A stretch of 64,000 bases of DNA from Candidatus Uhrbacteria bacterium RIFCSPHIGHO2_02_FULL_46_47 (GTDB taxonomy: Bacteria; Patescibacteriota; Patescibacteriia; GWA2-47-26): positions 2,621 to 66,620 of the forward strand of contig MGDU01000010.1 in NCBI GenBank assembly GCA_001790815.1. The letters run 5' to 3'. Of this stretch, positions 1-64,000 are shown in pieces. A program made the position numbers and the translations under genes. The notes below the pieces were generated by a model, which was not told the origin of the DNA, searched no databases, and saw only the letters and a list, made by a program, of their open reading frames with translations. Numbering within the stretch: the first letter of the stretch is position 1; each line of letters begins with the position of its first letter.

Positions 1-193
1 TGTGGAAAACCCAAAGTTTGTAATGGTAACCCGTATTGATCGTCCCAAGGATGTCCAATTTGCCGAGTCCTCGGCCGCCCCGCTTTTTGGCGAAATTGCG
101 CGATTTTTACTGCAATATTACGAGATTAAGCCAACCCGGCCGATTGTACAACACTGAGTGTGGTACAATATACGGAAGCTCAGCCTCCGTAAT

Positions 194-904
194 ATGCGCA
201 ATATCAATTTCTATAATGGAGGATTTTATCACATTTATAATCGCGGTGCATTAAAAGAACCGATTTTTTTAGAAGTGAATGACTATGTGCGATTTGTGCA
301 TGATCTGTACGAATTTAACGATGTAAATTATACTATTGATTTTCGGAAGATAACAGGAAGCTCAGCTTCCGTTGCATCCACGGAAGCTGAGCTTCCGAGC
401 ATTAAAAAGCCGCAGCGTGAGCCGGTGGTGGCGATCATATCATGGTGCTTGATGCCAAATCATTTTCATCTTTTCTTACAACAGCTGAAGGATGGTGGTA
501 TAAGTTTTTTTATGCATAAACTCGGCACCGGATACACCAACTATATTAATCGAAAATATGAAGAGCGGAGCGGACACCTTTTTCAAGGAAGATTTAAGGC
601 AAAACATATTGGGCAAGAAGGATATTTTTTACATATTTCGCGTTATATTCATCTGAATCCTGTGGATTTGATTGAGTCAGGATGGAAAGAAGATGGGATC
701 AAAGATTGGAATAAAATACAAGAATTTTTGGAAAATTACCGTTGGTCTAGTTACCAAGATTGGGTTGGGAAGAAAAATTTTCCATCTGTGTTGAATTTGA
801 ATGGAGTGGAGAAGATTTTTGAAGGTGCAGAAAAATATACAAGGTTTATGAAAGAATGGGCAACTGGAAATTATCAGCCGATAAAAAGTTTAGTTGCGGG
901 ATAA
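194..904 (+). CDS. REP-associated tyrosine transposase (RAYT, Y1 HuH transposase, IS200-like)
   Basis: Motif I FYHIYNRG, HuH motif MPNHFHLFL, catalytic-Tyr region SRYIHLNP. Start moved from 158 to the Met preceding motif I; about 17 aa (ITGSSASVASTEAELPS) between motif I and HuH are encoded by an inserted REP doublet. Confidence 0.8.
   Translation: MRNINFYNGGFYHIYNRGALKEPIFLEVNDYVRFVHDLYEFNDVNYTIDFRKITGSSASVASTEAELPSIKKPQREPVVAIISWCLMPNHFHLFLQQLKDGGISFFMHKLGTGYTNYINRKYEERSGHLFQGRFKAKHIGQEGYFLHISRYIHLNPVDLIESGWKEDGIKDWNKIQEFLENYRWSSYQDWVGKKNFPSVLNLNGVEKIFEGAEKYTRFMKEWATGNYQPIKSLVAG
356..396. repeat. REP-like palindrome doublet (family A, GGAAGCTCAGCTTCC) in-frame inside the RAYT gene
   Basis: Two 15-bp palindromes in inverted orientation separated by 11 nt; same element at 909-948 and 62243-62279. 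Confidence 0.8.
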
Positions 905-908
905 TATT

Positions 909-948
909 CGAAGCTGAGCTTCCGTAAATTACGGAAGCTCAGCTTCCG
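909..948. repeat. REP-like palindrome doublet (family A) downstream of RAYT
   Basis: cgaagctgagcttccg-taaatta-cggaagctcagcttccg, a 40-bp composite palindrome. Confidence 0.8.
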
Positions 949-999
949 ATCCATCACTTATTGTGGATAACTTTGAAATGCCATTTAATGACGTTTTTA

Positions 1000-1008
1000 T
1001 GGTATAAT
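1000..1008 (+). promoter_or_regulatory. extended -10 promoter (TGgTATAAT) for the giant surface protein gene
   Basis: Perfect TGnTATAAT 18 nt upstream of the ATG at 1026, with a GGAGGG RBS at 1015-1020. Confidence 0.5.
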
Positions 1009-1025
1009 ATCAAGCGGAGGGACAT

Positions 1026-4000
1026 ATGAGGAAAATATCCCTATTTCTCCTATTTCTTTTAATAGGAGGCGCTGTCATATTTGGCCGTGCCTTAACGGTT
1101 TTTGCTGTTGCCGGGATTCCAAAAGTAATTAATCACCAAGGACGGCTTCTTGACAGTAGTGGCAATTTGCTTGGCGGATCCGGGACCAATTATTGTTTCC
1201 GATTTTCCATTTATGATGATGTAACCGTGGGCGCTCCGGACACCAAAGTTTGGCCAGCTGGCACGCCTTCTACCATGACCGCGCAGGTGCGCAATGGGGT
1301 GTTTAATGTAGGGATAGGGGATACGGCGGCCGGCGGCGATACACTGGATTTTAATTTTCAAGATAATGATACTGTATTTTTGAATGTGGAAGTTGCCGCG
1401 CAAATAAGTAGCTCATGCGCAGGAGTAACATTTGAAACTTTAAGTCCGCGCCAGCGCGTAGCTTCTTCCGGGTACGCGATTAATGCTGATACAGTTGACG
1501 GGCTTAATCCCGGCACTGGCGCGAACAATCTTTTGAAACTTGGTTCATCCGGCGAGATCGCGCTTGGCGGAACTACTTATTTGACTGCCGCCGGCGCGCT
1601 TTCAAACATCGCAAGTCTTACCGGTTCAGGCGCGCTGACTATTACTTCAAGCGCCTCTGGCGCGATTACTCTTGATGCCGCTTCAAATGTGGTTGCTATT
1701 GCGGCGGGCGATGAATTACAACTTGGCACGGCCGCGGCAGACCCTACTGGCGCAAACGGCCGCGTATTTTATAACACGGCAACCAATAAGTTCCGCTGTT
1801 ATGAAAATGGCGCGTGGGCTAATTGCATTGGCGCGGGCGGGAGCAGTACTTTGCAAGATGCCTATGGCAATGGAAATACCATTACCACAACTGATGCCCG
1901 CAACATTCTTTTTTCACTTGCAGATACTGCGACAGATTCGGATTTTATCATAGATCTTTTAGGCACTGGCAACATATTTGAAGTGCGCGATAGCGGCGTA
2001 GCTGTCGTGACTGTGGCCGATGGCGGCGCGACAACCTTTACCGGCGCGGTTACAGCCAATGGTAATATCAATTTTGACGATGCTGGCGCAGATACGATTT
2101 CAATCGGCGCTGCAGCAGATACCGTGACAATTACCTCTGACACCCTGTCTTTGACCGACAATAACTGGACAATTTCCACAGTGGGCGCGGCTTCTTTTGC
2201 CTCGCTTTCGGTGGGCGGCGTTTCTGATCCCTACGTGGACGAAACCGGAGACACCATGACCGGATCACTGACTTTCTCCGCAGTTGCCACTGACCTTACC
2301 ACTGGCGTGAATGAAGCCCTGACCATCTCTCCCAATGGCACTGGCGACTTGGTGGTTGACACAGACGCTGACACCACCCTGACCTTAAACGGCGGAGGAG
2401 ACGGAGTTGATTCTCTGGTGCTTACCGACGGCGATATTCTTGTTTCTGACGGCGATCTTGACCTTTCCGGCGGGGACTTCAATGTTACGCTGGATGCCGG
2501 CGATACGGCCAACATTTCCAAAACCTCAGCCAATGCCGGGGATGTGGTGGCTTTAGCCGGCACCTCAGTCAATGCCATTGACGTGCTGGATCTCTCCGCC
2601 ACCTCTATAGCTGACGCGGTAGCGGATGCCATAAACGGCTTGGTAATTAACTGGACTGAATCCACTGACGCTGACACTTTCACTGCCTTAAACATCGGCA
2701 ATACCACCACCACCAATTCCGCCACCACCGGCATTTCCCTCGGCACAGGTTACGACACCGACTTAAACGCCACGACCGACCTGACTCTGGGCATCGGCGG
2801 AACGAATGAACTCACCATCACCTCCACGGCCACATCTCCCTCCACCTCAGACGGCAATGCTCTGGGCACCACCTCCTTAATGTGGGGCGATCTGTTCCTG
2901 GCCTCGGGCGGAGTGATCAACTTTGACAATGGGGATGTTACCCTCACCCATGCCGCTAATGCGCTCACCATGGCTGGAGGAAATCTAACAGTTACTCAAC
3001 CTGTGTTTACTTCCGGTTCGCCTTTCGGCTTAACCTTCACCGGCGGGGCGCATACCACGCTTGCGGCTGGAACGCAGGCAAAAGACATATACTTCAATCT
3101 TGGACGGACAGTGCAGTTTGCAACCGGAGCGTTGGCTAATCAGGAAGTAATTACGATTGACGCTCCGACTTACGCTTTCGTGGGAGCCTCAACGCTTACA
3201 GAGGCAACAACATTAAACATCTCCGGTGCGCCTCAACAAGGCACAAACGCCACGATTACAAACGCTTACGGACTTACGATTAGCCAAACCAATTACGCTA
3301 GCGCAAATGCCGTCCAGTCATTGATTGAAATGCCCGGGATTTCCAACGGAGCCGGAGCAATAACATCCCGTATAGGATTAATCATTGCTGATGCGGGCGC
3401 TAACATATCGCTTGGCAATCAAACCGCTACGCTTACTTTACTTAAAGGGCTTAGTATCAATACGGTAACCTATGAGTCCACCACAAATACCCGAACTGTC
3501 ACAAACGCGATAGGGGCAACCATAGCCGCGCCGTCTTCAGGTACGAATGTGACAATGAACACCGTTGTTGCTCTTGTCCTTGGCGATGACAACACACAGG
3601 CTAGCCAAACAGGATTTGCGTACGCGGATTTGGTAACCGGCGGCAACACTTTGACGCTTACTGGCACAACACAGCTCACCAACGTGCCTTCAATTTCTAG
3701 TGTCAATGTTGGCGCAACTACGATAACGGACGCTTCGGCGATTACGGTAGACAGCGTGGCCAGTGTTTATATTGAGGGAGCTCCAATCGCGGCAGGGTCG
3801 GTGACGCTTACGAATGCTTATGCGTTGTGGGTGGATGCGGGGGCTATTAGATTTGATGATCAAATCCAATGGGGAGCAGGTGTTGCAGTTACAGCAGGGA
3901 ATTATTCTGTCGGGAGAAACGCTGATGGTACGAATCTATTGCAACTTAACGTGCCAACTGGCTCAACACACGAGTTTTCCGTGAACGATGTTTCCCAAGT

Positions 4001-7000
4001 CAATGTGGGATTGGGCGGATTTAGCTTCCCTACTGGTGCCGCAATAACCGCGGCTGGTTATCAAGTTCTCCGCGATGCCGATGGAACGAATCAATTGCAT
4101 TTTAATGTTCCGACTGGAGCCACCTTTGAATGGTCGGTAAATGATGTTGCGGAGATGACGCTTTCGGCAACGGCGGTGAATTTTCAGAACAATTCCTTGA
4201 CTACGACTGGCGGTGGTTCGCTTACCGGTACTTGGACTGATTTGGGAAGCGTAACAACGATAGATATTAACGGCGGCACCATTGATGGCGCGACAATCGG
4301 CGGAGCGGTTGCAGGTGCAATCACTGGTACAACTATCACCGCTAATACCAATTTTGTCCCGGACGCGGATGACGGAGCTGGACTGGGTATTTCTGGTACA
4401 GCTTTCTCAGATTTGTTCTTAGCTTCTGGCGCAGTCATCAACTTCGCGGCTGGCGATGTAACGCTCACGCACGCTTCCAACTCCCTCGCAGTAGCCGGCG
4501 GCGACCTGAATGTGGATATTATTGATGGGCAAACTATTAACCTGGACGGGGATGCCAGCCCGACTGCGGATCTGGTAACCATTGGCTCTGGGGACACTTC
4601 GGCCACCGGCGGAGTGGACGCGCTACAGCTTACTTTCGGAACCTCCAATGTTTCAGGAAATGTCATTGATATTACACCGAGTTATGCCGGCGGAGCTACG
4701 GATCTTCTTTCCTACAAAATCATTGATATTGACGCTTTTTCTCCCACCAACGGCGCTGGCACTGATGGAGTTACTGGGATTGACTTTGGCGCGCTGACTG
4801 ACCCAGGCGCCACCATCAATTCTTTTGCCATGAATTTTGGCACGGGTTGGGACACGGATATCAACGCCGTTACCTCTTTGGAAATTGGCATTGGCGGCAC
4901 CAATGAGCTGGCACTCACGGCCACGGCTCTTGCTCCCTCCACCTCGGACGGCAATGCCCTGGGCACCACCGCCTTGATGTGGTCCGACCTGTTCCTCGCT
5001 TCGGGTGGAGTGATCAACTTTGACAACGGAGATGTTACTTTGACGCATGCGGCCAATGCGTTGACCATGGCTGGAGGAAACTTGACCGTCACCCAGCCGG
5101 TGTTTACTTCAGGTTCTCCTACCGGCTTGACCTTTACTGGCGGGGCGCATACAACACTTGCGGCGGGAACACAGGCAATAGACATAAACTTCAATCTTGC
5201 CCGAACAGTTCAATTCGCCACTGGCGCGTTAGCCAACCAAAGCGCGATAAACATCAGCGCGCCGACTTATGGTTTTGTCGGGGCTTCAACACTTACTACT
5301 GCGGAGTTGCTTACGTTAAGCGGATTTCCTCAGGCCGGAACAAACGCCACAATTACAAACGAGCGGATACTCCATATTGCCTCAGGCACAGCCAATGCCG
5401 GTATCGCATACAGTTTTTTCATTGATATGCCGGGGATTGCCAACGGCTTTGGCGCAATGACGAGCTTAGAGGGCATAATGCTCTCTGCGGGAGGCAATGT
5501 TTCTTTAGGGAACCAAACTGCTACTCTTTCTAATCTGATTGGGCTTAGCATTGATACTGTAACTTACGAGTCCACGACAAATGTAAGAACAGTGACAAAT
5601 GCAGTGGGAATGGTAATCTCTGCGCCATCTTCCGGTTCAAATGTCGTGATGAACACAGTGATAGCGGGCGCCTTTGGCGGAGATACAACGCAGGTGAGCC
5701 AGACAGCATTCCAATATGTGGATATTTTAACCGGCGGCAATACCCTGACGCTTACCGGCACAACGCAATTAACAGGAGCACCTTCAATTTCCAGCATTGC
5801 TGTTGATCCAATTACCATTACCGACGCTTCGGCAGTAACGGTTGATAACGCGGCAAGCGTGTACATCACGGGCGCGCCTATTGCGGCAGGGTTAGTTACG
5901 CTTACCAATGCTTATGCGCTTTGGGTTGATGCTGGGGCTATTAGATTTGATGACCATGTTCAATGGGGAGCAGGCGTTGCGGTTACAGCAGGAAATTATT
6001 CTGTCGGAAGAAATGCGGATGGTACGAATCTATTGCAGTATAACGTCCCGACTGGCTCAACGCATGAGTTTTCCGTGAATGATGTTTCCCAAGTCAATGC
6101 GGGATTGGGCGGATTTAGTTTCCCTACTGGTGCCGCAGTTACGGCGGCTGGTTATCAAGTTCTCCGCGATGCAGATGGTACAAATCAACTACATTTCAAT
6201 GTGCCCACAGGAGCTACCTTTGAATGGAGTGTAAACGATGTTGCCGAGATGACGCTTTCCGCAACGGCGGTGAACTTCCAGAATAATTCCTTGACTACGA
6301 CTGGCGGCGGTTCTCTTACGGGTACTTGGTCGGATTTGGGAAGTGTAACAACGATAGATATAAATGGAGGTACGGTGGACGGAGTAACGATTGGCGGAGC
6401 AGTGGCTGGAGCGATTACGGGAACGACCATCACAGCTACTACAAGTTTTGTAAGTGCAGTAGGTTCTGCCGCCGCTCCTACTTACACTTTCACAGGCGAT
6501 ACGAATACAGGAATGTCCGCGGCTACGGCTGATACGCTTATTCTCTCCACAGCTGGTGTCGCAGGATTAACGATTGATCCGACCCAGGACTTTACCCTAA
6601 CACAAGGCGTTTCTGCGACTGGTTCTCCTACCGGCCTTACCTTTACCGGTGGGGCGCATACTACGCTCGCGGCCAGTACAGAGGCGAGAGATGTTTACTT
6701 TGACCTTTCCAGAACAGTGCAGTTTGCAACAGGTGATATTACAGTGCAACGAGCAATGGTTATTGACGCGCCGACTTACGCGGCAGTTGGAGCAAGCAAC
6801 TTCACGCATACTTATGGTGTAGTCATTGACGGTGCGCCCAATCCGGGTACGAATGTTACATTTACCGGAATTTCCTCGGCTTTGAATATCGGGAATATGG
6901 ATAACGGGAACAATTATAGTCAAACAGAAGTTATTCATGGAATCGCCATGATTCCGGGTATTGCCAATGGTACGGGTGCCGTGGCAGAGCGCGGAGCATT

Positions 7001-10000
7001 TACCACTGCTCCGCCTGATTCAGGAATCCACCTTGGCAATCAAACCGCGACTTTGGATCTTCTTTATGGAATGGGTGCATTTGGCGGCCCGGTTGATTCA
7101 ACTACCAATACCCGCACGGTTACAAATGCCGCCACGCTTTATATTGATGGGCCGTTCAGCAATGCCGGAAATGTCACTTTCACCAACGGGCCTTATTCGC
7201 TTTGGGTGGATGCGGGGGCTATTAGATTTGATGATCAAATCCAATGGGGAGCAGGAGTTGCAGTTACAGCAGGGAATTATTCTGTTGGGAGAAACGCAGA
7301 TGGTACTAACTTAATGCAATTTAATGTACCTACTGGAGCGGCTTTTGAGTTCTCAATCAACGATGTTGCTCAAATTACTGGTGGTCTAGGGGCATGGAAT
7401 TATGCGGCTGGAGCTAGTTTTGCTGGAGGAGCCGCAAATTACATCATCGGAAGAAATGCTGACGGAACAAACCTCATGCAGTATAACGTCCCAACAGGAG
7501 CTTCGCATGAGTTTTCAATCAATGATGTTGCGCAAATAGCTATAGGTGGAGGTCAATTTTCCTTCATCACGGGTACGGCGACCGCTGGGGCTAGTTATTC
7601 TGTTGGACGAAATGCCGATGGTACGAATTTAATGCAGTACAATGTTCCGACTGGAGCTTCGCATGAGTTCTCTGTGAATGATGTTACCGAAATGACCCTC
7701 TCCGCAACAGCGGTGAATTTTCAGGATAATTCAATCACTACGACTGGCGGCGGTTCGCTTACGGGCACTTGGACTGACTTGGGTTCAGTTACCACGGTAG
7801 ACATCAACGGCGGAACGATTGATGGTGTAACTATTGGCGGAGCAGTTGCAGGGGCAATCACTGGTACAACTATCACAGTTAATACTAATCTTGTGCCAGA
7901 CGCGAATGACGGTGCAGGTCTTGGTATTTCTGGCACAGCATTTAGTGACTTGTTCTTAGCTTCTGGGGGAGTCATTAACTGGGCGGCAGGGGATGTAACA
8001 CTTACTCATGCCACAGATGCGCTCACCATGGCTGGAGGAAACTTGACCGTTACCCAGCCTGTGTTCACTTCCGGCTCACCCACCGGTCTTACCTTCACGG
8101 GCGGGGCGCATACCACGCTAACGGCTGGCAATCTTATTGATGTCAACTTCAACCTTGCTCGCACTGTTCAATTCACAACAGGTGCCGCGTTTGATTATTA
8201 CGGGGTTCAGATTTCGGCTCCGACTCTTGGAGCCACCGCCGCCACACAGACCATCTCAGGAACTACAATGTTTATCGGTGGCGGTCCAATAGCTGGAACG
8301 AATGTAACATTGAGTGGAAGCACCGCGCTAGAAGTGGACGGCTGGTTTTCCAATTCAGATATCGCGGATACCGTGTTTATTGATTATCCAGAGATCGCTA
8401 CTGGATTTGGCGCGGCGACAGAACGAGCCGCCTTAAGGATCGGAGGTGATACCTTCATTCTTGGTAATCAGACCGCCACTTTGACCGATCTGGCGGCCAT
8501 TAGCATTGGTCAAGCTACTTTCACATCCACCGACCTTGTCCGAACTGTTACCAATCCAAGCGCAATTTACATCGAGGGCGCGCCAGTGGCGAGTACGAAT
8601 GTTACTTTCACCAACGGGCCTTATTCCCTTTTTGTGGATGCCGGCGCCGCGCGGTTTGACGGCGCGGTGGCTTTGGGCGCCCAGCAATCGCTTACGGTGA
8701 ACTCAACCACCCCATCTGTTTCAGCTGGTTCCCACTTTGTTACGGCCAATTCTGCTGGAACGGTTATTAGCAATTTCACCAGCGGCCACAATGGGCAGAT
8801 CCTTGTCGTGGAAATCAACGACGCCAATACTGATTTTGACTGCACCGCTTCAAACCTTAATTGCGGTGGCGCGGACATCACCACTCCCGCGGCCGGAGAT
8901 CTTTTCACCTTCGCGTACGACGGCACGAACTGGAACCTCATCAACTGGATGGATACCTCCGCGACCCAAACCGGCGCGGATATTGCGGAATATATGTATG
9001 CGGATGCGGAGATTGCGCCAGGAACTGTGGTAGTGGCGCACCCAACGCGCAAAGAAGCTGTTATGGCGGGCGCGAAAGCTTATGACGCGACAGTGGTGGG
9101 CATTATTTCAGACGTTGAAGGTAAGTTGAGCGATATTCGACCGGGTCTCGTGCTTGGTGAAGGTCGCGGTAATGTGCCGGTCACTCTTGCCGGACGCGTG
9201 ATGGCGGCGTTTGATTTACAAAATGGTCTAGCATTTCCGGGCGATCCGCTTACCACCAGTACTAACGGCCGGCTGATGGTGGCTAAAAAAGCCGGCCCGA
9301 TTGTGGGCAAGGCCTTGAGTTTGGCCGAAAACGGATATGTGGTCGCTATGGTGAGCGTGGGTTGGTACAATCCCACGGATCTTTCACAAGTAAGCCAGGA
9401 GATGGAGGATTTGCGCGAACAAGTAAGAATCGCGCAAGCGGAAACTGCTCCAATAGAATTTACGCTGGAAGCCATGCAAAAGTTGGATGTTCGGGTTGCT
9501 AATCTTGAAACTTTGATTGCCGAACCGATAGAAGAGTTGTCAATACTTTCCAATCGCGTGGGAACCCTTGCGGATGCTTATGCGGAGGCGATAATATGGC
9601 GCGCAAGTGTTGAGACACAACTTATCGCGTTTACTGGTCGAACTGATACGCTGGAGGCGCGGGTAAATGCGATTGATCCTGTGCTTGAGGATTTGAAAAA
9701 TCGTTTGAGCGCGGTTGAGAATCCGTCACTGAGTGATGGTTCGGAAAATCACTCAGTGACAACGTTGGATTTGAGTAAGCTGGAATTGTCAGGCAGTTTG
9801 ACATTGCAAAGTGGGGCAACGATTTCCGGTGGTTTGCGCGTGGATAGCGTGAGCGCAATAGGGGATCTGCTGGCACTGATGAGTGATGTGAACTTTATTG
9901 GCCGGCCGTACTTTAACGCGGATACCGGAGGATTCGCACTTGTGAAAAAAGGTGAACGTGAGGTGCGAGTGGCGTTTACGCAAGAGTATTTGGAACAGCC

Positions 10001-10649
10001 GGTGGTAAACGCGACAATTTCACTTGAAGCCCTTGATGAATCAGCGCTTACGGAAGATCAGCGCGCTTTGCTTGATGAAGCGCAGAAAAAAGATTTGCTT
10101 GCCCAGATGCAGAGCGAACAAGAAGAGGCGCTTTTTACAAGTGGGGTGCGCTACTTGGTAACGCGCAAGAGTACCAAAGGATTTACGATTCTTTTGAGCG
10201 CGGCCGCTCCATCAGATGTGCGATTTAGCTGGATCGCGCTGGCAGTGAAGAACGCACGAACGCACACGAAAGTTGAAGATACACTAACGGACACGAACAC
10301 AAGTAGCGCGGCACTTGATGTGCCGCTGGAGGCACCCTCACCCCCGCAGTCATCCGACGCGGCTACGAACCCTCTCCCTGCGGGAGAGGGAGTAGTTTCT
10401 CCTCCGGATGATGCGGCGGTTCTTGAACCTGCCACAGAGCCCACGCCGGAAGGGCTAAGTCCTGTCGCAGGGCTTAGCCCTGAAACCAGCAACGCCCCAG
10501 AACCTGCACCTGAGCCAGTCGGGTCATCCGACCCGACTGCCCCGTCGGATGACGGGGCAGAACCCGCACCGGAAACCGCACCAGAGGCCACGCCAACCTC
10601 TGATATTTCATCCACAGATAGCATAGTTGCCACAGAGGAAACGCCATGA
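1026..10649 (+). CDS. giant (3207 aa) secreted/surface repeat protein, fibre/adhesin-like
   Basis: N-terminal signal/TM ([14 protein letters not shown]). Thr/Gly/Ala/Asn-rich beta-repeat modules are reiterated ([44 protein letters not shown] x3-4; [36 protein letters not shown] x3+). A C-terminal globular segment ([23 protein letters not shown]...WYNP) is followed by a coiled coil and a Pro/Ala/Glu-rich tail. The strand is uninterrupted for 9.6 kb. Confidence 0.85.
2791..8130 (+). repeat. intragenic long tandem/mosaic repeats (about 2.1-kb period) within the giant gene
   Basis: 2791-4886 vs 4887-6980 align with roughly 80-85% DNA identity, by eye. A third partial copy with extra [23 protein letters not shown] sub-repeats lies at about 7190-8130. 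Confidence 0.75.
9723..9760. repeat. palindromic insertion element, family D (TCACTGAGTGAT..ATCACTCAGTGA), in-frame in the giant gene
   Basis: 14-bp perfect inverted repeat with 11-nt spacer; encodes [14 protein letters not shown] near-identical copy sits at 13290-13328. Confidence 0.75.
10335..10391. repeat. GC-rich palindromic insertion element, family C, in-frame in the giant-gene tail
   Basis: CCCTCACCCCC...CCCTCTCCCTGCGGGAGAGGGAG; encodes [20 protein letters not shown]. Confidence 0.6.
10452..10483. repeat. palindromic insertion element, family B (GGGCTTAGCCC pair), in-frame in the giant-gene tail
   Basis: agggctaagtcct..cagggcttagccctg; encodes [10 protein letters not shown]. Confidence 0.7.
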
Positions 10650-10687
10650 TATCATCATAATGATATTTACTCGCCATCATAAAATAT

Positions 10688-10969
10688 ATGAGTAATACGA
10701 TTGAAGTTACCACAAATGACATAATGGAGTTTTTGAAGGATAACATGGTGACGAAGGAGGATTTACGGGATGAAATTAAGAAGGTAAAAGATGAGATTCT
10801 TTCGCAACTGGCGGTAATGCAAAAAGAACTGGAAGACATTAAAGCGCGCCTTGATGATATTGAAGAAAGATTGAAAGATGACACGGATGCGCTCGCGCGC
10901 GATGTATTGCAATTGAGAGAGCGTGTGGTTGTGCTTGAAAAACAGCTTGGCATTCAAGTATTAATGTAA
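10688..10969 (+). CDS. small coiled-coil protein, hypothetical
   Basis: 93-aa ORF with heptad-like charged repeats (KEDLRDEIKKVKDEILSQLAVMQKELEDIKARLDDIEERLKD). Confidence 0.4.
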   Translation: MSNTIEVTTNDIMEFLKDNMVTKEDLRDEIKKVKDEILSQLAVMQKELEDIKARLDDIEERLKDDTDALARDVLQLRERVVVLEKQLGIQVLM

Positions 10970-11085
10970 TAATTTAAAAATAAGTATACAACTATGGGAA
11001 ATGCAAAACGACTCGCTACTCCTGAACCAACAACCGAGCCAGTTGCCACCGAAACCCAGCCGTGATATTATGACAGTTACTAAAT

Positions 11086-11133
11086 GTAGTCGCAGGTCTT
11101 TAGCCTGCGCGCAACCTAAAGAGTTGCGGCTAC
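11086..11133. repeat. REP/BIME-like element, family E (GTAG..hairpin(TCTTTAG loop)..hairpin(CTAAAGA loop)..CTAC)
   Basis: gtagtcGCAGGtctttagCCTGCgcGCAACctaaagaGTTGCggctac: two stem-loops with the conserved loop and different stems. Confidence 0.7.
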
Positions 11134-11153
11134 CTAATTATAATAAATAAAAT

Positions 11154-11549
11154 ATGGGAAATGCAAAACGTTTTGTTCCCCTAATTCTTTTTTTGCTACT
11201 TGTGGCCTCTGTCGCAGGAAATGCAATGCTGTATAAAAAGCTCAGAGTCCTTAAGCAAAATCCGCAAATGCTTGCACAAGAAGAAAATAAAGCCCTAGTT
11301 GCTAAAGTAGGCCAATTAATTGTTTTGCCTGAAGGCGAGGAGCCAACTGTTGCAACGGTAAATGAGCCGGAAAAACTCAAAGATCAGCCATTTTTCGCAA
11401 ATGCAAAACAAGGCGACAAGGTCTTGATTTACACTAAAGCGAAAAAAGCAATTTTGTATCGCACGGCGGAAAATAAGATTGTTGAAGTCGCGCCGGTAAA
11501 TATTGGTGAACAGCCAGCCGTAAGCGCGCCAGAGGCGCCTAAGGAATAG
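11154..11549 (+). CDS. small membrane-anchored protein, hypothetical
   Basis: 131 aa with N-terminal TM (FVPLILFLLLVASVAG); bracketed by inverted family-E elements. Confidence 0.5.
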   Translation: MGNAKRFVPLILFLLLVASVAGNAMLYKKLRVLKQNPQMLAQEENKALVAKVGQLIVLPEGEEPTVATVNEPEKLKDQPFFANAKQGDKVLIYTKAKKAILYRTAENKIVEVAPVNIGEQPAVSAPEAPKE

Positions 11550-11552
11550 TTT

Positions 11553-11607
11553 GTAGCCGCAACTCTTTAGGTTGCGCAATTGACGCCGGCTAAAGACCGG
11601 CGACTAC
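11553..11607. repeat. REP/BIME-like element, family E (inverted relative to the 11086 copy)
   Basis: gtagccGCAACtctttagGTTGCgcaattgacGCCGGctaaagaCCGGCgactac. Confidence 0.7.
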
Positions 11608-11620
11608 TAGATAACACGAA

Positions 11621-11666
11621 CCCTCACCCTCAATCCCTCTCCCCGAGGGAGAGGAAAGGTGAGGGG
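11621..11666. repeat. GC-rich palindromic element, family C (intergenic copy)
   Basis: ccctcaccctcaatccctctccccgagggagaggaaaggtgagggg: nested inverted repeats. Confidence 0.7.
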
Positions 11667-11718
11667 CACGCAAAGGGTATGGCAAAAACCATGCCTTTTT
11701 GGTATGATAAGGGAATGT

Positions 11719-13026
11719 ATGAAATTACAATGTTCGCGTTCGTTCGTCCTTCTGTTCGTGTTCTTTAGTGTGTTTGCGCCTTTGGCGCAAGCAACGGATT
11801 TTACCAGCACGAATTTTATTTTGCGTGACCCAGTTGTGACAATTGAAGGAGGGTATTCAAGCTCAACAAATTTCCAATTTTTCAGCAGCACTGGTCAGAC
11901 CGCGATCGGAGAGACTACCAGCACAAGCTTTACCCAGCGCTCCGGATTTTTATATTTTCCAACAGCAACAACGCCGGCCATTGCCGCAACAGCCGGAAAT
12001 GGTGAAGTGAGTTTGAGCTGGAGCGCGGCGACTGGCTCGCTTGGTAATGTGACAAATTATCGCGTTGGCACCGCAACAGTTTCCGGCGGACCGTATACTT
12101 ATGAGTCAGTTGGAAATGTTTTGACTTTTACCAAAACAGGACTTACTAATGGCACAACATATTATTTTGTCGTGCAAGCGCAGGCCGCAACTGAAACCGT
12201 GGCAACTTCCGCGCAGGTCTCAGCCACGCCTGCCGCGCCCGCGCCGTCCGGTGGAGGCGGAAGCGCTGTTATTGCAACATCTGCTCCCTCTGGCGCAAGT
12301 GTAATGCTTTCCGGGTGGGCCTATCCATTAAGCAATGTCGTGGTACTCAAAGACGCGCAAGTGGCAATGCGCACCATTGCCGGTCCGGACGCGAAGTTTA
12401 CTGTTGCGGTCTCCGGGCTTTCCGCGGGAACCTATACATTTTCCGCGTACGCGGAAGATAATATAGGGCGGCGTTCACAATTGTTTAATTTCAGTATTTT
12501 TGCAACACAAAATGCCAGTACGCAAATTGGCGGGATATTTATCGCGCCCAGCATTGCAACCGACAAGGTACATGTCCGCGCGGGCGATGATATTGCCATT
12601 TTTGGGCAAAGCGTTCCCAATGGAGAAATCACTATCGCGGTTAATTCGCCGGAAGAGATTTTTGTAAAAACCGCTTCGGATGGAAATGGCGCGTACTTGT
12701 ACAACTTTGATACTGCGCAACTTACGACAGGGGAACATTTTACCAAATCAAAAGCGCGCCTTAACGGCGAAGTAAGCCCGTTTGGGGTCGCGGTGAGGTT
12801 TGGCGTTGGCAAGGAGAATATTTCTTCAGTTGCCGCGCCATGTCCCAAAACGGCCGATCTTAATAACGATTGCAAGGTGAACTTGATTGATTTTTCAATC
12901 GCGGCGTATTGGTATAAACGCGAGCTCAGTACTGCGTTTGCGGAACTGGAAAAAACGCGCTTGAATGGTGATGGGAAAATTGATTTGGTGGATTTTTCTA
13001 TCATGGCGTTTTATTGGACGGGATGA
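11719..13026 (+). CDS. secreted protein with fibronectin type III-like domain and C-terminal dockerin-like double Ca-binding repeat
   Basis: Signal peptide MKLQCSRSFVLLFVFFSVFAPLAQA. Fn3-like GEVSLSWSAATGS..NGTTYYFVVQAQA. C-terminal DLNNDCKVNLIDFSIAAYW / LNGDGKIDLVDFSIMAFYW matches the type I dockerin duplicated-segment pattern. Start chosen at the Met before the signal peptide (ORF track 11659). Confidence 0.6.
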   Translation: MKLQCSRSFVLLFVFFSVFAPLAQATDFTSTNFILRDPVVTIEGGYSSSTNFQFFSSTGQTAIGETTSTSFTQRSGFLYFPTATTPAIAATAGNGEVSLSWSAATGSLGNVTNYRVGTATVSGGPYTYESVGNVLTFTKTGLTNGTTYYFVVQAQAATETVATSAQVSATPAAPAPSGGGGSAVIATSAPSGASVMLSGWAYPLSNVVVLKDAQVAMRTIAGPDAKFTVAVSGLSAGTYTFSAYAEDNIGRRSQLFNFSIFATQNASTQIGGIFIAPSIATDKVHVRAGDDIAIFGQSVPNGEITIAVNSPEEIFVKTASDGNGAYLYNFDTAQLTTGEHFTKSKARLNGEVSPFGVAVRFGVGKENISSVAAPCPKTADLNNDCKVNLIDFSIAAYWYKRELSTAFAELEKTRLNGDGKIDLVDFSIMAFYWTG

Positions 13027-13028
13027 TT

Positions 13029-13056
13029 GAATGTAAAATGAAAAATGTAAAATTAA
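13029..13056 (+). promoter_or_regulatory. family G element: tandem TGTAAAAT extended -10-like boxes overlapping an MKNVKL start codon
   Basis: gaaTGTAAAATgaaaaaTGTAAAATta; copies at 15334, 20651, 39928, 55365. Confidence 0.45.
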
Positions 13057-13940
13057 AAATTATTGTTGTCCTAATGGTGCTCGCGCCTAATTTTGCGTAC
13101 GGAGCGGAGTTTTATTTTGGCACACAATCAAAAGAAATCGGCGTGGGGCAATTGGGAGAGGTCGGAGTGTTTTTAAATACTGATGATGCGCAGATTAACG
13201 CGATTGAAGGAAAAATTATATTTTCCGATAGTGTGACGGTGAAAGAAATTCGCGAAGGCGGTTCAATGATTAGTTTGTGGGTTGAGAATCCGTCACTGAG
13301 TGATGATGACCCTAATCACTCAGTGACGATCATGTTTAGCGGGATTATCCCCGGCGGCTACACCGGTAATCGCGGATATTTGTTCTCGATAATATTTGAA
13401 AAAACTAAAGTCGGCGATGTGAAAATTGAAGTGAATGATGCGCGCGCATTGCTTAATGACGGGCAGGGGACATCGACTGAAGTACGCGTATCGCCACTCA
13501 CGCTTGCGGTCGTAGAAAAAACTGGGGCGCCGGGATATTTGCCGCCTTATGATAATGAGCCGCCGGAATCATTTGTGCCGGAGATTGCGCAAGATCCGAA
13601 TTTATTTGATGGAAAATGGTTTGTTACATTTGCCACGCAGGATAAAATTTCTGGAATTGATCGTTATGAAATCGCATTTGGTTCACTTGGCAATTTCGTT
13701 CGTGTTGAAAGTCCGTTTGTCTTGCCACTCTGGAAACAGCTGGCTGGTGGAATTGTTAGGATTAAAGCCATTGATCGCGCTTCAAACGTTCGCATTGAAA
13801 CTTTACCAATCGCCATACCTTTGCCCTGGTATGAAGATTATCGGATTTGGGGTATAATCCTAGGAGGAGCTATTATTGTATACCTCATATTTCGTCTATG
13901 GAAGCAAAAACAAATAAAACACACAAAAAAACACGAATAG
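13038..13940 (+). CDS. membrane-anchored protein with cohesin-like domain
   Basis: Signal MKNVKLKIIVVLMVLAPNFAYG. Domain GVGQLGEVGVFLNTDDAQINAIEGKIIFSDSVTVKEI...VKIEVNDARALLNDG fits the cohesin beta-sandwich pattern; C-terminal TM (IWGIILGGAIIVYLIF). Contains the in-frame family D palindrome (PSLSDDDPNHSVT). Confidence 0.5.
   Translation: MKNVKLKIIVVLMVLAPNFAYGAEFYFGTQSKEIGVGQLGEVGVFLNTDDAQINAIEGKIIFSDSVTVKEIREGGSMISLWVENPSLSDDDPNHSVTIMFSGIIPGGYTGNRGYLFSIIFEKTKVGDVKIEVNDARALLNDGQGTSTEVRVSPLTLAVVEKTGAPGYLPPYDNEPPESFVPEIAQDPNLFDGKWFVTFATQDKISGIDRYEIAFGSLGNFVRVESPFVLPLWKQLAGGIVRIKAIDRASNVRIETLPIAIPLPWYEDYRIWGIILGGAIIVYLIFRLWKQKQIKHTKKHE
13290..13328. repeat. palindromic insertion element, family D, in-frame in the cohesin-like gene
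   Basis: ccgtcactgagtgat-gatgaccctaa-atcactcagtgacg. Confidence 0.75.
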
Positions 13941-15331
13941 CAACACGAAAGTACACGAAACTTTTAGTGTTTTTTAGTTTATTACTCGTGCCTTTTAGTG
14001 TAGTAAAAGCGGCGCCGGCAAGTTTGTTTTTATCTCCGGCTTCCGGAACATACGGATTGAACCGTACGTTTTCGGTTGATATTGTAGTGGCAACTCCGGG
14101 TGAATCCATGAACGCAGTCCAAGGTACAGCGCGGTTTGACGCGGATCGCTTGGAAGTAGTTTCCTTAAATAAGGACGGATCAATTTTAAGTCTTTGGATT
14201 CAGGAGCCCAGGTTTTCTAATCGTGAGGGGACTGTAACATTTGAAGGGATACGGTTAAATCCCGGTTATCAAGGTACGGCGGGGAAATTGCTTACGGTCG
14301 TATTTAAAACCAGAGCGCTGGGAACCGCGAAACTGAATTTTTCATCCGCGTCAGTTTTGGCAAATGACGGCAAGGCAACCAATATCATTACGGCGCTGGG
14401 AACCGCGGCGTATCAAATCGTAGTGCCGGAGCTTGCGCCGGAGGAAATTGACGCGACAGAAGGCGTTTTGCGCGAAACTAATATTATTTCTCCCACCCAT
14501 AGTAATCCGGAAAAATGGTACGCGCTTCGGGCGGTTCAATTTGAATGGACGTTGCCTTCTTCGATTGATGGCGCATCCTTTGTCGTCAATCAAGAGCCGG
14601 ATACTACTGTGCGAGAAAAATCGTTCGGACGATTATCAAGTTATACCTACGAGGTTGCCGAGGACGGCCTATGGTATTTTCACCTGCGCCTGCGCAATCC
14701 CAAGGGATGGGGACTGACCAGCCATTTCAAATTCCAGGTTGATACCGTTGCGCCCGAGCCATTTACTATCTCGTTTATTGATGGCAGAGAAACTGATCTG
14801 CCCCAGCCGCGGATTTTTTTCTTTGCCAATGATGCAGTTTCGGGAATTGAATATTATGAGGTAAAGGTAGATGAGGGCAGTTTTTTCAGAGTCGCCCCTG
14901 AGGAGCTTATGAGCGCGCCAGTATCTCTTCCCTCGCTTTCTCCCGGCATACATACAGCGTTTGTGTATGCCTATGATCGCGCTGGCAATGTTAGGAGTTC
15001 GGCTGAAGAATTTTCCGTTGTGGCGCCAAAAGCAACGCGTTCGGTTTTGCGCATTGGAAAAGTACAGGTGCCTTATTTTGCGGTTGTCGCAATCTTGATT
15101 GGATTTGCCCTTGCGCTTATTTTCATTTTGTTGCTAGCCTGGTGGCAATTCTTACGTTTTCGCAAAAAACTCAAAAAAGAAGCGCATGAGGTGGAAGAGG
15201 TTCTGCATAAATCTCTTGATCGGATACGCGAGGATGCCGGTAGAAGGTCTGGTAAGATTAAAAAAGACGCTGATGACGCGGAAAAGGCGGTGCGGAAAGA
15301 GATTGAGGATATTGAAAAGGAGGTGAAGTGA
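13898..15331 (+). CDS. membrane-anchored protein with cohesin-like domain (paralog of 13038 gene) and charged C-terminal tail
   Basis: Signal-anchor KLLVFFSLLLVPFSVVKA. Domain FSVDIVVATPGESMNAVQGTARFDADRLEVVSLNKDG..GKLLTVVFKTRALGTAKLNF; C-terminal TM (VVAILIGFALALIFILLLAWW) then a Lys/Glu-rich tail. Start uncertain (ORF track 13847; overlaps the upstream gene). Confidence 0.5.
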   Translation: MEAKTNKTHKKTRIATRKYTKLLVFFSLLLVPFSVVKAAPASLFLSPASGTYGLNRTFSVDIVVATPGESMNAVQGTARFDADRLEVVSLNKDGSILSLWIQEPRFSNREGTVTFEGIRLNPGYQGTAGKLLTVVFKTRALGTAKLNFSSASVLANDGKATNIITALGTAAYQIVVPELAPEEIDATEGVLRETNIISPTHSNPEKWYALRAVQFEWTLPSSIDGASFVVNQEPDTTVREKSFGRLSSYTYEVAEDGLWYFHLRLRNPKGWGLTSHFKFQVDTVAPEPFTISFIDGRETDLPQPRIFFFANDAVSGIEYYEVKVDEGSFFRVAPEELMSAPVSLPSLSPGIHTAFVYAYDRAGNVRSSAEEFSVVAPKATRSVLRIGKVQVPYFAVVAILIGFALALIFILLLAWWQFLRFRKKLKKEAHEVEEVLHKSLDRIREDAGRRSGKIKKDADDAEKAVRKEIEDIEKEVK

Positions 15332-15333
15332 CG

Positions 15334-15367
15334 GAATGTAAAATTAAAAATGTAAAATGAAAAATGA
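15334..15367 (+). promoter_or_regulatory. family G element (tandem TGTAAAAT boxes) at the murF start
   Basis: ggaaTGTAAAATtaaaaaTGTAAAATgaaaaatg; supplies the MKNE.. start. Confidence 0.45.
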
Positions 15368-16763
15368 GTGTATGAAGGAAGTAGTAATATCTATCCTCCA
15401 GGTATTTGCCAAGCTCATTTTGCAAAAATATAAACCCACTATTGTCGCTATAACCGGTTCGGTTGGAAAAACGTCAACCAAAGAGGCAATTTACGCGGTT
15501 CTTGCTTCAAAATTTTCCGTACGCGCGACGCCCAGAAATTATAATAATGAATTGGGCGTACCGCTGACTATAATTGGAGCAGGACTTAGCCCTGAGCGTG
15601 AAAGGGCTAAGTCCTTGTTTCTTGGAAAGTCACCTTTTCGCTGGTGTAGAGTATTTTGCAGAGCATTGTGGCAAATTATCATGCCTGCGCGCTATCCGGC
15701 AATATTAGTGCTGGAGATGGGAGCAGATCGGCCAAAAGACATACAAAAACTCGTAAAACTTGCTCCGCCAAAAATTGGGGTGGTAACTGCTATTGCGCCA
15801 GTGCATACTGAATTTTTTGGCGATGTGGAAAAAGTGGCGCGTGAAAAAAGGCGTCTTGTTGAAGCAGTGCCAAAGCAGGGGACAGTGGTATTAAATATAG
15901 ATGATGAAATGGTGCGTGAGTTTGCAAAGCATGCAAAAAGTACGGTTGTTGGTTATGGAATTGAGAGCAATGAGGCAGAAGTAAGGGCAGTTGAGGTGCA
16001 TGATGATATTGAAATAGGGGGAAGCCGAACCTCCGATGCTTCGGAGGTTCGGCTTCCAGACATTGAATTAGGCAGTATTCATTTCAAAATTATAACTGAC
16101 GGCTCTGCCGTGCCCGTGCATTTGCCTAGTGTGTTGGGCCACGCCCACGTGTACGCGGCGCTTGCCGCTTGCGCAGTGGGACGCGCGTTTGGAATGCACA
16201 TGGTTGAAATTTCCCGTGCGCTGTTAAATTATGCTCCGCCTCCCGGCCGCATGCGAATTATTGCTGGCATTAAAAATACGGTGATCATTGACGATACTTA
16301 CAATGCTTCTCCGCGGGCAACTGTAGCCGCCCTTGAAACACTTGGAGGGCTAAGCCCTTTTTCAAAATCAGGGCTTAGCCCTGTGCGTTACGCCGTGCTT
16401 GGCGATATGCTGGAGTTAGGGCCTTATACAGAATCCGGCCATCGCGAAGTGGGCCGCGTTGCGGCGCAAAATGCCGATGTAGTTATTGGCGTGGGTGTCA
16501 GTGCGCAATGGCTTGTTGATGAGGCAAATAAAACCCGTCTAAATTTACCCTCTGCTGAAGGAAATTTTGTCGGGCATTTGCATACCCATGACGAAGCCGA
16601 ACATTTTTTGCAGGAGCGAATACGGCCGGGCGATGTGATACTGATCAAAGGATCTCAAAGCATGCGCATGGAGAAGCTCGTCAAAGGTCTAATGGCTGAA
16701 CCTTTGCGCGCGGATGAATTATTATGCCGACAAGAAAAAGAATGGTTGACACGACAACACTAA
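15357..16763 (+). CDS. murF: Mur ligase family protein, MurF-like (UDP-MurNAc-pentapeptide synthetase)
   Basis: P-loop ITGSVGKTSTKE and MurF-type NNELGVPLT motif. The usual N-terminal domain is missing, and it carries two in-frame family B palindromes (GLSPERERAKSL; GGLSPFSKSGLSP). Confidence 0.65.
   Translation: MKNECMKEVVISILQVFAKLILQKYKPTIVAITGSVGKTSTKEAIYAVLASKFSVRATPRNYNNELGVPLTIIGAGLSPERERAKSLFLGKSPFRWCRVFCRALWQIIMPARYPAILVLEMGADRPKDIQKLVKLAPPKIGVVTAIAPVHTEFFGDVEKVAREKRRLVEAVPKQGTVVLNIDDEMVREFAKHAKSTVVGYGIESNEAEVRAVEVHDDIEIGGSRTSDASEVRLPDIELGSIHFKIITDGSAVPVHLPSVLGHAHVYAALAACAVGRAFGMHMVEISRALLNYAPPPGRMRIIAGIKNTVIIDDTYNASPRATVAALETLGGLSPFSKSGLSPVRYAVLGDMLELGPYTESGHREVGRVAAQNADVVIGVGVSAQWLVDEANKTRLNLPSAEGNFVGHLHTHDEAEHFLQERIRPGDVILIKGSQSMRMEKLVKGLMAEPLRADELLCRQEKEWLTRQH
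15581..15615. repeat. family B palindrome in-frame in murF
   Basis: aggacttagccct-gagcgtgaa-agggctaagtcct (12-bp perfect inverted repeat). Confidence 0.75.
16347..16383. repeat. family B palindrome pair in-frame in murF
   Basis: gggctaagccc..agggcttagccctg. Confidence 0.75.
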
Positions 16764-16795
16764 GTGATGTACAACACGCAGTGTTGTACGTGTTA

Positions 16796-16870
16796 GGCCC
16801 TATCGTCTAGTCCGGTCTAGGACATCTGCTTCTCAGGCAGAAGACCGGGGTTCAAATCCCCGTGGGGCTA
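16796..16870 (+). tRNA. tRNA-Glu (anticodon CUC)
   Basis: 75 nt: acceptor GGCCCTA/TGGGGCT (2 G-U), D-arm GTCTAG..GAC, anticodon stem TCTGC/GCAGA with loop TTCTCAG (U33, CTC, A37), T-arm CGGGG-TTCAAAT-CCCCG, discriminator A. CCA is not encoded. Confidence 0.75.
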
Positions 16871-16879
16871 TGGTATAAT
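16871..16879 (+). promoter_or_regulatory. extended -10 promoter (TGgTATAAT) immediately after the tRNA, for the 16909 gene
   Basis: Perfect TGnTATAAT 30 nt upstream of the ATG at 16909. Confidence 0.5.
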
Positions 16880-16908
16880 TAAACTATAATTCAATAATTA
16901 CTAATTTT

Positions 16909-18129
16909 ATGCCCAATCTTTGTTATTTTTGCCATTTTCATCGTGGGGATAAGAAGGAGAAAACAATTAAAATCGGGGGAAGTCTTTTAGTCGCAATAGC
17001 GCTTTTTATATTTGGATTTTCCATACAAATAAGTTCAGCGTCCGAGCAAGAGGCAGATTTTCTCGCCGCGTTAGTTCCTGAACCGGGATATTTGATAATG
17101 GCCGCAACCGACGCGGAAACAACAATGCCCGCGCCAATGTCTGTTTCCGAGCCGACTGCGCAAAGCGGCGGCACGGAAACAAAGTGTCCGTCGGGCGAAG
17201 AATATGGGAAAAACGATCAAGGGCAAATGACCTGTGTTAGGCGCGAAGAGGGTATGGAAATGAAAGGAGAAATGGACAATGAAAAGCAGGATGCGCAACG
17301 GGAGGAATTTGAAAAAGCGCAAATGGAGCGCGAGCGGAATGAGATTTTAAAGCGCCAACTTCCGCAACAGCGCCGGGAGCTTAACAAAGTTGTCAAGCAA
17401 TTAAAACGATTGAAAGGCGCCGATGACGATGTTGCATCCGCGCAAATAATTGCGGAATCTTTGAATACTCATGAGAGCGCGATTAAGAACGCGCGGGAAG
17501 TAGAGGATATGCGCGACGCGATTTCCGCGTATCGCGAAGACGAGATGTGGGAAAAGATTAATGATGTGCGGCGAAAAGTAGAGCTTCCGCGGGAACTAAA
17601 CTCTCTTTATAAAGAGTTGAAAAAAATTGAAAAAATATTGGCAACCAAATCATACCAAAAGCTTGGCTATAATTTAGAGGCGGTAAAAGCGCGATTGCAG
17701 GAATTATTTGCGATGCACAGCTCAGCCAAAGCCGCCTACGCAGAAGGAAACTTTGAAGACGCGGAAGCAACGCTTCAGGAGTTTCATAATAATTTTCCGG
17801 GCAATCTTCTTGGCGCGCTTGGCCGTTTGCGCGATATGCGCAATCAATTGCGCGGCATTAAAGATAAAGACTTCAAAGCCGATATAGAAGATTTACTGCA
17901 GGATCCGCTTGCGGACATTAATAGCGGTGAATGGCAAGACGCGCGTGAGTCGCTGGATGCGATTTGGCGCGAGCTTGGGCCGGTCGTTTGGCAGAAAATT
18001 ATGCGCAGTGAGAAAAACCGCAGCGGCGTGCCAGAAGAGATGTTTGAAAAGATTCAGAAACTGAAAGAAAAACTTGGTGAAGAAGGAGAAGAACCGCAAA
18101 CGCAAATGCCGCAGTCAACACCACAATAA
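16909..18129 (+). CDS. secreted/membrane-anchored Glu/Lys/Arg-rich coiled-coil protein, hypothetical
   Basis: N-terminal TM (LLVAIALFIFGFSIQISSA) followed by about 300 aa of highly charged predicted coiled coil. Confidence 0.55.
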   Translation: MPNLCYFCHFHRGDKKEKTIKIGGSLLVAIALFIFGFSIQISSASEQEADFLAALVPEPGYLIMAATDAETTMPAPMSVSEPTAQSGGTETKCPSGEEYGKNDQGQMTCVRREEGMEMKGEMDNEKQDAQREEFEKAQMERERNEILKRQLPQQRRELNKVVKQLKRLKGADDDVASAQIIAESLNTHESAIKNAREVEDMRDAISAYREDEMWEKINDVRRKVELPRELNSLYKELKKIEKILATKSYQKLGYNLEAVKARLQELFAMHSSAKAAYAEGNFEDAEATLQEFHNNFPGNLLGALGRLRDMRNQLRGIKDKDFKADIEDLLQDPLADINSGEWQDARESLDAIWRELGPVVWQKIMRSEKNRSGVPEEMFEKIQKLKEKLGEEGEEPQTQMPQSTPQ

Positions 18130-18140
18130 ATGAGGAGACC

Positions 18141-18377
18141 ATGCCGCTCAACACCGAGGAAAGAGTTGCGCGTGAGATCGAAGATGAGTTCATACGTCTG
18201 CAAAGCCAGGGCAAGATCTTGGAGGGGGTAAAGCTCAAGATCGTGCAGGAAAGGAGTCAGGATCCGGAATTTGTTTGGCAGATTGCGGCGTACAACGCGA
18301 TAACCCTTCATCGGATAATCCAGATCGAGTCCAAGCCGTTTAAGCTCAGAAGGCAGTCGTGGATTACCCTGCCGTAA
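18141..18377 (+). CDS. small hypothetical protein
   Basis: 78-aa ORF with GAGGAG RBS 5 nt upstream; followed by a strong terminator. Confidence 0.45.
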   Translation: MPLNTEERVAREIEDEFIRLQSQGKILEGVKLKIVQERSQDPEFVWQIAAYNAITLHRIIQIESKPFKLRRQSWITLP

Positions 18378-18406
18378 GCGCGCCTCGCCGCGGCAGTCTG
18401 TACATG

Positions 18407-18440
18407 GCCAAGGTGGCAGAAGAGCACCTTGGCTTTTTTC
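18407..18440 (+). terminator. rho-independent terminator
   Basis: GCCAAGGTG-gcagaagag-CACCTTGGC followed by TTTTTTCATT. Confidence 0.7.
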
Positions 18441-18494
18441 ATTGAGTTTGTTATACTGGAAGATGTCAATATGCCCGCCTAAGTTTTTGCACAT

Positions 18495-18758
18495 ATGTTC
18501 TCGTACGTGTATATTTTAAGAAGCGAAAAAGATGGCAAGATGTATATAGGATGCACTGATAATCTACAAAAACGCCTACGAGAACATAACGCAGGTGGGT
18601 CATTTGCCACACAAACCAGGATACCGCTAACGCTTATTTACTATGAAGCTTATCCCCATAGAAAAGATGCTGAACAACGCGAGAAATTTTTCAAAACAGG
18701 ATGGGGTAGACAATATATGCAACGAGCTCTAAAACATTACTTTAGTGCAAAAATTTAG
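18495..18758 (+). CDS. GIY-YIG nuclease domain protein
   Basis: YVYILRSEKDGKMYIGCTDNLQKRLREHN matches the GIY-YIG core (GIY..YIG..R..H/N). Confidence 0.75.
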   Translation: MFSYVYILRSEKDGKMYIGCTDNLQKRLREHNAGGSFATQTRIPLTLIYYEAYPHRKDAEQREKFFKTGWGRQYMQRALKHYFSAKI

Positions 18759-18764
18759 GCGGGT

Positions 18765-19037
18765 ATGACGAATGTGGATGAATTAAAAAGCAAGCTTACG
18801 CAGGAGAATTTTACCGAAGTTTGGCTGCGCACTGAGCCGGCAGGGTATGCCTATGATGATCATACCCATCCGGTGGATACGGTATATATTGTAATAACCG
18901 GCGAACTGGTTACCAATACCGGCGGAAAAGAAGCAACGATCGGGCCGGGTCAGCGCTGGGATGTTCCGAAAAATATGCCGCATTCCTCGCACATTGGTCC
19001 TGAGGGATGCACCTATCTCACTGGCGTAAAAATGTGA
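18765..19037 (+). CDS. cupin domain protein
   Basis: 90 aa; His-rich cupin motifs (HTHPVDTVYIVITGE ... GPGQRWDVPKNMPH). Confidence 0.6.
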   Translation: MTNVDELKSKLTQENFTEVWLRTEPAGYAYDDHTHPVDTVYIVITGELVTNTGGKEATIGPGQRWDVPKNMPHSSHIGPEGCTYLTGVKM

Positions 19038-19055
19038 GTGTAGTATAGTAGATGT

Positions 19056-19607
19056 ATGTTAGGGGGAATACAGCAGTTAGTCTCAAGCATCAATTGGTCT
19101 CGGCCAAGCTGGGATTTATTCATTTTTTTGTTTTTCTTTATTATCGCGTTTTTGTACGGTTTTTCTTTGGGACGCGACCGTATTTTAGTGATTTTAGTTT
19201 CCATCTATATTGCCCTGGCGGTAGTTCCCGCCTTTCCTTATCTTGATCGTCTACATCTTGATGTGTCAGTGCAGGGTTTTGCATTCCGCGTAACCTCGTT
19301 TTACATTGTATTCGTAGTTTTGTTTTTCCTGTTATCTCGCTCCGCGCTTGTGAATCTCTTGGGCGCGCAAAACACAGGAGTGGGAGATCGTTTAATTGAG
19401 GTTATTATTTTTAGTATTTTGCACGTTGGACTTTTAGTTTCTGTTACGCTCTCTTTTTTACCTCAAAATGCCCTGATGCAGCTTTCTACCGGCACGCGCG
19501 AAGTATTTACCTCTGATATGGGCAAGTTTTTGTGGCTTGTCGCGCCGGTAATCGCAATGATTATATCTTCACACCATCGATGGCGAAGAGGAGGATTCCA
19601 GGGCTAA
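19056..19607 (+). CDS. integral membrane protein (4-5 TM), possibly CvpA-like
   Basis: Multiple hydrophobic helices; the stop codon lies inside a family B palindrome. Confidence 0.45.
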   Translation: MLGGIQQLVSSINWSRPSWDLFIFLFFFIIAFLYGFSLGRDRILVILVSIYIALAVVPAFPYLDRLHLDVSVQGFAFRVTSFYIVFVVLFFLLSRSALVNLLGAQNTGVGDRLIEVIIFSILHVGLLVSVTLSFLPQNALMQLSTGTREVFTSDMGKFLWLVAPVIAMIISSHHRWRRGGFQG

Positions 19608-19636
19608 GCCCTGTGGCATCTTAGGGCTTAGCCCCG
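19599..19636. repeat. family B palindrome pair (intergenic, overlapping the stop of the 19056 gene)
   Basis: cagggctaagccctg-tggcatct-tagggcttagccccg. Confidence 0.75.
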
Positions 19637-19642
19637 TATGTG

Positions 19643-19651
19643 TGCTATAAT
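19643..19651 (+). promoter_or_regulatory. extended -10 promoter (TGcTATAAT)
   Basis: 21 nt upstream of the ATG at 19673. Confidence 0.45.
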
Positions 19652-19672
19652 GGAGTGATATATAGTATAGTT

Positions 19673-20644
19673 ATGTTGTCCAGAAAACAACTCTCCATTT
19701 CGATTATTTCCTCCTTACTGATTAGTGTGGGCGGGGCATTTGTGCTGGGAGGAGTGCAGGCGCAAGTAACCTGTACAACCGATGCGAATTGCGTGAGTCT
19801 TGGCCCGGAATTTCGCTGTGTGTCCAGTCGCTGTAATCTTCCGCCGCCGATTTGGAATGTGGATGGAACAGGACTGGCAAGTGGCGGTCAAAACGCGCAG
19901 ATTTTTTTAACCGGTAGCGCCGCCACGAATTCAGCGCGATTTGGAAATTTGCAAATTGGTTTTGGAAATCAAATTAACAATCTTGCAACAAGCGGTACTG
20001 CGCGCGAAGTTGCTGTACAATATCAAAGTGGCAATCAGGGGTTTACAGTGTATAATGGAGGTACAGAGCCACGTCTGCGTGTGGATAGCGCTGGCAATGT
20101 AAGCATTGCGCAAGGGCTGAATGTAGGAGGCGCGACTGGCGCAGGCGCAGGGGAAATTCTTGCATCAGGCAATATCCAAAGTACAGCCGGTATGATTCGC
20201 GGAAATTTTGTGGCTAGTGATGGGACAGTTTGCGCAAGCGGACAAATTCTTCAGCGCAGTGGCGCCGCCTGGGTGTGCGCAGCGCTTGCCGGGCCATGCA
20301 ATGGCGCGGTGTATGAGCAACCTTCGGCGCTTTCAAGGGACGGCAATCGCGGAGGATATTTGAGCGCCCGTATTGAATGTCCTCCTGCAATGCATATCTG
20401 CACAACATCGGAGATTCTTGAAAGCATACAATGCGGCGCGTTTTCTGGAAATGATACCAACGGAGGAGCGCCGATGTGGATTAACAATCTTGCGCCATCT
20501 CTTCCAACGCCGACCAATGACTGTGGAGGTTGGACAACAAATGCAAGCGCCTCTGTAGGAGTGGTGTATACTTATAATGCGGCCGGAGGAGTGGCCGGCA
20601 CTGCCGGATGCAATAGTGTACTTAAATTCGCCTGTTGTCAATGA
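19673..20644 (+). CDS. secreted Cys-rich fibre-like protein, paralog 1 (conserved C-terminal ..SEILESIQCG..NDCGGW..FACCQ domain)
   Basis: Signal peptide, then a Cys-rich N-terminus and Gly/Ala/Asn repeats. The C-terminal about 110 aa are shared with the 20667 and 22271 proteins (HxCTTSEILESIxCG, NDCxGW, ACCQ end). Start at the Met after the promoter (ORF track GTG 19640). Confidence 0.6.
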   Translation: MLSRKQLSISIISSLLISVGGAFVLGGVQAQVTCTTDANCVSLGPEFRCVSSRCNLPPPIWNVDGTGLASGGQNAQIFLTGSAATNSARFGNLQIGFGNQINNLATSGTAREVAVQYQSGNQGFTVYNGGTEPRLRVDSAGNVSIAQGLNVGGATGAGAGEILASGNIQSTAGMIRGNFVASDGTVCASGQILQRSGAAWVCAALAGPCNGAVYEQPSALSRDGNRGGYLSARIECPPAMHICTTSEILESIQCGAFSGNDTNGGAPMWINNLAPSLPTPTNDCGGWTTNASASVGVVYTYNAAGGVAGTAGCNSVLKFACCQ

Positions 20645-20650
20645 TATGAC

Positions 20651-20687
20651 AAATGTAAAATTCAAAATGCAAAATGTAAAATTATTG
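20651..20687 (+). promoter_or_regulatory. family G element (tandem TGTAAAAT boxes) at the start of paralog 2
   Basis: aaaTGTAAAATtcaaaatgcaaaaTGTAAAATtattg; gives the MQNVKLLLL start. Confidence 0.45.
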
Positions 20688-22268
20688 TTACTGTTTGGAG
20701 CATTTTTAATTTCAGCGTCTTCAGCGCAGGCTCAAGTCAGTTATTGCGCGCCGGGAACAACTGCCTGCTCGCAAGGATGTACACTTGGCGTTAATTGTAC
20801 CAGTTGCTGGAGCGCGCCGACATGTACGATTACTGGGCAAACCGCGCCCACTTGTGGATCATGTCAGTGTCCATCTGGCCAGATTGTTTGTGGAAGCGCG
20901 TGTCAGCTTCCGGCCGCAACTTCTGGCCAACCGTGCGATGCTGGGCAGGGGGCTGGATCAGGAACGTTTGATAGTTGTGGAGTATGTCAGGCAAATGCGC
21001 CGCGCTATGCTACCCGGCAATACTCATTTCCGGGCACTGCGGAAGACGGATATATTAATATCAAAGGAAATCTTCGCACTTCTTCTGATATGTATCTTAC
21101 TTCTGGCAAAGCAATTCGGGTTGACGGAAGCGGTGCAACACCTACTATATTGAATATCGGAAATTTTACCGGCACAGGCGGGGTAAATGTGACTATCCTT
21201 GGCACACTTGCCCTTGATGCGCTTACCGCTGATCGCGTAACTGGAGATGAGCTTTGCATTGGCGTGGATTGCCGCACCAGTTGGCCTGTGGCAGAGGGAG
21301 GGGGACTAACTGGAAGCGGCACTGCCAACCAAGTGGCATTTTTCACCAGCGCATCAAACCTTGATTCTGATGCTAATCTTTTTTGGGATAACATAAATAA
21401 GCGGCTTGGCATTGGCACTGCCACTACCCCAGGCAGTACGCTTACGGTTCGACGCTCTGCCGCCGGAGTCGCGTTTGCGGTGCGCAATACCGGTGATAAC
21501 GCTAACACATTCGCGATTACTGACACCGGATTACTTACTGTGGGCGTTGTGCCGTGGGCGCAGTTACGCGACATTCCTTCCGCATGCGCATCTGGCAAGT
21601 TTGTTATAGATATTGAAAGCGGTACTTGCGCTTTGCCAAGCTCCGCGGCTGAATCCGACCCAGTTTACCTGGCATGGTATAATAGCGCTAACCCCGGTAT
21701 CTCCAATTTAAAAGTTGTCGGTGGCGGAGCTTTTGGCGGGTATACGCCGGATGCAACATGGAAGATAACCACGCCAAACATTTACATTGGTGATCCGGCA
21801 GTAGGTGGTACAATCATCGGCGCAGGTTCTGGCCAAAGCGCCGGAGATATTACCACGGATGGAAATCTTGTAGTAAAAGGTTGTTTTGGGGCAATTTATC
21901 GCGGGGGAACATTGAGTACATATCAAGGAAATGTAAGTTATACAGATCCGGTATTGGGAACTTTGAACGGCTATAAAGCCGTGAATGAAATTTGCAAAGA
22001 TTCTGCGGGTATATTAAGTGGAAGCCATGTCTGCAGTGTGCAAGAAATTTTGGAAAGCATCAAATGCGGCGCAGCACTTCCGGGAACTGGCATTGTATGG
22101 GTGCAAGATGGCCCTCCTGGATTTACGGCGAACGTAAACGATTGTATTGGATGGACTTCCGCGGCTGGCGACTCTTATGGACGATACTGGGCGTTTGACG
22201 CAAATGGCGGCCAAGCATGGGTGCAACCTTGCAATGGTTTAGCCCGCGCGTTTGCTTGTTGCAAATAA
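20667..22268 (+). CDS. secreted Cys-rich fibre-like protein, paralog 2
   Basis: Signal MQNVKLLLLFGAFLISASSAQA and Cys-rich module (CAPGTTACSQGCTLGVNCTSCW..). Fibre-like repeats (IKGNLRTSSDMYLTSGKAIRVDGSG; IGTATTPGSTLTV) and conserved C-terminal domain ending FACCK. Confidence 0.65.
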   Translation: MQNVKLLLLFGAFLISASSAQAQVSYCAPGTTACSQGCTLGVNCTSCWSAPTCTITGQTAPTCGSCQCPSGQIVCGSACQLPAATSGQPCDAGQGAGSGTFDSCGVCQANAPRYATRQYSFPGTAEDGYINIKGNLRTSSDMYLTSGKAIRVDGSGATPTILNIGNFTGTGGVNVTILGTLALDALTADRVTGDELCIGVDCRTSWPVAEGGGLTGSGTANQVAFFTSASNLDSDANLFWDNINKRLGIGTATTPGSTLTVRRSAAGVAFAVRNTGDNANTFAITDTGLLTVGVVPWAQLRDIPSACASGKFVIDIESGTCALPSSAAESDPVYLAWYNSANPGISNLKVVGGGAFGGYTPDATWKITTPNIYIGDPAVGGTIIGAGSGQSAGDITTDGNLVVKGCFGAIYRGGTLSTYQGNVSYTDPVLGTLNGYKAVNEICKDSAGILSGSHVCSVQEILESIKCGAALPGTGIVWVQDGPPGFTANVNDCIGWTSAAGDSYGRYWAFDANGGQAWVQPCNGLARAFACCK

Positions 22269-22270
22269 AT

Positions 22271-23950
22271 ATGCGCAAAATTTCCATTTTTGTTATTTTA
22301 TTAAGCGGGTCAGCTATTTTTGCGCTTGCAAACCCGGCCAATGCTCAGCGCAATACCACTTGCGCAACAAGTGGAGGTGGCCGTAATTGCACAAATGAGC
22401 AACCCGCCGGCCAGACTTGGTATTATTGCGGAGGCACATGCCGTTTGCTTCCTGCTGATCCCGGAGCGCCATTTTCTCTGAATTGCGCCTCCTGCGTTTG
22501 GCAATGCCCGTCTGGAACTACGCTTTGCGGTTCTACAAATACCTGCGTAACCAATCTTGCGTGTCCATCGGGCACTACATTTGATGCGTGTTCTAATAGC
22601 TGCTCAACCCCCTACATTCTTAGAAATCAATTAACGCCGCAGGCAGATACTTATCTCAAAATTACCGGCAACTTGGAAAGCACAAGCGGGGATTTATATT
22701 TGGCAAACACAAAAGCCATACGGATTGACGCAACCGGCGCAAGTGTTTTGAATTTGGGGAATTATACCGCGGCAGGAACGGATTTTAATTTAACACTTCA
22801 CGGAAAACTGGAGACATCATTGACTTTACAAAATGTTGATCCAGTTTATGGCACAGATAAAGACCGCTGGCGACTGCGTTTGGATAATGCCGCGAATGAT
22901 TTTCAGATTATGCGCGTACGTTGGCCTAGTGAAGTTACGAGAATGGAAGATATGGTAGCGTGGTTTGATTACACAACCGGCGGTTTAGGATCCTCATACA
23001 GTATTACTACCAAATCCATTTTGCCACAAGGAGGTGGTGCCCAAATACTTTTGTTAGGCGACATTGATGATACAATACGCGTATCGAACAATTTGCGCGT
23101 GGATGGAAGCGCGGTACTTGGAGCTGCAACTCCAGCCGCTACTGCGCTATTGGACCTCACTTCTACGACAAAAGGTTTATTGCCGCCACGCATGACTACT
23201 GCGCAAAGAAACGGCGTAGTTTCGCCAGCCGCTGGCCTGACCATTTATAATACTAGTACCAATGAACTCAATGTGTACAAAGGTGCGTCCGGGTGGCAGG
23301 CCGTTGGTGCTGCCGCAGCGGAAACTGACCCGATTTATACAGCATGGTATACTGGAGGCAATCCGACTTTACAGAGTTTATCTATAAGTAATCTTACTGT
23401 CACAGGCACTACCACAACTCCAACACTTTGTTTAGGAGTAAACTGCCGTGGTAGCTGGCTTTCCGCAGGCAAATACTTGACAATTAATGCGGGAACAAAC
23501 ACGATTTCCGCAGTTGATTCAGCCGGTTGTTTTGGTCCAAAATTTACCGGACTTACCACAAGTGCGGGTGTAGGTGGAGTAGTACCAAGTACAGGAAGTT
23601 TTGCCAGTGGACGAACTAACGGAGATATTGCCTTTAATAGCGTTCAACAATACCGTGCCGCAAATTCAGCGTGCGCTGCCGCGCATCCGGGCAGTCATCT
23701 TTGCACAACTGCGGAAATTTTAAATTCTATCAACTGTGAAAGTTCAACAGTACTAAATAGCGCGCTTGAGGAATCCTGGATTTCCAATGGCGCACCCGCT
23801 CTTCCAGCGCAAACCAACGATTGTCAGGGTTGGAATTACGGCGTGTTATCCGCATCATTTAATGGCGTTGCATGGGCATTTGGAACTGATGGCGGAGCCG
23901 GGTGGGCAAGAGCTTGTTCAGAGATAAAACCATTAGCATGTTGTCAATAA
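22271..23950 (+). CDS. secreted Cys-rich fibre-like protein, paralog 3
   Basis: Signal MRKISIFVILLSGSAIFALANPANA, Cys-rich N-terminus, ITGNLESTSGDLYLANTKAIRIDATG repeat, C-terminal domain ending LACCQ. Confidence 0.65.
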   Translation: MRKISIFVILLSGSAIFALANPANAQRNTTCATSGGGRNCTNEQPAGQTWYYCGGTCRLLPADPGAPFSLNCASCVWQCPSGTTLCGSTNTCVTNLACPSGTTFDACSNSCSTPYILRNQLTPQADTYLKITGNLESTSGDLYLANTKAIRIDATGASVLNLGNYTAAGTDFNLTLHGKLETSLTLQNVDPVYGTDKDRWRLRLDNAANDFQIMRVRWPSEVTRMEDMVAWFDYTTGGLGSSYSITTKSILPQGGGAQILLLGDIDDTIRVSNNLRVDGSAVLGAATPAATALLDLTSTTKGLLPPRMTTAQRNGVVSPAAGLTIYNTSTNELNVYKGASGWQAVGAAAAETDPIYTAWYTGGNPTLQSLSISNLTVTGTTTTPTLCLGVNCRGSWLSAGKYLTINAGTNTISAVDSAGCFGPKFTGLTTSAGVGGVVPSTGSFASGRTNGDIAFNSVQQYRAANSACAAAHPGSHLCTTAEILNSINCESSTVLNSALEESWISNGAPALPAQTNDCQGWNYGVLSASFNGVAWAFGTDGGAGWARACSEIKPLACCQ

Positions 23951-23953
23951 TTT

Positions 23954-26182
23954 ATGCCAATACCAACATTGAAATATAGGTTTATTTTCACAGTGATTGC
24001 GCTTGCGTTTGGAATTTTTGTTTTACCATCCGCAGGGTTTGCTTATGGTGTTTGCGGTGCGAATACGCTTCTGTATTGTACTGGGCCATGTCAGTCTGTC
24101 TCTACATGGACTTCATCATATAATTGCGCTTCTGGCGCAACGAGCGTGTGCGGAACAGCAACTGATTGGCGGTCAAACTCAAATTGTGTTGCCAAAGAAT
24201 TTTCTTATAGCACAAGCAGTGGCGATGGTTCTTGCGCCTGTACTTGTCCAGCCGGATTTTCCACTAATTGCGGAACATATTGTTTAAATACTCCTGCCAC
24301 ATCATGTTACGGTTCAAATTGCACGGGTGGAATATGCAATTCCGGATACACCCGTAACTCGTGCGGACAATGCGTTCCCGCAACATACACTCCCACCTAT
24401 CTTGATTACTATCAAACCCCGCAATCTGGCAGTATAAACATCGGTGGAAGTGCAACGGTTGGCGGAAATATTTATACTAACGCGATCTACTCCGGCGCCG
24501 GCGGCGCAGCAAATATTTGGATGGGGGATAGTGATGATACTTTGCAAGTGAATGGAAATATCACTATTGGCAGTAGCAAAAGTCTTACTCTTGGAAGTGT
24601 GGCAAGAACATCTTGGCCAATCGGACTTCCAGCAGGTACTTCCGGTCAAACGCTTCGGCACGACGGCACAAACTGGGTTGCCAATAGCATACTGTATAAC
24701 AATGGAACTAATGTTGGCATTGGCACAACTACTCCCGGAACAAAATTGGATGTGGTAGGAACACTGAAAACGACCGGATTTCAATTGGGATCTTCCGCAT
24801 CCGTCGGACAAGTTCTCACAACCGATGCCTCTGGAGTCGGCACTTGGCAAACGTCGCCAGCCACGATAGGCGGAAGCGGAACTGTAAATACGCTTGCAAA
24901 ATTTACCGGAGGAACAGTGCTTGGTAATTCACAAATCGTTGATGATGGCGTAAATACTGGAATTGGCACCATGGCACCAGATACAAAATTACACATAACA
25001 GGTGGTAATAATGCGACATTAGCAAATGGATCAGGGTATGTAGTCATAGGAAATACTGCGGGAGGCAATGTTGTATTGGATAGTTGGGGAATGATGACGC
25101 GCAGTAATGGTGGAAAAGGGTTAATGTTTTTGCAAAATAATGGCGGTGATATTCTAGTTCACAATGCCCAAGGGGGAAGTTCAGTTTTTTCTATCAAGGA
25201 TTCCGGTAGGGTAGGAGTTGGAACAAGTTCTCCAGAAGAGAAACTTGAGGTATGGGAGGGCAGTGCCGGCCCTACTCGTCTGCGTATCAGGGATATGGAT
25301 GCAGGACAGAACCCAGAATTACAATTGTATTATGGGGGAACTAGTGGCAGTGATCATTGGGCGTTTTTCGTCGATAAAGCAAATAACAATTCATTGACAG
25401 TGTGGCAAGGGTCAGACATTTCTGGCACATCAATTATGGAACTTGATTCTTTGGGAAATTTAACAGTTATGGGAAATACTACAACAAACAATATCACTGC
25501 TGATAATCTTATAATAAATGCGGGTGGTGAAGTAATAGTGCCAGGTGGAATCCAAACATTGCCATCTTATACATTCACTGGCGATACCAACACCGGTATC
25601 TACAGCGGCAATGCGGATACTCTACGCTTTTCAACTGCCGGTGCGTCAAGATTAGAAATTAATTCAAGCGGTGATGTCACGATTAATAGCGGCAATGCAC
25701 TAAAATTTACCACTAACAACGTTGCTGCGCCTTCCGCAACAGATAGTTTAGTTGGAACAAGACTACTTCTTTATCCCAATGCTGCGCCTTCGCATTATGC
25801 AATCGGCGTTCAATCTAGTAATATGTGGTTTAATTCGTATAGTGGTTATAAATTTTATAGTAATGTTCAGCAAAAAGCTGAATTAACTAATGAGGGGACG
25901 CTTGATTTGGAGGGTGGTTTGATCGCCGGGACAGGAAATAAAATCATTGTCAATACCGCTGGCGGACTTAAAATGGAAGAACTTGCAAACGAAGATTGGG
26001 ATCAGAATGGTGATGGGAAGTTAATTATTGGGGTATTGGGTGGAGTTAGCTGTGCAAATGTCTGTGCTAGTCATGGCTTACCTTGTTGGGCCGCGTACAC
26101 CTTAGCAGGTGCTGTGAGAGGATTATCAGGAGATGGTTGTTCCTCAACGAGTGGCTATGCATATTGTTGGTGTGGGTCATAG
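23954..26182 (+). CDS. secreted Cys-rich fibre-like protein, paralog 4 (divergent C-terminus)
   Basis: Signal/TM FIFTVIALAFGIFVLPSAGFA and Cys-rich N-terminus. Tail-fibre-like GIGTTTPGTKLDVVGTLKTTG and PxxKLHITGG repeats; Cys-rich C-terminal end (CANVCASHGLPCW..YAYCWCGS). Confidence 0.65.
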   Translation: MPIPTLKYRFIFTVIALAFGIFVLPSAGFAYGVCGANTLLYCTGPCQSVSTWTSSYNCASGATSVCGTATDWRSNSNCVAKEFSYSTSSGDGSCACTCPAGFSTNCGTYCLNTPATSCYGSNCTGGICNSGYTRNSCGQCVPATYTPTYLDYYQTPQSGSINIGGSATVGGNIYTNAIYSGAGGAANIWMGDSDDTLQVNGNITIGSSKSLTLGSVARTSWPIGLPAGTSGQTLRHDGTNWVANSILYNNGTNVGIGTTTPGTKLDVVGTLKTTGFQLGSSASVGQVLTTDASGVGTWQTSPATIGGSGTVNTLAKFTGGTVLGNSQIVDDGVNTGIGTMAPDTKLHITGGNNATLANGSGYVVIGNTAGGNVVLDSWGMMTRSNGGKGLMFLQNNGGDILVHNAQGGSSVFSIKDSGRVGVGTSSPEEKLEVWEGSAGPTRLRIRDMDAGQNPELQLYYGGTSGSDHWAFFVDKANNNSLTVWQGSDISGTSIMELDSLGNLTVMGNTTTNNITADNLIINAGGEVIVPGGIQTLPSYTFTGDTNTGIYSGNADTLRFSTAGASRLEINSSGDVTINSGNALKFTTNNVAAPSATDSLVGTRLLLYPNAAPSHYAIGVQSSNMWFNSYSGYKFYSNVQQKAELTNEGTLDLEGGLIAGTGNKIIVNTAGGLKMEELANEDWDQNGDGKLIIGVLGGVSCANVCASHGLPCWAAYTLAGAVRGLSGDGCSSTSGYAYCWCGS

Positions 26183-26208
26183 TAGTGTTTGAAGGAATTC
26201 TAGGACAG

Positions 26209-26240
26209 CGCGAAGTCAAGCTTTGCGCTGTTTTTGTGAT
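26209..26240 (+). terminator. rho-independent terminator of the paralog-4 gene
   Basis: ACAGCGCgaagtcaagctttGCGCTGT followed by TTTTTG. Confidence 0.6.
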
Positions 26241-26334
26241 ACCGTCAAATTAGGAGGTTCTTAATGAAAAGAGCATTGACAATTTTGCTCGTGCTGGGCT
26301 GTGCGGACACCCGCTATCAGCCGAGCACCTCCCC

Positions 26335-26592
26335 AAACCCCTGCGGACGATTTGCGACGGCCGCACACAATCGTCCGCAACCGTCAACGCTCCTTCCGCT
26401 AATTTACCTTAGCCCGACTGAAATTCGCCCACGGCGAATTTGGGCGGGTCCGCCCTTTTTCCCAACCACTGCTCGTCTCCTCCCCGGAGCTCCGAGCAGC
26501 TTTCATTTTTTTCATCATACTATTGTGCCACCCACCTCGCGACCACCAATTTGCTATGCGGACAAAACGCGACGGTCGTCGCAAATCGTCCG
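26335..26592. repeat. highly structured noncoding segment bounded by 27-bp inverted repeats (GCGGACGATTTGCGACGGCCG)
   Basis: Inverted copies at 26335-26362 and 26565-26592. Internal hairpins (AATTCGCC-cac-GGCGAATT; GGGCGGgtCCGCCC + TTTTT; CTGCTCG..CGAGCAG) and an ATCGTCCGC motif repeated four times. Confidence 0.45.
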
Positions 26593-26766
26593 CACCAGCC
26601 AACGCCCATTGCGCATTTTGCACATTTTTTCATTGCTTTTTTGTTTTTGTGAATGTGCTATACTGATTTACTATGGTATCTCATCTCTATAACTCATATA
26701 TTAAGCGCAAGGAGAGATTTTCGGCTGGTTATCATAATTTGTACAATTCTCTTCCATTCAACACAT

Positions 26767-26798
26767 AACAAAAATCTCACGATCGTGAGATTTTTGTT
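26767..26798. promoter_or_regulatory. perfect 32-bp palindrome with TCACGATCGTGA core
   Basis: AACAAAAATCTCACGA|TCGTGAGATTTTTGTT. Confidence 0.55.
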
Positions 26799-26942
26799 AT
26801 AAACTGCCGCGAAGTCATTAGCGCACGCCAGCTGACTTTCGCAAATTATTCACTCCATAATATCATGCGCGAAAAGGAGGTTGTGGATAAGTCTATTTCA
26901 ATATGCATATCAAATGTGATACGATGGCCACACTTATCAATA

Positions 26943-26971
26943 ACAAAAAAGTCACGATCGTGAACTTTTTG
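26943..26971. promoter_or_regulatory. palindromic operator-like site (TCACGATCGTGA core) 10 nt upstream of the wHTH/Cas2-like gene
   Basis: acaaaaaagtcacgatcgtgaactttttg; a near-identical direct copy is downstream at 27607-27638. Confidence 0.55.
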
Positions 26972-26980
26972 CGATAGATT

Positions 26981-27628
26981 ATGGCGCAGCGTTTAAAGAA
27001 TTCAAAGCAAAAGTCCGCGAAATCGCAATCCAATGCCAGCCGCGCATCTAGGAGTCGTATGCTATCATCTGCCCGTGTGTATCTTCAGGATTTTGCGCAC
27101 GAGTTCTCGGTTTTTACCGGTGCGATATCAGGACGGCATCCTATGGGTTTTGCTGAGTACGAAGATAAGTTGGTCGCGCAAGAGGCGCGTGAGCGCAAAG
27201 CGCGACTTTACGAATTAAGGCGGCGCAAATGGATTGAAACAAAAAAGATAGGGGAGCGCTTGCTTGTGCGGCTTACAAAACAGGGCTGGCAACGCGCCCT
27301 TCGCGACCAAATTCGCTGTACTTCCGTAAAATGTAAAGACGGAATTTGCATTGTGGTTTTTGATGTGCCGGAATCCGAGCGACATGTTCGCGATGCCCTG
27401 CGCGAGATTTTGCAAAGTTGTAATTTTACAATGCTGCAAAAAAGCGTGTGGGTGAGCCGCAAAGATATTATCAAGCCGCTTTGCGCGCTTTTGCAGGGCG
27501 CGAAGCTTGAGCGCTGGGTTCGCATATTGGTTGGCAAAGAGCTTACAAGTTCATTTCTTAGGCGCACTATTACGCGCGCTCAAGCATCCACCGCATCCGC
27601 GATTGCAACAAAAAAGTCACGATCGTGA
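26981..27628 (+). CDS. winged-helix + Cas2-like domain protein (PaaX-like architecture?), paralog 1
   Basis: The C-terminal GICIVVFDVPESERHVRDALREILQSCNFTMLQKSVWV matches the Cas2 beta1-alpha1..QxSV core including the conserved Asp. The N-terminal half is Lys/Arg-rich with a wHTH-like wing (KKIGERLLVRLTKQGWQ). Confidence 0.6.
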   Translation: MAQRLKNSKQKSAKSQSNASRASRSRMLSSARVYLQDFAHEFSVFTGAISGRHPMGFAEYEDKLVAQEARERKARLYELRRRKWIETKKIGERLLVRLTKQGWQRALRDQIRCTSVKCKDGICIVVFDVPESERHVRDALREILQSCNFTMLQKSVWVSRKDIIKPLCALLQGAKLERWVRILVGKELTSSFLRRTITRAQASTASAIATKKSRS

Positions 27629-27638
27629 ACTTTTTGTT
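27607..27638. promoter_or_regulatory. palindromic site (TCACGATCGTGA core) downstream of paralog 1, about 90 bp upstream of cysS
   Basis: aacaaaaaagtcacgatcgtgaactttttgtt. Confidence 0.55.
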
Positions 27639-27705
27639 ATGCATTAAATTGCACGATAATTTCCATCTACGGGTTTTGTGATAGGTTTTATGAAATTTAT
27701 GAGTG

Positions 27706-27714
27706 TGATATACT
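27706..27714 (+). promoter_or_regulatory. extended -10 promoter (TGaTATACT) for cysS
   Basis: 12 nt upstream of the ATG at 27726. Confidence 0.4.
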
Positions 27715-27725
27715 GCGAATGATCT

Positions 27726-29381
27726 ATGTTCAAGCTTTATAATTCCTATACCAAGCGCAAGGAGGGGTTTCGGCCCGCCCATCAAGTGGGCGAGGCTCGC
27801 CTCCGGCGGCCGCTAAAGGATAAGCAGGTGGGGATGTATAATTGCGGGCCCACGGTCTATGACTATGTGCATATTGGAAATTTGCGCGCGTTTTTGTTTG
27901 CCGATATTTTGCGGCGGTATTTGGAATATCGTAGATACAAAGTGAAACAGGTGATGAATATTACTGATGTGGGGCATATGGTTGCCGATGGTGAAAATGG
28001 TGAGGATAAAATGTCCGTGGCAATGCGTCGAGAGGGTAAAGGGCCGGCGGAAGTCGCGCGTTTTTACGAAAAAGCATTTTTTCAAGACATCAATACGCTC
28101 GGTATCAAGCCAGCCTGGAAATATCCGCGTGCCACTGAGCATATTCCGGAGATGATCGCGCTAATTAAAAAATTACTCAAACGCGGGCATGCGTATTTGG
28201 TGGCGGAATCTGCACCACCCCTAACCCCTCCTCCACAAGGAGGGGAAACGAATCAATTTCCTCCCCTGCCCGAGGGGAGGTTAGGAGGGGTGGGAGCTTC
28301 TGTTTATTACGACTTATCTACTTTTCCAAACTACGGCAAACTTTCCGGAAACAAAGTAGATGATCTCATTCCCGGAGCACGAGTGGATGTTATTCATGAA
28401 AAACGCAATCCGTATGATTTCGCGCTGTGGATTTATAAACCGGAGCATGTTTTAAAATGGAGTGCGCCATGGGGCGCGGGATATCCGGGCTGGCATTTAG
28501 AGTGTTCTGCAATGTCCATGAAATATCTTGGGCAAACGCTTGATATCCACACAGGCGGCGAAGATAATAAGTTCCCGCATCATGAGTGCGAGATCGCGCA
28601 GTCAGAGGGCGCAACCGGCAAGCCATTTGCGCGCTATTGGTTGCATGTCAAACATTTACTGGTTGATGGCAAAAAAATGTCAAAATCGCTGGGAAATTTT
28701 TATACTCTGAAAGATTTACTGCAAAAAGGATATTCAGCGCGCGCGATTCGTTATGCGCTTATTTCAACGCACTATCGGGAAACTCTGAATTTTACTTTGG
28801 AAAGCGTGAAGGCGGCGGAGAATGCGTTGCAAAGGGTGGATGAGGTGGTGGATAGGTTGCATCCCCCCTCACCCCAACCCTCTCCCGCACGGGGAGAGGG
28901 AGTAAAGCGCATTCCCTCGCCCTTCATGGGAGAGGGGCAGGGTGAGGGTTTTGCGCGATTGGTCGCACGCACCCGCAAGGATTTTATTGCCGCCATGGAT
29001 GATGATTTAAATGTTTCAAAGGCGCTGGCAGTGATGTTTGAATTGGTGAAAAAAATCAATAAAGTAATGGATAGACCCTCACCGGTCCTTCGGACACCCT
29101 CTCCCGAAGGGGTCGAAGACGGGCCGAGCGAGCGCAGGCCCCGGGGAGGGGTGGGTGAGGGGTTGAAATTGCTGATGGAATTTGATGAGGTGCTGGGATT
29201 GGGGATTGGAAAAAGTGAAAAGCGCACTGTGCCAGAAGAAATTATGAAATTAGTGCAAGAGCGTGAAAAAGCGCGCAATAAAAAAGATTTTGGCCGTGCT
29301 GATGCGTTGCGTAAAGAAATTGCAGAACATGGCTATATTTTGGAAGACACAGCGCAAGGTCCGAGGGTGAAATTAAAATAG
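27726..29381 (+). CDS. cysS: cysteine--tRNA ligase (CysRS) with three in-frame palindromic insertions
   Basis: N-terminal [16 protein letters not shown] (class I HIGH), KMSKS present (KKMSKSLGN). At 551 aa vs about 460 typical, the excess comes from three family C elements encoding P/G/E-rich loops. Confidence 0.9.
28214..28295. repeat. family C palindromic element in-frame in cysS (1 of 3)
   Basis: caccaccctaacccctcctccacaaggagggg...cctcccctgcccgaggggaggttaggaggggtggga; encodes [28 protein letters not shown]. Confidence 0.8.
28863..28948. repeat. family C palindromic element in-frame in cysS (2 of 3)
   Basis: cccccctcaccccaaccctctcccgcacggggagaggg...gggagaggggcagggtgaggg; encodes [22 protein letters not shown]. 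Confidence 0.8.
29077..29162. repeat. family C palindromic element in-frame in cysS (3 of 3)
   Basis: ccctcaccggtccttcggacaccctctcccgaagggg...ccccggggaggggtgggtgagggg. Confidence 0.8.
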
Positions 29382-29418
29382 AAGAGCCGCCGCGAGGTTG
29401 AGCCAAGCGGCGGCGTGC
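29376..29418 (-). terminator. rho-independent terminator (minus strand) for the response-regulator gene
   Basis: Minus-strand GCCGCCGCttggctcaacctcGCGGCGGC followed by TCTTCTATTTT; overlaps the cysS stop. Confidence 0.45.
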
Positions 29419-29579
29419 TAAAGAACGGATCTCAGCGCAAGCGCTATAGGTGCTTGAGTTCTGCGCGGATTGCGATGAGCGGCTGTCCTGTTGGGAAGGG
29501 CTTTGGAACAAAGGTCGTGATGATTCCTTCATGAAGGAGATCACGCCCTCCTTCCTCATACCCACGATGGGTGTTGAAG

Positions 29580-30017
29580 CTACTGCGCCGCGGCGATTGA
29601 TGGCTTGAGCACGGCGCGGAAATCGCCAGTCGTAAATGGCTTGGGAATGAAGCCGGCGATGAGCGCCCTCAGCTCATCGGTTAGCAAGTGACTGTCAGCG
29701 CCCGACATCACGAACACTCGTAGATCTCTGTATTCCTTGAGTGCTTCAGCGACGATTGCACAGCCATTTTCACCATTGAGTCCGATGTCGCTTACCAGAA
29801 TATCAAATGGTTCGCCCTCTGCTTTGGCCTGCGCAAGTGCCGTACGGACTGCGCTTCCGAAGCCGTGCTCGCCCGCCTCAATGATGGTAACGACCGTGTA
29901 TCCGTCTGCCTCAAGGATACCCTCAAGGATGCGTAGGACTACTCTTGCCACCATCGGCTCATCATCTACAACGAGGATGTTTAGCAGTCTTTTTTCCACG
30001 TTTCCTCCAATGTACAA
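29580..30017 (-). CDS. single-domain response regulator (CheY-like receiver)
   Basis: VVDDEP..D..(acidic pocket), conserved T/S and K positions of REC domains. The gene and its 3' UTR are visibly more GC-rich than their surroundings. Confidence 0.75.
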   Translation of the reverse strand: MYIGGNVEKRLLNILVVDDEPMVARVVLRILEGILEADGYTVVTIIEAGEHGFGSAVRTALAQAKAEGEPFDILVSDIGLNGENGCAIVAEALKEYRDLRVFVMSGADSHLLTDELRALIAGFIPKPFTTGDFRAVLKPSIAAAQ

Positions 30018-30081
30018 GTCTGGCTCTATTTAAGCACACTAAGAAGAGTTTGTCAACTCTTCTTGTTTTGTTTTTGTATTA

Positions 30082-31017
30082 TTAAAGCCATTTTTTCTTT
30101 TTGAATATCCCAATTACCACAAGCGTGCCAAGCATCATCAGCCCAAGAATCGCCCAAAAATCATACAGTTTGCCAATAAGCGGTGTTGAATATGCAGGAA
30201 TAATGAAAAGATTGGAAAATAAAGTCAACCCCAAAAGAATAATGGAAAAAATTGTAAGCGTTTTCATGATATCATTCAGACGGAGCGAAAGCAGGGTAGA
30301 GTGAGTATCTTGCACTGCATCAATGGCGCTATTATATGTTTCAAGGTGATCCCAGATTTCTTTGGTGTGATCAATTAGACGATCATAGGTATGCAAAGAA
30401 TCGTCAGACACTTTCATGTAATGTGGTAAAAGATTTATGAGGCGTCGCAAGAGATCACGATGCGGCTGCATGGCCTTGCGAAAGGTGACAACATTATTTT
30501 TAAGGCGCAAGATTTCATAGACAGTTTCTTTGGTTCTGCCATGGAGTACTTTTGTGTGCAAAGTATCGATGTCATTTGAAATATGAAAGATCATGGGGAA
30601 GCAGGCATCAAAAAGCTCGTCAAGAAGCTGGGAAATAAAACGCGTTGGATCTGCCATAAGATCGTCGCGATGATCCGGTTTTAGCTCCAGGAGCTGGAAG
30701 AAATTTTTAAGGTCCATAAAACTATTTTCATGAACAGTAATAACCTTGTTTTTGAAAATGAAAAAATCAATTTCTTGCTGTTCTATTTCGCGAGTTTTTT
30801 GGTTAAAAAGCGGGAAAACAAAGATTGCAAAAATATACTTGCGATCAAGCCGCGGCACTACTTTGGGGCGCTGGATAGGCGGCAAACAATCCTTAAGATC
30901 AAGCGGGTGCAAATTATAGGCCTTTTCCAAGTATTGCAGTTCTTCCCCGCTCGTTTTAACCGCATTTATCCATTGATAGCGTTTTCCTTTCAGGGTGTGG
31001 ATAGTTGATGGCGTCAT
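30082..31017 (-). CDS. CorA/ZntB-like divalent cation transporter (divergent, no canonical GMN)
   Basis: About 250-aa cytoplasmic N-terminal domain plus two C-terminal TM helices (LTIFSIILLGLTLF..; WAILGLMMLGTLVVIGIF) and a KKKW tail, which is the CorA topology. The GMN motif is not seen. Confidence 0.45.
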   Translation of the reverse strand: MTPSTIHTLKGKRYQWINAVKTSGEELQYLEKAYNLHPLDLKDCLPPIQRPKVVPRLDRKYIFAIFVFPLFNQKTREIEQQEIDFFIFKNKVITVHENSFMDLKNFFQLLELKPDHRDDLMADPTRFISQLLDELFDACFPMIFHISNDIDTLHTKVLHGRTKETVYEILRLKNNVVTFRKAMQPHRDLLRRLINLLPHYMKVSDDSLHTYDRLIDHTKEIWDHLETYNSAIDAVQDTHSTLLSLRLNDIMKTLTIFSIILLGLTLFSNLFIIPAYSTPLIGKLYDFWAILGLMMLGTLVVIGIFKKKKWL

Positions 31018-31028
31018 AGATATATCTC

Positions 31029-31037
31029 ATTATAGCA
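31029..31037 (-). promoter_or_regulatory. extended -10 promoter (TGcTATAAT, minus strand) for the CorA-like gene
   Basis: Reverse complement of attatagca; ATG 11 nt downstream. Confidence 0.45.
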
Positions 31038-31042
31038 AACTA

Positions 31043-31051
31043 TGGTATACT
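31043..31051 (+). promoter_or_regulatory. extended -10 promoter (TGgTATACT, plus strand) upstream of family E repeats and the 31176 gene
   Basis: Divergent from the CorA-like promoter; places the family E hairpins in a 5' UTR. Confidence 0.4.
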
Positions 31052-31066
31052 TTACTAATTATTAAG

Positions 31067-31175
31067 GTAGTCGCCGCTCTTTAGGCGGCGCGCAGGCTAA
31101 AGACCTGCGGCTACATATGGCACAAGTAGTCGCCGCTCTTTAGGCGGCGCGCAGGCTAAAGACCTGCGGCTACAT
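31067..31175. repeat. two tandem 60-bp copies of the family E REP/BIME-like element
   Basis: gtagtcGCCGCtctttagGCGGCgcGCAGGctaaagaCCTGCggctacatatggcacaag x2; the second copy ends 2 nt before the ATG at 31176. Confidence 0.8.
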
Positions 31176-31652
31176 ATGGCACAAGAAGAAAAACCAAAAA
31201 TAGTCCCAACTGAACAACCGCCGGAAATAGAAAAAATTCCTGAAGCGCCAAAAGAGGCGCCTGTCCTTGAGGTTCCAATGGAACGTCCGCCTGCGGAAAA
31301 AGAATTGCCGGCAAAAGCGCCGCCGCCAATTGCGCCGGCAGTGTTGCCGCCGGCAGTACCAGCAGATCCAGTGCTTAAGCAAATTGAAACAATCCTTGCG
31401 GAGGATTTGGAAGAGGTTTATGCGCAACTTCCGCCAGAGCTTAAGCCAAAGTTTAAGGTCAAGGGCGAGGAAGTCGCGAGCGCAATTCGCACTATGATGG
31501 CAACTGCCAAGATTAAAGCGCGCAAAGTATTAAAGCTCATTGCGCAGTGGCTCAAAATTATTCCGGGTGTGAACAAATTTTTTCTGGAACAAGAAGCCGC
31601 GATCAAAGCGCAGAAAATTATGGCTGTCGCGCAGGAGGAGAAGGAAGTATGA
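31176..31652 (+). CDS. Pro/Ala/Glu/Lys-rich protein, hypothetical
   Basis: 158 aa; a low-complexity PEAPKE/PPAV N-terminal half, then a helical C-terminal half. Confidence 0.5.
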   Translation: MAQEEKPKIVPTEQPPEIEKIPEAPKEAPVLEVPMERPPAEKELPAKAPPPIAPAVLPPAVPADPVLKQIETILAEDLEEVYAQLPPELKPKFKVKGEEVASAIRTMMATAKIKARKVLKLIAQWLKIIPGVNKFFLEQEAAIKAQKIMAVAQEEKEV

Positions 31653-31732
31653 TGCCAATATACGAATTTCATGCCAATCTACAAATTGCAAATTCGTATT
31701 TGTAGATTTGAATAAGATTTGTAGATTTGCAT
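31652..31732. repeat. family F intergenic element (ATGCCAATCTACGAATTTCATGCCAATCTACAAAT...ATTTGTAGATTTGAATAAGATTTGTAGATTTGCAT)
   Basis: Contains four TTTGTAGATT/AATCTACAAA half-sites in inverted arrangement. Begins at the stop of the upstream gene and ends 8 nt before the next ATG; copies at 40973 and 48320. Confidence 0.75.
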
Positions 31733-31739
31733 TACATTT

Positions 31740-34286
31740 ATGCTACAGTTCGCAATCAATATCACTCCGCCGGAAATACCATCCGCCGGATTTATCACGG
31801 CAGGAATTATTGTGGGATTTTATGGTGGCATTATTGCGGCCGTATTTGCCGCGCGCGCGGCATTGCGCTTTTGGTATAAAAAAGCCATTGGGCTTAAAAA
31901 AACTATTCTTCTTGTAAGCGTGCCAAAGGAGGCCGCTGAGAAAAAATCAGAACTTGAAAAACAAAAAGCGCTCCAAGAGATTCAAGAGGATATCGCGGTC
32001 GGGGAAAAATTATTTGCCGCAATCGGCGGTCTGCGAGCGGAGCGTGGAATTATCGCTTGGTTTTTAGGGCGTTCTGATCTTTTTTCATTTGAGATTGTTG
32101 TGAAGGGCGGATTAATTTGGTTTTATGTCGCGACCCACCCCAAATATAAAGATTATGTTATACAGCAAATCCAAGCGTTGTATCACAATGCTCAAGTTGA
32201 AGAAGTTGAGGACTATAATATTTTTACTTCCAAAGGCGCGATTGCCGGCGGCTATCTCACGCTTAAGCGTCCAACACTTTTTCCACTCAAAACTTATCGC
32301 AAACTTGAAGCTGATCCGCTTGATGGCTTAGCAAACGCGCTTTCACGTATTGATAAAGCAGATGGCGCGGCTATTCAGTTTGTCGTACGCTCCGCGCGCA
32401 AAAAATGGCGCAAGTACGGCGCAAAAGTTGCTATTGAAATGCAAAAAGGAAAAAGCGCGCATGAGGCAATGGCATCTATTTCAATATTTAAAGGATTTAG
32501 CAAAGCGTTTAAGACCAGTAAAAAAGGCCCGGGTGGAGCGCCAGCTGAGGAGCAATCAAAAAGATTTTTGTCAGCCATGGAGCAGGAACAGCAAAAAGCA
32601 ATTCAGGAAAAAGCATCAAAAGCCGGGCTGGACATGAATATCCGGGTGATAACCGCGGCAAAAACCGGAACACAAGCGCATGAATATCTAAAAAATATAA
32701 TGAACGCGTTTGTGCAGTATGATTGGTTTGAGTATGGAAACAGTTTTGGGAAATCCTATCCGCGCTTAACTTCGTTTATTGCGCGCGATTTTATTTATCG
32801 CGGCTGGCGTCAAAAGCGCCGCGTAACACTGGGCGCGGAAGAGGCGGCCTCGGTTTGGCATTTGCCGCTGCCTACCACTGAGACGCCGAATATCCGCTGG
32901 CTTCTCGCGCGTAAAGCGCCTGCGCCGGTAAATGTCCCCAAAGAAGGAATTACACTTGGCTACAATCGCTACCGCGGCATTGATACAGTGATAAAACTCA
33001 AACGCGATGATCGCCGGCGGCATCTCTACATTATCGGTAAATCCGGAACAGGAAAATCTGTGTTTATTGAAAATCTGGCAATTCAGGATATTCGCGCTGG
33101 CGAAGGCGTATGTGTGGTGGATCCGCATGGTGATTTGATTGAGCATATTTTGGCCGCGGTGCCCAAAGAACGGATTGATGATGTGATTATTTTTGATCCT
33201 TCGGATTTGGAGCGGCCGGTGGGGCTTAATATGCTGGAGGCAAAAGACGAAGGCACTAAGGATTTTGCCGTGCAGGAAATGATCGCGATTTTTTACAAAC
33301 TATTTCCTCCAGAAATGATTGGTCCGATGTTTGAACATAATATGCGCAATGTGATGCTCACGCTCATGTCAGATCCCAATGAAAATGGCACCATTGCGGA
33401 AATCCCGCGCATGTTTTCCGACGCGGATTATCAAAAGTTCTGGGTGGCCAAGCTTAAAGATCCGGTAGTGCGCGCGTTTTGGGAAAAAGAAATGGCAAAA
33501 ACCAGCGATTTTCATAAATCAGAAATGCTTGGTTACTTAATTTCAAAAGTCGGTCGATTTGTGGAAAACGCGATGATGCGCAATATTATTGGCCAGCAAA
33601 ACTCCGGCTTTGATATTCGCGAAGTCATGGATAAAAAGAAAGTGCTTTTGGTAAATCTTGCCAAAGGAAAAACCGGAGAGGTGAACTCCAATTTGCTCGG
33701 GCTTATTATTGTATCAAAACTGCAGATGGCGGCTCTTGGCCGCGCGGATTTGCCAGAGGCGGAGCGGCACGATTTTTATCTTTATATTGATGAGTTTCAA
33801 AACTTTATTACTGATTCTATTGCCACGATTTTATCTGAGGCGCGCAAATACCGTTTGTGTCTTATTATCGCGCACCAATATATGGGACAACTGTCTGGCG
33901 GAAAAGAAGGCGGACAAGATACCAAGATTCGTGATGCCGTGCTTGGAAATGCCGGGACCATGTCGTCATTTCGCATCGGCGTTGAAGACGCGGAAGTTAT
34001 GGCAAAAGAATTCGCGCCGGTATTTAATGAGTATGACATGATCAACATTGAGCAATATACGGCATACATAAAATTGTTGGTGGACAATCAATCAACCAGG
34101 CCGTTTAATATGCACACTTATCCGCCCATAAAAGGCGATCCAAAAATTGCCGAAGCAATAAAACAACTTTCGCGCCTGAAATACGGCCGCGATCGCGCGA
34201 TTGTGGAAGCAGAGATTTTGGAACGCTCGCAGTTGGGCGAGCCGGAGCGAACTGCCGGACCTTTGGTAGGGGAGCGCGGATTATGA
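31740..34286 (+). CDS. membrane-anchored FtsK/HerA-superfamily P-loop ATPase (DUF87/TraG-VirD4-like)
   Basis: N-terminal TM (ITAGIIVGFYGGIIAAVFAA), Walker A YIIGKSGTGKSVF, HerA/DUF87-type VVDPHGDL motif, Walker B LYIDEFQNF; 848 aa. Confidence 0.55.
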   Translation: MLQFAINITPPEIPSAGFITAGIIVGFYGGIIAAVFAARAALRFWYKKAIGLKKTILLVSVPKEAAEKKSELEKQKALQEIQEDIAVGEKLFAAIGGLRAERGIIAWFLGRSDLFSFEIVVKGGLIWFYVATHPKYKDYVIQQIQALYHNAQVEEVEDYNIFTSKGAIAGGYLTLKRPTLFPLKTYRKLEADPLDGLANALSRIDKADGAAIQFVVRSARKKWRKYGAKVAIEMQKGKSAHEAMASISIFKGFSKAFKTSKKGPGGAPAEEQSKRFLSAMEQEQQKAIQEKASKAGLDMNIRVITAAKTGTQAHEYLKNIMNAFVQYDWFEYGNSFGKSYPRLTSFIARDFIYRGWRQKRRVTLGAEEAASVWHLPLPTTETPNIRWLLARKAPAPVNVPKEGITLGYNRYRGIDTVIKLKRDDRRRHLYIIGKSGTGKSVFIENLAIQDIRAGEGVCVVDPHGDLIEHILAAVPKERIDDVIIFDPSDLERPVGLNMLEAKDEGTKDFAVQEMIAIFYKLFPPEMIGPMFEHNMRNVMLTLMSDPNENGTIAEIPRMFSDADYQKFWVAKLKDPVVRAFWEKEMAKTSDFHKSEMLGYLISKVGRFVENAMMRNIIGQQNSGFDIREVMDKKKVLLVNLAKGKTGEVNSNLLGLIIVSKLQMAALGRADLPEAERHDFYLYIDEFQNFITDSIATILSEARKYRLCLIIAHQYMGQLSGGKEGGQDTKIRDAVLGNAGTMSSFRIGVEDAEVMAKEFAPVFNEYDMINIEQYTAYIKLLVDNQSTRPFNMHTYPPIKGDPKIAEAIKQLSRLKYGRDRAIVEAEILERSQLGEPERTAGPLVGERGL

Positions 34287-34906
34287 TTCTTCTAACAGTT
34301 TTTTACGGTGTTTTCCTTTTGGGAATTGGTTTTTTAGGTTTTTCCATGCTTTCGAGTTTGCGCGCGGAGGCGCCGTATGTTCCAACCGGAAGGCGAGATT
34401 TGAAAAAAATCCTGGAAGCGGCGGAAATTAAACCCGGCGAAGTATTTTATGATTTAGGAAGCGGTGATGGCCGTGCTGTGCGCGCGGCGGCGCGTTTGGG
34501 TGCGCGCGCTGTGGGATTTGAACAGTCGTGGTTGCTGGTTTGGTGGTCGCGGCTGTGGTGGCGCACTGCCACCACCCGGCAGTGTGGATTCGGAAGGAAC
34601 GCAAGGGTCCTCTTTCGGCCTTCGGCCTGCAGACGCTCCCAATCCTTCCTCACCACACCGCCGAGCGTTGGCAGTGCTTCTTTTTTAAAAAAGAATTATT
34701 TACGGGAAAATTTGTCTGATGCGGATGTGATTTTTTGTTATTTAATGCCCAAAGCCATGGAACATTTGAAGGAAAAATTTGAAACCGAACTTAAGCCCGG
34801 TACGCGTATTTTTTCCCGTGCTTTTAAAATTCCGGGCTGGACGCCGCAGGCGCGTTTACAGTTTTCCCGCCGCGCCCCGCCGGTGTATGTGTATGTGAAA
34901 GAGTAG
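34283..34906 (+). CDS. class I SAM-dependent methyltransferase (with internal palindrome-rich insertion)
   Basis: Motif I VFYDLGSGDGRAVRAAARLGARAVGFE. The central about 50 aa (WWSRLWWRTATTRQCGFGRNARVLFRPSACRRS) are encoded by GC-rich hairpin DNA (34530-34680) and look inserted. Confidence 0.5.
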   Translation: MILLTVFYGVFLLGIGFLGFSMLSSLRAEAPYVPTGRRDLKKILEAAEIKPGEVFYDLGSGDGRAVRAAARLGARAVGFEQSWLLVWWSRLWWRTATTRQCGFGRNARVLFRPSACRRSQSFLTTPPSVGSASFLKKNYLRENLSDADVIFCYLMPKAMEHLKEKFETELKPGTRIFSRAFKIPGWTPQARLQFSRRAPPVYVYVKE

Positions 34907-34956
34907 CACACATTGCAAAATGGGAGACGTTGCGATGCGTTGAAAATATGCAAAAA

Positions 34957-34998
34957 CCGTGATTGTCAACTATTCACGATCGTGATAAACTGACAAGC
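34957..34998. promoter_or_regulatory. nested palindromic operator-like site (TGATTGTCA..TCACGATCGTGA..TGACAAGCA) immediately upstream of wHTH/Cas2-like paralog 2
   Basis: Ends 1 nt before the ATG at 35000. Confidence 0.55.
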
Positions 34999-34999
34999 A

Positions 35000-35620
35000 G
35001 TGAAGCACCCCAAAATTGAGCAAAAAAATATGAGTCTGAAATTAAAACTAAAACAGTGGGAAATTTCACTGTTGGAATGGGAACTTGCGCATCCTCAGGA
35101 AGAGAGTGTGCATGTGTCGCGTACTCGCAAGTGGACAAGCACTGGGCTTGGCCCCGAAGTCTATGCCGCGGAGCAACGCTATTGGACGCGCAAGAAATTG
35201 GTGGCCAAGCAAAAAATGCTTGCCCAGCGCCTCGCATACCTAAAGCGACATCATTATTTGGAGCGCGTTAAGGAAGCGGATCACACTTTTGAAAAACTGA
35301 CCGCGCGCGGAAAGTTTGAAGTATTGCGCCTTCAGTTCGCGCTGCATATGCAGGCACAGCGTCACAAACCATGGAATGGAAAATTTTATTTGGTGGTATT
35401 TGATATTCCGGAAACAATGCGCCGATATCGCGATTTTTTCCGAAAACTGCTGAAAAGCAACGGTTTTAAGTTCTTGCAGTTGAGCGTGTGGATGACGCGC
35501 TATGACCCGCGCCCGGCGCTTGACGATATAGTGCGTTATCTAAAATTGCAGATACATTATGAACTAATGGAAATTGATTGCGGCGGTTGCAGCCCGCGCG
35601 TGCAACGGAAGATTAGGTAG
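35000..35620 (+). CDS. winged-helix + Cas2-like domain protein, paralog 2
   Basis: C-terminal KFYLVVFDIPETMRRYRDFFRKLLKSNGFKFLQLSVWM (Cas2-like core); N-terminal Lys-rich plus a wHTH-like segment. Confidence 0.6.
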   Translation: MKHPKIEQKNMSLKLKLKQWEISLLEWELAHPQEESVHVSRTRKWTSTGLGPEVYAAEQRYWTRKKLVAKQKMLAQRLAYLKRHHYLERVKEADHTFEKLTARGKFEVLRLQFALHMQAQRHKPWNGKFYLVVFDIPETMRRYRDFFRKLLKSNGFKFLQLSVWMTRYDPRPALDDIVRYLKLQIHYELMEIDCGGCSPRVQRKIR

Positions 35621-35642
35621 TTTGTGCGAAAATCTCCAAAAA

Positions 35643-35687
35643 TGTGATTGTCAAATACTCACGATCGTGATAAACTGACAATCAGTG
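35643..35687. promoter_or_regulatory. nested palindrome TGATTGTCA-N21-TGACAATCA with central TCACGATCGTGA (direct repeat of the 34957 site)
   Basis: tgattgtcaaatactcacgatcgtgataaactgacaatca. Confidence 0.55.
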
Positions 35688-35732
35688 CCGCATGTGATTT
35701 GCGAGTTTTTGTGACAGGATAAAAAACTTTCT

Positions 35733-35768
35733 AAATTAAAAGAAGCGCGTCCTGCGAAGCAGGCGCGC
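35733..35768 (-). terminator. rho-independent terminator (minus strand) for the AIRS-family gene
   Basis: Minus-strand GGCGCGCCTGC-ttc-GCAGGACGCGC followed by TTCTTTTAATTT. Confidence 0.5.
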
Positions 35769-35780
35769 CTAGAAACCTTC

Positions 35781-36896
35781 TTAACGAACGCCCAAGGTTG
35801 AACCGTCGTACTCCAGTCCCTTGGGTTGGATGACCACTTTCTTTTCTTCGCCGCGCTTTTCGATGTGGCCGGCGCGCATGGCTTTGAAATCGCACTGCTC
35901 GGCAAGTGTGATTACCTGTTCCACATCGGCCGTTGGTACATAAAGCGCAAAACCCGCGCCCATGTTGAAGTTGCCGTACATCTCTGTGTCGTTTACCGGA
36001 CCGCACTCCTGGATGAAGCGAAAGATCGGCTGGGGTTCCGGGATTTTTTCCAGCAGATACACGAACGGTTCGCGCGCGCGCATGAGCTTGCGCCAGCCGT
36101 GTCCGGTGATGTTCACCGTGTAGTGTATACTCACGCCATGGTTGAGGCAATCCTCAACAAGTGCGACGTAGATGTATGTCGGATCCAGCAGTGCCTCACC
36201 GTATGTCCGCCCATCAGGAAGCTGAGTGAGATATCCTTCGGGCAAATTGTCGGCAATCGTCCGCGCCATCGTGAGGCCGTTCGCGTGAATCCCGGAACTC
36301 TCGACAAGAACGATCGCGTCGCCGTGTTGGATTTTGCTCGGTGTGATGAGTCGTTCTTTAGGCTGCACCAGGCCGATCGCCGAACCGGAAAGTACCACTG
36401 CTTCGGGTACCACTACACCCTTGAGTGTTGGTGTTTCACCGCCGCCCCAGACACAGCGGGCGAGTATGCACGCTTGTTTCCATCCATGGATTAGATCACT
36501 ACAACGTCGCGTGTCTTGGAACCAATCGGACGCGCCAACCGCAAGATGCATCGCCACCGAAAGCGGCAGAGCACCAAGCGTGATCATATCGTTTACGATC
36601 ATCGCCACAGTGTCCTGTGCAATCTGGTCGTAATAGGACTTGCCGGTGAGTTTGTACATCGCGTCGGCAACGAGATTCTTCGTACCCAGCCCTTCCTCAA
36701 CATGGGCAAGGAAACGGTCACCGGCGTCGATGAGGTACGCGCTCTCACCGCGACTCATTAGAACTTCCGATAAACCGAGTCGAGCGACGTTGATTGCTGT
36801 TTCCATCGCGGCAAGTTGTGCCTCGCGCTTGAACGGATCCATGGCATCGTAGTCCACACCTGTACCGGCGTAGGTTATTGCCTGTTTCTCGCTCAT
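35781..36896 (-). CDS. AIR synthase-related (PurM-like) ATP-binding protein
   Basis: N-terminal YAGTGVDYDAMDP resembles the PurM N-terminus (YKDAGVDIDAGN); two-domain PurM/ThiL/HypE-family layout; 371 aa. Confidence 0.55.
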   Translation of the reverse strand: MSEKQAITYAGTGVDYDAMDPFKREAQLAAMETAINVARLGLSEVLMSRGESAYLIDAGDRFLAHVEEGLGTKNLVADAMYKLTGKSYYDQIAQDTVAMIVNDMITLGALPLSVAMHLAVGASDWFQDTRRCSDLIHGWKQACILARCVWGGGETPTLKGVVVPEAVVLSGSAIGLVQPKERLITPSKIQHGDAIVLVESSGIHANGLTMARTIADNLPEGYLTQLPDGRTYGEALLDPTYIYVALVEDCLNHGVSIHYTVNITGHGWRKLMRAREPFVYLLEKIPEPQPIFRFIQECGPVNDTEMYGNFNMGAGFALYVPTADVEQVITLAEQCDFKAMRAGHIEKRGEEKKVVIQPKGLEYDGSTLGVR

Positions 36897-37037
36897 AGTC
36901 GCACTCTTTCTCCTACTTGTGCGTGGATTTGAGTCAATGATCTACTAGCCAGCCCCATGATATTAACATAATTCCTTACAGTTGCAAAATGCGTGGTGCC
37001 GTGGTACGCTGTAAATAGACAAATACCCATACAAAAT

Positions 37038-37574
37038 ATGCCAAACAAAAATGATGAGCTTGCCTTACAGCTTGCGGAATTTCGAAAAAAAATTGATGCG
37101 GCGCAGAAGATGATGGAGCAGGGCGATGTAGAGCAAGCTGAGGCATTCATAGCTGATTTGCGCGCGCACAGTCATGCCACGCAACCCACCCCAGTGCCGG
37201 ATGGGAGTCGTATAATTGAAGGCGTGTTTGACGGACAGCGCATGATTGGCGCGGACGGAAAACAGTATTTAGTGCCGCCAAATTATGCGTCGAAGTCAAA
37301 GTTGGTGGAGGGTGATATGATGAAGCTCTCTATAACTTTGCAAGGCGCGTTTATTTATAAACAAATCGGACCTATTGAGCGCAAACGAGTGGCATGCACG
37401 CTCACCAAAGATGGCGAGGGATTGTGGCATGCAACTGATGGCGTGCATGAATGGCGCCTTTTGACTGCGGCAGTAACATTTTTTAAAGGCAAAGCCGGAG
37501 ATGAGGTAATTATTTTCTTGCCAGGCGATGCTCCCTCAAAATGGGCAGCAGTGGAAAACATTATTGCAAAATAA
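37038..37574 (+). CDS. hypothetical protein
   Basis: 178-aa ORF; start moved to the Met after the promoter-like region (ORF track 36993). Confidence 0.45.
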   Translation: MPNKNDELALQLAEFRKKIDAAQKMMEQGDVEQAEAFIADLRAHSHATQPTPVPDGSRIIEGVFDGQRMIGADGKQYLVPPNYASKSKLVEGDMMKLSITLQGAFIYKQIGPIERKRVACTLTKDGEGLWHATDGVHEWRLLTAAVTFFKGKAGDEVIIFLPGDAPSKWAAVENIIAK

Positions 37575-37577
37575 TCT

Positions 37578-39224
37578 ATGGCATTAGCACTCTATCGCAA
37601 ATATCGTCCCCAAACCTTTCGGGAAATTACCAATCAGAATCATGTCAAAATAACTCTTGAGCGAGAGGTTGCGCAAGAAAAGGTAGCACACGCCTACCTT
37701 TTTTCAGGTCCGCGAGGAACGGGAAAGACTTCGCTCGCGCGCATTTTGGCAAAAGCAGTGAATTGTCAGGGCTTAGCCCTGGACGCAAAAGGGCTAAGCC
37801 CTAGACAAAATGGTGAGCCGTGCAATAAATGCGAGGCATGCAATACTATTACGGAGGGACGTGCGCTGGATGTTATTGAAATTGACGCCGCTTCATATAC
37901 CGGCGTAGATAATGTGCGCGAAACCATTGTTGAAACGGCGAAATTCGCGCCCTCGCGCCTTAAGTGCAAGGTATTCATTATTGATGAGGTGCATATGCTC
38001 TCAAATGCGGCCTGGAACGCGCTTTTGAAAATAATGGAGGAGCCTCCCGCGCATGTTATTTTTGTACTGGCCACAACCGAGGTGCATAAAGTTCCGGCAA
38101 CGATTCTCTCACGCTGTCAGCGATTTGATTTTCATCGTATTCGCCCCTCTGACATGGTTGCGCGGTTGAAATTTATCGCGGCGCAGGAAAAAGTAAAAGT
38201 TGCAACGCCAGTGCTTCAATCTGTGGCGCGATTTGCCGAAGGGTGCGTACGCGACGCTGAAAGTTTGCTGGAGCAATTATTTTCATTGGGAGAAAAGGAA
38301 ATTACCGAAGATGTGGCATCACTGGTACTTCCGCGCACTTCCATGCCGCTCGCGCTGGATTTACTGGAGTGTATAAGCGCGGGTGAGGTTAGACGCGCGC
38401 TTTTGCTTATCGGGTCGCTTACGGATCAAGGGATAGATCTTCCGCAATTTTCCAGCGACTTGCTGGAATTGTTGCGCAATGTGCTTCTGATTAAAAATGG
38501 CGGCAAGGACATGGTGGTTTCCGCGACAGACGCGTCCACATTTGAGCGTTTGGAAAAAATTAGCGACGGCTGGACAATGCCGCGGATACTCTTCATCGTT
38601 GATACATTTGTAAAAGCCAAACAAGGACTCAAGGGCGCAACCATTCCGCAATTGCCATTGGAGATTGCTGTAGTGGAGGCGGGGGAGGAAGGGCGCGCCG
38701 GTCAGCCGGAAGATCTGCCTCGAACACGCGTCGGCGCAACATTTACCCTGTACGATGACTCATCTCGCCGCGCTCCCGCTCGCCCCGCCTCAACGACTCC
38801 ATTAAAAGAGACCCAGATTTCGGCGGGGCTGCGCGAGGGTTCTCGGCAGTCCTCCCAGCCGCCCGTCGCGCCAAAAGTGAAGAGGAATGAAAATAACAAT
38901 GCGGTATTATCTTTGCAAGATCTCCAGGCCAAATGGCCGGAGGTGTTAAAGCGCGCGCAAGAAGAGAATCATTCACTGCCATTTTTGCTTTCCACAAGTG
39001 AACCAATGCGGATGGAAGGCGATACCATTCATGTTGGCGTGCAATATCCGTTTCATTGCGATAAATTAAATGAGCCAAAATCCCGTGCGGTACTTGAAAA
39101 GATTGTAAGTGATGTATATGCCATGCCACTGCGCATCCAAGGGGTAATTTCCGCCCGGCCGTCTGAAAAAGATAATTCAGTGGAGGATGTTTTAAAAACA
39201 CTTGGCGGGCGACTTGTTGGATAA
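37578..39224 (+). CDS. dnaX: DNA polymerase III subunit gamma/tau
   Basis: YRPQTFREI, GPRGTGKTS Walker A, zinc module CNKCEACN, IIDEVHMLS Walker B, SRCQRF sensor; carries one in-frame family B palindrome (QGLALDAKGLSPRQ). Confidence 0.9.
   Translation: MALALYRKYRPQTFREITNQNHVKITLEREVAQEKVAHAYLFSGPRGTGKTSLARILAKAVNCQGLALDAKGLSPRQNGEPCNKCEACNTITEGRALDVIEIDAASYTGVDNVRETIVETAKFAPSRLKCKVFIIDEVHMLSNAAWNALLKIMEEPPAHVIFVLATTEVHKVPATILSRCQRFDFHRIRPSDMVARLKFIAAQEKVKVATPVLQSVARFAEGCVRDAESLLEQLFSLGEKEITEDVASLVLPRTSMPLALDLLECISAGEVRRALLLIGSLTDQGIDLPQFSSDLLELLRNVLLIKNGGKDMVVSATDASTFERLEKISDGWTMPRILFIVDTFVKAKQGLKGATIPQLPLEIAVVEAGEEGRAGQPEDLPRTRVGATFTLYDDSSRRAPARPASTTPLKETQISAGLREGSRQSSQPPVAPKVKRNENNNAVLSLQDLQAKWPEVLKRAQEENHSLPFLLSTSEPMRMEGDTIHVGVQYPFHCDKLNEPKSRAVLEKIVSDVYAMPLRIQGVISARPSEKDNSVEDVLKTLGGRLVG
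37767..37801. repeat. family B palindrome pair in-frame in dnaX
   Basis: cagggcttagccctg-gacgcaaa-agggctaagccct. Confidence 0.8.
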
Positions 39225-39234
39225 CAGTGAAAAT

Positions 39235-39900
39235 ATGAAAAGTTCTTTAGTCCAATTTCATAGTTTAAAGTTTCAAAAAAAGAAATTTCGCGCGCTAGTT
39301 GCCAAACATTTTGGTCCGCAAGATCAAAAGAAAATAATAGATGCGTTTATTTTTGCGGAGCGCGCGCACACTTTACAGCGGCGCGATGAGGGAGACGCCT
39401 ACATTATTCATCCAATTAGAGTTGCAATTACGCTTCTTGATAATATAGGAACTTGGGATAGTGATATTGTAGGTGCCGCGCTTTTACATGACGTAATTGA
39501 GGATTGCGGCGTGCGACGCGCAACTCTGCAAAAACGTTTTGGAAAACGCGTTACCCACTTTGTTGAAGCTCTTACGCGTAGAAGAGAAAAAGGAGAAACC
39601 GAAGTTGAGAAAGAAAAACGCAAGATTGCAAAACTCAAAACATTGCAAAAATATCCGTTTGAAGTGCAACTAATCAAATGCGCGGATATTCTTGATAATT
39701 TGCGATGCGCGGCGGACGTGCCGTGGTGGGCCTGGACTCCTATTGCGCGAAAAAAATTTCCGCGATGGCGCCGCGAATTTCATGTCGCAGCGGAATTCGC
39801 GAAAAGTGTTCATCCTATTTTATATCGTGAAATACGCGACGCGCTTCGGCTGTTTGAAGTAAAACGAATGGTGCGCGGCCTTGTACGCCTCGGGTTTTAA
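39235..39900 (+). CDS. HD-domain hydrolase (SpoT/RelA-type (p)ppGpp hydrolase-like)
   Basis: HTLQRRDEGDAYIIHPIRVA .. AALLHDVIEDC (HD motif); start placed after the dnaX stop. Confidence 0.65.
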   Translation: MKSSLVQFHSLKFQKKKFRALVAKHFGPQDQKKIIDAFIFAERAHTLQRRDEGDAYIIHPIRVAITLLDNIGTWDSDIVGAALLHDVIEDCGVRRATLQKRFGKRVTHFVEALTRRREKGETEVEKEKRKIAKLKTLQKYPFEVQLIKCADILDNLRCAADVPWWAWTPIARKKFPRWRREFHVAAEFAKSVHPILYREIRDALRLFEVKRMVRGLVRLGF

Positions 39901-39927
39901 ATGTTATACTAAATGGGGAATCATATG

Positions 39928-39960
39928 AATGTAAAATGTAAAATGAAAAATGTAAAATTA
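39928..39960 (+). promoter_or_regulatory. family G element (three TGTAAAAT boxes) at the start of the 39943 gene
   Basis: gaaTGTAAAATGTAAAATgaaaaaTGTAAAATta. Confidence 0.45.
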
Positions 39961-40971
39961 TTGCGCCTCGCTCAGTGTGCATTTTTAATTTTTAATTTTA
40001 CATTTTTAATTCAATTTGCACAGGGCGGTGAATTTGAGGTTGATTTGGGACTGCGTTTCGAAGATATTTTGATAGTGCCAGCCTTACCTATTGCTGGACA
40101 AACTGCGCGTATATACGCGACCGTGCATAATTTTGGAACCAAAGATGCTTTAGGAAAAGTTTCATTTTATCAAGGGCCATTTCTTATTGGTCAGTTACAG
40201 ATTGTATCTGTTAAGGCGCAAGGATTTGCCGATGAAGTATTTATTGATTTTACGGTGCCGGACGGCCCATTTAATATCTTGGTCAAATTAAGTGAAATAT
40301 CTCCTGCCGACCAAAATTCAGGCAATGACGATACAGTGACTCCGCTTAAAGAACCGCTCCCGGATCAAGATCATGATGGGATTATTGATGAACGCGATAG
40401 TTGTATTTCAGTTGTAAATGCGGACCAAGCAGATCACGATGGAGATGGACGTGGAGATGCGTGTGATCCGGATTCTGATAATGATGGACTCGCAGATATT
40501 GACGAAGTCGCGCGCGGATTAAATCCGTTGAATCCCGATACTGATAATGATGGTATGATTGACAGTAAAGATCCGCATCCTCTCAAAGCCGATCCTTCGC
40601 CGCTAGCAAAGAAAGATACGCCGGTAAAAGTCGCAAAAGTTACAGAGACGCAAAAATCACAGTCTGGCGGTGCGGCAGTGGAGGGTGCAAAAAATGATAA
40701 TGCAGCTTCGGAAACTATGGTAGACACGCGCAGTACACCTGAGGCATCAGCTCCGCTTGCCACAGCAGTGCTGGATAAGGAAGATTCTGTACGCGCGGAA
40801 GAAGAATCAATTATTTCAGCTGAATACGCGACTATAATTACGCCGCAGACAAAAATTCCGAAAATACCGCGCGGAGGTTTTTCAAAGCTTTGGGTTGCAG
40901 CCGTATTTTCTACAATATTTGCAGGCGTATTTTCATTTTTAGCGCTGCGTATGAAAACTCCCAAAGAATGA
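39943..40971 (+). CDS. secreted membrane-anchored protein with thrombospondin type 3-like Ca-binding Asp repeats
   Basis: Signal MKNVKLLRLAQCAFLIF. Repeats DQDHDGIIDERD / DHDGDGRGDACDPDSDNDGLADIDE / DTDNDGMIDSKD; C-terminal TM (LWVAAVFSTIFAGVFSFLAL). Confidence 0.6.
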   Translation: MKNVKLLRLAQCAFLIFNFTFLIQFAQGGEFEVDLGLRFEDILIVPALPIAGQTARIYATVHNFGTKDALGKVSFYQGPFLIGQLQIVSVKAQGFADEVFIDFTVPDGPFNILVKLSEISPADQNSGNDDTVTPLKEPLPDQDHDGIIDERDSCISVVNADQADHDGDGRGDACDPDSDNDGLADIDEVARGLNPLNPDTDNDGMIDSKDPHPLKADPSPLAKKDTPVKVAKVTETQKSQSGGAAVEGAKNDNAASETMVDTRSTPEASAPLATAVLDKEDSVRAEEESIISAEYATIITPQTKIPKIPRGGFSKLWVAAVFSTIFAGVFSFLALRMKTPKE

Positions 40972-40972
40972 A

Positions 40973-41053
40973 ATGCCAATCTACGAATTTCATGCAAATC
41001 TACAAATCGCGAATTTGTATTTGTAGATTTGAATAAGATTTGTAAATTTGCAT
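40973..41053. repeat. family F intergenic element, copy 2 (immediately upstream of murJ)
   Basis: atgccaatctacgaatttcatgcaaatctacaaatcgcgaatttgtatttgtagatttgaataagatttgtaaatttgcat. Confidence 0.75.
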
Positions 41054-41057
41054 TGTC

Positions 41058-42710
41058 GTGGTTCAATGGTTCAATTCTAAAATAGAAAGCATTGCAGGTG
41101 CCGCGGTAATTTTGGCCGGGGCATCTTTCGCATCTAAAATTTTAGGGCTGCTGCGCAATCGCGTGCTTGCTGGCGCGTTTGGCGCTTCAGATACGCTGGA
41201 TGCTTATTATGCCGCCTTCCGCATTCCGGACGCAATTTTTCAGTTTGTGGTCTTAGGCGCGCTCTCGGCCGGGTTTATTCCGGTATTTATGGAGTTGATG
41301 GCGCACACCCCCTCACCTCAATCCTCTCCCTCAGGGAGAGGGCAGGGTGAGGGCAATTCTCAGTGGCAAGTGGCTTCAACCGTGCTAAACGCGCTCGTCA
41401 TAATTCTTGCCGTTTTTGCCACGGTCTTTGCAATTTTCGCTCCACAGCTTCAAATGCTTATTGCCCCCGGATTTAATGGCGAAAAACTCGCGCTGACCAT
41501 ACAATTCGCGCGCATCATGGCGCTTAGCCCTATTTTTTTGGGAATCTCCGCGGTATTTTCCGGAATTTTGCAATCCTATCGCCGTTTTGTAATTTACGCG
41601 CTGGCCCCGCTTTTTTATAATGTAGGCATAATTTTCGGCGCGCTTTGGCTTGTGCCGATTTTTGGAGTTTTGGGATTGGCACTTGGCGTTGTAATAGGCG
41701 CGCTAATGCACATGGCCGTGCAAATTCCAAATGTGCGCCGTGTTGGATTTCGCTGGCGGCCTATTTTAGATTTAAAAAGCCAAGCCGTACGCAAAATCGG
41801 AGTGCTTTCCATGCCGCGCTTGCTTGGTTTGGCTGTAACTCAAGTCAATTTATTCGCGATTACACTTTTAGCTTCAAAATTGTCTTCCGGAAGTTTGTCA
41901 ATATTTAATCTGGCAAATGACATTCAAAGCGTACCCATAGGACTTTTTGCGATTTCCCTTGCCACCGCCGCGTTTCCGGCCTTTTCCGAATTTGCCACGC
42001 GTAAAGATAACGATGGATTTAGAAAAAGTTTTTCTTCTACGGCGCGCCTCATTTTGTTTTTAACCATTCCATTTGCCATCCTGCTTTTGCTTTTGCGGGC
42101 CCAAGTTGTACGCGTGCTTTTGGGGTCCGGAAAATTTGATTGGGCAGATACTATAGCTACCGCGGACACGCTTGCATTTTTTAGCTTAAGTTTGTTTGCC
42201 CAGGCGCTATTGCCCCTTTTGGCACGCGCATCCTACGCATTGAAGGATACATTGTCGCCGCTTCTGGCCGGTGCCGCAGGAGTCGCGGCCAATGTCATAC
42301 TCGCTTTGTATTTTCGCGGACCTTTTGGGATTGCCGGGTTGGCGCTTGCGTTTTCATTCGCGATGCTTATAAATTTAGGGATACTTTGGCTTATGCTTCG
42401 TGCGCGTCTGCGCTCGCTTGACGAGGCGCAAATTGTTCCCGCGCTTTTTAAAATCTCCGGAGCGGCGCTGGCCATGGCACTTGTCGTGCAGGCCACAAAG
42501 TATTGGCTTGCCCCGCAAGTGAATATGCAAACCGGGGTAGGAGTTTTAACGCAAGGATTTGTCTCGGGCACCCTCGGTCTTACTGTATTTTTAATTACCG
42601 CGCTGGCCATGGGCTCAGACGAAGCCCGCGCCATTAAGAATGCTTTTACCAAGCGCCTTTTCCGCGGGAAAGATGTCCGGCCAGTGGAAATCGTGGAGCC
42701 CCGCGGATGA
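41058..42710 (+). CDS. murJ: lipid II flippase MurJ (MviN)
   Basis: GTG start; N-terminal ASKILGLLRNRVLAGAFGASDTLDAYYAAFRIPD is the MurJ signature and the protein has about 14 TM segments. A family C element is inserted in-frame (HTPSPQSSPSGRGQGEGNSQ). Confidence 0.85.
   Translation: MVQWFNSKIESIAGAAVILAGASFASKILGLLRNRVLAGAFGASDTLDAYYAAFRIPDAIFQFVVLGALSAGFIPVFMELMAHTPSPQSSPSGRGQGEGNSQWQVASTVLNALVIILAVFATVFAIFAPQLQMLIAPGFNGEKLALTIQFARIMALSPIFLGISAVFSGILQSYRRFVIYALAPLFYNVGIIFGALWLVPIFGVLGLALGVVIGALMHMAVQIPNVRRVGFRWRPILDLKSQAVRKIGVLSMPRLLGLAVTQVNLFAITLLASKLSSGSLSIFNLANDIQSVPIGLFAISLATAAFPAFSEFATRKDNDGFRKSFSSTARLILFLTIPFAILLLLLRAQVVRVLLGSGKFDWADTIATADTLAFFSLSLFAQALLPLLARASYALKDTLSPLLAGAAGVAANVILALYFRGPFGIAGLALAFSFAMLINLGILWLMLRARLRSLDEAQIVPALFKISGAALAMALVVQATKYWLAPQVNMQTGVGVLTQGFVSGTLGLTVFLITALAMGSDEARAIKNAFTKRLFRGKDVRPVEIVEPRG
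41308..41352. repeat. family C palindromic element in-frame in murJ
   Basis: cccctcacctcaatcctctccctcagggagagggcagggtgaggg. Confidence 0.8.
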
Positions 42711-42779
42711 TACGTGGGGCGGGATTGACAAAATAGGGTAAGAAGCGCAGGGTGGAAGTAGTTCCTAGGAGGAAAAATC

Positions 42780-43736
42780 ATGCAATCACGGCCAAGGCGC
42801 ACTCTCTATCAAGATAGGACATGGCTTAAGGTGCGGCTAAAGCGCGGCTTGACCGCGCCTCAGATTGCAAATCAGGTCAAAGTCAGCACGCCTACCATAA
42901 CACGATGGATCGCGATTCATGACCTTGTTGGATGTTCCTTGCGCGCGATTTGTCGCAATTATCTGAACAGACGCGCGCGGGCAACCTATGCCAATAGAGC
43001 GTGGCTTCGCGCAGAACTTGCGGCAGAACACACCTACAAAGAGATTGCCAAAAAGGTAGGCGTTTATCCGCTTACCATTGCCAATTGGGCCTTGCGGTTC
43101 AAGTTGGCTAATGGGCACCTTTCTCATACTGCCACTTGTACCTACGCCAATCAGAAGTGGCTGGCCGCCCAGATTGCGCGCGGGTTTCTTGATAGGCAAA
43201 TTGCTCACGAAACCGGCGTAACAGCTCACACTATAGAATATTGGCGCAAGCAGTTTGGCATCAGGTGCCCGCCGCGGCAGCGACCACCGAGAAATCTGAA
43301 GGAGCGGCGTGCTTTTGGGACGTGGCTTGCGCCGCGCCTGCATCGCTTAGCGCTCCCGGAGACACAAGGCGCTGCCCTTTGCGCGTATTACGCAGTAAAC
43401 GGCACTTTCTGTGAGCAGAAGCAATTGGCACAAGAGCAGGGAGTGACTCCGCATGGTATTGATTATCGCAGAACCAAAGCACTTGCGGTCATACTGGATA
43501 CCTTTGGCATGGGACAGCTCGCAAGATTTCCGGAGATAGTTAAGCGACGAAAAACACTTCAAGCGTTTGTGCCAAAGAAACAAACACACACGCTACGCAC
43601 ATATCGTGATAAGGCGTGGCTTAGGGCGCGCGTTGCGCGCAACTTATCCGACAAGCAAATCGCGAGCGAGGTTGGAAACACTAGTTTTACAACTATCGCG
43701 CATTGGCGTCGATCTTTTGGGATCACAAGGAGGTAG
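42780..43736 (+). CDS. protein built from tandem helix-turn-helix repeats (5-6 units, about 46 aa each), IS3-OrfA-like HTH
   Basis: Repeats of the form Y.N..WL...LA....K(E/Q)IA...GV...TI..W...FGI (e.g. YANRAWLRAELAAEHTYKEIAKKVGVYPLTIANWALRF). No transposase catalytic domain follows. Confidence 0.55.
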   Translation: MQSRPRRTLYQDRTWLKVRLKRGLTAPQIANQVKVSTPTITRWIAIHDLVGCSLRAICRNYLNRRARATYANRAWLRAELAAEHTYKEIAKKVGVYPLTIANWALRFKLANGHLSHTATCTYANQKWLAAQIARGFLDRQIAHETGVTAHTIEYWRKQFGIRCPPRQRPPRNLKERRAFGTWLAPRLHRLALPETQGAALCAYYAVNGTFCEQKQLAQEQGVTPHGIDYRRTKALAVILDTFGMGQLARFPEIVKRRKTLQAFVPKKQTHTLRTYRDKAWLRARVARNLSDKQIASEVGNTSFTTIAHWRRSFGITRR

Positions 43737-43893
43737 CGTTGAATTCATATGCCGACCGCGTCATCCCAGCGGCCGGCCTTATTTTTGACAATAAAGCGGT
43801 GTGGGCATTTTTTTATAAATACCGCATTCTCCAATTCGCGCGAATTGGAGAATGCATTCTGCGATTCTGCGGAATTGCGGAATGATGGCGGAA

Positions 43894-44300
43894 TAAAAAA
43901 AGCGCCCACCCCGAGAGTCCATTGGGTGGGCATTTACGCCGTGCGATCATGCAATGTGCCTGTTCCCAGGCCTGCTCCAGGTCCCACTGGAGAGAGGGCG
44001 GGCTCTCGTCGGTCTCAATGAGCCCTAGTTGCTGATGCACTTGTGGCTAGCTGTACTGTACGACCTTGCGGTCGGAAGGAGCAAATAAAGGGCGCCGGGT
44101 TCACCGCCGGTACGGCGCCCGAGAAACAATTACGGTGCGGGGAGTACCGGACTCCCACACAGAGCCGAGTCGTGCGCGTTCACGATCTCGGAGCATTCCA
44201 GCACGCCTAGTTGGCTCCCTTGCGAGAGTTGACCGCGCATCGGTCGTGCCGGCGGCCATTTTAAGGCCCACACATTTTTCTTATTTTTGACTTTTACTTC
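43894..44300 (-). ncRNA. candidate structured ncRNA of about 400 nt, family unassigned (RNase P RNA-like size, motifs inconclusive)
   Basis: Minus-strand consensus -35 TTGACA (44331-44336), 17-nt spacer, -10 TAAACT (44308-44313). The 0.6-kb gap has no credible ORF, is GC-rich and full of perfect hairpins including GNRA/GGAA tetraloops. It ends in a strong minus-strand terminator (43894-43931). Confidence 0.4.
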
Positions 44301-44307
44301 TGAATGC

Positions 44308-44336
44308 AGTTTAGCATAATCTGAATGCCTTGTCAA
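44308..44336 (-). promoter_or_regulatory. sigma70-like promoter (-35 TTGACA / -10 TAAACT) driving the minus-strand ncRNA
   Basis: The palindromic core CTTGTCAAG also supplies TTGTCA as a -35 for the plus strand, with TATGGT as a -10 just before lepA. Confidence 0.45.
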
Positions 44337-44366
44337 GGGGGGTAGAAATGGGGTATGGTGGGAGAC

Positions 44367-46337
44367 ATGGAACAATCGAAAATTCGGAATTTTTGCATTA
44401 TCGCCCATATTGATCATGGAAAGTCCACGCTCGCGGATCGGTTTTTGGAATTGACCGGAACAGTAGAAAAGCGGCAGATGAAAGAACAGCTTTTGGATCA
44501 GATGGATATTGAACGCGAGCGCGGCATCACTATCAAACTCGCTCCAGTCCGCATGAACTACGTACTACATACTACCCCCTACGTACTTAACCTAATTGAC
44601 ACCCCCGGCCACGTTGACTTCACTTACGAAGTTTCGCGTTCACTGGCGGCAGTGGAAGGCGCGATTTTACTGGTTGATGCAACTCAAGGCGTGCAAGCCC
44701 AAACTATTGGTAATCTTTATCTTGCGCTAGAGCAAAATCTCACAATTATTCCAGTGGTAAATAAAATTGATTTGCCCAGTGCCGATGTTGCTAAGACAAA
44801 GGCAGAACTCATGCATTTAATCGGATGCAAAGAAGAGGAGATTTTGGCAGTTTCCGGACGAACTGGTGAAGGTGTGCCGGAATTGTTGGAGGCGATTGTG
44901 GAACGCGTGCCAGCCCCTCACCCCAACCCTCTCCCACAAGGGGAGAGGGAGTTACAGAAATACCCCACTCCCTTAATGGGAGGGGATAAAGGGGGGGGTG
45001 TTTCGCTTCGGGCCTTAATCTTTGACTCCATTTATGACACGTATCGCGGAGTGGTGGCGTATGTGCGGGTATTTGACGGTGAAATAAAAAAGGGCGAGAA
45101 AATCATTTTCATGGCCACCAAGGCGCAAAGCGAAGCGCTGGAAGTTGGATTTTTCAAACCAAAATTTGTTCCCTCCGATTCACTTGGAGCCGGTGAGATC
45201 GGTTATATTGTGACTGGGCTTAAAGATATTGCCGGATGCCGCGTTGGAGATACTATTACGGGCTACACGCTACACGCTACAAGCTACACGGTTGAACCCC
45301 TTCCCGGCTATAAAGAAGTAAAACCCATGGTGTTTGCCGGAATTTTTCCAAAAGTAGGGGATGAGTATTCGCAACTGCGCGAGGCCATGGGAAAACTCAA
45401 ACTCAATGACGGCGCGCTTAGCTATGAGCCGGAAAAATCCACTGCGCTGGGATTTGGATTCCGCTGCGGATTTTTAGGACTTTTACATTTGGAAATTGTA
45501 GAAGAGCGTTTGCGTCGCGAGCATAACGTTGAAGTAATTACAACAGTTCCATCTGTGGCGTATCGGGTTAGCAAAACTGATGGTCAAGTGATGATAATCA
45601 AAGGCGCGCAGGAATTGCCTGATCAAAATTATATTCAAAAAATTGAAGAGCCGTGGGTCAAAATTGATGTGGTGGTGCCAAAAAAATACATTGGCGGAGT
45701 GATGCAGTTGGTACAAGAGAAAAGGGGAGTGTATGTGAATACGGAGTACATGCTACCCTCACCCCAACCCTCTCCCATAAGGGGCGAGGGAGAAAATCAG
45801 GTTCCCTCTCCCTCCATGGGAGAGGGAGATTCGGCCATGGACGAATCGGGTGAGGGGCGCGTAATTTTGCATTACGAACTCCCGCTTGCCTCAATTCTTG
45901 TGGATTTTTATGATAAACTCAAAAGCGTTTCTTCTGGTTATGCCTCGCTCAATTATGAATTGACCAAATACAAGGAAGCAGATGTGGTGCGACTTGATAT
46001 TTTAGTGGCTGAAGATCAGGTTGAGGCGCTGGCCACGGTTGTTTATAGCGATAGCGCGCAAGACTCGGGTCGTAAAATTGTGGAGGCGCTTAAAAAAACT
46101 TTGCCGCGCCAGCAATTTGAAATTAAAATCCAGGCCGCGCTGGGCGGAAAAATTATTGCTTCCGAACGCATTTCACCTTTGCGCAAAGATGTGACGGCCA
46201 AGCTTTATGGCGGCGATGTGACGCGCAAAATGAAACTTTTGGAAAAACAGAAAAAAGGCAAGAAAAAAATGGCGGCCATGGGCCACGGGGCAGTGGATAT
46301 TCCACCAGCGGCCTACCTTGCGGTACTGAAACGTTGA
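44367..46337 (+). CDS. lepA: elongation factor 4 (LepA) with two in-frame palindromic insertions
   Basis: MEQSKIRNFCIIAHIDHGKSTLADR (G1), DTPGHVDF (G3), NKID (G4). Family C insertions encode PAPHPNPLPQGERELQKYPTPLMGGDKGGGVS and LPSPQPSPIRGEGENQVPSPSMGEGD... Start taken at the homologous Met (ORF track 44355). Confidence 0.9.
   Translation: MEQSKIRNFCIIAHIDHGKSTLADRFLELTGTVEKRQMKEQLLDQMDIERERGITIKLAPVRMNYVLHTTPYVLNLIDTPGHVDFTYEVSRSLAAVEGAILLVDATQGVQAQTIGNLYLALEQNLTIIPVVNKIDLPSADVAKTKAELMHLIGCKEEEILAVSGRTGEGVPELLEAIVERVPAPHPNPLPQGERELQKYPTPLMGGDKGGGVSLRALIFDSIYDTYRGVVAYVRVFDGEIKKGEKIIFMATKAQSEALEVGFFKPKFVPSDSLGAGEIGYIVTGLKDIAGCRVGDTITGYTLHATSYTVEPLPGYKEVKPMVFAGIFPKVGDEYSQLREAMGKLKLNDGALSYEPEKSTALGFGFRCGFLGLLHLEIVEERLRREHNVEVITTVPSVAYRVSKTDGQVMIIKGAQELPDQNYIQKIEEPWVKIDVVVPKKYIGGVMQLVQEKRGVYVNTEYMLPSPQPSPIRGEGENQVPSPSMGEGDSAMDESGEGRVILHYELPLASILVDFYDKLKSVSSGYASLNYELTKYKEADVVRLDILVAEDQVEALATVVYSDSAQDSGRKIVEALKKTLPRQQFEIKIQAALGGKIIASERISPLRKDVTAKLYGGDVTRKMKLLEKQKKGKKKMAAMGHGAVDIPPAAYLAVLKR
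44914..45000. repeat. family C palindromic element in-frame in lepA (1 of 2)
   Basis: cccctcaccccaaccctctcccacaaggggagagggag...gggaggggataaaggggggggtg. Confidence 0.8.
45756..45857. repeat. family C palindromic element in-frame in lepA (2 of 2)
   Basis: ccctcaccccaaccctctcccataaggggcgagggag...ctccatgggagagggag...gggtgagggg. Confidence 0.8.
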
Positions 46338-46458
46338 TGATATAGTATTCAACCATTATGAAACGCAAGACATTTCAGCGTGCCTGGACAGTAGTCGTAA
46401 TCATTATGATTGCGGCGATGATTTTATTTACCATCGTGCCGTATCTGTTCTAGTGAAC

Positions 46459-46481
46459 GCCGGCTAAAGACCGGCGACTAC
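46459..46481. repeat. family E REP-like half element (single hairpin + GACTAC) 8 nt upstream of recJ
   Basis: GCCGGctaaagaCCGGCgactac. Confidence 0.65.
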
Positions 46482-46488
46482 ATTTAAT

Positions 46489-48315
46489 ATGGAAAAGAAT
46501 TGGGTACTTTTGGAAAACGCGCCGGAGGATTGGCAAGGTCAAATGCCAGAGGTGTCTGCTATTTTGCGGCAGATTTTGTGGACTCGTGGATTGCGAACTA
46601 AGGCCGAGGCAGAACAATTTTTACATCCTAGTTTTGAAAAGGATCTGCATGATCCTTTTTTGTTTAAGGACATGGAAAAAACAGTGGCGCGGCTGTTTGC
46701 GGCAATTGAGAAAAAGGAGAAAATTTTTGTGTATGGCGATTATGACGCGGATGGCGTACCGGGCGCGGCTATTTTGAAAACTACCCTGGACGCGCTTGGC
46801 GCGGTTACGGATATTTATATTCCGCATCGCGAAAAAGAAGGATATGGACTAAATAGCGGCGCCATTGCCTATATGGCCGAGCAAAATGGCAAGATAGTGA
46901 TTACTTGCGACTGTGGGATTAGCAATGCGTCAGAAGTGGCTGAGGCGCGCGCAAAAGGAATTGATGTAATCATCACTGACCATCATCGCATACCTGAAAT
47001 AGTACCCAAACCATTTGCAATTTTGCATCCATTAATTCCCGGAGAAAAATATCCGAACAAGTTTTTAACCGGCGGTGGCGTGGCGTATAAGCTGGCGTGC
47101 GCGCTTTTACAAACCGCGCATAACTCCCCCCAACCCCCTCTTACCTTAAGAGGGGGAGAGGATCTTGAAGGATTTGAAAAGTGGTTGTTGGATTTGGTGG
47201 CCATATCAACTGTGGCGGATGTGGGGAAACTTCTGGATGAGAATCGAACGCTTGTAAAATATGGACTTACCGTACTTAACAAAACCCGCCGGCTAGGTTT
47301 GCAAAAACTTATTGAAGCCGCAGGAATAAAGCTGGGTGCGCTAGACACTTATTCAATCGGCTGGCAAATCGCTCCGCGTATCAATGCCGCCGGCCGCATG
47401 GATCATGCCAATGCCGCTTTTCAATTGCTGATGGCCACTGACGCGGAAGAAGCGCAGCGTCTTGCGGCACAGTTGAACGAATCAAATGTGGCGAGACAAA
47501 AGGAAACCGATCGCGCGTTAAAGGAGGCGAGGGAACAAATTATGAAGGGATTACTCTCACCTCAATCCTCTCCCATAAAGGGAGAGGAAGTAACGCAACC
47601 CCCCTCGCACCTTGCGGGAGAGGGTCGGGGTGAGGGGGAATTACCGTACCTCCTTGCCGCGTATAATCCTTCCTGGAATCCCGGAGTGATTGGGTTGGTA
47701 GCTGGACGGCTTATGGAAGAATTTCGGCGGCCGGTACTTATCTGCACGCGCAATGAAGGCGGAAAATTTATGGCCTCGGCACGATCAATTTCAGAATTTA
47801 ATATTATTGAAGCGCTCGCCTCATCAAAAGAATATCTTTTGAAATTTGGCGGGCACCCCAAAGCCGCTGGTTTTTCTGTTGAAAGCGAAGAGAAATGGCA
47901 TGCACTTATTGCGCATTTGCAGGAACTCGCGCACAAAGCGCTCCATGCTGTTGATGTGCGGCCAACGCTCTATATTGACGCGGATCTTATACTTGCGCAA
48001 GTAGATTGGAATTTAGTTTCTGATGTGCAAGCGCTTGAGCCGTGCGGGGAAGGCAATCCGCGTCCGCGGTTTTTAATACATGGCATAACCGTGCTTGGAT
48101 TTGATACTGTAGGAAATGGCGGGAAGCACTTGCGTCTTACGGTTACTGATGAAACGCAAAAGCCGCGCAAAATGATTGGATTTAATTGTGGAAGCTGGTG
48201 CGAGCGGTTAAAAATCGGCGACTTGATTGATGTGGTCGTTGAAGTTGGAGTAAATGAATGGAATGGAAATCGTGATATTGAGATGCGAATTGTGGATTTA
48301 AGATTCCATCAATAA
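46489..48315 (+). CDS. recJ: single-stranded-DNA-specific exonuclease RecJ (DHH family) with two in-frame palindromic insertions
   Basis: VYGDYDADGVPGAAIL, ITDHH (DHH motif), DHHA1 region GGHPKAAG; insertions AHNSPQPPLTLRGGEDLEG and LSPQSSPIKGEEVTQPPSHLAGEGRGEGE. Confidence 0.85.
   Translation: MEKNWVLLENAPEDWQGQMPEVSAILRQILWTRGLRTKAEAEQFLHPSFEKDLHDPFLFKDMEKTVARLFAAIEKKEKIFVYGDYDADGVPGAAILKTTLDALGAVTDIYIPHREKEGYGLNSGAIAYMAEQNGKIVITCDCGISNASEVAEARAKGIDVIITDHHRIPEIVPKPFAILHPLIPGEKYPNKFLTGGGVAYKLACALLQTAHNSPQPPLTLRGGEDLEGFEKWLLDLVAISTVADVGKLLDENRTLVKYGLTVLNKTRRLGLQKLIEAAGIKLGALDTYSIGWQIAPRINAAGRMDHANAAFQLLMATDAEEAQRLAAQLNESNVARQKETDRALKEAREQIMKGLLSPQSSPIKGEEVTQPPSHLAGEGRGEGELPYLLAAYNPSWNPGVIGLVAGRLMEEFRRPVLICTRNEGGKFMASARSISEFNIIEALASSKEYLLKFGGHPKAAGFSVESEEKWHALIAHLQELAHKALHAVDVRPTLYIDADLILAQVDWNLVSDVQALEPCGEGNPRPRFLIHGITVLGFDTVGNGGKHLRLTVTDETQKPRKMIGFNCGSWCERLKIGDLIDVVVEVGVNEWNGNRDIEMRIVDLRFHQ
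47125..47161. repeat. family C-like palindromic element in-frame in recJ (1 of 2)
   Basis: ctccccccaaccccctcttaccttaagagggggagagg. Confidence 0.7.
47556..47638. repeat. family C palindromic element in-frame in recJ (2 of 2)
   Basis: ctcacctcaatcctctcccataaagggagagg...cttgcgggagagggtcggggtgaggggg. Confidence 0.8.
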
Positions 48316-48319
48316 TATG

Positions 48320-48408
48320 ATGCCAATATACGAATTTCATGCCAATCTACAAATAACAAATAATTCATTCGCAATTCGTAGATTAGCATAAGATTTGTAG
48401 ATTTGCAT
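48320..48408. repeat. family F intergenic element, copy 3 (immediately upstream of rnhA)
   Basis: atgccaatatacgaatttcatgccaatctacaaataacaaataattcattcgcaattcgtagattagcataagatttgtagatttgcat. Confidence 0.75.
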
Positions 48409-48416
48409 CATATTTT

Positions 48417-48863
48417 ATGCACTACATAACTTACACTGATGGTGGGGCGCGGGGGAATCCGGGGCCGGCCGGGATTGGGGTTGTGATTTATTCATTAAAA
48501 CATGAAAACATTAAAGCATTAAAGCATGCGAAGGAAGATTTGGAATTAGTGGAGAAGTTTGGAAAGTATATTGGCAAAACTACTAATAATCAAGCAGAAT
48601 ACAACGCGCTTTTAGCGGCACTCAAGCGCGTGCATGAGCTTGGCGCAACTGAGGTGCATTGTATGCTTGACAGTGAGCTGGTGGTAAAACAGCTAAATCG
48701 TGAATATAAAGTGCGGGATCCGGATATCGCGCTGATTTTTACCAAAGTTTGGAATGAGATAATCAATTTTAAAAAAGTTACTTTTACGCATATTCCGCGA
48801 GAGAAAAATAAAGAAGCAGATCAGATGGTAAACGAAGCGATTGATCGTGCACAACATGGTTAG
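48417..48863 (+). CDS. rnhA: ribonuclease HI
   Basis: YTDGGARGNPGPAGIGVVI (DxxGG..NPG), NNQAEYNALLAAL (E), LDSELVVKQL (D), HIPREKNKEADQMVNEA (H..D). Confidence 0.9.
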   Translation: MHYITYTDGGARGNPGPAGIGVVIYSLKHENIKALKHAKEDLELVEKFGKYIGKTTNNQAEYNALLAALKRVHELGATEVHCMLDSELVVKQLNREYKVRDPDIALIFTKVWNEIINFKKVTFTHIPREKNKEADQMVNEAIDRAQHG

Positions 48864-48866
48864 ACA

Positions 48867-48875
48867 TGCTATAAT
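48867..48875 (+). promoter_or_regulatory. extended -10 promoter (TGcTATAAT) 6 nt upstream of the ATG at 48882 (near-leaderless)
   Basis: TGCTATAATacaggcATG. Confidence 0.5.
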
Positions 48876-48881
48876 ACAGGC

Positions 48882-51182
48882 ATGAAGCGGTTTCTCAAAA
48901 CCATGCAAAAGGGAAGCCAATTTTCCGTTATATACGGCGCCTTTGCGCTGTTGTTTTTAATTTTAGGCAGCTCATGGCTTGTACAAATAGATCTTCACGG
49001 CCTCGCGCAGGCGCAAAGCACACCACCAAATTATGCGGGATTTTTGTGGAGTGACACAATCGGCTGGATCAGCATGAATTGCAGCAATGATTGGGATAAT
49101 AATACGGCAACGCCACCAGAGGAGCGTTGCAGTGGTGAGGGCGGCGCGTATGGCGTGACGGTTGAGGTAAATCCTGTAACGCTTATTGGTACAATTAGCG
49201 GTGCGGCATGGTCACCAAATATTGGGCTTGTATGTTTTGGAGAAACCTGTGGGGCATGTTCCGGAGTAAGCTGTGACGGCAGACCTGAAGGCAGTCCGGT
49301 TGAGGCTCGATTTGACATGAATAATTTGCAGTGCGCGCCTTCGTCCGCTTCGTGCACGCGGCAAGTTGCGTATGTGCAAGGATATGCCCGCGTAGAAACG
49401 CAAGCCAATGAAAGCGGAGCAAATCTTGGCGGCTGGATTAAACTAAGCGGCACAGCGCCGGGCAATACGCCGATTCAAGTTGGCGCATGGCAAAATGAGT
49501 CCGGCACAACAAGTTTATCCGGTTCTGGTTGGCAGCAAAATAGCGATAGAGGCGGAATTGGCTGGGTTTATTTTGATGAAGGCCCGCCGGGAAATGCGAA
49601 TTGCGTGACAAATTGCGGAGGCGATAATGATGTGATCGTTACATTGCCGCCGGATCAAGAAACTGGTTGCGGCGATGGCCCGATTGCCTGCTGTAGTAAT
49701 TTGGTAGACGATGACCGTGACCGAAGCTATACAACTACTGATGAAAAAGATTTGGCTGGCGCGCTTGACGCAACCACAACCGGGGTTGATTGCCAAGATT
49801 ATGACTGCGCCGGCATGCCCAATTGTCCTTCAAGGGAGAACCAAAATCCGGATGGAACTCCCGCTCCAGCGCAATGTTTTGATGGGGTTGATGTTGATAA
49901 TGATCTTGACGCATGGGTGCGCGGCGGTGCGCCTGCCCAAGGCGCCGGAGTTGATTGCAGTGATACTGATTGCATCGGTGCAGAAAATCCTACAGATTCA
50001 ACAGAGCGTTGTGTAACAGTGGAGGCCTCAAATGAATTTAATTATTGTACTGATGGAATTGATAATGACAGAAATAATGATGCAGACTGCTTGGATTCTG
50101 CGTGCGGTTCATTTGTGGCGTGTGTTCAAAGCAATATTATAGGTGATGGCCCAGCAGACGGGGCAGAAGATGACCATCCTAATTGTGAGGGCGTGTGCAA
50201 ATCATCTGATCCTGCAGATATAGGACAGCCAAACTATTGTGCAGATAATGATAATGATAAAGTGTGTGACTTTGCGGACAATTGCGGAAAACTAGGTACA
50301 ACGCTTGTTGCAAATGAGAATCAAACTGATGTGAATGCTAATGGTGTTGGTGATGCCTGTGATGCATTCCTTGAAACGCGGGAAGGATCAATTTATGGCG
50401 GCGGATTCCGGGCGCCAGCTCGTCCGCGCGGATCAAATGCGACATTTTGTCTTCTTTCATCAGGTGCGATAGAAAATTTCAGATCAGAAACTGAAAGATG
50501 TGAATTGACGCTTGGTTTGCGCGCGCGCGAGTTTTTGCTGCTGCAGTACGGCGATGCATTGGCATTATGGAGTCAAGCTTTGCGCGCCCGTATTGATTAT
50601 ACGAAGTTGCGCCAGACTGCGGTTCAGCCGCTTCCTGCGAACCTTTCCGATTTGGGCTTAGCGGCAAATGCTGGCAAGGTATTTTATCATCAAGGTGATC
50701 TTGTTGTTGATCAAGAAATACTTTGGCAAAATGGAGTGCAAAATGGAGCACGAACAATTCTTGTTGATGGAAATATTACTTTTCGCGCGCCCTCACATTA
50801 TGATCCGACTCCGCTTTTGCCCGGTGCGCCTCTTCGTCAACTTGCCTCAGTTGCCTGGATTGCTGTTGGAGATGCTAGCGGGACAAAAGGCAATATTATC
50901 ATTGATCCAGCGGTTGGCGGTCATCCATCAGAAGATATGGTTGGCGCGTTTATCGCGTCAAATAGGATATCAACAGGACAGAGTAGTGAAGCACTGACGA
51001 TAAAGGGACTTGCAGTAGCCAGGCGGTTTAATTTTGAACGCACCTATGTAAGTCCGCCAGCCTTGCCTGCGCGCGGAGCAGAGCTTATTATCTATGACGG
51101 CCGAACAATCTTAAATCCGCCGCCTGGGCTTGCTGATCTTGTAAAAGCCCTACCAGTCTCCAAAGTAGTAGCACCACAGTAG
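48882..51182 (+). CDS. large secreted Cys/Asp-rich protein with thrombospondin type 3-like Ca-binding repeats (possible pilus-associated adhesin)
   Basis: Signal-anchor FSVIYGAFALLFLILGSSWLV; many Cys; Asp-rich loops (DNDNDKVCDFADNCG, NENQTDVNANGVGDACD, DVDNDLD); 766 aa; sits directly upstream of pilMNO. Confidence 0.5.
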   Translation: MKRFLKTMQKGSQFSVIYGAFALLFLILGSSWLVQIDLHGLAQAQSTPPNYAGFLWSDTIGWISMNCSNDWDNNTATPPEERCSGEGGAYGVTVEVNPVTLIGTISGAAWSPNIGLVCFGETCGACSGVSCDGRPEGSPVEARFDMNNLQCAPSSASCTRQVAYVQGYARVETQANESGANLGGWIKLSGTAPGNTPIQVGAWQNESGTTSLSGSGWQQNSDRGGIGWVYFDEGPPGNANCVTNCGGDNDVIVTLPPDQETGCGDGPIACCSNLVDDDRDRSYTTTDEKDLAGALDATTTGVDCQDYDCAGMPNCPSRENQNPDGTPAPAQCFDGVDVDNDLDAWVRGGAPAQGAGVDCSDTDCIGAENPTDSTERCVTVEASNEFNYCTDGIDNDRNNDADCLDSACGSFVACVQSNIIGDGPADGAEDDHPNCEGVCKSSDPADIGQPNYCADNDNDKVCDFADNCGKLGTTLVANENQTDVNANGVGDACDAFLETREGSIYGGGFRAPARPRGSNATFCLLSSGAIENFRSETERCELTLGLRAREFLLLQYGDALALWSQALRARIDYTKLRQTAVQPLPANLSDLGLAANAGKVFYHQGDLVVDQEILWQNGVQNGARTILVDGNITFRAPSHYDPTPLLPGAPLRQLASVAWIAVGDASGTKGNIIIDPAVGGHPSEDMVGAFIASNRISTGQSSEALTIKGLAVARRFNFERTYVSPPALPARGAELIIYDGRTILNPPPGLADLVKALPVSKVVAPQ

Positions 51183-51189
51183 TGAGATA

Positions 51190-51198
51190 TGGTATAAT
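51190..51198 (+). promoter_or_regulatory. extended -10 promoter (TGgTATAAT) for the pilM operon
   Basis: 18 nt upstream of the ATG at 51217. Confidence 0.5.
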
Positions 51199-51216
51199 AC
51201 TGCGAACAAGCAAAGT

Positions 51217-52290
51217 ATGAGCATATTTAAACGAAAACAAAAAGGGCATATCGGAATTGATTTTGGCGCAGGAGGAATTAAGATAATACAGCTTCAACCT
51301 GGCGATGGCCGGGGAAATCTTTTTACTTATGGATTTTCCGAGCGAACGCCTGAAGAGATGGGAGTAGATTATATTGAAAATCCAGAGGCAACCGCCGCAC
51401 TTTTAAAAACGATTTGTTCAAAAGCGCGTACGACTACTACTTCCGCGGTAGCCGCGCTTCCTATTCCAACTGTATTTTCCGCGGTTCTCTCTATTGCGCC
51501 AGTGCCAAAAAAAGAGCTTGCCAAAGCTGTTGAGTGGGAAGCGAAAAAATTGATACCTTTGCCGCTTGAGGAAGTTACGCTTGATTTTAAAGAGCTTAGA
51601 TTTCCAGATGAAGAAACCACGGCTAAAAAGACATTTGGAGAAAAGCAGATCTCAGTGCTTTTAACCGCGGCGCCAAAGAGCGTAATTGATAAATATGTGG
51701 CGATCGCAAAGGCCGCAGGACTTACTCTTACTTCACTTGAGACAGAAGCATTTGCACTTATTCGTGCGATGGTAGGTGTTGATCCAGCTCCGGTGATTAT
51801 TGTGGATATGGGAGCGGTGCGTTCCAATATTTTATTTGTGGATCGCGGAATACCTATGCTTATTCGTTCAGTAGAAATCGGAGGAAAAAAATGCACGGAG
51901 GCAATCGCAAGCGCACTTTCAATTGATATGAACCGCGCTGAGGCGATGAAGCGCGATTTGGGAATTGCTCCGCTTCCCGGAAGCGCTCCCGGACAGATGC
52001 CGACACTTTTAAAAGATGTGCTTACTCCGCTTTTGAATGAAATGAAGTACAGTTTTAACGTATATAGAACCCGCAGTGTCATCGCGCGTCCGCCGGAGAA
52101 AATCATTCTTTCTGGCGGAGGCGCGGGATTGCCCGGACTGAGCGAACTTATAACCTCGGAATTTAATATTAAGAGTTTTTTGGGGAATCCATGGGAGAGA
52201 GTGAATTTTCAGGATGATTTAATACCACTTTTGTACACATTTGGAAGCAGATTTGCAGTAGCAATCGGTCTAGCGTTGCGAAACGCATAA
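51217..52290 (+). CDS. pilM: type IV pilus assembly protein PilM (actin-like ATPase fold)
   Basis: IGIDFGAGGIKIIQL N-terminal phosphate-1 motif, about 355 aa; followed by the pilN/pilO pattern. Confidence 0.8.
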   Translation: MSIFKRKQKGHIGIDFGAGGIKIIQLQPGDGRGNLFTYGFSERTPEEMGVDYIENPEATAALLKTICSKARTTTTSAVAALPIPTVFSAVLSIAPVPKKELAKAVEWEAKKLIPLPLEEVTLDFKELRFPDEETTAKKTFGEKQISVLLTAAPKSVIDKYVAIAKAAGLTLTSLETEAFALIRAMVGVDPAPVIIVDMGAVRSNILFVDRGIPMLIRSVEIGGKKCTEAIASALSIDMNRAEAMKRDLGIAPLPGSAPGQMPTLLKDVLTPLLNEMKYSFNVYRTRSVIARPPEKIILSGGGAGLPGLSELITSEFNIKSFLGNPWERVNFQDDLIPLLYTFGSRFAVAIGLALRNA

Positions 52291-52317
52291 GTCTGTAAGA
52301 TCTGTCGCACTTATAAT

Positions 52318-52917
52318 ATGGCGGCGAAAAAAACAAAAAAAATTGAAGAGGTGCGAGTTAGCTTATTGCCGGAAGAAAAGGTAGTATCCAAAATTGAATC
52401 TCGGCGAACCGAGCGAATTCTTACTGCTATTCTCGCGGGGACGATATTAATAATTGTATCAGCAACTATATATTTGCGCGCCGGAGCCGCGCGCGCTATA
52501 TCACAAGCAAAGATACAGGAAAACGCGCTTGCCGCGCTTAATTTAGAGCTTGCCAAAGTTGAGACATCAGTGCGCACAGGAGGAAATGTTGGCCAGAGAA
52601 TTGAATTTGCAAAACGCAGTTTGCAAAACCATATTGCCGCTGAGCGCGTTGCGGATGTTTTAGAATCATCCACAGTGCCGGAAGTGTATTTTACGCAATT
52701 TGCCGCAAATACTGACGGCACGCTTATACTTTCCGCGCGAGGAAAGAATTTTCAAGCAGTAACGCGTCAGATACTGGCCTGGAATACGCATCCGCAAATT
52801 GCGCACTCGCGTGTTTCAGGCGTATCCGCAACTGTTGATAAACTCGGGAATGTGGAAGGCATTGATTTTAGCGTTACGCTCACGCTTAAGGAGGGCACAC
52901 TGATTTGGAAACCATAA
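52318..52917 (+). CDS. pilN: type IV pilus assembly protein PilN-like
   Basis: Short cytoplasmic N-terminus, single TM (ILTAILAGTILIIVSATIYL), periplasmic coiled coil; sits between pilM and pilO. Confidence 0.6.
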   Translation: MAAKKTKKIEEVRVSLLPEEKVVSKIESRRTERILTAILAGTILIIVSATIYLRAGAARAISQAKIQENALAALNLELAKVETSVRTGGNVGQRIEFAKRSLQNHIAAERVADVLESSTVPEVYFTQFAANTDGTLILSARGKNFQAVTRQILAWNTHPQIAHSRVSGVSATVDKLGNVEGIDFSVTLTLKEGTLIWKP

Positions 52918-52922
52918 TTTAT

Positions 52923-53612
52923 ATGCCCGCATTATTTACAAAGCAGTATAGAATATTAATTCTTGCCTCAGCAATTATCGCGGTTGGAATCGGCGGTTAT
53001 TTTTTCGGTGTGCGGTCAAACATCGCGGAATTTCGCAGTGCCAATGGCGAACTTGCTAAGTTCAAAGAAACGCGCGAAGTCACACAGGAGAAAATTGTAG
53101 AAGCGCGCGCAGTTGCGGCGCAGGCGACCGCCGGCACGCCAGCTGAAATTATTAAACTGCAATCTTTGTTTGTGCGTCAGAGCGAAATCGCGGAGCTGAT
53201 AAATATTATTGGTAACCGCGCGCAGACGGCTCGCTTTCTTCTGACCAATCTTGAAATTAGCACTGAGAAAGCAGAACGTAATGATGCTCGTGCGCTTCAA
53301 ACAGTGCGCGCGCAGGCGCAGCTTAAAGGCGGAGGTTATCGCGAACTTAAAGAGCTTTTGAAGCTTTTAACAGTCGCGGTTCCGCTCCTTGAGGTAAATT
53401 CGTTTACCTTTGATCCCAAAAGCACAACGGTCAGCATCAACTTAAGCGCACAGCGTATTTCGCAAGAGGCGTCTGCTTTAGTTCCTGTGGATACGGCATT
53501 CTTTAGCGACCCACGATTCAAAGCGCTTGGAGCGCCGGTGCTATTGCCTCAAAAAGAGCCAGTGGGACGAGAAAATCCGTTCGCGACATTTGAATCTCAA
53601 AAGAGCCAATAA
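52923..53612 (+). CDS. pilO: type IV pilus assembly protein PilO-like
   Basis: Single TM (ILILASAIIAVGIGGYFFGV) plus coiled coil; position in operon. ATG at 52923 chosen (ORF track TTG 52905). Confidence 0.55.
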   Translation: MPALFTKQYRILILASAIIAVGIGGYFFGVRSNIAEFRSANGELAKFKETREVTQEKIVEARAVAAQATAGTPAEIIKLQSLFVRQSEIAELINIIGNRAQTARFLLTNLEISTEKAERNDARALQTVRAQAQLKGGGYRELKELLKLLTVAVPLLEVNSFTFDPKSTTVSINLSAQRISQEASALVPVDTAFFSDPRFKALGAPVLLPQKEPVGRENPFATFESQKSQ

Positions 53613-53615
53613 GCT

Positions 53616-55364
53616 ATGGCTGTTCAAACTACTTTTAAAAATGAATTTCTTGATTTTTTAGTTAGAGAAAAGGTATTGAGCACAGAAAAAGTCGGTGAGT
53701 TGGAGTCACGTGCTAAACAAGAAGGCAGTACAGTTGAGCAAGTATTGACAAAGGATAGAATTATTTCTGAAGAGGAACTTACTTCAAAAAAGGCAAAATT
53801 TTTCGGTCTTCCCTATATTGATTTGACCGGAATTAAAATTGATCAGGCAACTTTGGGACTTATTCCAAAAGCAGTGGCTGAAAACTATCGTGTAATCGCG
53901 TTTGATCGCGATGCCGCGCAGCTTAATGTTGCGATTTACGATCCTCGCAATTTTCAAGCCATGGCTGCCCTTGATGTGCTGGCCGTGAAAAGTAATCTGC
54001 GCATCAAATATTATCTTACCTCGCTTAGTAGTTTTACCTCCGCAGTAAAGGTATACGCGGAGCTGACAAAAGAGGTCGCGGAGGTTATTGAGGTTGTGCG
54101 CAGAGAAAAGGTACGTGAGGCGCCAAAAGAAGAGGCGGCAGTGCCGGTTGAGGAGGTAATTAAGGGCGCTCCGGTTTCCCGCATCGTTTCAGTTATAATG
54201 CGGCATGCTTATGAAGGAAAGGCCTCCGATATTCATATAGAACCTTATCGCGGTGAGACGCGCGTGCGTTATCGCATTGATGGAGTGCTAAAAACTTCGC
54301 TGGCTCTTCCGGAAGAATTGCATTCCGCAATCGTCTCGCGCGTGAAAGTGCTGGCGAATTTAAAGCTGGATGAGACGCGCATTCCGCAAGACGGCCGCAT
54401 TACCGAGGAGATTGGCGGAAGGCCGATTGATTTTCGCGTTTCAACTTTGCCTCTTCAGGAAGGCAAAGAAAAAGTGGTGATGAGGATTTTGTCCACCGAA
54501 CGCACCCCGACTTTGGAAGAATTGGGATTTCATCCGGAACATATTAAAATCATAGACAGCAACATAAAAAAGCCGCACGGACTTTTGCTTATTTCCGGGC
54601 CAACCGGAGCCGGAAAATCAACCACCCTTTACGCGGTTTTAAGCATGCTTAATCGCGAGGGAATAAATATCATTACTTTGGAAGATCCGATTGAGTATTT
54701 TATTGCCGGCATTAATCAATCGCAAATTCGCCCGGAGGTTGGATATACTTTCGCAACCGGTCTGCGCTCAATTTTGCGGCAAGATCCGAATATAATTATG
54801 GTTGGCGAGATCCGCGACGCGGAAACCGGAGAACTTGCGGTGCATGCCGCGCTTACCGGACATTTGCTTTTGACCACTATTCACACCAACGACGCCCTGG
54901 GGGTAGTGCCGCGGCTGATTGATTTGAAGGCCGAGCCGTTTTTGCTCGCGGCAACATTTAACGTGGCAATCGCGCAGAGACTCGCGCGCAAAATTTGCCC
55001 GGATTGCAAAGGGCCGGCAGAAGTGCCTTTAAATGTGGTAGAACAGATGCGCAGTGAACTGCGCGCTACCCCGACGCGCTTTGTGCCATCTGGGCTTGAC
55101 GTAAATGGTCCCTTGACATTTTATCGTGGTCAAGGATGTCCAAAGTGTGGTACACTTGGATATAAGGGGCGCGTTGCGGTTGCCGAGATTTTGCAGGGAA
55201 CTGTGAATTTGAATCGATTGATTGCGATTGGATTTCCACAGGCCGAAGTTGTCGCGGAAACGCAAAGTCAAGGGATGATTACAATGAAGCAGGACGCGCT
55301 TCTAAAAGCCATTCAAGGATTTACCACTATTGAAGAAGTGATGCGTATTAGCAAGGAACAATAA
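53616..55364 (+). CDS. pilB: type IV pilus assembly ATPase PilB (GspE family)
   Basis: GspE_N domain, Walker A LLISGPTGAGKSTTLYAVL, ITLEDPIEY, Walker B IMVGEIRD, tetracysteine CPDCKG..CPKCG. Confidence 0.9.
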   Translation: MAVQTTFKNEFLDFLVREKVLSTEKVGELESRAKQEGSTVEQVLTKDRIISEEELTSKKAKFFGLPYIDLTGIKIDQATLGLIPKAVAENYRVIAFDRDAAQLNVAIYDPRNFQAMAALDVLAVKSNLRIKYYLTSLSSFTSAVKVYAELTKEVAEVIEVVRREKVREAPKEEAAVPVEEVIKGAPVSRIVSVIMRHAYEGKASDIHIEPYRGETRVRYRIDGVLKTSLALPEELHSAIVSRVKVLANLKLDETRIPQDGRITEEIGGRPIDFRVSTLPLQEGKEKVVMRILSTERTPTLEELGFHPEHIKIIDSNIKKPHGLLLISGPTGAGKSTTLYAVLSMLNREGINIITLEDPIEYFIAGINQSQIRPEVGYTFATGLRSILRQDPNIIMVGEIRDAETGELAVHAALTGHLLLTTIHTNDALGVVPRLIDLKAEPFLLAATFNVAIAQRLARKICPDCKGPAEVPLNVVEQMRSELRATPTRFVPSGLDVNGPLTFYRGQGCPKCGTLGYKGRVAVAEILQGTVNLNRLIAIGFPQAEVVAETQSQGMITMKQDALLKAIQGFTTIEEVMRISKEQ

Positions 55365-55438
55365 GAATGTAAAATGTAGAATGTAAAATGAAAAATGAAA
55401 ACGTAATTTTGCATTTTAAATTTTAAATTTTACATTTA
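55365..55438. promoter_or_regulatory. family G element (TGTAAAAT boxes in both orientations) between pilB and the receiver gene
   Basis: agaaTGTAAAATgtagaaTGTAAAATgaaaaatgaaaacgtaattttgcattttaaATTTTACAtt; contains a decayed MKNENV mini-ORF. Confidence 0.45.
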
Positions 55439-55443
55439 TCCAT

Positions 55444-55836
55444 ATGGCTCAAGGAACAAAAATGAAAATACTTATTGTTGAAGATGATACATTTTTGGCC
55501 GGAATTTACGCTAATAAATTTGAAAAAGAAGGTTTTGAGGTGGCGCTTGCCACTGACGGCGAAATGGCGCTTAAACTGGCGAAAAAGGAAGCGCCGCATA
55601 TAATACTGCTGGATATTCTTTTGCCCAAACTGGATGGTTTTGAAGTCCTGGAAAAATTAAAAAGTGACGCGGGAACAAAAGCTATTCCGGTAATTTTGCT
55701 GACCAATCTTGGACAAAAAGAAGATGTTGATAAAGGGCTGAAACTTGGCGCGGCGGATTATCTTATCAAAGCGCATTTTATGCCTGCCGAAACCGTAGAG
55801 AAAGTAAAGAAAGTTTTGGCCGCATCCGGACGATAA
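55444..55836 (+). CDS. single-domain response regulator (CheY/PilH-like receiver) inside the pilus operon
   Basis: KILIVEDD..D(55)ILLP..T..K REC-domain motifs. Confidence 0.8.
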   Translation: MAQGTKMKILIVEDDTFLAGIYANKFEKEGFEVALATDGEMALKLAKKEAPHIILLDILLPKLDGFEVLEKLKSDAGTKAIPVILLTNLGQKEDVDKGLKLGAADYLIKAHFMPAETVEKVKKVLAASGR

Positions 55837-55846
55837 ATTTTCGCCT

Positions 55847-57043
55847 ATGGCAATATTTCGCTATAGGGCAAAAGACAAATCCGGCCGTATGGCCGTTGGC
55901 CGGGCTGAAGCGCCGAATTTGGCAAGTGCAGAGCAAGCGCTGGAGGATCGCGGCTTGAATATTGTTCTGCTTGAAGAAATCGCGCCGCGCTGGCGCATCC
56001 CCCTTGCCGGACGCGTAACCGCGCGCGATATTGTTATTTTTTCCCGCCAGTTATCCGTATTGACTTCAGCTAATGTTACCTTGGTTCAGGGTTTGCGCAC
56101 TTTGCAGGACCAAACTCCCAATCGCGAACTTGGCAAAATTTTGAAAGAAGTCGCGGATGATGTGGAAGCCGGCACGCGGCTAAGTATCGCGCTTGGCAAG
56201 CATCCGCGGGTTTTTAATCGTTTTTTTGTGAGTATGGTAAAGTCCGGCGAGACCGCTGGCCGGCTTGCTGAAGTATTGAATTTTTTGGCGGATCAAACCG
56301 AGAAAGAATATGATTTGGTTTCCAAGGTGCGCGGCGCCATGCTTTACCCCGCGTTTATCGTAACCGGCATGATTATCATCAGTGTCGTGCTTTTGATTTT
56401 TGTGATTCCGCGGTTGACTTCCGTGCTGTTGGAGTCCGGCGCCACGCTTCCGCTTACCACCCGCATGCTTATTGGCGCGTCGTCATTCATGCGCAATTTT
56501 TGGTGGCTTTTGATTATTTTGATAGTCGGCGCGATTGTATTGTTCCGTTTGGCGCTAAGGCAGTCCGATTTTCGTGAATCCTATGACAAGCTGAAATTGC
56601 GTATACCGATTTTCGGCTCGCTTTTACAAAAAATTTACCTTGCGCGCATGACTCGCAGTTTGCACATTTTGCTTTCCGGTGGCGTGGATGTGGTTGGGTC
56701 TTTGGAGGTGGTGGGGGAGGTGGTTGGCAATGAGTATTACGCGCGGATGATACGCGAAACTCAGCGCGAAGTTGCGGATGGAAATTCCATAAATACCATA
56801 ATTCAACAAAGCTCGCTTGTTCCGGCCATGGTTTCGCAAATGTTGGCAGTAGGCGAGGAAAGCGGTCAGATGACACAAATTCTTGATAAATTAACTTCAT
56901 TTTATACGCGTGAGGTGGATAATGGCGTAACTACGCTGGTGTCCATTATTGAGCCGCTTTTGATGGTGATAATCGGGCTTGGAGTTGGAATGATTGTGGC
57001 TTCTATAATTTTGCCCATGTACAAACTTGCCGGGTCATTTTGA
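55847..57043 (+). CDS. pilC: type IV pilus platform protein PilC (GspF family)
   Basis: Two GspF-type repeats and 3 TM segments (e.g. AFIVTGMIIISVVLLIFVIP); 398 aa. Confidence 0.85.
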   Translation: MAIFRYRAKDKSGRMAVGRAEAPNLASAEQALEDRGLNIVLLEEIAPRWRIPLAGRVTARDIVIFSRQLSVLTSANVTLVQGLRTLQDQTPNRELGKILKEVADDVEAGTRLSIALGKHPRVFNRFFVSMVKSGETAGRLAEVLNFLADQTEKEYDLVSKVRGAMLYPAFIVTGMIIISVVLLIFVIPRLTSVLLESGATLPLTTRMLIGASSFMRNFWWLLIILIVGAIVLFRLALRQSDFRESYDKLKLRIPIFGSLLQKIYLARMTRSLHILLSGGVDVVGSLEVVGEVVGNEYYARMIRETQREVADGNSINTIIQQSSLVPAMVSQMLAVGEESGQMTQILDKLTSFYTREVDNGVTTLVSIIEPLLMVIIGLGVGMIVASIILPMYKLAGSF

Positions 57044-57066
57044 TAGATGACAACACCGAGTCAATC

Positions 57067-57120
57067 GTAGTCGCGGATTTTGTAGTCGACGGCTTTAGCC
57101 GGCGCGCGCGAACTGACGAC
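57067..57120. repeat. degenerate family E REP-like element after pilC
   Basis: gtagtcgcggattttgtagtcgacGGCtttagCCggcgcgcgcgaactgacgac. Confidence 0.5.
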
Positions 57121-57140
57121 TTTGTGCAGTCACAAAAATA

Positions 57141-57149
57141 TGCTATACT
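57141..57149 (+). promoter_or_regulatory. extended -10 promoter (TGcTATACT) 6 nt upstream of the pilin ATG (near-leaderless)
   Basis: TGCTATACTatacctATG. Confidence 0.5.
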
Positions 57150-57155
57150 ATACCT

Positions 57156-57626
57156 ATGTGGATAAGTCGAAATAGAACCGGAAAAGGTTTTACGCTCATT
57201 GAGCTTCTTGTGGTGATTGCGATTATAGGCATATTGACCACTGTGGCCACATTGTCGCTGATTCAGGCACGGCGTCGGGCGCGAGATACCAAACGCGTTT
57301 CCGATATTCAGCAGGTGCGCAACGCGCTGCTCATTTACTCAAATCAGCGGGCAACTTATCCGGCAACTCCTGTTGGCGGCGTCATATTGGGAAGCGGGGA
57401 TGCAAAGTGCCTGGATGATTCTGTTGCAGGATTTAACGTGGTATGCGGCGCTGGCGGAGAACTTGTGATTATGCAAAGGGTTCCTGCTGATATTGTTGGC
57501 GGCGCGAGTTACACATACAGTAAAACCGGAGCGCAGAATTATGCCATCACGTTTACATTGGAAGGAAATGTTGAAAATTTAAGTGGAAATTGTACTGCGA
57601 CAGAAAGTGGAATTACTTGTCCATAA
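57156..57626 (+). CDS. type IV pilin (major pilin candidate 1)
   Basis: Prepilin leader ...GKG|FTLIELLVVIAIIGIL (class III signal, Glu5). Confidence 0.85.
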   Translation: MWISRNRTGKGFTLIELLVVIAIIGILTTVATLSLIQARRRARDTKRVSDIQQVRNALLIYSNQRATYPATPVGGVILGSGDAKCLDDSVAGFNVVCGAGGELVIMQRVPADIVGGASYTYSKTGAQNYAITFTLEGNVENLSGNCTATESGITCP

Positions 57627-57641
57627 AGGTCGAATCAAAGT

Positions 57642-57738
57642 GTAGCCGCCGGTCTTTAGCCGGCGCACTTGCTCAAAGTAGATTGTAGCCGCCGGTCTTT
57701 AGCCGGCGCACTCGCGCAGCTTAAAGCGCTGCGGCTAT
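57642..57738. repeat. family E REP-like cluster: two identical GTAGCCGCCGGTCTTTAGCCGGCGCAC units plus a third hairpin
   Basis: 57642-57668 and 57685-57711 are identical; 57714-57738 is GCGCAGCttaaagcGCTGCGgctat. Confidence 0.75.
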
Positions 57739-57760
57739 AATAATTAAAATATAATAAACT

Positions 57761-58243
57761 ATGAAACAATATAAAAAAGGATTCACCCTTATAGAATTGC
57801 TTGTCGTGATTGCAATTATCGGCATCTTGTCAACCTTGGCAGTTGTCTCACTCGGAAACGCGCGAGTGCGTGCAAGGGATTCAAAACGAACAGCGGATAT
57901 GCGTTCACTCCAAAGCGCATTGGAAATTTTCTACACAGATCGCGCGGCTTACCCAGTTCTAAATCCGGGGGCAAACATAGAGGATCAATATCTTTGCAAT
58001 ACCTCGGGGGTTACTGCATTCCAAGCTGGGGTATGTACAACCGCATCTGACCAGTTGATTCGCGTGCCACGCGATCCATCGTCAAATTCCGGTAATACGG
58101 ATTCCAATGTATACACGTATACTAGTATAAGTGGAAGCAATACTTATAAAGTTGCCTTTACGCTGGAGCAAGCAGTTGGTACATTACCATCAGGCGCAAA
58201 TTGTCTTACAACGGGAGGCCTTGCAGGTGGTGCTTGCCCATAA
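57761..58243 (+). CDS. type IV pilin (major pilin candidate 2)
   Basis: KKG|FTLIELLVVIAIIGILS prepilin leader. Confidence 0.85.
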   Translation: MKQYKKGFTLIELLVVIAIIGILSTLAVVSLGNARVRARDSKRTADMRSLQSALEIFYTDRAAYPVLNPGANIEDQYLCNTSGVTAFQAGVCTTASDQLIRVPRDPSSNSGNTDSNVYTYTSISGSNTYKVAFTLEQAVGTLPSGANCLTTGGLAGGACP

Positions 58244-58271
58244 AGTTGTATTGTATTACAAGGGCTCGCAA

Positions 58272-58306
58272 GGATTACCCTATATGGGTAGTCCTTTGTG
58301 TTTTAT
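58272..58306 (+). terminator. rho-independent terminator after pilin 2
   Basis: GGATTACCC-tata-TGGGTAGTCC followed by TTTGTGTTTTAT. Confidence 0.45.
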
Positions 58307-58322
58307 GGTATAATGGCATACT

Positions 58323-59117
58323 ATGATGGGCATTGTTTTTATAGCCGGTCTTGCAATTGGCAGCTTTTTAAATGCGTATATTTGGCGCTTGCATAGCGGT
58401 GGATCTGTGTGGCGGGGGAGGTCGTATTGTCCAAAATGCAAAAAAGGTCTTGCCTGGTACGAGCTTATTCCACTTGTATCATTCTTTGTACAACTTGGCC
58501 GATGTCGCGGTTGCAATCAAAAAATAGATTGGCAATATCCGTTGGTAGAGTTTGTCACTGGGATTTTGTTTATATTGGTTTTTGTGAATATAAAGCAAAT
58601 GGCGCTTGCGCCGCTTTGGCGCGAAGATCTTGCTATTGTAGTATCCTGGTACTTACTCGCAGTGCTCACGATACTGTTTGTATTTGATCTTCGTTATGGT
58701 CTTGTTCCGGATGAAGCGGTGTTGCCGGCTATTGTAATCGCGATGGCGTACAACATCATCTTGAGCTATGGTAAAAATCCAAACCATAACTACTTACTAC
58801 CTACTACTTACTACCTACTCGCAGTCGCAATTGGCGCGGGATTTTTCGCCTTGCAATACTGGTTTTCAAAAGGAAAGTGGCTAGGGGCAGGTGATATACG
58901 CATTGGCGCGCTTATGGGCGCGATGGTTGGTTGGCCGTATATTTTTGAAGCAATTATCATTTCTTACATAATCGGCGGATTTGTCGGTGTGTTTCTTTTA
59001 ATAAACGGCAGGAAGAAATTTGGACAAACATTGCCGCTTGGGACATTTCTTACTCTTGGTACCGCAATTGTATTTTTATATGGCGAACAATTATGGCGCG
59101 CGTATTGGAAAATATGA
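58323..59117 (+). CDS. pilD: prepilin peptidase PilD (A24 family)
   Basis: N-terminal tetracysteine CPKCKK..CRGCNQ and a membrane core with conserved Asp residues; 264 aa. Confidence 0.85.
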   Translation: MMGIVFIAGLAIGSFLNAYIWRLHSGGSVWRGRSYCPKCKKGLAWYELIPLVSFFVQLGRCRGCNQKIDWQYPLVEFVTGILFILVFVNIKQMALAPLWREDLAIVVSWYLLAVLTILFVFDLRYGLVPDEAVLPAIVIAMAYNIILSYGKNPNHNYLLPTTYYLLAVAIGAGFFALQYWFSKGKWLGAGDIRIGALMGAMVGWPYIFEAIIISYIIGGFVGVFLLINGRKKFGQTLPLGTFLTLGTAIVFLYGEQLWRAYWKI

Positions 59118-59800
59118 ATCACGAATCAGGAATTTGGAATCATGGATTGCGAAAAAATCATAATTCATTATTCATAATTCATAATTCGCGTAAATCCGCA
59201 GGATTTACGCTTTTGGAGCTTCTTGTTTCTATCAGCATTTTTGTTATAATTACGACCGCGGTTGTAATTAATTATCGCAGTGGGGAGCAAAGCGCGCAAT
59301 TGCGCCTTGGCGCGGAAAATCTGGCAAGCACACTGCGGCTTTTGCAAACAATGGCGCAAAGCGGTAAAACAGTGGAGTTGTGCGATACCCAGGACGCAGA
59401 TGGCACGCCAGATCAATACGCAAACCAAGTATGCACGGTAGGCAGTGGAGTAAACTGCGACAGCGCATGCACTCAGCGTGTTCCAACCGGCGGATATGGC
59501 ATGTCTATAGTAAATGGCGCAGTATTATTATTTGCGGATGGAAACAATAATCATGTTTTTGATACAGGTGAGGAATTGGCAAATGTGAAAACAGATTTTC
59601 CGCAAAACATTGTAATTGGCGTTATAACCGAAACCGAAGATGCACAATTGGCCATTGTGTTTTTGCCGCCAGATGCAGAAATTTTGGTAAATGGAGCGCA
59701 AGCCGCAAGTAATGTATACATCACAGCACAGCATGAAAAAAGCGGGGATAATCGCACGATTGTTGTACGTCCCGCAAGCGGTCGTATTGATGTGAAATAA
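59114..59800 (+). CDS. minor pilin/pseudopilin (prepilin-type N-terminus)
   Basis: SAG|FTLLELLVSISIFVIITTAV; ATGA overlap with the pilD stop. Confidence 0.7.
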   Translation: MNHESGIWNHGLRKNHNSLFIIHNSRKSAGFTLLELLVSISIFVIITTAVVINYRSGEQSAQLRLGAENLASTLRLLQTMAQSGKTVELCDTQDADGTPDQYANQVCTVGSGVNCDSACTQRVPTGGYGMSIVNGAVLLFADGNNNHVFDTGEELANVKTDFPQNIVIGVITETEDAQLAIVFLPPDAEILVNGAQAASNVYITAQHEKSGDNRTIVVRPASGRIDVK

Positions 59801-59806
59801 AATAGT

Positions 59807-60382
59807 ATGCTGAAACGTGGTTTTGGGCTACTGGAAACTATTATTGCGCTGGGAGTAATTATAACTGGGCTTGTTTCAGTTATTTCGCTTAGTATTGCAA
59901 ATCTAACAAATGAGCGCGACACGGCGATGCGCTACCAAGCAGTTAATCTTGCGCGCGAAGGAATTGAGCTTGTGCGCAATATTCGCGATAGCAACTGGCT
60001 TGCTGGTACGGATACCTGGCAAGGAATTCCGCCAGGAGGAGGGGATTTTACTATACAATTCAATCCAGAAACTCAAAAGTTTGCGTTTGCGCCTGCAGGC
60101 GGTGAAGAGTCTGTTGAAGGCGCGCGCGTTGCACAGTGCGGAGATGGAATCTATATCCAACCGAGCAGTTTTATTTGCGATAAAATTACCCCATTTTCAA
60201 GAACGCTGAATCTTACGTTCAAAAGCTGTGTAGGAGAATTTTCAGGCGATGAATTCGCCTCTGTATGCGAAGCGGCTGGGAATCCCACTCCCCCGGTTGC
60301 CCTTGAGATTTCGTCCACTGTTAGTTGGAATCAAGGAGCAAAAAATATCACGATTACTGATATCCTATATGACTGGCGATAA
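59807..60382 (+). CDS. minor pilin-like protein
   Basis: KRG|FGLLETIIALGVIITGLVSVISL prepilin-like N-terminus. Confidence 0.65.
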   Translation: MLKRGFGLLETIIALGVIITGLVSVISLSIANLTNERDTAMRYQAVNLAREGIELVRNIRDSNWLAGTDTWQGIPPGGGDFTIQFNPETQKFAFAPAGGEESVEGARVAQCGDGIYIQPSSFICDKITPFSRTLNLTFKSCVGEFSGDEFASVCEAAGNPTPPVALEISSTVSWNQGAKNITITDILYDWR

Positions 60383-60950
60383 AAACGGCTTTACACTGAT
60401 GGAGATGCTGGTTTCACTTGCGCTTTTTTCAGTGGTTGTTACGATTTCAACAGATCTTTTCTTTACCTTCCAGCGCGTTTCTCGCAAAACAGAGAGCTTT
60501 GAGCATTTAGTTTCAGATGCGAGATTGATTATTGAGCAAATTGCGCGCGAAGTGCGGGAAGGTACGATCCATTACAGTGCATATCCAACTCTGCCGTTGA
60601 ATACGCCGCAAACCACGCTTAAGATATTAGATAGTTCCGCAGTTCCGGTTGAATTTGCCTTTAACGCATCTTGTCCGGATAATAGCGAGTTCCCATGTCT
60701 TACGATTGCGCGTGGCGGTTCTCCGGAGCGGCTTTCCGGCGTGGATACGCGAGTTATCAACGCGCAATTCTTCATTTCCCCAACACTAGATCCATTTAAC
60801 TTTTCAGCAGATACCGGAAATTATTTAGCCGATAGCCAACCGCGCGTAACAGTCGCGCTATCGCTTGATAATGGCAAAGACGCCGGCGATCCAAATTATA
60901 TTCGTTATGATGTTCAAACCACAATATCAAGCCGCGTTTATCGGCGGTAA
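60369..60950 (+). CDS. minor pilin-like protein
   Basis: KNG|FTLMEMLVSLALFSVVVTIS; start at the ATG overlapping the upstream stop (ORF track 60249). Confidence 0.65.
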   Translation: MTGDKNGFTLMEMLVSLALFSVVVTISTDLFFTFQRVSRKTESFEHLVSDARLIIEQIAREVREGTIHYSAYPTLPLNTPQTTLKILDSSAVPVEFAFNASCPDNSEFPCLTIARGGSPERLSGVDTRVINAQFFISPTLDPFNFSADTGNYLADSQPRVTVALSLDNGKDAGDPNYIRYDVQTTISSRVYRR

Positions 60951-61743
60951 CCCTACCCAACCTCCCTCACCCGGCCTGCGGCCACCCTCTCCCTCAGGGA
61001 GAGGGGAGGGTGAGGGGAAAAAAGGAGAGAGGAGGGGTTACTCCTTGCTTTTGGCCGTGCTGATTACCAGCACTGTTCTTTCAGCCGCTTCTGCGCTAGC
61101 CACTATTATTATTTCGGAAATTCGGCAAACGCGGCAAACTGCCGGCGCAATCCAAGCTCGCGCAAGCGCAGAACAAAAAACCGAGCGCGTTTTGTATTTA
61201 TTGCGCAAGACAGAATTGCCACTTGATCAGATTGCCGGCGCAACCGGTGCGGCCGTTTCATCTTCGCAAGATCCACAATATTTTAGCATTCAGGAAAATG
61301 ATTTTGTGTCATTGCCCATTAGCGTAGACGGGGAAGTATCCGATATTGCGCCGCGCATTACTACCATTACTACATGGAAGCCGGCAGAGGCATGCGCAAG
61401 CGCAAGCGCAAGCTGGATTGAGGTAACACCGATTTCATGGAACGGTGCGGAATTTATTTCACAACGATACCCGTATTCTCACAGCGACTTTACATCCGAA
61501 GGTCAGTTGCGTATTGCATTTCCGGCTGGTGGAACGCCGGTTGAAATGCGCATCCGCGCTTTGTATTGCGACATTGATAATCTTGCCGTAGAAGATATTC
61601 CCGGACGCGTGCGCATCGTGGCTTCTGGGCAATCCGGAGACGTGAGCCAGTCCTTGCAGACGCTTATGGTTCGCCGTCCTCCAGCGTCAGGATTATTTGA
61701 TTTTGTCATTTTTTCAGAATCCGAAATCAAAAAAGGACTATGA
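60865..61743 (+). CDS. pilus-associated membrane-anchored protein (PilX/GspK-like position); start ambiguous
   Basis: Hydrophobic anchor GYSLLLAVLITSTVLSAASALATIIISE. The ORF N-terminus runs through a family C element (60951-61017); an alternative TTG start at 61045 has a GGAGAGGAGGGG RBS. Confidence 0.5.
   Translation: MIMAKTPAIQIIFVMMFKPQYQAAFIGGNPTQPPSPGLRPPSPSGRGEGEGKKGERRGYSLLLAVLITSTVLSAASALATIIISEIRQTRQTAGAIQARASAEQKTERVLYLLRKTELPLDQIAGATGAAVSSSQDPQYFSIQENDFVSLPISVDGEVSDIAPRITTITTWKPAEACASASASWIEVTPISWNGAEFISQRYPYSHSDFTSEGQLRIAFPAGGTPVEMRIRALYCDIDNLAVEDIPGRVRIVASGQSGDVSQSLQTLMVRRPPASGLFDFVIFSESEIKKGL
60951..61017. repeat. family C palindromic element at the junction of minor pilin genes
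   Basis: ccctacccaacctccctcacccggcctgcggccaccctctccctcagggagaggggagggtgagggg. Confidence 0.8.
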
Positions 61744-63830
61744 TTAAAGATGAAGCAAAAAAGCGAATTGAGAAATTGCGCGAGGGAATTAATCGCTATC
61801 GATATCAGTATCATGTACTGGATAAGCTTGAAATTTCCGAAGCCGCGCTGGACTCATTAAAGCACGAGCTTTTTAAGCTGGAACAAGAGTATCCGGAATT
61901 TATCACGTCGGATTCGCCAACTCAGCGGGTTGGCGGAAAGCCTCTGCCGGAATTTAAAAAAGTGACGCATAAGGTGCCCATGCTTTCCATGGAAGATGTG
62001 TTTTCGCCGCAGGAACTTACGGCATGGCTCACAAGAATTGAGCGGCACTATCCTAATGGCCATTTTGATTTTTACGCGGAAGTTAAAATGGACGGATTGG
62101 CTGTATCGCTTATTTATAAAAATGGCATACTGCATACCGGATCTACGCGTGGAGATGGAAAAGTGGGGGAGGATGTAACGCAGAATTTGAAAACAATTGA
62201 AGCCATCCCATTGCGCTTGCGTGTACCAAGCGAATCAGAAATCCGGAAGCTGAGCTTCCCAGGGGGAAGCTCAGCTTCCTTATATCTTACAATTACCAAT
62301 GCTATTGAACACGGCGAGATTGAAATTCGCGGTGAAGCGTACATGTCCAAGAAAACTTTTGAGGAGCTTAATTACGAGCAAAAGAAAAAGGGCGAAGAAT
62401 TATTTGCCAATCCGCGCAATGCCGCCGCCGGGGCAATTCGCCAGCTGGATCCTAAAATCAGTGCCTCGCGCCGACTTTCATTTTTTGGTTATGCGCTTTT
62501 GTTTCCTCCCCTGCCTGAGGGGAGGATTAAGGAGGGGTGGGAGACCCACGAGCAAGCGCACGAACTTATAAAATTATTCGGAATTCCGGTGAATTCGGAA
62601 AATAAGCACTGTAAAACTCTTGATGACGTAGTGCAATTTCATGAGCACGTTTATAAAAAGCGTGAAAAGCTCCCATATTGGACTGATGGTATTGTCGCGG
62701 TTATAAATAATGACGCGACGTTTGAGCGGCTTGGGGCGGTTGGTAAAGCGCCGCGCGGGATGATTGCGTATAAATTTCCGGCGCAACAGGCAACCACAAA
62801 AGTAAAAGAAGTGCGCTGGCAAGTCGGCCGTACTGGCGCGCTTACGCCCGTTGCGGTAATGGATCCGGTTTTTGTGGCCGGAACAACCGTTCAGCACGCT
62901 ACCCTGCATAATATGGATGAGATTGAGCGACTTGGTCTGAAAATAGGGGATACGGTAATTTTGGAAAAAGCCGGCGACATTATTCCAAAAATTGTGAAGG
63001 TTTTGTCAAAACTGCGCACTGGCCATGAAAAAATAATCCACACGCCAACGCATTGTCCGGCTTGCGGAAGTAAGGTCACGCGCGCGGAGGGCGAGGTTGC
63101 AATAGTTTGCAATAAAAAAAATTGTCCGGCAAAACATCTGGAAAATATCACGCATTTTGTTTCCAAAAAAGCCATGGATATTGACGGACTTGGCTATAAA
63201 ATAGTGGAACAGTTAATGAATGCGGGGTTTATTGCCACGCCGGCAGATATTTATAAACTGACCAAGTCAGATTTGATTGATTTAGAACGGTTTGGCGAAA
63301 AATCCGCGGAAAATCTGATTGCCGCCATTAATAAAGCACGCACGCCCCAGCTTTCACGTTTTATTTTTGCGCTGGGTATTAAACATGTGGGTGAGGAAAC
63401 TGCGGTGGATTTGGCCAACACTTTTGGCACGCTTAAAAAAATACGCGGAGCCGCGCTTGAAGAGCTTGAAGCCGTACCGAATATCGGTGAAGTAGTGGCG
63501 CGATCATTGCACGAGTATTTTTCGGACAAGCACAATCAAAAATTAATTGATGATTTGCTTGATGCAGGGGTTAGAGCTGAAGAAGTGCATATTAGGCGCC
63601 ATCAACCTTTTACGGGAAAAACATTCGTATTGACCGGCGGCCTGGAAACCATGACGCGCGATGAAGCCAAAGAAAAAATCCGCGCCTTAGGCGGCGATAT
63701 TTCCGGCTCGGTTTCCAAAAACACCGATTATGTCGTCGTCGGCACCGACCCCGGCGACAAATACGAAAAGGCCAAAAAACTCGGAATTAAAACACTAGAT
63801 GAGAAAACGTTTCGGGGCATGCTAAAATAA
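61740..63830 (+). CDS. ligA: NAD-dependent DNA ligase LigA with two in-frame palindromic insertions
   Basis: Adenylation motif KMDG (EVKMDGLAVSL), Zn finger CPACGS..C, HhH and C-terminal BRCT (FTGKTFVLTG). Insertions: family A REP doublet (KLSFPGGSSASLY) and family C ([15 protein letters not shown]). Confidence 0.9.
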   Translation: MIKDEAKKRIEKLREGINRYRYQYHVLDKLEISEAALDSLKHELFKLEQEYPEFITSDSPTQRVGGKPLPEFKKVTHKVPMLSMEDVFSPQELTAWLTRIERHYPNGHFDFYAEVKMDGLAVSLIYKNGILHTGSTRGDGKVGEDVTQNLKTIEAIPLRLRVPSESEIRKLSFPGGSSASLYLTITNAIEHGEIEIRGEAYMSKKTFEELNYEQKKKGEELFANPRNAAAGAIRQLDPKISASRRLSFFGYALLFPPLPEGRIKEGWETHEQAHELIKLFGIPVNSENKHCKTLDDVVQFHEHVYKKREKLPYWTDGIVAVINNDATFERLGAVGKAPRGMIAYKFPAQQATTKVKEVRWQVGRTGALTPVAVMDPVFVAGTTVQHATLHNMDEIERLGLKIGDTVILEKAGDIIPKIVKVLSKLRTGHEKIIHTPTHCPACGSKVTRAEGEVAIVCNKKNCPAKHLENITHFVSKKAMDIDGLGYKIVEQLMNAGFIATPADIYKLTKSDLIDLERFGEKSAENLIAAINKARTPQLSRFIFALGIKHVGEETAVDLANTFGTLKKIRGAALEELEAVPNIGEVVARSLHEYFSDKHNQKLIDDLLDAGVRAEEVHIRRHQPFTGKTFVLTGGLETMTRDEAKEKIRALGGDISGSVSKNTDYVVVGTDPGDKYEKAKKLGIKTLDEKTFRGMLK
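62243..62279. repeat. family A REP palindrome doublet inserted in-frame in ligA
   Basis: ccggaagctgagcttcc-caggg-ggaagctcagcttcc, identical in type to the RAYT-flanking elements. Confidence 0.85.
62505..62543. repeat. family C-like palindromic element in-frame in ligA
   Basis: cctcccctgcctgaggggaggattaaggaggggtgggag. Confidence 0.75.
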
Positions 63831-63920
63831 ATTACCCAGGGTAAAATCATTTGTATTTGAATACATTGAATGAATAACAGTCACAATAACAAAAGTGATA
63901 GTAAAATACGCTGAACGGAT

Positions 63921-63956
63921 AATTATTCACGATCGTGAGTAATAAGTTGTTATGAC
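63921..63956. promoter_or_regulatory. third copy of the TCACGATCGTGA palindrome/operator-like site, immediately upstream of a truncated third paralog
   Basis: aattattcacgatcgtgagtaataagttgttatgacaatg, resembling the 35643 site. Confidence 0.5.
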
Positions 63957-64000
63957 AATGAGAAAGAAAATACAAAAGAAAAAATCAAGGCAGGCGGAAT
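63957..64000 (+). CDS. 5' end of a third wHTH/Cas2-like paralog (truncated by the window end)
   Basis: MRKKIQKKKSRQAE.. Lys-rich N-terminus like the 26981/35000 proteins, directly after the palindromic site. Confidence 0.35.

Follow-up and report, generated by a model that had tools for sequence, protein, structure and literature searches.

Family F, a non-coding and probably mobile palindrome placed at tight stop-start gene junctions in Patescibacteria

Introduction

Correia elements (CREE) of Neisseria are bacterial MITEs, i.e. non-coding palindromes that are dispersed in intergenic regions at TA insertion sites, vary between strains and are co-transcribed as hairpins. The ERIC/IRU and YPAL repeats of enterobacteria are imperfect palindromes of approximately 100–170 bp, situated in transcribed intergenic regions of operons and thought to affect mRNA stability or processing. 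Integron attC sites (including the VCR of Vibrio) are imperfect palindromes of 57–141 bp that follow a stop codon and precede the next ORF, show a fixed polarity, retain certain unpaired bases and are used as folded single strands. The eukaryotic IR/DR-type transposons of the Tc1/mariner group, such as Sleeping Beauty, measure 1.6 kb and encode their transposase, which binds a pair of direct repeats in either inverted terminal arm, i.e. four sites per element.

Here we describe family F, first seen in a 64,000-nucleotide stretch of DNA (hereafter, the window) from Candidatus Uhrbacteria (Patescibacteria/CPR), an ultra-small groundwater bacterium. A first-pass annotation had noted three similar elements between the stop codon of one gene and the start codon of the next, and had offered three interpretations: a multimeric DNA-binding-protein array, a structured RNA leader or a MITE with specificity for gene junctions. 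We did not find these elements described in the searchable literature. Family F adds a new family to a type of selfish repeat that is already familiar, and what is unusual about it is the exactness of its placement at gene junctions.

Results

The three window copies, all on the forward strand, were confirmed at 31652–31732, 40973–41053 and 48320–48408 (core, defined as the span from ATGCCAAT to TTTGCAT; 81–89 nt). Including the conserved block, TATGATGCC...GCATTACA in copy 1, they extend over 31648–31736, 40969–41057 and 48316–48412 and score 81.9 (E 9e-18), 74.7 and 106.8 bits with the covariance model, the E-values ranging from 1e-16 to 1e-24; the block conserved in the family reads TATGATGCC...GGCATCAYA. 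Pairwise identities are 0.90, 0.90 and 0.86 on ungapped columns, which bears out the earlier figure of over 85%; across all columns they are 0.78–0.90, because copy 3 has 8 additional loop bases. The 400-nt flanks of each copy match only themselves, which speaks against segmental duplication.

Copy 1 separates a 158-aa ORF with no Pfam match (31176–31652, forward) from the gene of a TrwB/HerA-like ATPase (31740–34286, forward), which lacks a Shine-Dalgarno (SD) sequence. The A of the upstream TGA (31650–31652) is the first base of ATGCCAAT, i.e. the element completes the stop codon of the ORF, and its core ends 7 nt before the ATG at 31740. Copy 2 lies between the gene of a TSP_3-repeat protein (39913–40971, forward) and murJ (41058–42710, forward), beginning 1 nt past the TGA at 40969–40971 and ending 4 nt before the GTG at 41058, a start that is backed by alignment to the MurJ N-terminus of locus L060. 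Copy 3 lies between recJ (46489–48315, forward) and an rnhA-like RNase H gene (48417–48863, forward), beginning 4 nt past the TAA at 48313–48315 and ending 8 nt before the ATG at 48417. Each copy occupies the space from the upstream stop to the next start, as had been claimed.

The element is an imperfect palindrome, in which each arm consists of two direct 16-mers with a period of 19 nt and each 16-mer of two NNNCNAAT octamers. As the arms are inverted relative to each other, the 16-mers form four sites in a direct-direct-inverted-inverted order, and the four half-sites in inverted arrays noted previously can be recognised in them. The window matches TTTGTAGATT at 12 places (at most one mismatch), 10 of them inside the three copies. 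In copy 1, the left arm (31652–31686) is composed of the diverged outer 16-mer ATGCCAATATACGAAT (31652–31667), TTC and ATGCCAATCTACAAAT (31671–31686), and the right arm (31698–31732) of ATTTGTAGATTTGAAT (31698–31713), AAG and ATTTGTAGATTTGCAT (31717–31732). The arms of copy 2 (40973–41007 and 41019–41053) and the left arm of copy 3 (48320–48354) are likewise built of two 16-mers, joined by TTC on the left and AAG on the right, and the right arm of copy 3 (48374–48408) is formed by ATTCGTAGATTAGCAT, AAG and ATTTGTAGATTTGCAT. This polarity (TTC left versus AAG right) is conserved in the family, whose members measure 81–125 nt with a GC content of 0.26–0.35.

Since the arms are inverted, single-stranded DNA or mRNA of the element is expected to fold into an imperfect hairpin of approximately 38 bp, for which fold z-scores of −4.4 to −6.1 were obtained. 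The structure was assigned by hand, the RNAalifold consensus having slipped in register; 85% of its cells are paired, versus 25–41% with the partners slid. Changes in the two arms are mirrored, one stem pair being G-C in 37 copies, A-T in 10 and broken in none, and comparison of the copies shows that the palindrome is retained while the subfamilies diverge. This covariation is explained equally well by a DNA-level inverted repeat, and hairpin stability has no sense-strand bias. The element is non-coding: the frame from the first ATG is not conserved, and a candidate small ORF (MPIYEFHANLQ...) was rejected on account of a varying second codon (CCA, CGA, CAA or CTA) and varying stop positions. 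No site resembling an intrinsic terminator, with a G+C-rich stem and a T run behind it, occurs within the three copies, and no match to the element was found in IMG/VR or in the phage and plasmid collections. At the gathering threshold, Rfam yielded only a tRNA, and under permissive settings the matches were limited to generic miRNA-hairpin models, with scores well short of the respective cut-offs.

Exact-word scans, which favour the conserved left arm, gave 28 distinct full copies, and covariance-model and word scans together gave 47, located in metagenome and MAG contigs from a range of CPR bacteria; the metagenome scan was non-exhaustive and did not recover the JGI contig of the window itself. 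Loci L014, L021, L033, L039 and L049 gave short word matches that were treated as chance. The census shows the family to be present in several CPR lineages as co-evolving subfamilies and to have spread to many unrelated junctions, with densities of up to 5–7 copies per 8 kb (loci L007 and L015). Near-identical copies precede unrelated genes, and no common function links the downstream genes (rplX, rplD, rpsG, rpsD, pyrG, clpP, atpH, murJ and rnhA). In one ribosomal-protein operon most junctions carry copies, and in related genomes the same junctions are filled by sibling palindrome families built of different units. In addition, the left arm alone is conserved in three genomes, directly after TATAAT and before tRNA-Leu.

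Junctions of at most 25 nt make up 2.9% of the non-coding bases of the window, yet contain all three copies (left-over spacer up to 4 nt), for which P is approximately 2.5e-5 under uniform insertion into non-coding DNA, with crude gene calls. Across the family, 38 of the 47 copies have a stop codon −10 to +5 nt from one end and a start codon −3 to +16 nt from the other, and approximately 12 provide the stop of the upstream gene. A random distribution with respect to gene boundaries is contradicted by these figures. The orientation, identical in all three window copies and previously said to be always the same, does not remain uniform in the wider family: it is skewed relative to the genes by approximately 30:8, replication-linked and transcription-linked orientation being confounded according to GC skew, and half elements and reversed copies also occur.

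Relatives provide empty counterparts of the occupied sites. In the syntenic locus L060, of which 20 kb contain no family F copy, recJ and rnhA are 1 nt apart (recJ-TGA-T-ATG-rnhA), where the window has gained a net 100 nt, and the same junction in L063 has a spacer of 25 nt. In L065, spacers of −4 to 8 nt are found at five ribosomal-protein junctions that are filled in L015. The search for empty sites among the scanned loci yielded only identical duplicates. These comparisons show that the element was inserted into junctions that had been tight before. Concerning target-site duplication, the picture is mixed: many copies are bordered by direct repeats of TATG or ATG and by the dinucleotide TA, and the single clean empty site of the window lineage fits a duplication of (T)ATG, of TA or none at all. 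The outer bases co-vary with the element, and a right-hand CACA is common to several copies, which argues that these bases are the element's own.

Discussion

In our view, the non-coding family F of Patescibacteria is probably a MITE/REP-like palindrome that is mobile but non-autonomous, and its distribution is best read as targeting of tight stop-start junctions or as survival at such sites alone. Of the three interpretations of the first-pass annotation, a MITE with gene-junction specificity fits best: the element is small (81–125 nt, under the approximately 600 bp usual for MITEs) and non-coding, is an inverted repeat over its entire length, occurs in dispersed, near-identical copies at non-homologous loci (47 copies, unrelated flanks), mostly at junctions, and is present or absent at orthologous sites (recJ|rnhA in L060 and L063; five L065 junctions). 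As to a cognate autonomous IS, an orphan-arm search of approximately 0.6 Mb of loci found no longer element with F arms. The element ends appear to mimic stop/start overlap motifs (ATGA, TGATG); in about one-third of the copies a TGA in the element end would serve as the stop of the upstream gene, and the downstream (T)ATG would remain 3–8 nt past the stem, so that insertion may be tolerated in SD-poor operons relying on translational coupling. Transcription of the operon would include the element, whose hairpin may hold the stop and start near each other, and the four 16-mers are putative recognition sites of an enzyme supplied in trans, by analogy with IR/DR-type transposons.

Another possible explanation is that the element is a domesticated or otherwise functional mRNA hairpin. 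With the upstream stop at the 5′ base of the stem and the start 3–8 nt beyond its 3′ base, it could support re-initiation (shunt-like coupling) or, as a site of RNase III-type processing or of stability, determine the ratio at which neighbouring cistrons are expressed. Co-transcription of the element with its operon, as an mRNA hairpin, is to be expected; the stop is part of the first stem pairs or adjoins them, and the start, directly past the stem, is left free. The downstream genes lack SD sequences, GGAGG being carried by some other genes of the window, and the tight junctions of L065, also without SD, indicate proximity coupling in the absence of the element. The filling of most junctions in one ribosomal-protein operon, their occupation by unrelated palindromes in related genomes, the conserved polarity and the skewed orientation are also compatible with a function. 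However, close relatives manage without the element at the same junctions, the strands do not differ in hairpin stability, the covariation is equally compatible with a DNA-level inverted repeat, and half and reversed elements exist. Considering these sequence comparisons, we regard a functional hairpin as unlikely, with an appreciable chance of being correct nonetheless. Of the structured RNA leader proposed at first pass, co-transcription and the long hairpin are retained, whereas a coherent gene set and an Rfam family are lacking. It should be noted that the presence of other palindrome families at the same junction, the conserved polarity and the 30:8 orientation could mean functional selection, and not pure selfishness.

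More speculatively, family F and its siblings might integrate specifically at stop/start junctions, perhaps by hairpin-dependent recombination on a (T)ATG/TGA core, with the stem bridging the codons and preserving translational coupling across a 100-nt insertion. We put this forward as a tentative and rather unlikely proposal; if true, ribosome shunting would have a counterpart in bacteria, exploited in the SD-poor, leaderless-prone CPR group.

A specific form of the mobile reading is that F is a REPIN-type element moved as single-stranded hairpin DNA by a Y1 (RAYT/IS200-like) transposase. A RAYT-like gene is located in the window at 158–904, with a 41%-identical homologue in L027 (1515–2249), and the hairpin, conserved polarity, orientation bias and want of a clear target-site duplication are traits of Y1-mobilised elements. 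As context for the mobile reading in general, this RAYT-like Y1 transposase and the separate repeat family that accompanies it show that the genome has a means of mobilising hairpin repeats. Nevertheless, both RAYT-like genes are bordered by the palindromes GGAAGCTSAGCTTCC and TGTACATCACTSAGTGATGTACA, not by F, the F units differ from small hairpins with a 5′ tetranucleotide head, and the window protein scores below the NCBIfam family cut-off, all of which makes Y1 mobilisation of F improbable. No transposase gene with F ends was found in the searched loci. A GIY-YIG gene was rejected as a mobiliser, only two such genes being present in all loci and the context of the window gene being always the same; this gene sits within inverted repeats, with TATG on both sides.

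Very unlikely, in our opinion, is a portable outward promoter, in which a leaderless transcript, driven by an arm end (TTnGCA, 17 nt, CATCAT), would begin at the downstream ATG. Copies 1 and 3 carry promoter-like TTGGCA-17-CATCAT sites with an upstream TG in their left arms, and the mirror site in the right arm lies 4–7 nt before the ATG, in agreement with the TGnTATAAT-to-ATG spacing of many window genes. However, the scoring sites are directed, in antisense, into the upstream gene and not towards the downstream one, the right-arm versions do not reach the threshold of the scan (TTAGCA or TTTGAA; CATTAC or CATTGT in copies 1 and 2), a C at −12 is a poor match to a −10 box, and it is implausible that each ribosomal-protein cistron should be preceded by a promoter. 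An operator array for a multimeric DNA-binding regulator, which the arrangement of the 16-mers and the conserved left arm before tRNA-Leu might suggest, is scarcely credible, since the downstream genes form no coherent regulon; moreover, copies lie inside operons, including ribosomal-protein operons, far from promoters, and sibling families at the same junctions use other unit sequences. The sole nearby multi-HTH protein (42780–43736) was rejected as a binding partner, having just 4 homologues among 5.8 billion proteins. As a means of gene regulation, the DNA-binding-protein array envisaged at first pass thus finds no support; the half-sites could be binding sites for a mobilising enzyme. Chance similarity or recent duplication of three gene junctions is refuted by the unrelated flanks, the E-values and the dozens of copies in other genomes.

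Although streamlining is ascribed to the genomes of CPR/Patescibacteria, even junctions in the S10/spc ribosomal-protein operon hold palindromes of approximately 100 nt, belonging to several families. Their placement points to an insertion mechanism precise to a single junction, and they offer a natural experiment on the tolerance of translational coupling and operon expression to long inter-cistron hairpins. On the practical side, the elements cause miscalled gene starts (e.g. at a TTG within the right arm) and merged ORFs, and can be used as strain markers.

Among known systems, TIGR arrays (TIGR-Tas) are tandem arrays with a 36-nt period, edge and loop repeats and variable spacers, beside a Nop-domain Tas gene (PMC12045711); this assignment was rejected, as F consists of single dispersed palindromes without variable spacers that adjoin housekeeping genes. 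The four 16-mers share the IR/DR layout of Tc1/mariner transposons, an analogy of layout only, as F is approximately 90 bp long and no such transposase was found. Similar to REP/REPIN-RAYT systems (REPtrons), F comprises extragenic palindromic repeats in inverted doublets with hairpin-forming single strands and has a RAYT-like gene in the window; unlike them, its whole element is one long stem and the RAYT-like genes are not flanked by F. REP units are hairpins of 20–40 nt with a 5′ tetranucleotide, whereas the 16-mers have no internal hairpin and carry GTAG within the unit, not at its head. With attC sites, F shares a palindrome right past the stop and ahead of the next ORF, a fixed polarity and conserved unpaired bases, but it has no RYYYAAC/GTTRRRY core, ends in TATGATGCC...GGCATCATA and is dispersed among housekeeping operons instead of forming a cassette array beside intI. 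Like Correia elements, F is palindromic, non-coding, dispersed and variably present, both being approximately 100–150 bp long, and TA lies beside many F copies; it differs in having no sequence similarity to them, no IS partner among the loci searched, tandem-octamer arms and an almost exclusive location in tight stop-start junctions. Finally, F resembles ERIC/IRU and YPAL as an imperfect palindrome of the approximately 100–170 bp class in transcribed operon gaps, but its sequence and hosts are unrelated to theirs and its stop-start placement is far stricter.

Structure and placement of family F

The three copies of family F that the first-pass annotation had reported were found where it placed them, all on the + strand and with cores running from ATGCCAAT to TTTGCAT: copy 1 at 31652-31732, between a 158-aa ORF and a gene for a TrwB/HerA-like ATPase, copy 2 at 40973-41053, between genes for a TSP_3-repeat protein and MurJ, and copy 3 at 48320-48408, between those for RecJ and RNase H. 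The flanking ORFs are real genes. A repeat finder run on the window united all three in a single family (D12), and the claimed identity of more than 85% agrees with values of 0.86-0.90 over ungapped columns; copy 3 has 8 additional bases close to the loop. The upstream stop either shares bases with the core or precedes it by 1-4 nt, and the start follows 4-8 nt past the core, so that the described stop/start placement holds. As the 400-nt flanks are mutually unrelated, the copies are not segmental duplications, an origin that the annotation had named as refuting its proposal.

Each element reads 16-mer, TTC, 16-mer, loop, 16-mer, AAG, 16-mer; the left pair are direct repeats, the right pair is their inverse, and every 16-mer consists of two octamers NNNCNAAT. 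Ten of the 12 matches to TTTGTAGATT in the window lie inside the three copies. As RNA, the + strand forms a single long imperfect stem (-26.7 to -32.3 kcal/mol, z-scores -4.4 to -6.1), and the opposite strand folds roughly equally well.

Occurrence beyond the window

A 22-nt left-arm word matched 9 stretches in one-genome-per-species contigs, and a 21-nt word matched 44 stretches in JGI metagenomes and none in IMG/VR; the metagenome scan was not exhaustive, since the window's own JGI contig was absent from its matches. The matches yielded 28 distinct full elements, of which 27 were aligned. The covariance model R1 added copies lacking the exact word, giving 47 distinct copies in all. Word scans force an apparent conservation of the left arm. 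Subfamilies differ by octamers changed on both arms together (ATACGAAT/ATTCGTAT, ATGCGGAT/ATCCGCAT), and the elements are AT-rich throughout, in hosts with a GC fraction of 0.33 to 0.61. Rifle-aquifer contigs match the window, whose RNase H is identical to a protein of Candidatus Uhrbacteria bacterium RIFCSPLOWO2_01_FULL_47_24.

The MAG labels 'Gammaproteobacteria' (CAZVIU01, CAYTPE01) and 'Saccharibacteria' (CAYJUW01, CAZCSJ01), which concern loci L007-L010, L013, L015 and L063, appear to be wrong: the genes present and the best matches of their proteins indicate Uhrbacteria-/Sungbacteria-like Parcubacteria, and at least CAZVIU01 and CAYJUW01 have such genes and synteny. We therefore claim a spread over several Patescibacteria lineages, and not over named phyla.

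Partial elements were also seen. At locus L036 (3215-3250) half an element lies within a minus-strand ORF call of 409 aa, either as an in-frame remnant or because the ORF caller fused two genes. The left arm alone stands directly 3' of a TATAAT box in three of three genomes (L017, 120-171; L023, minus strand; L056, 1753-1800), a conservation that the search word in part imposes. L017 and L023 have this arm approximately 15-35 nt 5' of tRNA-Leu(TAG); in L056 no tRNA was called behind it and only the 5' part matches.

In 38 of the 47 copies, stop and start both flank the conserved block TATGATGCC...GCATCAYA, as judged from crude calls of an ORF of 60 codons or more ending -10 to +5 nt from the block and another starting -3 to +16 nt from the other end; the remaining copies lie at operon starts or locus edges. 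The TGA within TATGATGCC is itself the upstream stop in approximately 12 copies. The same orientation throughout, as annotated, is true of the window (3/3) but not of the family, in which 30 copies are forward relative to the genes and 8 reversed, the latter likewise between stop and start. In the S10/spc ribosomal-protein operon of L015, F occupies the L23|L2, L2|S19, S19|L22, L16|L29 and L14|L24 junctions, and two other palindrome families occupy further ones. Indifferent use of any non-coding DNA does not explain this placement, because junctions of at most 25 nt hold 2.9% of the window's non-coding bases, yet all three copies. The downstream start reads ATGC in 9-10 of 12 Uhrbacteria-type copies versus 6 of 37 other window genes, a possible sign of target preference in the vicinity of the start codon.

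Empty sites and element boundaries

Empty orthologous sites in relatives show that F was inserted. In L060, a syntenic relative with identical gene order and an RNase H 72% identical, the recJ/rnhA junction is TGA-T-ATG without F; in the window it is TAA-T-ATG-(ATGCC...GCATCATATTTT)-ATG, longer by a net 100 nt. In the relative L063, 25 nt of AT-rich spacer separate the two genes. No copy was found in 20 kb of L060, whose murJ junction holds an unrelated perfect 19-bp hairpin (4415-4485). In the relative L065 (L2 82% identical) the spacers at all five junctions filled in L015 measure -4 to 8 nt; L066 (L2 92% identical) and L064 carry other palindrome subfamilies or families at these junctions. 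Unrelated arrays of AATCAGCG and of TAGAGAC/TAATCTC are seen in L064 (5769-6000, 6820-6930, 9931-10001) at junctions that F fills elsewhere.

Young copies are conserved from TATG through CAYA, and the right-hand CACA travels with the element, since several copies share it. The empty site in L060 is equally compatible with direct repeats of TATG, with TA dinucleotides and with the absence of any duplication.

Mobile repeat or functional element

We think it rather probable that F is a mobile palindrome. It may also be a functional hairpin with a coupling role: the genes downstream lack a Shine-Dalgarno sequence, relatives couple these genes through proximity and the stem rejoins stop and start, while different palindrome families recur at the same junctions and polarity is conserved, with the 30:8 orientation bias. 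Close relatives, however, do without the element, and the stability of the hairpin has no strand bias. F matched no known RNA family, and no terminator-like stem with a T-run was present within any of the three window copies.

As a promoter, F would have mirror sites ahead of the downstream ATG spaced like the leaderless-type TGnTATAAT-to-ATG arrangement frequent in the window, but these are the weaker ones, and the sole scoring sites, in the left arm, are directed out of the element, in antisense to the upstream gene. A regulon operator was rejected, because the downstream genes (rplX, rplD, rpsG, rpsD, pyrG, clpP, atpH, rodA-like, murJ and rnhA) have no common function and copies lie within operons.

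Transposase genes and other features of the window

No longer element bearing F arms was seen in the approximately 0.6 Mb of loci covered. A RAYT-like Y1 transposase gene lies at 158-904 on the + strand (Pfam Y1_Tnp, 43 bits; NCBIfam REP_Tyr_transpos, 46.8 bits, below the family cut-off), and L027 holds a 41%-identical homologue. Both genes are flanked by their own distinct palindrome families, not F, and each is interrupted in frame by its own family. That of the window gene, GGAAGCTSAGCTTCC, occurs at 174-188, 356-396 and 909-947 and as a further doublet at 62245-62279, inside ORF 61740-63830; L027 has a different cognate palindrome at the same insertion place.

A sibling family of AATGTAAAATG-type heptamers (13024, 15329, 20646, 39922) includes a complete inverted array of F-like architecture exactly between two + strand genes (55365-55443). 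At 59100-59189 an inverted GAATCAN/ATAATTC array, a weak match to R1 (23.5 bits), overlaps both the 3' end of a pilin-like ORF and the beginning of the one after it. REP/REPIN-like doublets with GTAG...CTAC ends lie at 11074-11144, 11541-11607, 31067-31184, 46457-46481 and 57630-57715, and a 59-nt unit of this type is tandemly duplicated immediately 5' of the ORF preceding copy 1. Direct repeats with CACGATCGTG palindromes (34953-35007, 35638-35692) flank a PaaX_M/Cas2-like-domain gene (35000-35620), and similar palindromes (26765-27654) surround a second (26981-27628). The palindromic repeat CCCTCACCCCAACCCTCTCCC..GGGAGAGGG sits in frame within conserved ORFs (28866-28936, cysS; 44915-44985 and 45756-45826, lepA; 47554-47624, recJ), encoding PSPQPSPxRGEG..PSPxMGEG; both sites in the L060 LepA orthologue have shorter unrelated sequence instead, and the repeats look like in-frame insertions.

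A small GIY-YIG nuclease gene (18495-18758) lies within 22-nt inverted repeats (18471-18766), with TATG on both outer sides, directly ahead of the next gene's start; the exact protein was found in this one context only. A similar gene in L015 (585-1049) lies in an interrupted inverted repeat of approximately 60 nt between rplC and rplD. A 318-aa protein with five tandem helix-turn-helix modules (42780-43736) has no more than 4 homologues in a set of 5.8 billion proteins; compared with L060, its gene is an insertion between murJ and lepA, together with two small ORFs. A giant surface protein is the probable product of the 3207-aa ORF at 1026-10649, whose internal repeats (families D1-D7) measure approximately 2.1 kb and 300 nt. 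An extended -10 box (TGnTATAAT) stands 5-8 nt ahead of the ATG in many genes (e.g. 19056, 48882, 57156, 57761 and 58323), which suggests leaderless mRNAs; GGAGG-type Shine-Dalgarno sequences precede only approximately 10 of 54 genes, and most ATG starts follow a T.

Relation to known repeats

The window's RAYT-like gene with its own palindromes has a REPtron-like layout, and the apparent in-frame insertions resemble Rickettsia palindromic elements. With F, Patescibacteria have a new family of repeats, small, palindromic and probably mobile, distinguished by tandem-octamer arms and near-exclusive residence in tight stop-start junctions; no description of it was found in the searchable literature. 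Elements of its kind (MITE-, REP- or ERIC-like) are well known, and what is new is the junction precision and the possible coupling role.

What the first reader, a model, noticed from the sequence alone, without database searches (positions are those of the whole stretch)
42780..43855. A protein made only of 5-6 tandem IS3-OrfA-like HTH repeats, followed by a perfect 32-bp palindrome and GCGGAAT repeats
The 318-aa ORF is a concatenation of about 46-aa units (WL..L.......IA...GV...TI..W...FGI) resembling the DNA-binding HTH of IS3/IS911 OrfA. No catalytic or other domain follows. Tandem HTH arrays could wrap or bend DNA in a TALE-like or excisionase-like way. Immediately downstream is GCATTCTCCAATTCGC|GCGAATTGGAGAATGC (43824-43855), then repeated GCGGAAT motifs, a plausible binding target.
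Basis: partly seen in the sequence, partly recalled or inferred. Interest (0 to 1): 0.5.

Follow-up and report, generated by a model that had tools for sequence, protein, structure and literature searches.

The report
Multi-HTH protein beside a borrowed operator
The gene encodes a real, uncharacterised DNA-binding protein built from four homing-endonuclease-type helix-turn-helix units and a sigma-factor region-4-like module, but the palindrome beside it belongs to a palindrome family found across CPR bacteria that usually sits next to a small ArsR-type repressor gene, so it is probably not this protein's own target.

Summary
The sequence features are real. ORF 42780-43736 (+, 318 aa, good RBS) is identical to a hypothetical protein of Candidatus Uhrbacteria RIFCSPLOWO2_01_FULL_47_24. 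The perfect 32-bp palindrome (43824-43855) and three GCGGAAT copies are where stated.

The protein has four ~45-aa HTH units, not five or six. A different central module is homologous to primary sigma-factor region 4. There is no catalytic domain.

The same unit forms arrays of 2-11 copies in thousands of protein clusters. Many carry HNH or LAGLIDADG nucleases, so the link is to homing-endonuclease DNA-binding arrays, not IS3 OrfA. The subfamily with the sigma-4-like module is very rare (about 11 clusters) and under purifying selection (dN/dS 0.19-0.37). Its neighbours here are murJ and lepA, with no transposase, so it is not an IS remnant.

The palindrome is one member of a palindrome family found across CPR genomes (consensus ATTCGCCAATTCGC|GCGAATTGGCGAAT). 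In 15 reference loci an ArsR-family gene lies 9-54 bp away. None of the 119 loci fetched encodes a multi-HTH protein. The GCGGAAT repeats are the right arm of a second, degenerate copy.

Best reading: a nuclease-free HTH-array regulator, next to an operator or hairpin that belongs to another regulator. Moderate interest.

The parts
42766..42771 (+). Ribosome-binding site AGGAGG, 7 nt before the ATG
   Evidence: Read directly from the sequence.
42780..43736 (+). ORF of 318 aa. Architecture: HTH unit x3, sigma-region-4-like module, HTH unit x1. No catalytic domain.
   Evidence: ORF. (100% identical to NCBI hypothetical protein A3B21_02900, Candidatus Uhrbacteria). (only HTH-type matches). (AF2, mean pLDDT 72.9).
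42804..42938 (+). HTH unit 1 (aa 9-53)
   Evidence: Unit HMM, i-E 4e-19. Helices 13-21, 26-33 and 37-46.
42984..43118 (+). HTH unit 2 (aa 69-113), starting with the TYANRAWL motif
   Evidence: Unit HMM, i-E 9e-21. Invariant ATYANRAWL in alignment A1.
43140..43274 (+). HTH unit 3 (aa 121-165)
   Evidence: Unit HMM, i-E 4e-22.
43275..43598 (+). Central module (aa 166-273): RRAFGxWLxPRL helix, a helix-turn-helix homologous to region 4 of primary sigma factors, and an FPEI tail. The recognition helix is degenerate in this copy (TPHGIDYR where sigma has TRERIRQI).
43599..43733 (+). HTH unit 4 (aa 274-318)
   Evidence: Unit HMM, i-E 1e-19.
43824..43855 (.). Perfect 32-bp palindrome. It contains ATTCTCCAATTCGC|GCGAATTGGAGAAT, which differs at 2 positions from the CPR-wide 28-mer consensus ATTCGCCAATTCGC|GCGAATTGGCGAAT.
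   Evidence: 2 substitutions from consensus. (same 16-bp core in >119 reference loci, 53 with arms of 10 nt or more, mostly Patescibacteria). (an ArsR-like gene next to it in 15 loci).
43854..43884 (.). Second, degenerate copy of the palindrome (ATTCTG-CG-ATTCTG|CGGAAT-TG-CGGAAT). Two of the three GCGGAAT motifs form its right arm. Its three arm mismatches are G.U pairs on the + strand RNA.
   Evidence: the repeat finder D2, 73% identity at 30-bp spacing. TRF period 30 x2 and period 8 sub-repeats. The + strand fold forms both hairpins, z = -5.3.
43888..43894 (+). Third GCGGAAT copy, directly before a run of seven A
43895..43931 (-). Terminator-like hairpin GCCCACCC-N12-GGGTGGGC, followed on the minus strand by GC and a run of seven U. 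On the plus strand it is followed only by AUUU. It may end a convergent minus-strand transcript, and perhaps also the ORF's mRNA.
   Evidence: Read from the sequence. Present in both folds. The pattern scan did not list it because its loop is longer than 8 nt.

Best explanation
The ORF encodes a stand-alone, sequence-specific DNA-binding protein, most likely a transcription regulator.

- It is built from a tandem array of homing-endonuclease-type helix-turn-helix units that has no nuclease. In place of one it carries a module derived from region 4 of a primary sigma factor.
- Inferred mechanism: it binds as a monomer, and the four three-helix units, joined by flexible 10-15 aa linkers, each contact a short stretch of major groove. 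Together they would read a long, non-palindromic site.
- In most family members the sigma-4-like module keeps the residues that read the -35 hexamer. It could therefore add a TTGACA-like contact or touch RNA polymerase. In this copy that helix has diverged.
- The adjacent palindrome and GCGGAAT repeats are a separate element. They form a double copy of a palindrome found across CPR genomes, made of GCGAAT hexamers at 8-bp spacing. That palindrome is most likely the operator of a small ArsR-family repressor encoded outside this window. Here it lies between the 3' end of the ORF and a convergent minus-strand terminator, where it may also act as an RNA hairpin.

Shown: the architecture, the homology, selection, the gene neighbourhood, and the distribution of the palindrome. 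Inferred: DNA binding, the mode of binding, the regulatory role, and that the ArsR-like protein binds the palindrome.
For: Architecture:
- Four units plus a sigma-4-like module.
- AF2 gives separate three-helix bundles with linkers of pLDDT below 50.
- P0005 and P0006 keep TRER(V/I)RQI, and P0002 and P0004 keep GER(I/V)RQI.

Kinship:
- The best PHROG match is an HNH endonuclease family, E 3e-17.
- Exhaustive HMMER finds 2294 representative clusters with E up to 0.001. Of the top 151 proteins, 39 carry a C-terminal segment of one cluster whose exemplar P0011 matches Pfam HNH. Seven fall in two clusters with LAGLIDADG-type members. 53 have no non-repeat segment of 80 aa or more. Nine share the sigma-4-like module.

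Functional gene:
- dN/dS is 0.19-0.37 among homologues.
- The architecture is conserved at 27-39% identity.
- Members have their own RBS, and in other loci a TTGACA promoter and a terminator.

Not an IS:
- Neighbours are HD_4, TSP_3, MurJ and LepA.

Palindrome belongs elsewhere:
- The 16-bp core was found in more than 119 reference loci. 53 have extended arms, and these are mostly Patescibacteria.
- An ArsR-family gene (Pfam HTH_5, E 5.5e-11) lies 9-54 bp from it in 15 loci. In 8 loci two core copies 320-400 bp apart bracket a homologous small ORF; 7 of these are among the 15 significant HMM hits.
- In L096 the palindrome centre lies 23 nt upstream of a TGGTATAAT -10 element.
- No multi-HTH unit was found in any of the 119 loci.
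Against: - No experiment or DNA-binding data exist for any family member.
- The family's target sequence is unknown.
- The window copy has lost the -35-reading residues of the sigma-4-like helix, so that part of the mechanism may not apply here.
- Palindromes of the same superfamily occur within 0.1-1.7 kb of family genes in three or four loci: the window; L017, with the identical 16-bp core; L002; and L001. This leaves room for a real link between protein and palindrome. However, Logan contigs break at such palindromes, which inflates the apparent association.
- No ArsR-like gene lies in this 64-kb window, so its presence in this genome is assumed.
- At this site the palindrome is not next to a recognisable promoter.
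Confidence: 0.5

Rival explanations
1. One reading: the multi-HTH protein binds the adjacent palindrome and GCGGAAT repeats. Its several HTH units would each engage one GCGAAT-like hexamer of the 8-bp-spaced array, for autoregulation or DNA wrapping.
For: The array offers nine GAAT/ATTC-centred hexamers, most at 8-bp spacing, 88 nt after the stop codon. Related palindromes lie near other family genes. L017 has the identical core CAATTCGCGCGAATTG about 900 bp downstream. L002 and L001 have ATTCGCTTATTCG(T|A)... 0.7-1.7 kb upstream.
Against: The same palindrome occurs in at least 53 reference CPR loci, none of which has a multi-HTH gene within the fetched stretch (at most 8 kb). An ArsR-like gene lies next to it in 15 of them. 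A palindrome suits a symmetric dimer such as an ArsR/SmtB protein, not an asymmetric monomeric array. None of the family-linked palindromes sits at a family gene's promoter. Contig-end bias inflates the co-occurrence. L013, L014 and L015 have no such palindrome.
Confidence: 0.12
2. Selfish remnant: the gene is a free-standing homing-endonuclease relative that lost its nuclease. It persists as a mobile cassette or a decaying passenger. It might serve as a target-site-binding 'immunity' factor rather than a host regulator.
For: The units are shared with HNH and LAGLIDADG endonucleases. Family genes sit at different places between housekeeping genes: murJ/lepA, tsaD (twice), metK, an MPG-type DNA glycosylase gene and a tRNA-synthetase gene (PF00579). 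They occur as tandem paralogues. In L013 the gene lies between 97%-identical direct repeats of about 196 bp that include the first 38 nt of tsaD. The family is very rare and patchy.
Against: dN/dS of 0.19-0.37 and a conserved nuclease-free architecture with a sigma-4-like module across about 11 clusters argue for a retained function. No intron, intein or nuclease partner is seen. The gene is identical across 10 contigs from independent assemblies of one population.
Confidence: 0.2
3. RNA-polymerase-directed factor: the sigma-4-like module binds the beta-flap or competes with sigma region 4 at -35 elements. The protein would act as a promoter-specific competitor or appropriator, with the HTH array supplying the address.
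For: The central module is homologous specifically to primary sigma region 4, including the 4.1-like helix and the C-terminal LKDF tail. The -35-reading residues are kept in P0002, P0004, P0005 and P0006. An ECF sigma gene is the divergent neighbour in L002 and L016.
Against: The window copy has lost the recognition residues. There is no evidence of RNAP contact. The ECF sigma neighbour is seen in only 2 of 8 loci, and those two may be orthologous.
Confidence: 0.15
4. Decayed IS3-family remnant: an OrfA HTH fragment duplicated by slippage.
For: Weak generic matches to transposase HTH models only: HTH_Tnp_1 E 3e-4, IS630 model 29 bits against a cut-off of 100.
Against: Every transposase model scores below its cut-off. 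There is no transposase ORF or terminal inverted repeat. The units are diverged at DNA level. Homologues are under purifying selection.
Confidence: 0.02

Closest known systems
WhiA (DUF199): a degenerate LAGLIDADG scaffold plus a C-terminal HTH
   Different: There is no LAGLIDADG fold here. The scaffold is a string of HTH units, so this is an analogy of design, not homology. WhiA is widespread and conserved, while this family is very rare.
Tandem HTH DNA-binding arrays of HNH/LAGLIDADG/GIY-YIG homing endonucleases (PHROG 8446; NUMOD-type modular domains)
   Same: The repeat unit is homologous and has the same tandem arrangement.
   Different: There is no nuclease domain, no intron or intein context, and a sigma-4-like module is inserted in the array. 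Pfam NUMOD1 itself does not match.
   Different: Regions 1-3 are absent, so it cannot be a sigma factor. The recognition helix is degenerate in the window protein.
Multi-HTH target selectors and bipartite HTH domains (Tn7 TnsD/TniQ; paired-like domains of Tc1/mariner and IS630 transposases)
   Same: Several HTH modules in one chain read one long site. The Mos1 N-terminal domain appears among weak fold matches. The IS630 model matches weakly. PMC10293859 came up in a search for 'multiple HTH domains' in Tn7 target selectors (not read in full).
   Different: No transposase or TniQ core is present, and no transposon context.
ArsR/SmtB repressors with inverted-repeat operators at their own promoters (relevant to the palindrome only)
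   Same: The CPR palindrome lies next to a roughly 90-aa HTH_5 gene. Its centre lies 23 nt upstream of the -10 element in L096. Autoregulation through imperfect 12-2-12 inverted repeats is typical of this family (own knowledge).
   Different: Binding has not been shown. The palindrome is longer (28-38 bp, four hexamers) and often perfect. In this window there is no ArsR gene and no nearby promoter.

Membership tests
IS3-family OrfA / IS remnant | Match to the IS3 OrfA HTH model (Pfam PF01527 HTH_Tnp_1) above its gathering score | tested here: not met
   21.4 bits against a cut-off of 24.1, E 3e-4. Generic HTH models score higher.
IS3-family OrfA / IS remnant | Adjacent DDE transposase ORF (OrfB), or any transposase | tested here: not met
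   Neighbours are HD_4, TSP_3, MurJ and LepA. The IS630, IS21 and IS481 models match only the HTH part, far below their cut-offs.
IS3-family OrfA / IS remnant | Terminal inverted repeats flanking the element | tested here: not met
   Only short pairs of 71-83% complementarity, at a level expected by chance, flank the ORF.
Sigma-70 family sigma factor | Region 4 (-35 recognition HTH) | tested here: met
Sigma-70 family sigma factor | Region 2 (core binding, -10 recognition) | tested here: not met
   No Sigma70_r2 match. The rest of the chain is HTH units.
Homing endonuclease with a tandem HTH DNA-binding array | Homologous tandem HTH units | tested here: met
   phrog_8446 (HNH endonuclease), E 3e-17 over two units. 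39 of the top 151 relatives carry a C-terminal segment of the cluster whose exemplar P0011 matches Pfam HNH, and 7 fall in clusters with LAGLIDADG-type members.
Homing endonuclease with a tandem HTH DNA-binding array | Nuclease domain (HNH, LAGLIDADG, GIY-YIG, PD-(D/E)XK) | tested here: not met
   No such match in Pfam, NCBIfam or PHROGs beyond the HTH part.
Homing endonuclease with a tandem HTH DNA-binding array | Mobile behaviour: presence/absence between related genomes, or an intron/intein context | tested here: inconclusive
   Family genes lie at different loci, and L013 has a 196-bp flanking duplication. No relative with an empty murJ-lepA site could be fetched.
TALE-like modular repeat DNA readers | Near-identical 33-35 aa repeats that form a superhelix, with one or two hypervariable base-reading residues | tested here: not met
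   The units are ~45-aa three-helix HTH bundles, diverged from one another and separated by disordered linkers.
ArsR/SmtB-type operator (the palindrome) | Inverted repeat next to, and overlapping the promoter of, an ArsR-family gene | tested here: inconclusive
   Met in 15 other CPR loci. In this window there is no ArsR-like gene and no convincing promoter at the site.
ArsR/SmtB-type operator (the palindrome) | Binding by the repressor | not testable with these tools
   Needs EMSA or footprinting.
Intrinsic terminator (the palindrome) | G+C-rich stem followed by a U run | tested here: inconclusive
   The scan lists it only on the minus strand, with a weak tail GTATTTATAA. There is no U run after it on the plus strand. 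The clear U7 terminator is the separate hairpin at 43895-43931 on the minus strand.

The most novel reading that the evidence does not exclude
The family is a natural 'addressable sigma-4': a modular array of HTH units, of the kind that gives homing endonucleases their long, evolvable target sites, tethered to a primary-sigma region-4 module. The protein would occupy or mimic the -35 contact at chosen promoters and so redirect or block RNA polymerase. More broadly, the thousands of nuclease-free arrays of 2-11 such units would be an unrecognised class of modular DNA readers for long sites.
Probability: 0.15. Interest if true: 0.7.

Novelty: new variant of a known kind. Interest (0 to 1): 0.4.

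Why it matters
It would add a second, independent case, after WhiA, of a homing-endonuclease DNA-recognition scaffold reused without its nuclease. Here the scaffold is fused to a piece of the housekeeping sigma factor. This occurs in CPR bacteria, whose regulation is almost unknown.

The broader set of tandem HTH arrays (2294 representative clusters, many with no other domain) has only generic annotation. It could be a source of long-site DNA binders.

The by-product may matter more. A palindrome conserved across many CPR lineages lies next to a small ArsR-type gene. That gives a directly testable regulator-operator pair for organisms that cannot be cultured.

Tried and rejected
- Relatives of the family in reference genomes, JGI metagenome contigs and viral contigs: four scans returned no confirmed relative. 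The family is known only from the Rifle population and one other sequencing series (SRR223878xx-SRR223881xx).
- PDB entry 8VD6, 'CAP repeat', was the top sequence hit of the first profile. It is a computer-designed repeat protein and was discarded.
- Rfam on the whole window and, at permissive thresholds, on 43600-44500: only one tRNA elsewhere and noise.
- Rfam on 20 palindrome loci: only tRNAs and one SAM riboswitch. Nothing lay between the palindrome pairs, so the idea that the pairs flank an ncRNA was dropped. An ArsR-like ORF lies between them.
- Recurrent neighbours of the palindrome other than the ArsR gene: none found by clustering the flanking ORFs.
- Population variation in the intergenic region: the ten contigs are identical there, so no covariation test was possible.
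- I first took the third gene of L001 for a paralogue. It is tsaD.
- Literature searches for the palindrome sequence, for tandem HTH arrays, and for CPR ArsR palindromes found nothing relevant.
Full report
**1. What is in the sequence**

The ORF 42780..43736 (+) exists, starts with ATG and encodes 318 aa. An AGGAGG lies 7 nt upstream of the start. The protein is 100% identical to NCBI 'hypothetical protein A3B21_02900' of Candidatus Uhrbacteria bacterium RIFCSPLOWO2_01_FULL_47_24, so the window comes from a CPR (Patescibacteria) genome of the Rifle aquifer. The same gene is seen on 22 contigs. The ten I fetched have no differences from 42780 to 44354, the ORF and the spacer downstream of it.

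The palindrome GCATTCTCCAATTCGC|GCGAATTGGAGAATGC is exactly at 43824-43855. Five shuffles of the window give palindrome arms of at most 9-10 nt, against 16 here. GCGGAAT occurs at 43869, 43877 and 43888.

**2. Anatomy of the protein**

A self-comparison and a unit HMM find four significant ~45-aa units, at aa 9-53, 69-113, 121-165 and 274-318. The motif is TY-x-N/D-R-x-WL ... IA ... G-V/S ... TI-x-x-W ... FGI.

The stretch aa 166-273 is different. Its helix-turn-helix matches the unit only at i-E 9.4. In alignments with homologues it forms a conserved module: RRAFGxWLxPRL, then L-P-L-x-E-R-E, an HTH, and LKDFPKIA.
- A profile of this module hits only region 4 of SigA/RpoD/RpoS among all PDB sequences (best E 3e-8).
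- The AF2 model (pLDDT 72.9, pTM 0.34) is a string of three-helix bundles with low-confidence linkers at 51-62, 111-123, 166-169 and 266-273.
- P0005 and P0006 keep the sigma recognition helix almost unchanged (TRERVRQI, TRERIRQI). P0002 and P0004 keep GERIRQI and GERVRQI. The window protein has TPHGIDYR.
- That these positions read the -35 hexamer in sigma-70 is established knowledge from my memory, not tested here.

No catalytic domain is found in Pfam, NCBIfam or PHROGs.

The IS3 OrfA resemblance is generic: HTH_Tnp_1 scores 21.4 bits, below its cut-off, while HTH_23 reaches E 4e-11.

**3. Relatives**

The best PHROG family is an HNH endonuclease family (phrog_8446, E 3e-17), matched over two units.

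An exhaustive HMMER search of 1.84 billion representatives found 2294 clusters with E up to 0.001 and 309 with E up to 1e-10. In the top 151 proteins the unit occurs in arrays of 2-11 copies. By clustering of the non-repeat segments and Pfam on examples:
- 53 have no other segment of 80 aa or more.
- 39 share a C-terminal segment whose exemplar P0011 matches Pfam HNH.
- 9 share another, unannotated C-terminal domain.
- 7 fall in two clusters with LAGLIDADG-type members (P0020 matches LAGLIDADG_3).
- Others carry NUMOD3, an intein with HNH_3, or TFIIB.
- 9 share the sigma-4-like module.

One all-repeat member is a Haloquadratum walsbyi 'helix-turn-helix domain-containing protein'.

The subfamily with the sigma-4-like module has only about 11 clusters (P0001-P0007, P0014, P0036, P0061, P0152). 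They have 1-7 units and are 27-39% identical to the window protein.

The units are thus the DNA-binding arrays of homing-type endonucleases. This subfamily is a nuclease-free branch that acquired a sigma-4 module.

**4. A working gene, not debris**

- Among homologues dN/dS is 0.19-0.37.
- At DNA level the four units share only 26 invariant positions in the 138-column alignment of the ~135-nt units. TRF sees no tandem repeat in the ORF. This excludes recent slippage.
- The neighbours are dnaX, an HD_4 protein, a TSP_3 repeat protein and murJ upstream, and lepA and recJ downstream. There is no transposase, and no flanking inverted repeat beyond chance level.
- In other loci the family genes stand alone with a TTGACA promoter and a hairpin-plus-U terminator. 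They lie between various housekeeping genes: tsaD in L001 and L013, metK in L017, an MPG-type DNA glycosylase gene in L015, and a tRNA-synthetase gene (PF00579) in L014. They occur as tandem paralogue pairs in L001 and L002.
- An ECF sigma gene is the divergent neighbour in L002 and L016.
- In L013 the gene lies between two 97%-identical direct repeats of about 196 bp that include the first 38 nt of tsaD. This looks like a cassette insertion.
- These points keep a 'selfish cassette' reading alive but do not prove it.

**5. The palindrome and the GCGGAAT repeats**

TRF and the repeat finder show that 43824-43884 is a 30-bp unit repeated twice. The second copy is ATTCTG-CG-ATTCTG|CGGAAT-TG-CGGAAT. 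Two of the GCGGAAT motifs are simply its right arm, and a third follows at 43888. The three arm mismatches of copy 2 are all G.U on the + strand. That has a 1 in 8 chance and is not significant.

Long perfect palindromes are common in this window. Others lie at 356, 910, 16020, 26765 and 62245. Adjacency alone therefore means little.

The decisive lead came from L017, the locus of family member P0014. Its contig ends in a palindrome with the identical 16-bp core CAATTCGCGCGAATTG. I scanned one genome per species for this core.
- 53 loci have arms of 10 nt or more. Nearly all are Patescibacteria: Saccharibacteria, Doudna-, Colwell-, Lipton-, Jorgensen-, Wolfe-, Staskawicz-, Uhr- and Peribacteria.
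- Loci with the bare core are ordinary bacteria, as expected by chance for a 16-mer in 596 Gb.
- The consensus is CCATTCGCCAATTCGC|GCGAATTGGCGAATGG: four GCGAAT hexamers at 8-bp spacing. The window copy differs at two symmetric positions. L030 carries exactly the window's variant.
- In 15 loci an ArsR-family gene of about 90 aa (Pfam HTH_5, E 5.5e-11) lies 9-54 bp from the palindrome.
- In 8 loci two core copies 320-400 bp apart bracket a homologous small ORF. Seven of these are among the 15 significant HMM hits.
- In L096 the palindrome centre is 23 nt upstream of a TGGTATAAT -10 element.
- No ORF in any of the 119 loci matches the multi-HTH unit.
- No other neighbour recurs, and no known RNA lies between the pairs.
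- No paper holds the sequence.

The most economical reading is that this is the operator of a CPR-wide ArsR-type repressor, autoregulated as is usual for that family (own knowledge), with further sites around the genome. The window holds one such double site and no ArsR-like gene.

**6. Local setting of the site**

The palindromes lie 88 nt after the ORF's stop codon. They are followed by seven A and the hairpin GCCCACCC-N12-GGGTGGGC (43904-43931). On the minus strand that hairpin is followed by seven U, which makes a canonical terminator for a transcript coming from the right.

The 618-bp spacer to lepA is G+C-rich (0.57-0.61 against 0.476 for the window). It carries a minus-strand promoter-like site at 44336-44308 and folds somewhat better than shuffles (z -2.7). 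It has no Rfam match. It may be an unknown minus-strand RNA of about 400 nt.

The palindromes therefore sit between two converging units and not at an obvious promoter. There they may act as RNA hairpins (the + strand 3' region folds with z -5.3) or as a roadblock site. This part is unresolved.

**7. Is there still a link between protein and palindrome?**

Palindromes of the same superfamily occur near family genes in four places:
- the window, 88 nt downstream;
- L017, identical core, about 900 nt downstream;
- L002, ATTCGCTTATTCGT|ACGAATAAGCGAAT, about 700 nt upstream, beyond the ECF sigma gene;
- L001, a near-identical copy about 1.7 kb upstream, next to a sequence that looks like a tRNA gene by eye (not scanned).

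None of these is at a family gene's promoter. Logan contigs end 13-14 nt past the centre of such palindromes (L002, L011, L012, L017). Short contigs therefore tend to display their nearest palindrome. L013, L014 and L015 have none. L001 has a different perfect palindrome (GTCTTATTTTACGA|TCGTAAAATAAGAC) in the leader of both paralogues, and it is absent from the orthologous L002 leaders.

**8. Verdict**

It is a catalytic-domain-free multi-HTH protein and not an IS remnant. But it belongs with homing-endonuclease HTH arrays, it carries a sigma-4-like module, and the neighbouring palindrome most likely serves another regulator.

The closest design analogue is WhiA, a nuclease-dead LAGLIDADG scaffold plus an HTH that acts as a monomeric transcription factor (PMC3240954). 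This protein is not a member of that family.

Novelty: a new variant of a known kind. Interest: moderate (0.4). The CPR-wide ArsR-palindrome pair is a by-product worth following up in its own right.

Noticed in passing
window 43824-43884; loci L018-L136 (for example L096 6857-7209, L071 5362-5744): A palindrome family found across CPR genomes (consensus CCATTCGCCAATTCGC|GCGAATTGGCGAATGG, four GCGAAT hexamers at 8-bp spacing). An ArsR-family gene of about 90 aa lies 9-54 bp from it in 15 reference loci, and two copies bracket such a gene in 8 loci. This is probably a conserved repressor-operator pair. No paper in the library holds the sequence.
   Followed up: partly
window 43895-44354 (minus strand): The 618-bp spacer before lepA is G+C-rich (0.57-0.61 against 0.476). 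It has a minus-strand promoter-like site at 44336-44308 and a minus-strand hairpin-plus-U7 terminator at 43931-43895. This is a candidate ncRNA of about 400 nt (fold z -2.7) with no Rfam match.
   Followed up: partly
window 26765-26800, 26940-26975, 27605-27640: Three copies of another 36-bp palindrome (ATAACAAAAATCTCACGA|TCGTGAGATTTTTGTTAT and variants). Two lie upstream of a gene with a PaaX_M/Cas2-like domain (26981-27628) and one overlaps its 3' end. The gene sits after an 800-bp intergenic region. They look like that regulator's own operators.
   Followed up: partly
window 41323-41341 (murJ), 44928-44948, 45769-45789, 45805-45825 (lepA), 47567-47587 (recJ), 10371, 28879, 28915, 60986: Short hairpin elements CCTCTCCC-N3-5-GGGAGAGG lie inside long conserved ORFs. 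They are read in frame as inserts such as SPQPSPIRGEGE and PNPLPQGERE. This recalls the in-frame palindromic elements of Rickettsia. Similar elements occur in the homologue loci (L001 7346-7366, L015).
   Followed up: partly
window 356-396, 909-947, 16020-16057, 62245-62279: A family of long perfect hairpins built on GGAAGCTGAGCTTCC. By coordinates, three of them (356-396, 16020-16057, 62245-62279) fall within long ORFs.
   Followed up: no
L013 162-357 and 1641-1836 (approximate): Family gene P0006 lies between two 97%-identical direct repeats of about 196 bp. Each holds a terminator, a MITE-like palindromic element and the first 38 nt of tsaD. This suggests a cassette-like insertion or duplication at the 5' end of tsaD. 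L001 carries its two paralogues at the same place, upstream of tsaD.
   Followed up: partly
L001 4904-4931 and 6120-6155: A different perfect palindrome (GTCTTATTTTACGA|TCGTAAAATAAGAC) sits in the leader of both tandem paralogues in L001. It is missing from the corresponding leaders in L002.
   Followed up: no
L002 1-28, L011 and L012 ends, L017 2313-2338: Logan contigs end 13-14 nt beyond the centre of long perfect palindromes. Such palindromes break these assemblies and are over-represented at the ends of short contigs. This is a bias to keep in mind when judging co-occurrence.
   Followed up: yes
L002 2-628 (-), L016 3-584 (-): An ECF-type sigma factor gene (Sigma70_r2 plus r4_2) is transcribed divergently from the family gene in two loci.
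   Followed up: partly

Follow-up and report, generated by a model that had tools for sequence, protein, structure and literature searches.

Long GC-rich intergenic regions are what the GC-IGR and DIMPL discovery pipelines for non-coding RNAs enrich for (PMC8723152, PMC11109978), and a candidate that has no homologues falls, in the GC-IGR pipeline, into the category 'Unnamed: insufficient evidence to classify' (PMC11109978). The closest described counterparts of the segment analysed here are the sRNA genes of the sRNAPredict type and those of the 'Unnamed' category (PMC11109978), with which it shares an intergenic position, a promoter of its own, a Rho-independent terminator, the lack of an ORF and a raised GC content. 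It differs from typical base-pairing sRNAs in being several-fold longer (about 400 nt), in having no homologues, in lying within a lineage-specific insertion and in being known from sequence alone. The large structured RNAs OLE, GOLLD, ROOL, HEARO and raiA resemble it in their size of several hundred nucleotides, their many helices and their several GNRA loops; however, they have many representatives, covariation and Rfam entries, whereas the candidate matches none of them, has a single representative and is predicted to resemble beads on a string, lacking a well-defined global fold. To our knowledge very few non-coding RNAs have been described from CPR/Patescibacteria beyond the universal ones, and our literature search returned little.

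The segment belongs to a window of 64,000 nt (the whole stretch of DNA that was analysed) from the genome of an uncultured groundwater bacterium (Candidatus Uhrbacteria), in which almost all genes lie on the plus strand. It is bounded by a gene for a 318-aa protein with repeated helix-turn-helix (HTH) modules (42780-43736, plus strand) and by lepA (ORF from 44355, plus strand), with MurJ as the upstream and RecJ as the downstream neighbour, and copies of the locus are present in near-clonal MAGs from the Rifle aquifer, for example RIFCSPLOWO2_12_FULL_47_10 (GCA_001791415.1, contig MGEO01000008.1). Between the stop of the HTH-repeat gene at 43736 and the first in-frame lepA ATG at 44355 there are 618 nt without a credible ORF. 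Within this interval, positions 43901-44250 have a GC content of 0.61-0.62, about 2.9 sd above the mean of the window (0.477, sd 0.049), which confirms the GC enrichment reported in the preliminary description; the block ranks second in GC among the 300-nt windows of the 64 kb. The highest-GC window of that size (0.65, around 10300) is found within a giant 3207-aa ORF (1026-10649). We tentatively propose, with somewhat less than even confidence, that the segment is a lineage-specific orphan sRNA gene on the minus strand, encoding an RNA of about 370-405 nt (from about 44301 to 43895).

The history of the locus was approached through the seven nearest LepA relatives (66-75% identity; L088, L089, L090-L092, L114 and L115), which were fetched with their flanks. 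In five of them (L090-L092, L114, L115) murJ directly abuts lepA with a gap of 4-50 nt, and in the remaining two the murJ-lepA slot holds cargo that bears no resemblance to the window segment, namely a 77-aa minus-strand ORF in L088 and a 185-aa plus-strand ORF in L089. The candidate region is missing from the syntenic site in all seven. Since the slot is empty or differently filled in these relatives, the HTH-repeat gene together with the 618 nt is best described as a lineage-specific insertion of 1.65 kb (42711-44354), and the murJ-lepA junction is a variable slot. Comparison with related genomes, from which the preliminary description had hoped for covariation, could thus yield no covarying pairs. 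Searches of the segment with nhmmer and blastn gave no match in 80 Patescibacteria LepA loci, and no homologous non-coding segment in the fetched LepA-anchored loci and the loci of HTH-gene homologues (including L093 and L094); a covariance model built from the single core sequence (44088-44193) and applied to 90 of these loci and the window (708 kb) found nothing but itself. The retrieved copies from the same population that span the region are 100% identical across it and differ only elsewhere or at a contig end, and so offer no evidence of covariation. A phage or plasmid origin is unsupported, as the phage search gave no match and the plasmid search only three chance matches of 26-33 nt. 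Exact-pattern viral scans returned nothing or high-GC chance matches only, and an exact-pattern metagenome scan with GGGAGTCCGGTACTCCCC returned 12 matches, all in unrelated contexts; the source locus itself was not among them, so that the collection may lack this population. No second copy of the block was found in the 64-kb window, in the metagenome and viral scans or in other contexts of the overlapping called ORF. Two assemblies of the same population, L085 and L086, have contigs ending inside the GC-rich block, at the equivalents of window positions 44195 and 44220; L085 carries a mismatch at the extreme contig end, and a coverage drop, strain heterogeneity or a repeat could explain the breaks.

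The candidate RNA gene would be read from a sigma-70-type promoter at 44308-44336 on the minus strand, which comprises a -35 TTGACA (44336-44331), a 17-nt spacer and a -10 TAAACT (44313-44308). It matches the consensus at 10 of 12 positions, its spacer ends in TG (44316-44315; TGcTAAACT), and the predicted transcription start is at about 44301-44305. The sequence of this promoter is therefore as the preliminary description gave it, but its weight as an independent promoter is reduced, because its -35 is what the conserved lepA -35, TTGTCAA, reads on the opposite strand (TTGACAA). The conserved lepA promoter, TTGTCA(AGG)-N18-TATGGT, occupies 44330-44359 on the plus strand, and the -35 hexamers of the two promoters overlap back to back on the palindrome CCTTGTCAAGG. 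An element of the form TTGTCAAGG...GGTATGGT also precedes lepA in L114, L115, L088 and L089; in L114 and L115 (LepA identity 75% and 73%, respectively) the order is murJ stop, TTGTCAAGG, N17-18, GGTATGGT, about 10 nt and the lepA ATG. The consensus minus-strand -35 occurs even in relatives that do not have the insert, and only the -10 TGcTAAACT is insert-specific. Being the mirror image of a palindromic lepA -35, the minus-strand -35 is weak evidence for a separate RNA gene. Divergent transcription from the lepA site is nevertheless made plausible by the geometry in L088, where an equivalent divergent promoter drives the 77-aa minus-strand ORF. The lepA gene itself probably starts at ATG 44367 (MEQSKIRNF...), the ORF start at 44355 being in all likelihood too far upstream. 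The distance from the lepA -10 to this ATG is 7-8 nt in the window and about 7-10 nt across the window, L114 and L115, and with a -10 that ends just before the probable start the lepA mRNA would have little or no leader. The lepA promoter of L088 and L089 lies about 200 nt upstream and precedes a repeat-rich leader. We also considered whether the sequence ahead of the HTH gene is a duplicate of the lepA promoter and discarded the idea, as the alignment was unconvincing.

At the other end of the putative RNA is an intrinsic terminator on the minus strand (43895-43932), UGCCCACCC-N12-GGGUGGGCG (43932-43903) followed by U7 (43901-43895), with a 9-bp stem (7 G-C) and a 12-nt loop. Terminators were scanned for on both strands as a perfect stem of at least 6 bp followed by T6 or more; the standard scan missed the stem at 43932-43903 owing to its loop of more than 8 nt. 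Only four strict T6+ terminators exist in the 64 kb on both strands, and this one is the strongest. The U7 terminator which had been placed about 400 nt downstream of the minus-strand promoter is indeed present. It sits about 370 nt downstream of the promoter, and there is no minus-strand gene for it to serve. A strong and correctly oriented terminator in a genome in which canonical ones are rare argues for minus-strand transcription, as does an ORF-free stretch of this length in a compact genome. An sRNA gene is generically expected to have its own promoter and, on that strand, an intrinsic terminator, with no ORF between them; this arrangement is found here, with the -35 shared with the lepA promoter. 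The sole strict canonical terminator on the plus strand of the 64 kb (18407-18433, a 9-bp stem followed by T6) stands about 280 nt past a gene end at 18129, within a stretch with only small ORFs (78 and 87 aa).

Between the two signals the minus-strand transcript would comprise an A/U-rich 5' leader that is predicted to be unstructured (44271-44301) and a GC-rich (0.61), ORF-free body (43936-44270) that is predicted to form local hairpins in series and two multibranch domains. All the perfect hairpins listed in the preliminary description are present in the sequence. The minimum free energy (MFE) of the full transcript has a z score of about -2.7 (-2.76) on the minus strand and of -2.1 to -2.2 on the plus strand; for the core without the terminator (43940-44270) the values are -2.0 and -1.3, respectively. 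The lower values on the minus strand were counted in favour of a minus-strand RNA, and the full-transcript value is partly owed to the terminator. In the genomic background, 72 random windows of 331 nt gave a mean z of -0.84 (sd 1.39), with 8 of the 72 at or below -2.4, and the ensemble diversity and positional entropy of the core equal those of shuffled sequence. As the core thus lies inside the genomic background and its ensemble is like that of shuffles, the high raw folding energy stems from GC content. The one strand-specific structural signal is an excess of GNRA-capped hairpins with 5-bp stems, of which the minus strand has three within 270 nt and the plus strand none: CUCUC-GCAA-GGGAG (44215-44228), CGACC-GCAA-GGUCG (44061-44074) and GCCUG-GGAA-CAGGC (43958-43971). 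Dinucleotide shuffles of the core (n=5000) contain 0.2 hairpins of this kind on average (P(>=3) = 0.0012), and of the 335-nt windows in the 64 kb about 0.5% have three. A pyrimidine-rich linker, UUUAUUUGCUCCUUC (44075-44089, minus strand), is single-stranded in both the MFE and the centroid structures; its CUCCU complements Shine-Dalgarno sequences of the AGGAG type, and we infer a candidate pairing site from this complementarity. The earlier picture of a novel structured minus-strand RNA therefore stands with respect to geometry, GC content and GNRA hairpins and loses ground in that the folding signal is ordinary, homologues are absent and the -35 is shared.

The protein gene that was inserted together with the segment belongs to a rare family, with only three other clusters among 5.8 billion proteins. 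Its 318-aa product has four or five HTH modules of the type TYANRxWL...GVSxxTIxxWRxRFGI around a centre that resembles sigma-70 region 4. AlphaFold predicts, with low confidence (pLDDT 72.7, pTM 0.34), three-helix modules strung together, and a fold search of the PDB with this model found nothing below E=0.1, only a generic likeness to the HTH domains of sigma factors and transposases. The homologues are tandem paralogues, located at 4980-7281 in L093 and at 734-3190 in L094.

The length of the putative RNA had been noted to fit RNase P RNA or tmRNA, and a divergent rnpB had been considered. With type A RNase P RNA the candidate shares the length, a GC content that is high for the genome and the short strings AGUCCGG and ACCCGGC, while it has no covariance match, is not conserved in relatives and carries its P4-like halves too near to each other and locally paired. 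In RNase P RNA, P4 pairs AAGUCCGG with CCGGCUU, and the two halves are set apart by most of the molecule, including the specificity domain. The partial RNase P-like strings that had been pointed out, AGUCCGG and GAACCCGGC, do occur and resemble P4 halves, but no more than about 48 nt separate them, and in the MFE and centroid structures each pairs within a local hairpin of its own; the long-range P4 pseudoknot is not found. Rfam 15, applied to the whole window at the gathering score, returned tRNA-Glu only, and a permissive scan of 43600-44500 (901 nt) at E<=10 returned none of RNase P RNA, tmRNA, SRP RNA, 6S RNA, OLE, GOLLD, ROOL, HEARO or raiA; the sub-threshold matches were to microRNA and sRNA models on a 32-nt palindrome and the terminator, with E values of 0.14-8.7, far under the gathering thresholds. 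ARAGORN likewise found no tmRNA in the window and only the tRNA-Glu (16796-16870). RNase P RNA (RF00010/RF00011), tmRNA, SRP RNA and 6S RNA were therefore rejected on the Rfam and ARAGORN results and the P4 geometry, and since such an RNA would not be expected inside an insertion that is missing from all near relatives, we regard a highly divergent housekeeping RNA of any of these four kinds as extremely improbable. Scarcely less improbable is a missed small protein gene, such as an arginine-rich minus-strand frame of 52-56 aa (44271-44101) or a degenerate HTH-gene paralogue. Both strands do contain open frames of 47-95 aa, gene callers set a 62-aa ORF at 43745-43933, and HTH-repeat genes are found in tandem in L093 and L094. 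Against it, the GC content by codon position is flat in the interval (0.60/0.57/0.66, compared with 0.59/0.37/0.47 in lepA), so that codon periodicity is absent; none of the seven ORFs of the interval has a Pfam match at E<=10; a concatenated six-frame translation has no match at E<=1 among 5.8 billion proteins; tblastn with the HTH paralogues and the relatives' cargo ORFs detects no similarity to the interval; and the candidate starts, on inspection of the sequence, are not preceded by a Shine-Dalgarno sequence. On the codon-periodicity, Pfam, six-frame and tblastn results a pseudogene or coding remnant was likewise rejected, and the earlier statement that the interval has no credible ORF holds.

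Much harder to set aside is the reading that the segment has no function and is left over from foreign or inserted DNA, such as a MITE-like element that has decayed or exists as a single copy; we consider this nearly as likely as an sRNA gene. The HTH-repeat gene is followed by a terminator-like hairpin with a T-rich tail (GCCGACCGC-N9-GCGGCCGGC, then CTTATTTTTGAC; 43751-43789, plus strand), and by this account it was that tail which would have taken up a block of about 490 bp (43790-44279). Any transcription would be incidental, entering from the mirror image of the lepA -35, and the minus-strand terminator would have arrived with the insert. On either side of the block stands one copy of the 12-nt sequence CTTATTTTTGAC, an exact direct repeat: the first (43778-43789) is that tail, and the second (44280-44291) lies within the 5' leader at +10 to +21 of the candidate transcript, where it reads GUCAAAAAUAAG on the minus strand (44291-44280). 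Direct repeats of 12 nt or longer appear in about 1% of shuffles (P ~0.01), yet in 8% of real 618-nt windows here. A duplication of 12 bp is at the long end of the range for insertion sequences. Just inside the repeat copies the block has inverted ends that match imperfectly (75% complementarity across 20 nt), but they are weak, as their 8-nt core (GTGTGGGC/GCCCACAC) is expected by chance in 600 nt. A remnant would also be in keeping with a lineage-specific insertion in a slot whose cargo differs among relatives, with a GC content foreign to the host, with the lack of conservation and the unexceptional folding energy and with the contig breaks of two other assemblies inside the block; it leaves the one-strand GNRA excess and the properly oriented strong terminator unexplained, no second copy was found in the window or the collections searched, and no transposase-related or other protein remnant was detected. 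Compared with MITE-like elements, the segment is alike in being a lineage-specific block of a few hundred bp beside a terminator, with a direct repeat and imperfect inverted ends, and different in its single known copy, its weak terminal inverted repeats and an interior that is not one long hairpin. Alternatively, the region may act at the DNA level as a regulatory or insulator region of the multi-HTH gene, which strikes us as rather unlikely. Its hairpin terminators would separate convergent and divergent units, its GC-rich core would have no RNA function, and the minus-strand promoter might only compete with the lepA promoter for the common -35; in favour of this account, the -35 hexamers of these divergent promoters overlap on one palindrome. 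Candidate binding sites would be the palindromes, the copies of CTTATTTTTGAC and three GCGGAAT direct repeats (43869-43894, plus strand; starts at 43869, 43877 and 43888, a spacing of 8 and 11 nt), which lie between the terminator and a perfect 32-nt palindrome, GCATTCTCCAATTCGC|GCGAATTGGAGAATGC (43824-43855). From their sequence, this palindrome and the phased GCGGAAT repeats resemble operators and may be putative sites for the adjacent multi-HTH protein; the palindrome is a candidate back-up terminator or protein-binding site. In L093 two of the HTH paralogues carry a conserved leader palindrome, GTCTTATTTTACGATCGTAAAATAAGAC, which shares CTTATTTT with the window repeat, but the shared 8-mer is found at seven places in the window, and the putative sites are all confined to the edges (43778-43895 and 44280-44291), so that the 335-nt GC-rich core is left unexplained.

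If the segment is an orphan sRNA gene, a 1.65-kb insertion between murJ and lepA would have brought an RNA unit and a multi-HTH gene into just one population of Candidatus Uhrbacteria. RNA synthesis would begin at the promoter that shares its -35 back to back with the lepA promoter, pass through the A/U-rich leader and then the GC-rich body of local hairpins, three of them GNRA-capped, and stop at the strong intrinsic terminator before the convergent HTH gene. The product may act in trans as a regulatory RNA that pairs through exposed pyrimidine-rich linkers such as UUUGCUCCUUCC, or it may be a partner of the co-inserted HTH protein. A more far-reaching version, in which it would found a new class of large GNRA-rich structured RNAs and form, with the rare multi-HTH protein, a horizontally acquired RNA-protein module at the murJ-lepA junction of a CPR bacterium, with a function unlike that of any RNA family described so far, appears to us improbable. 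What the analysis shows are the sequence signals, the noncoding character, the raised GC content, the surplus of GNRA hairpins and the history of the insertion; that the putative RNA is actually made is what we infer; as a candidate with one representative, the segment is mainly a flagged locus for metatranscriptome checking. If borne out, a 400-nt structured RNA confined to one Uhrbacteria lineage and gained along with a multi-HTH protein would represent a recent gain of a non-coding RNA in a reduced genome. For the annotation of the locus, the reading as a divergent RNase P RNA or tmRNA is removed, and part of the apparent promoter is recognised as a mirror image of the conserved lepA promoter.

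Elsewhere in the window, AT-rich, internally palindromic repeats of about 85 nt, built of CAAATCTACAAAT-like units, lie at gene ends (31652-31738, 40972-41054 and 48320-48408); REP-like or MITE-like elements are one possibility for them, bidirectional terminators another.
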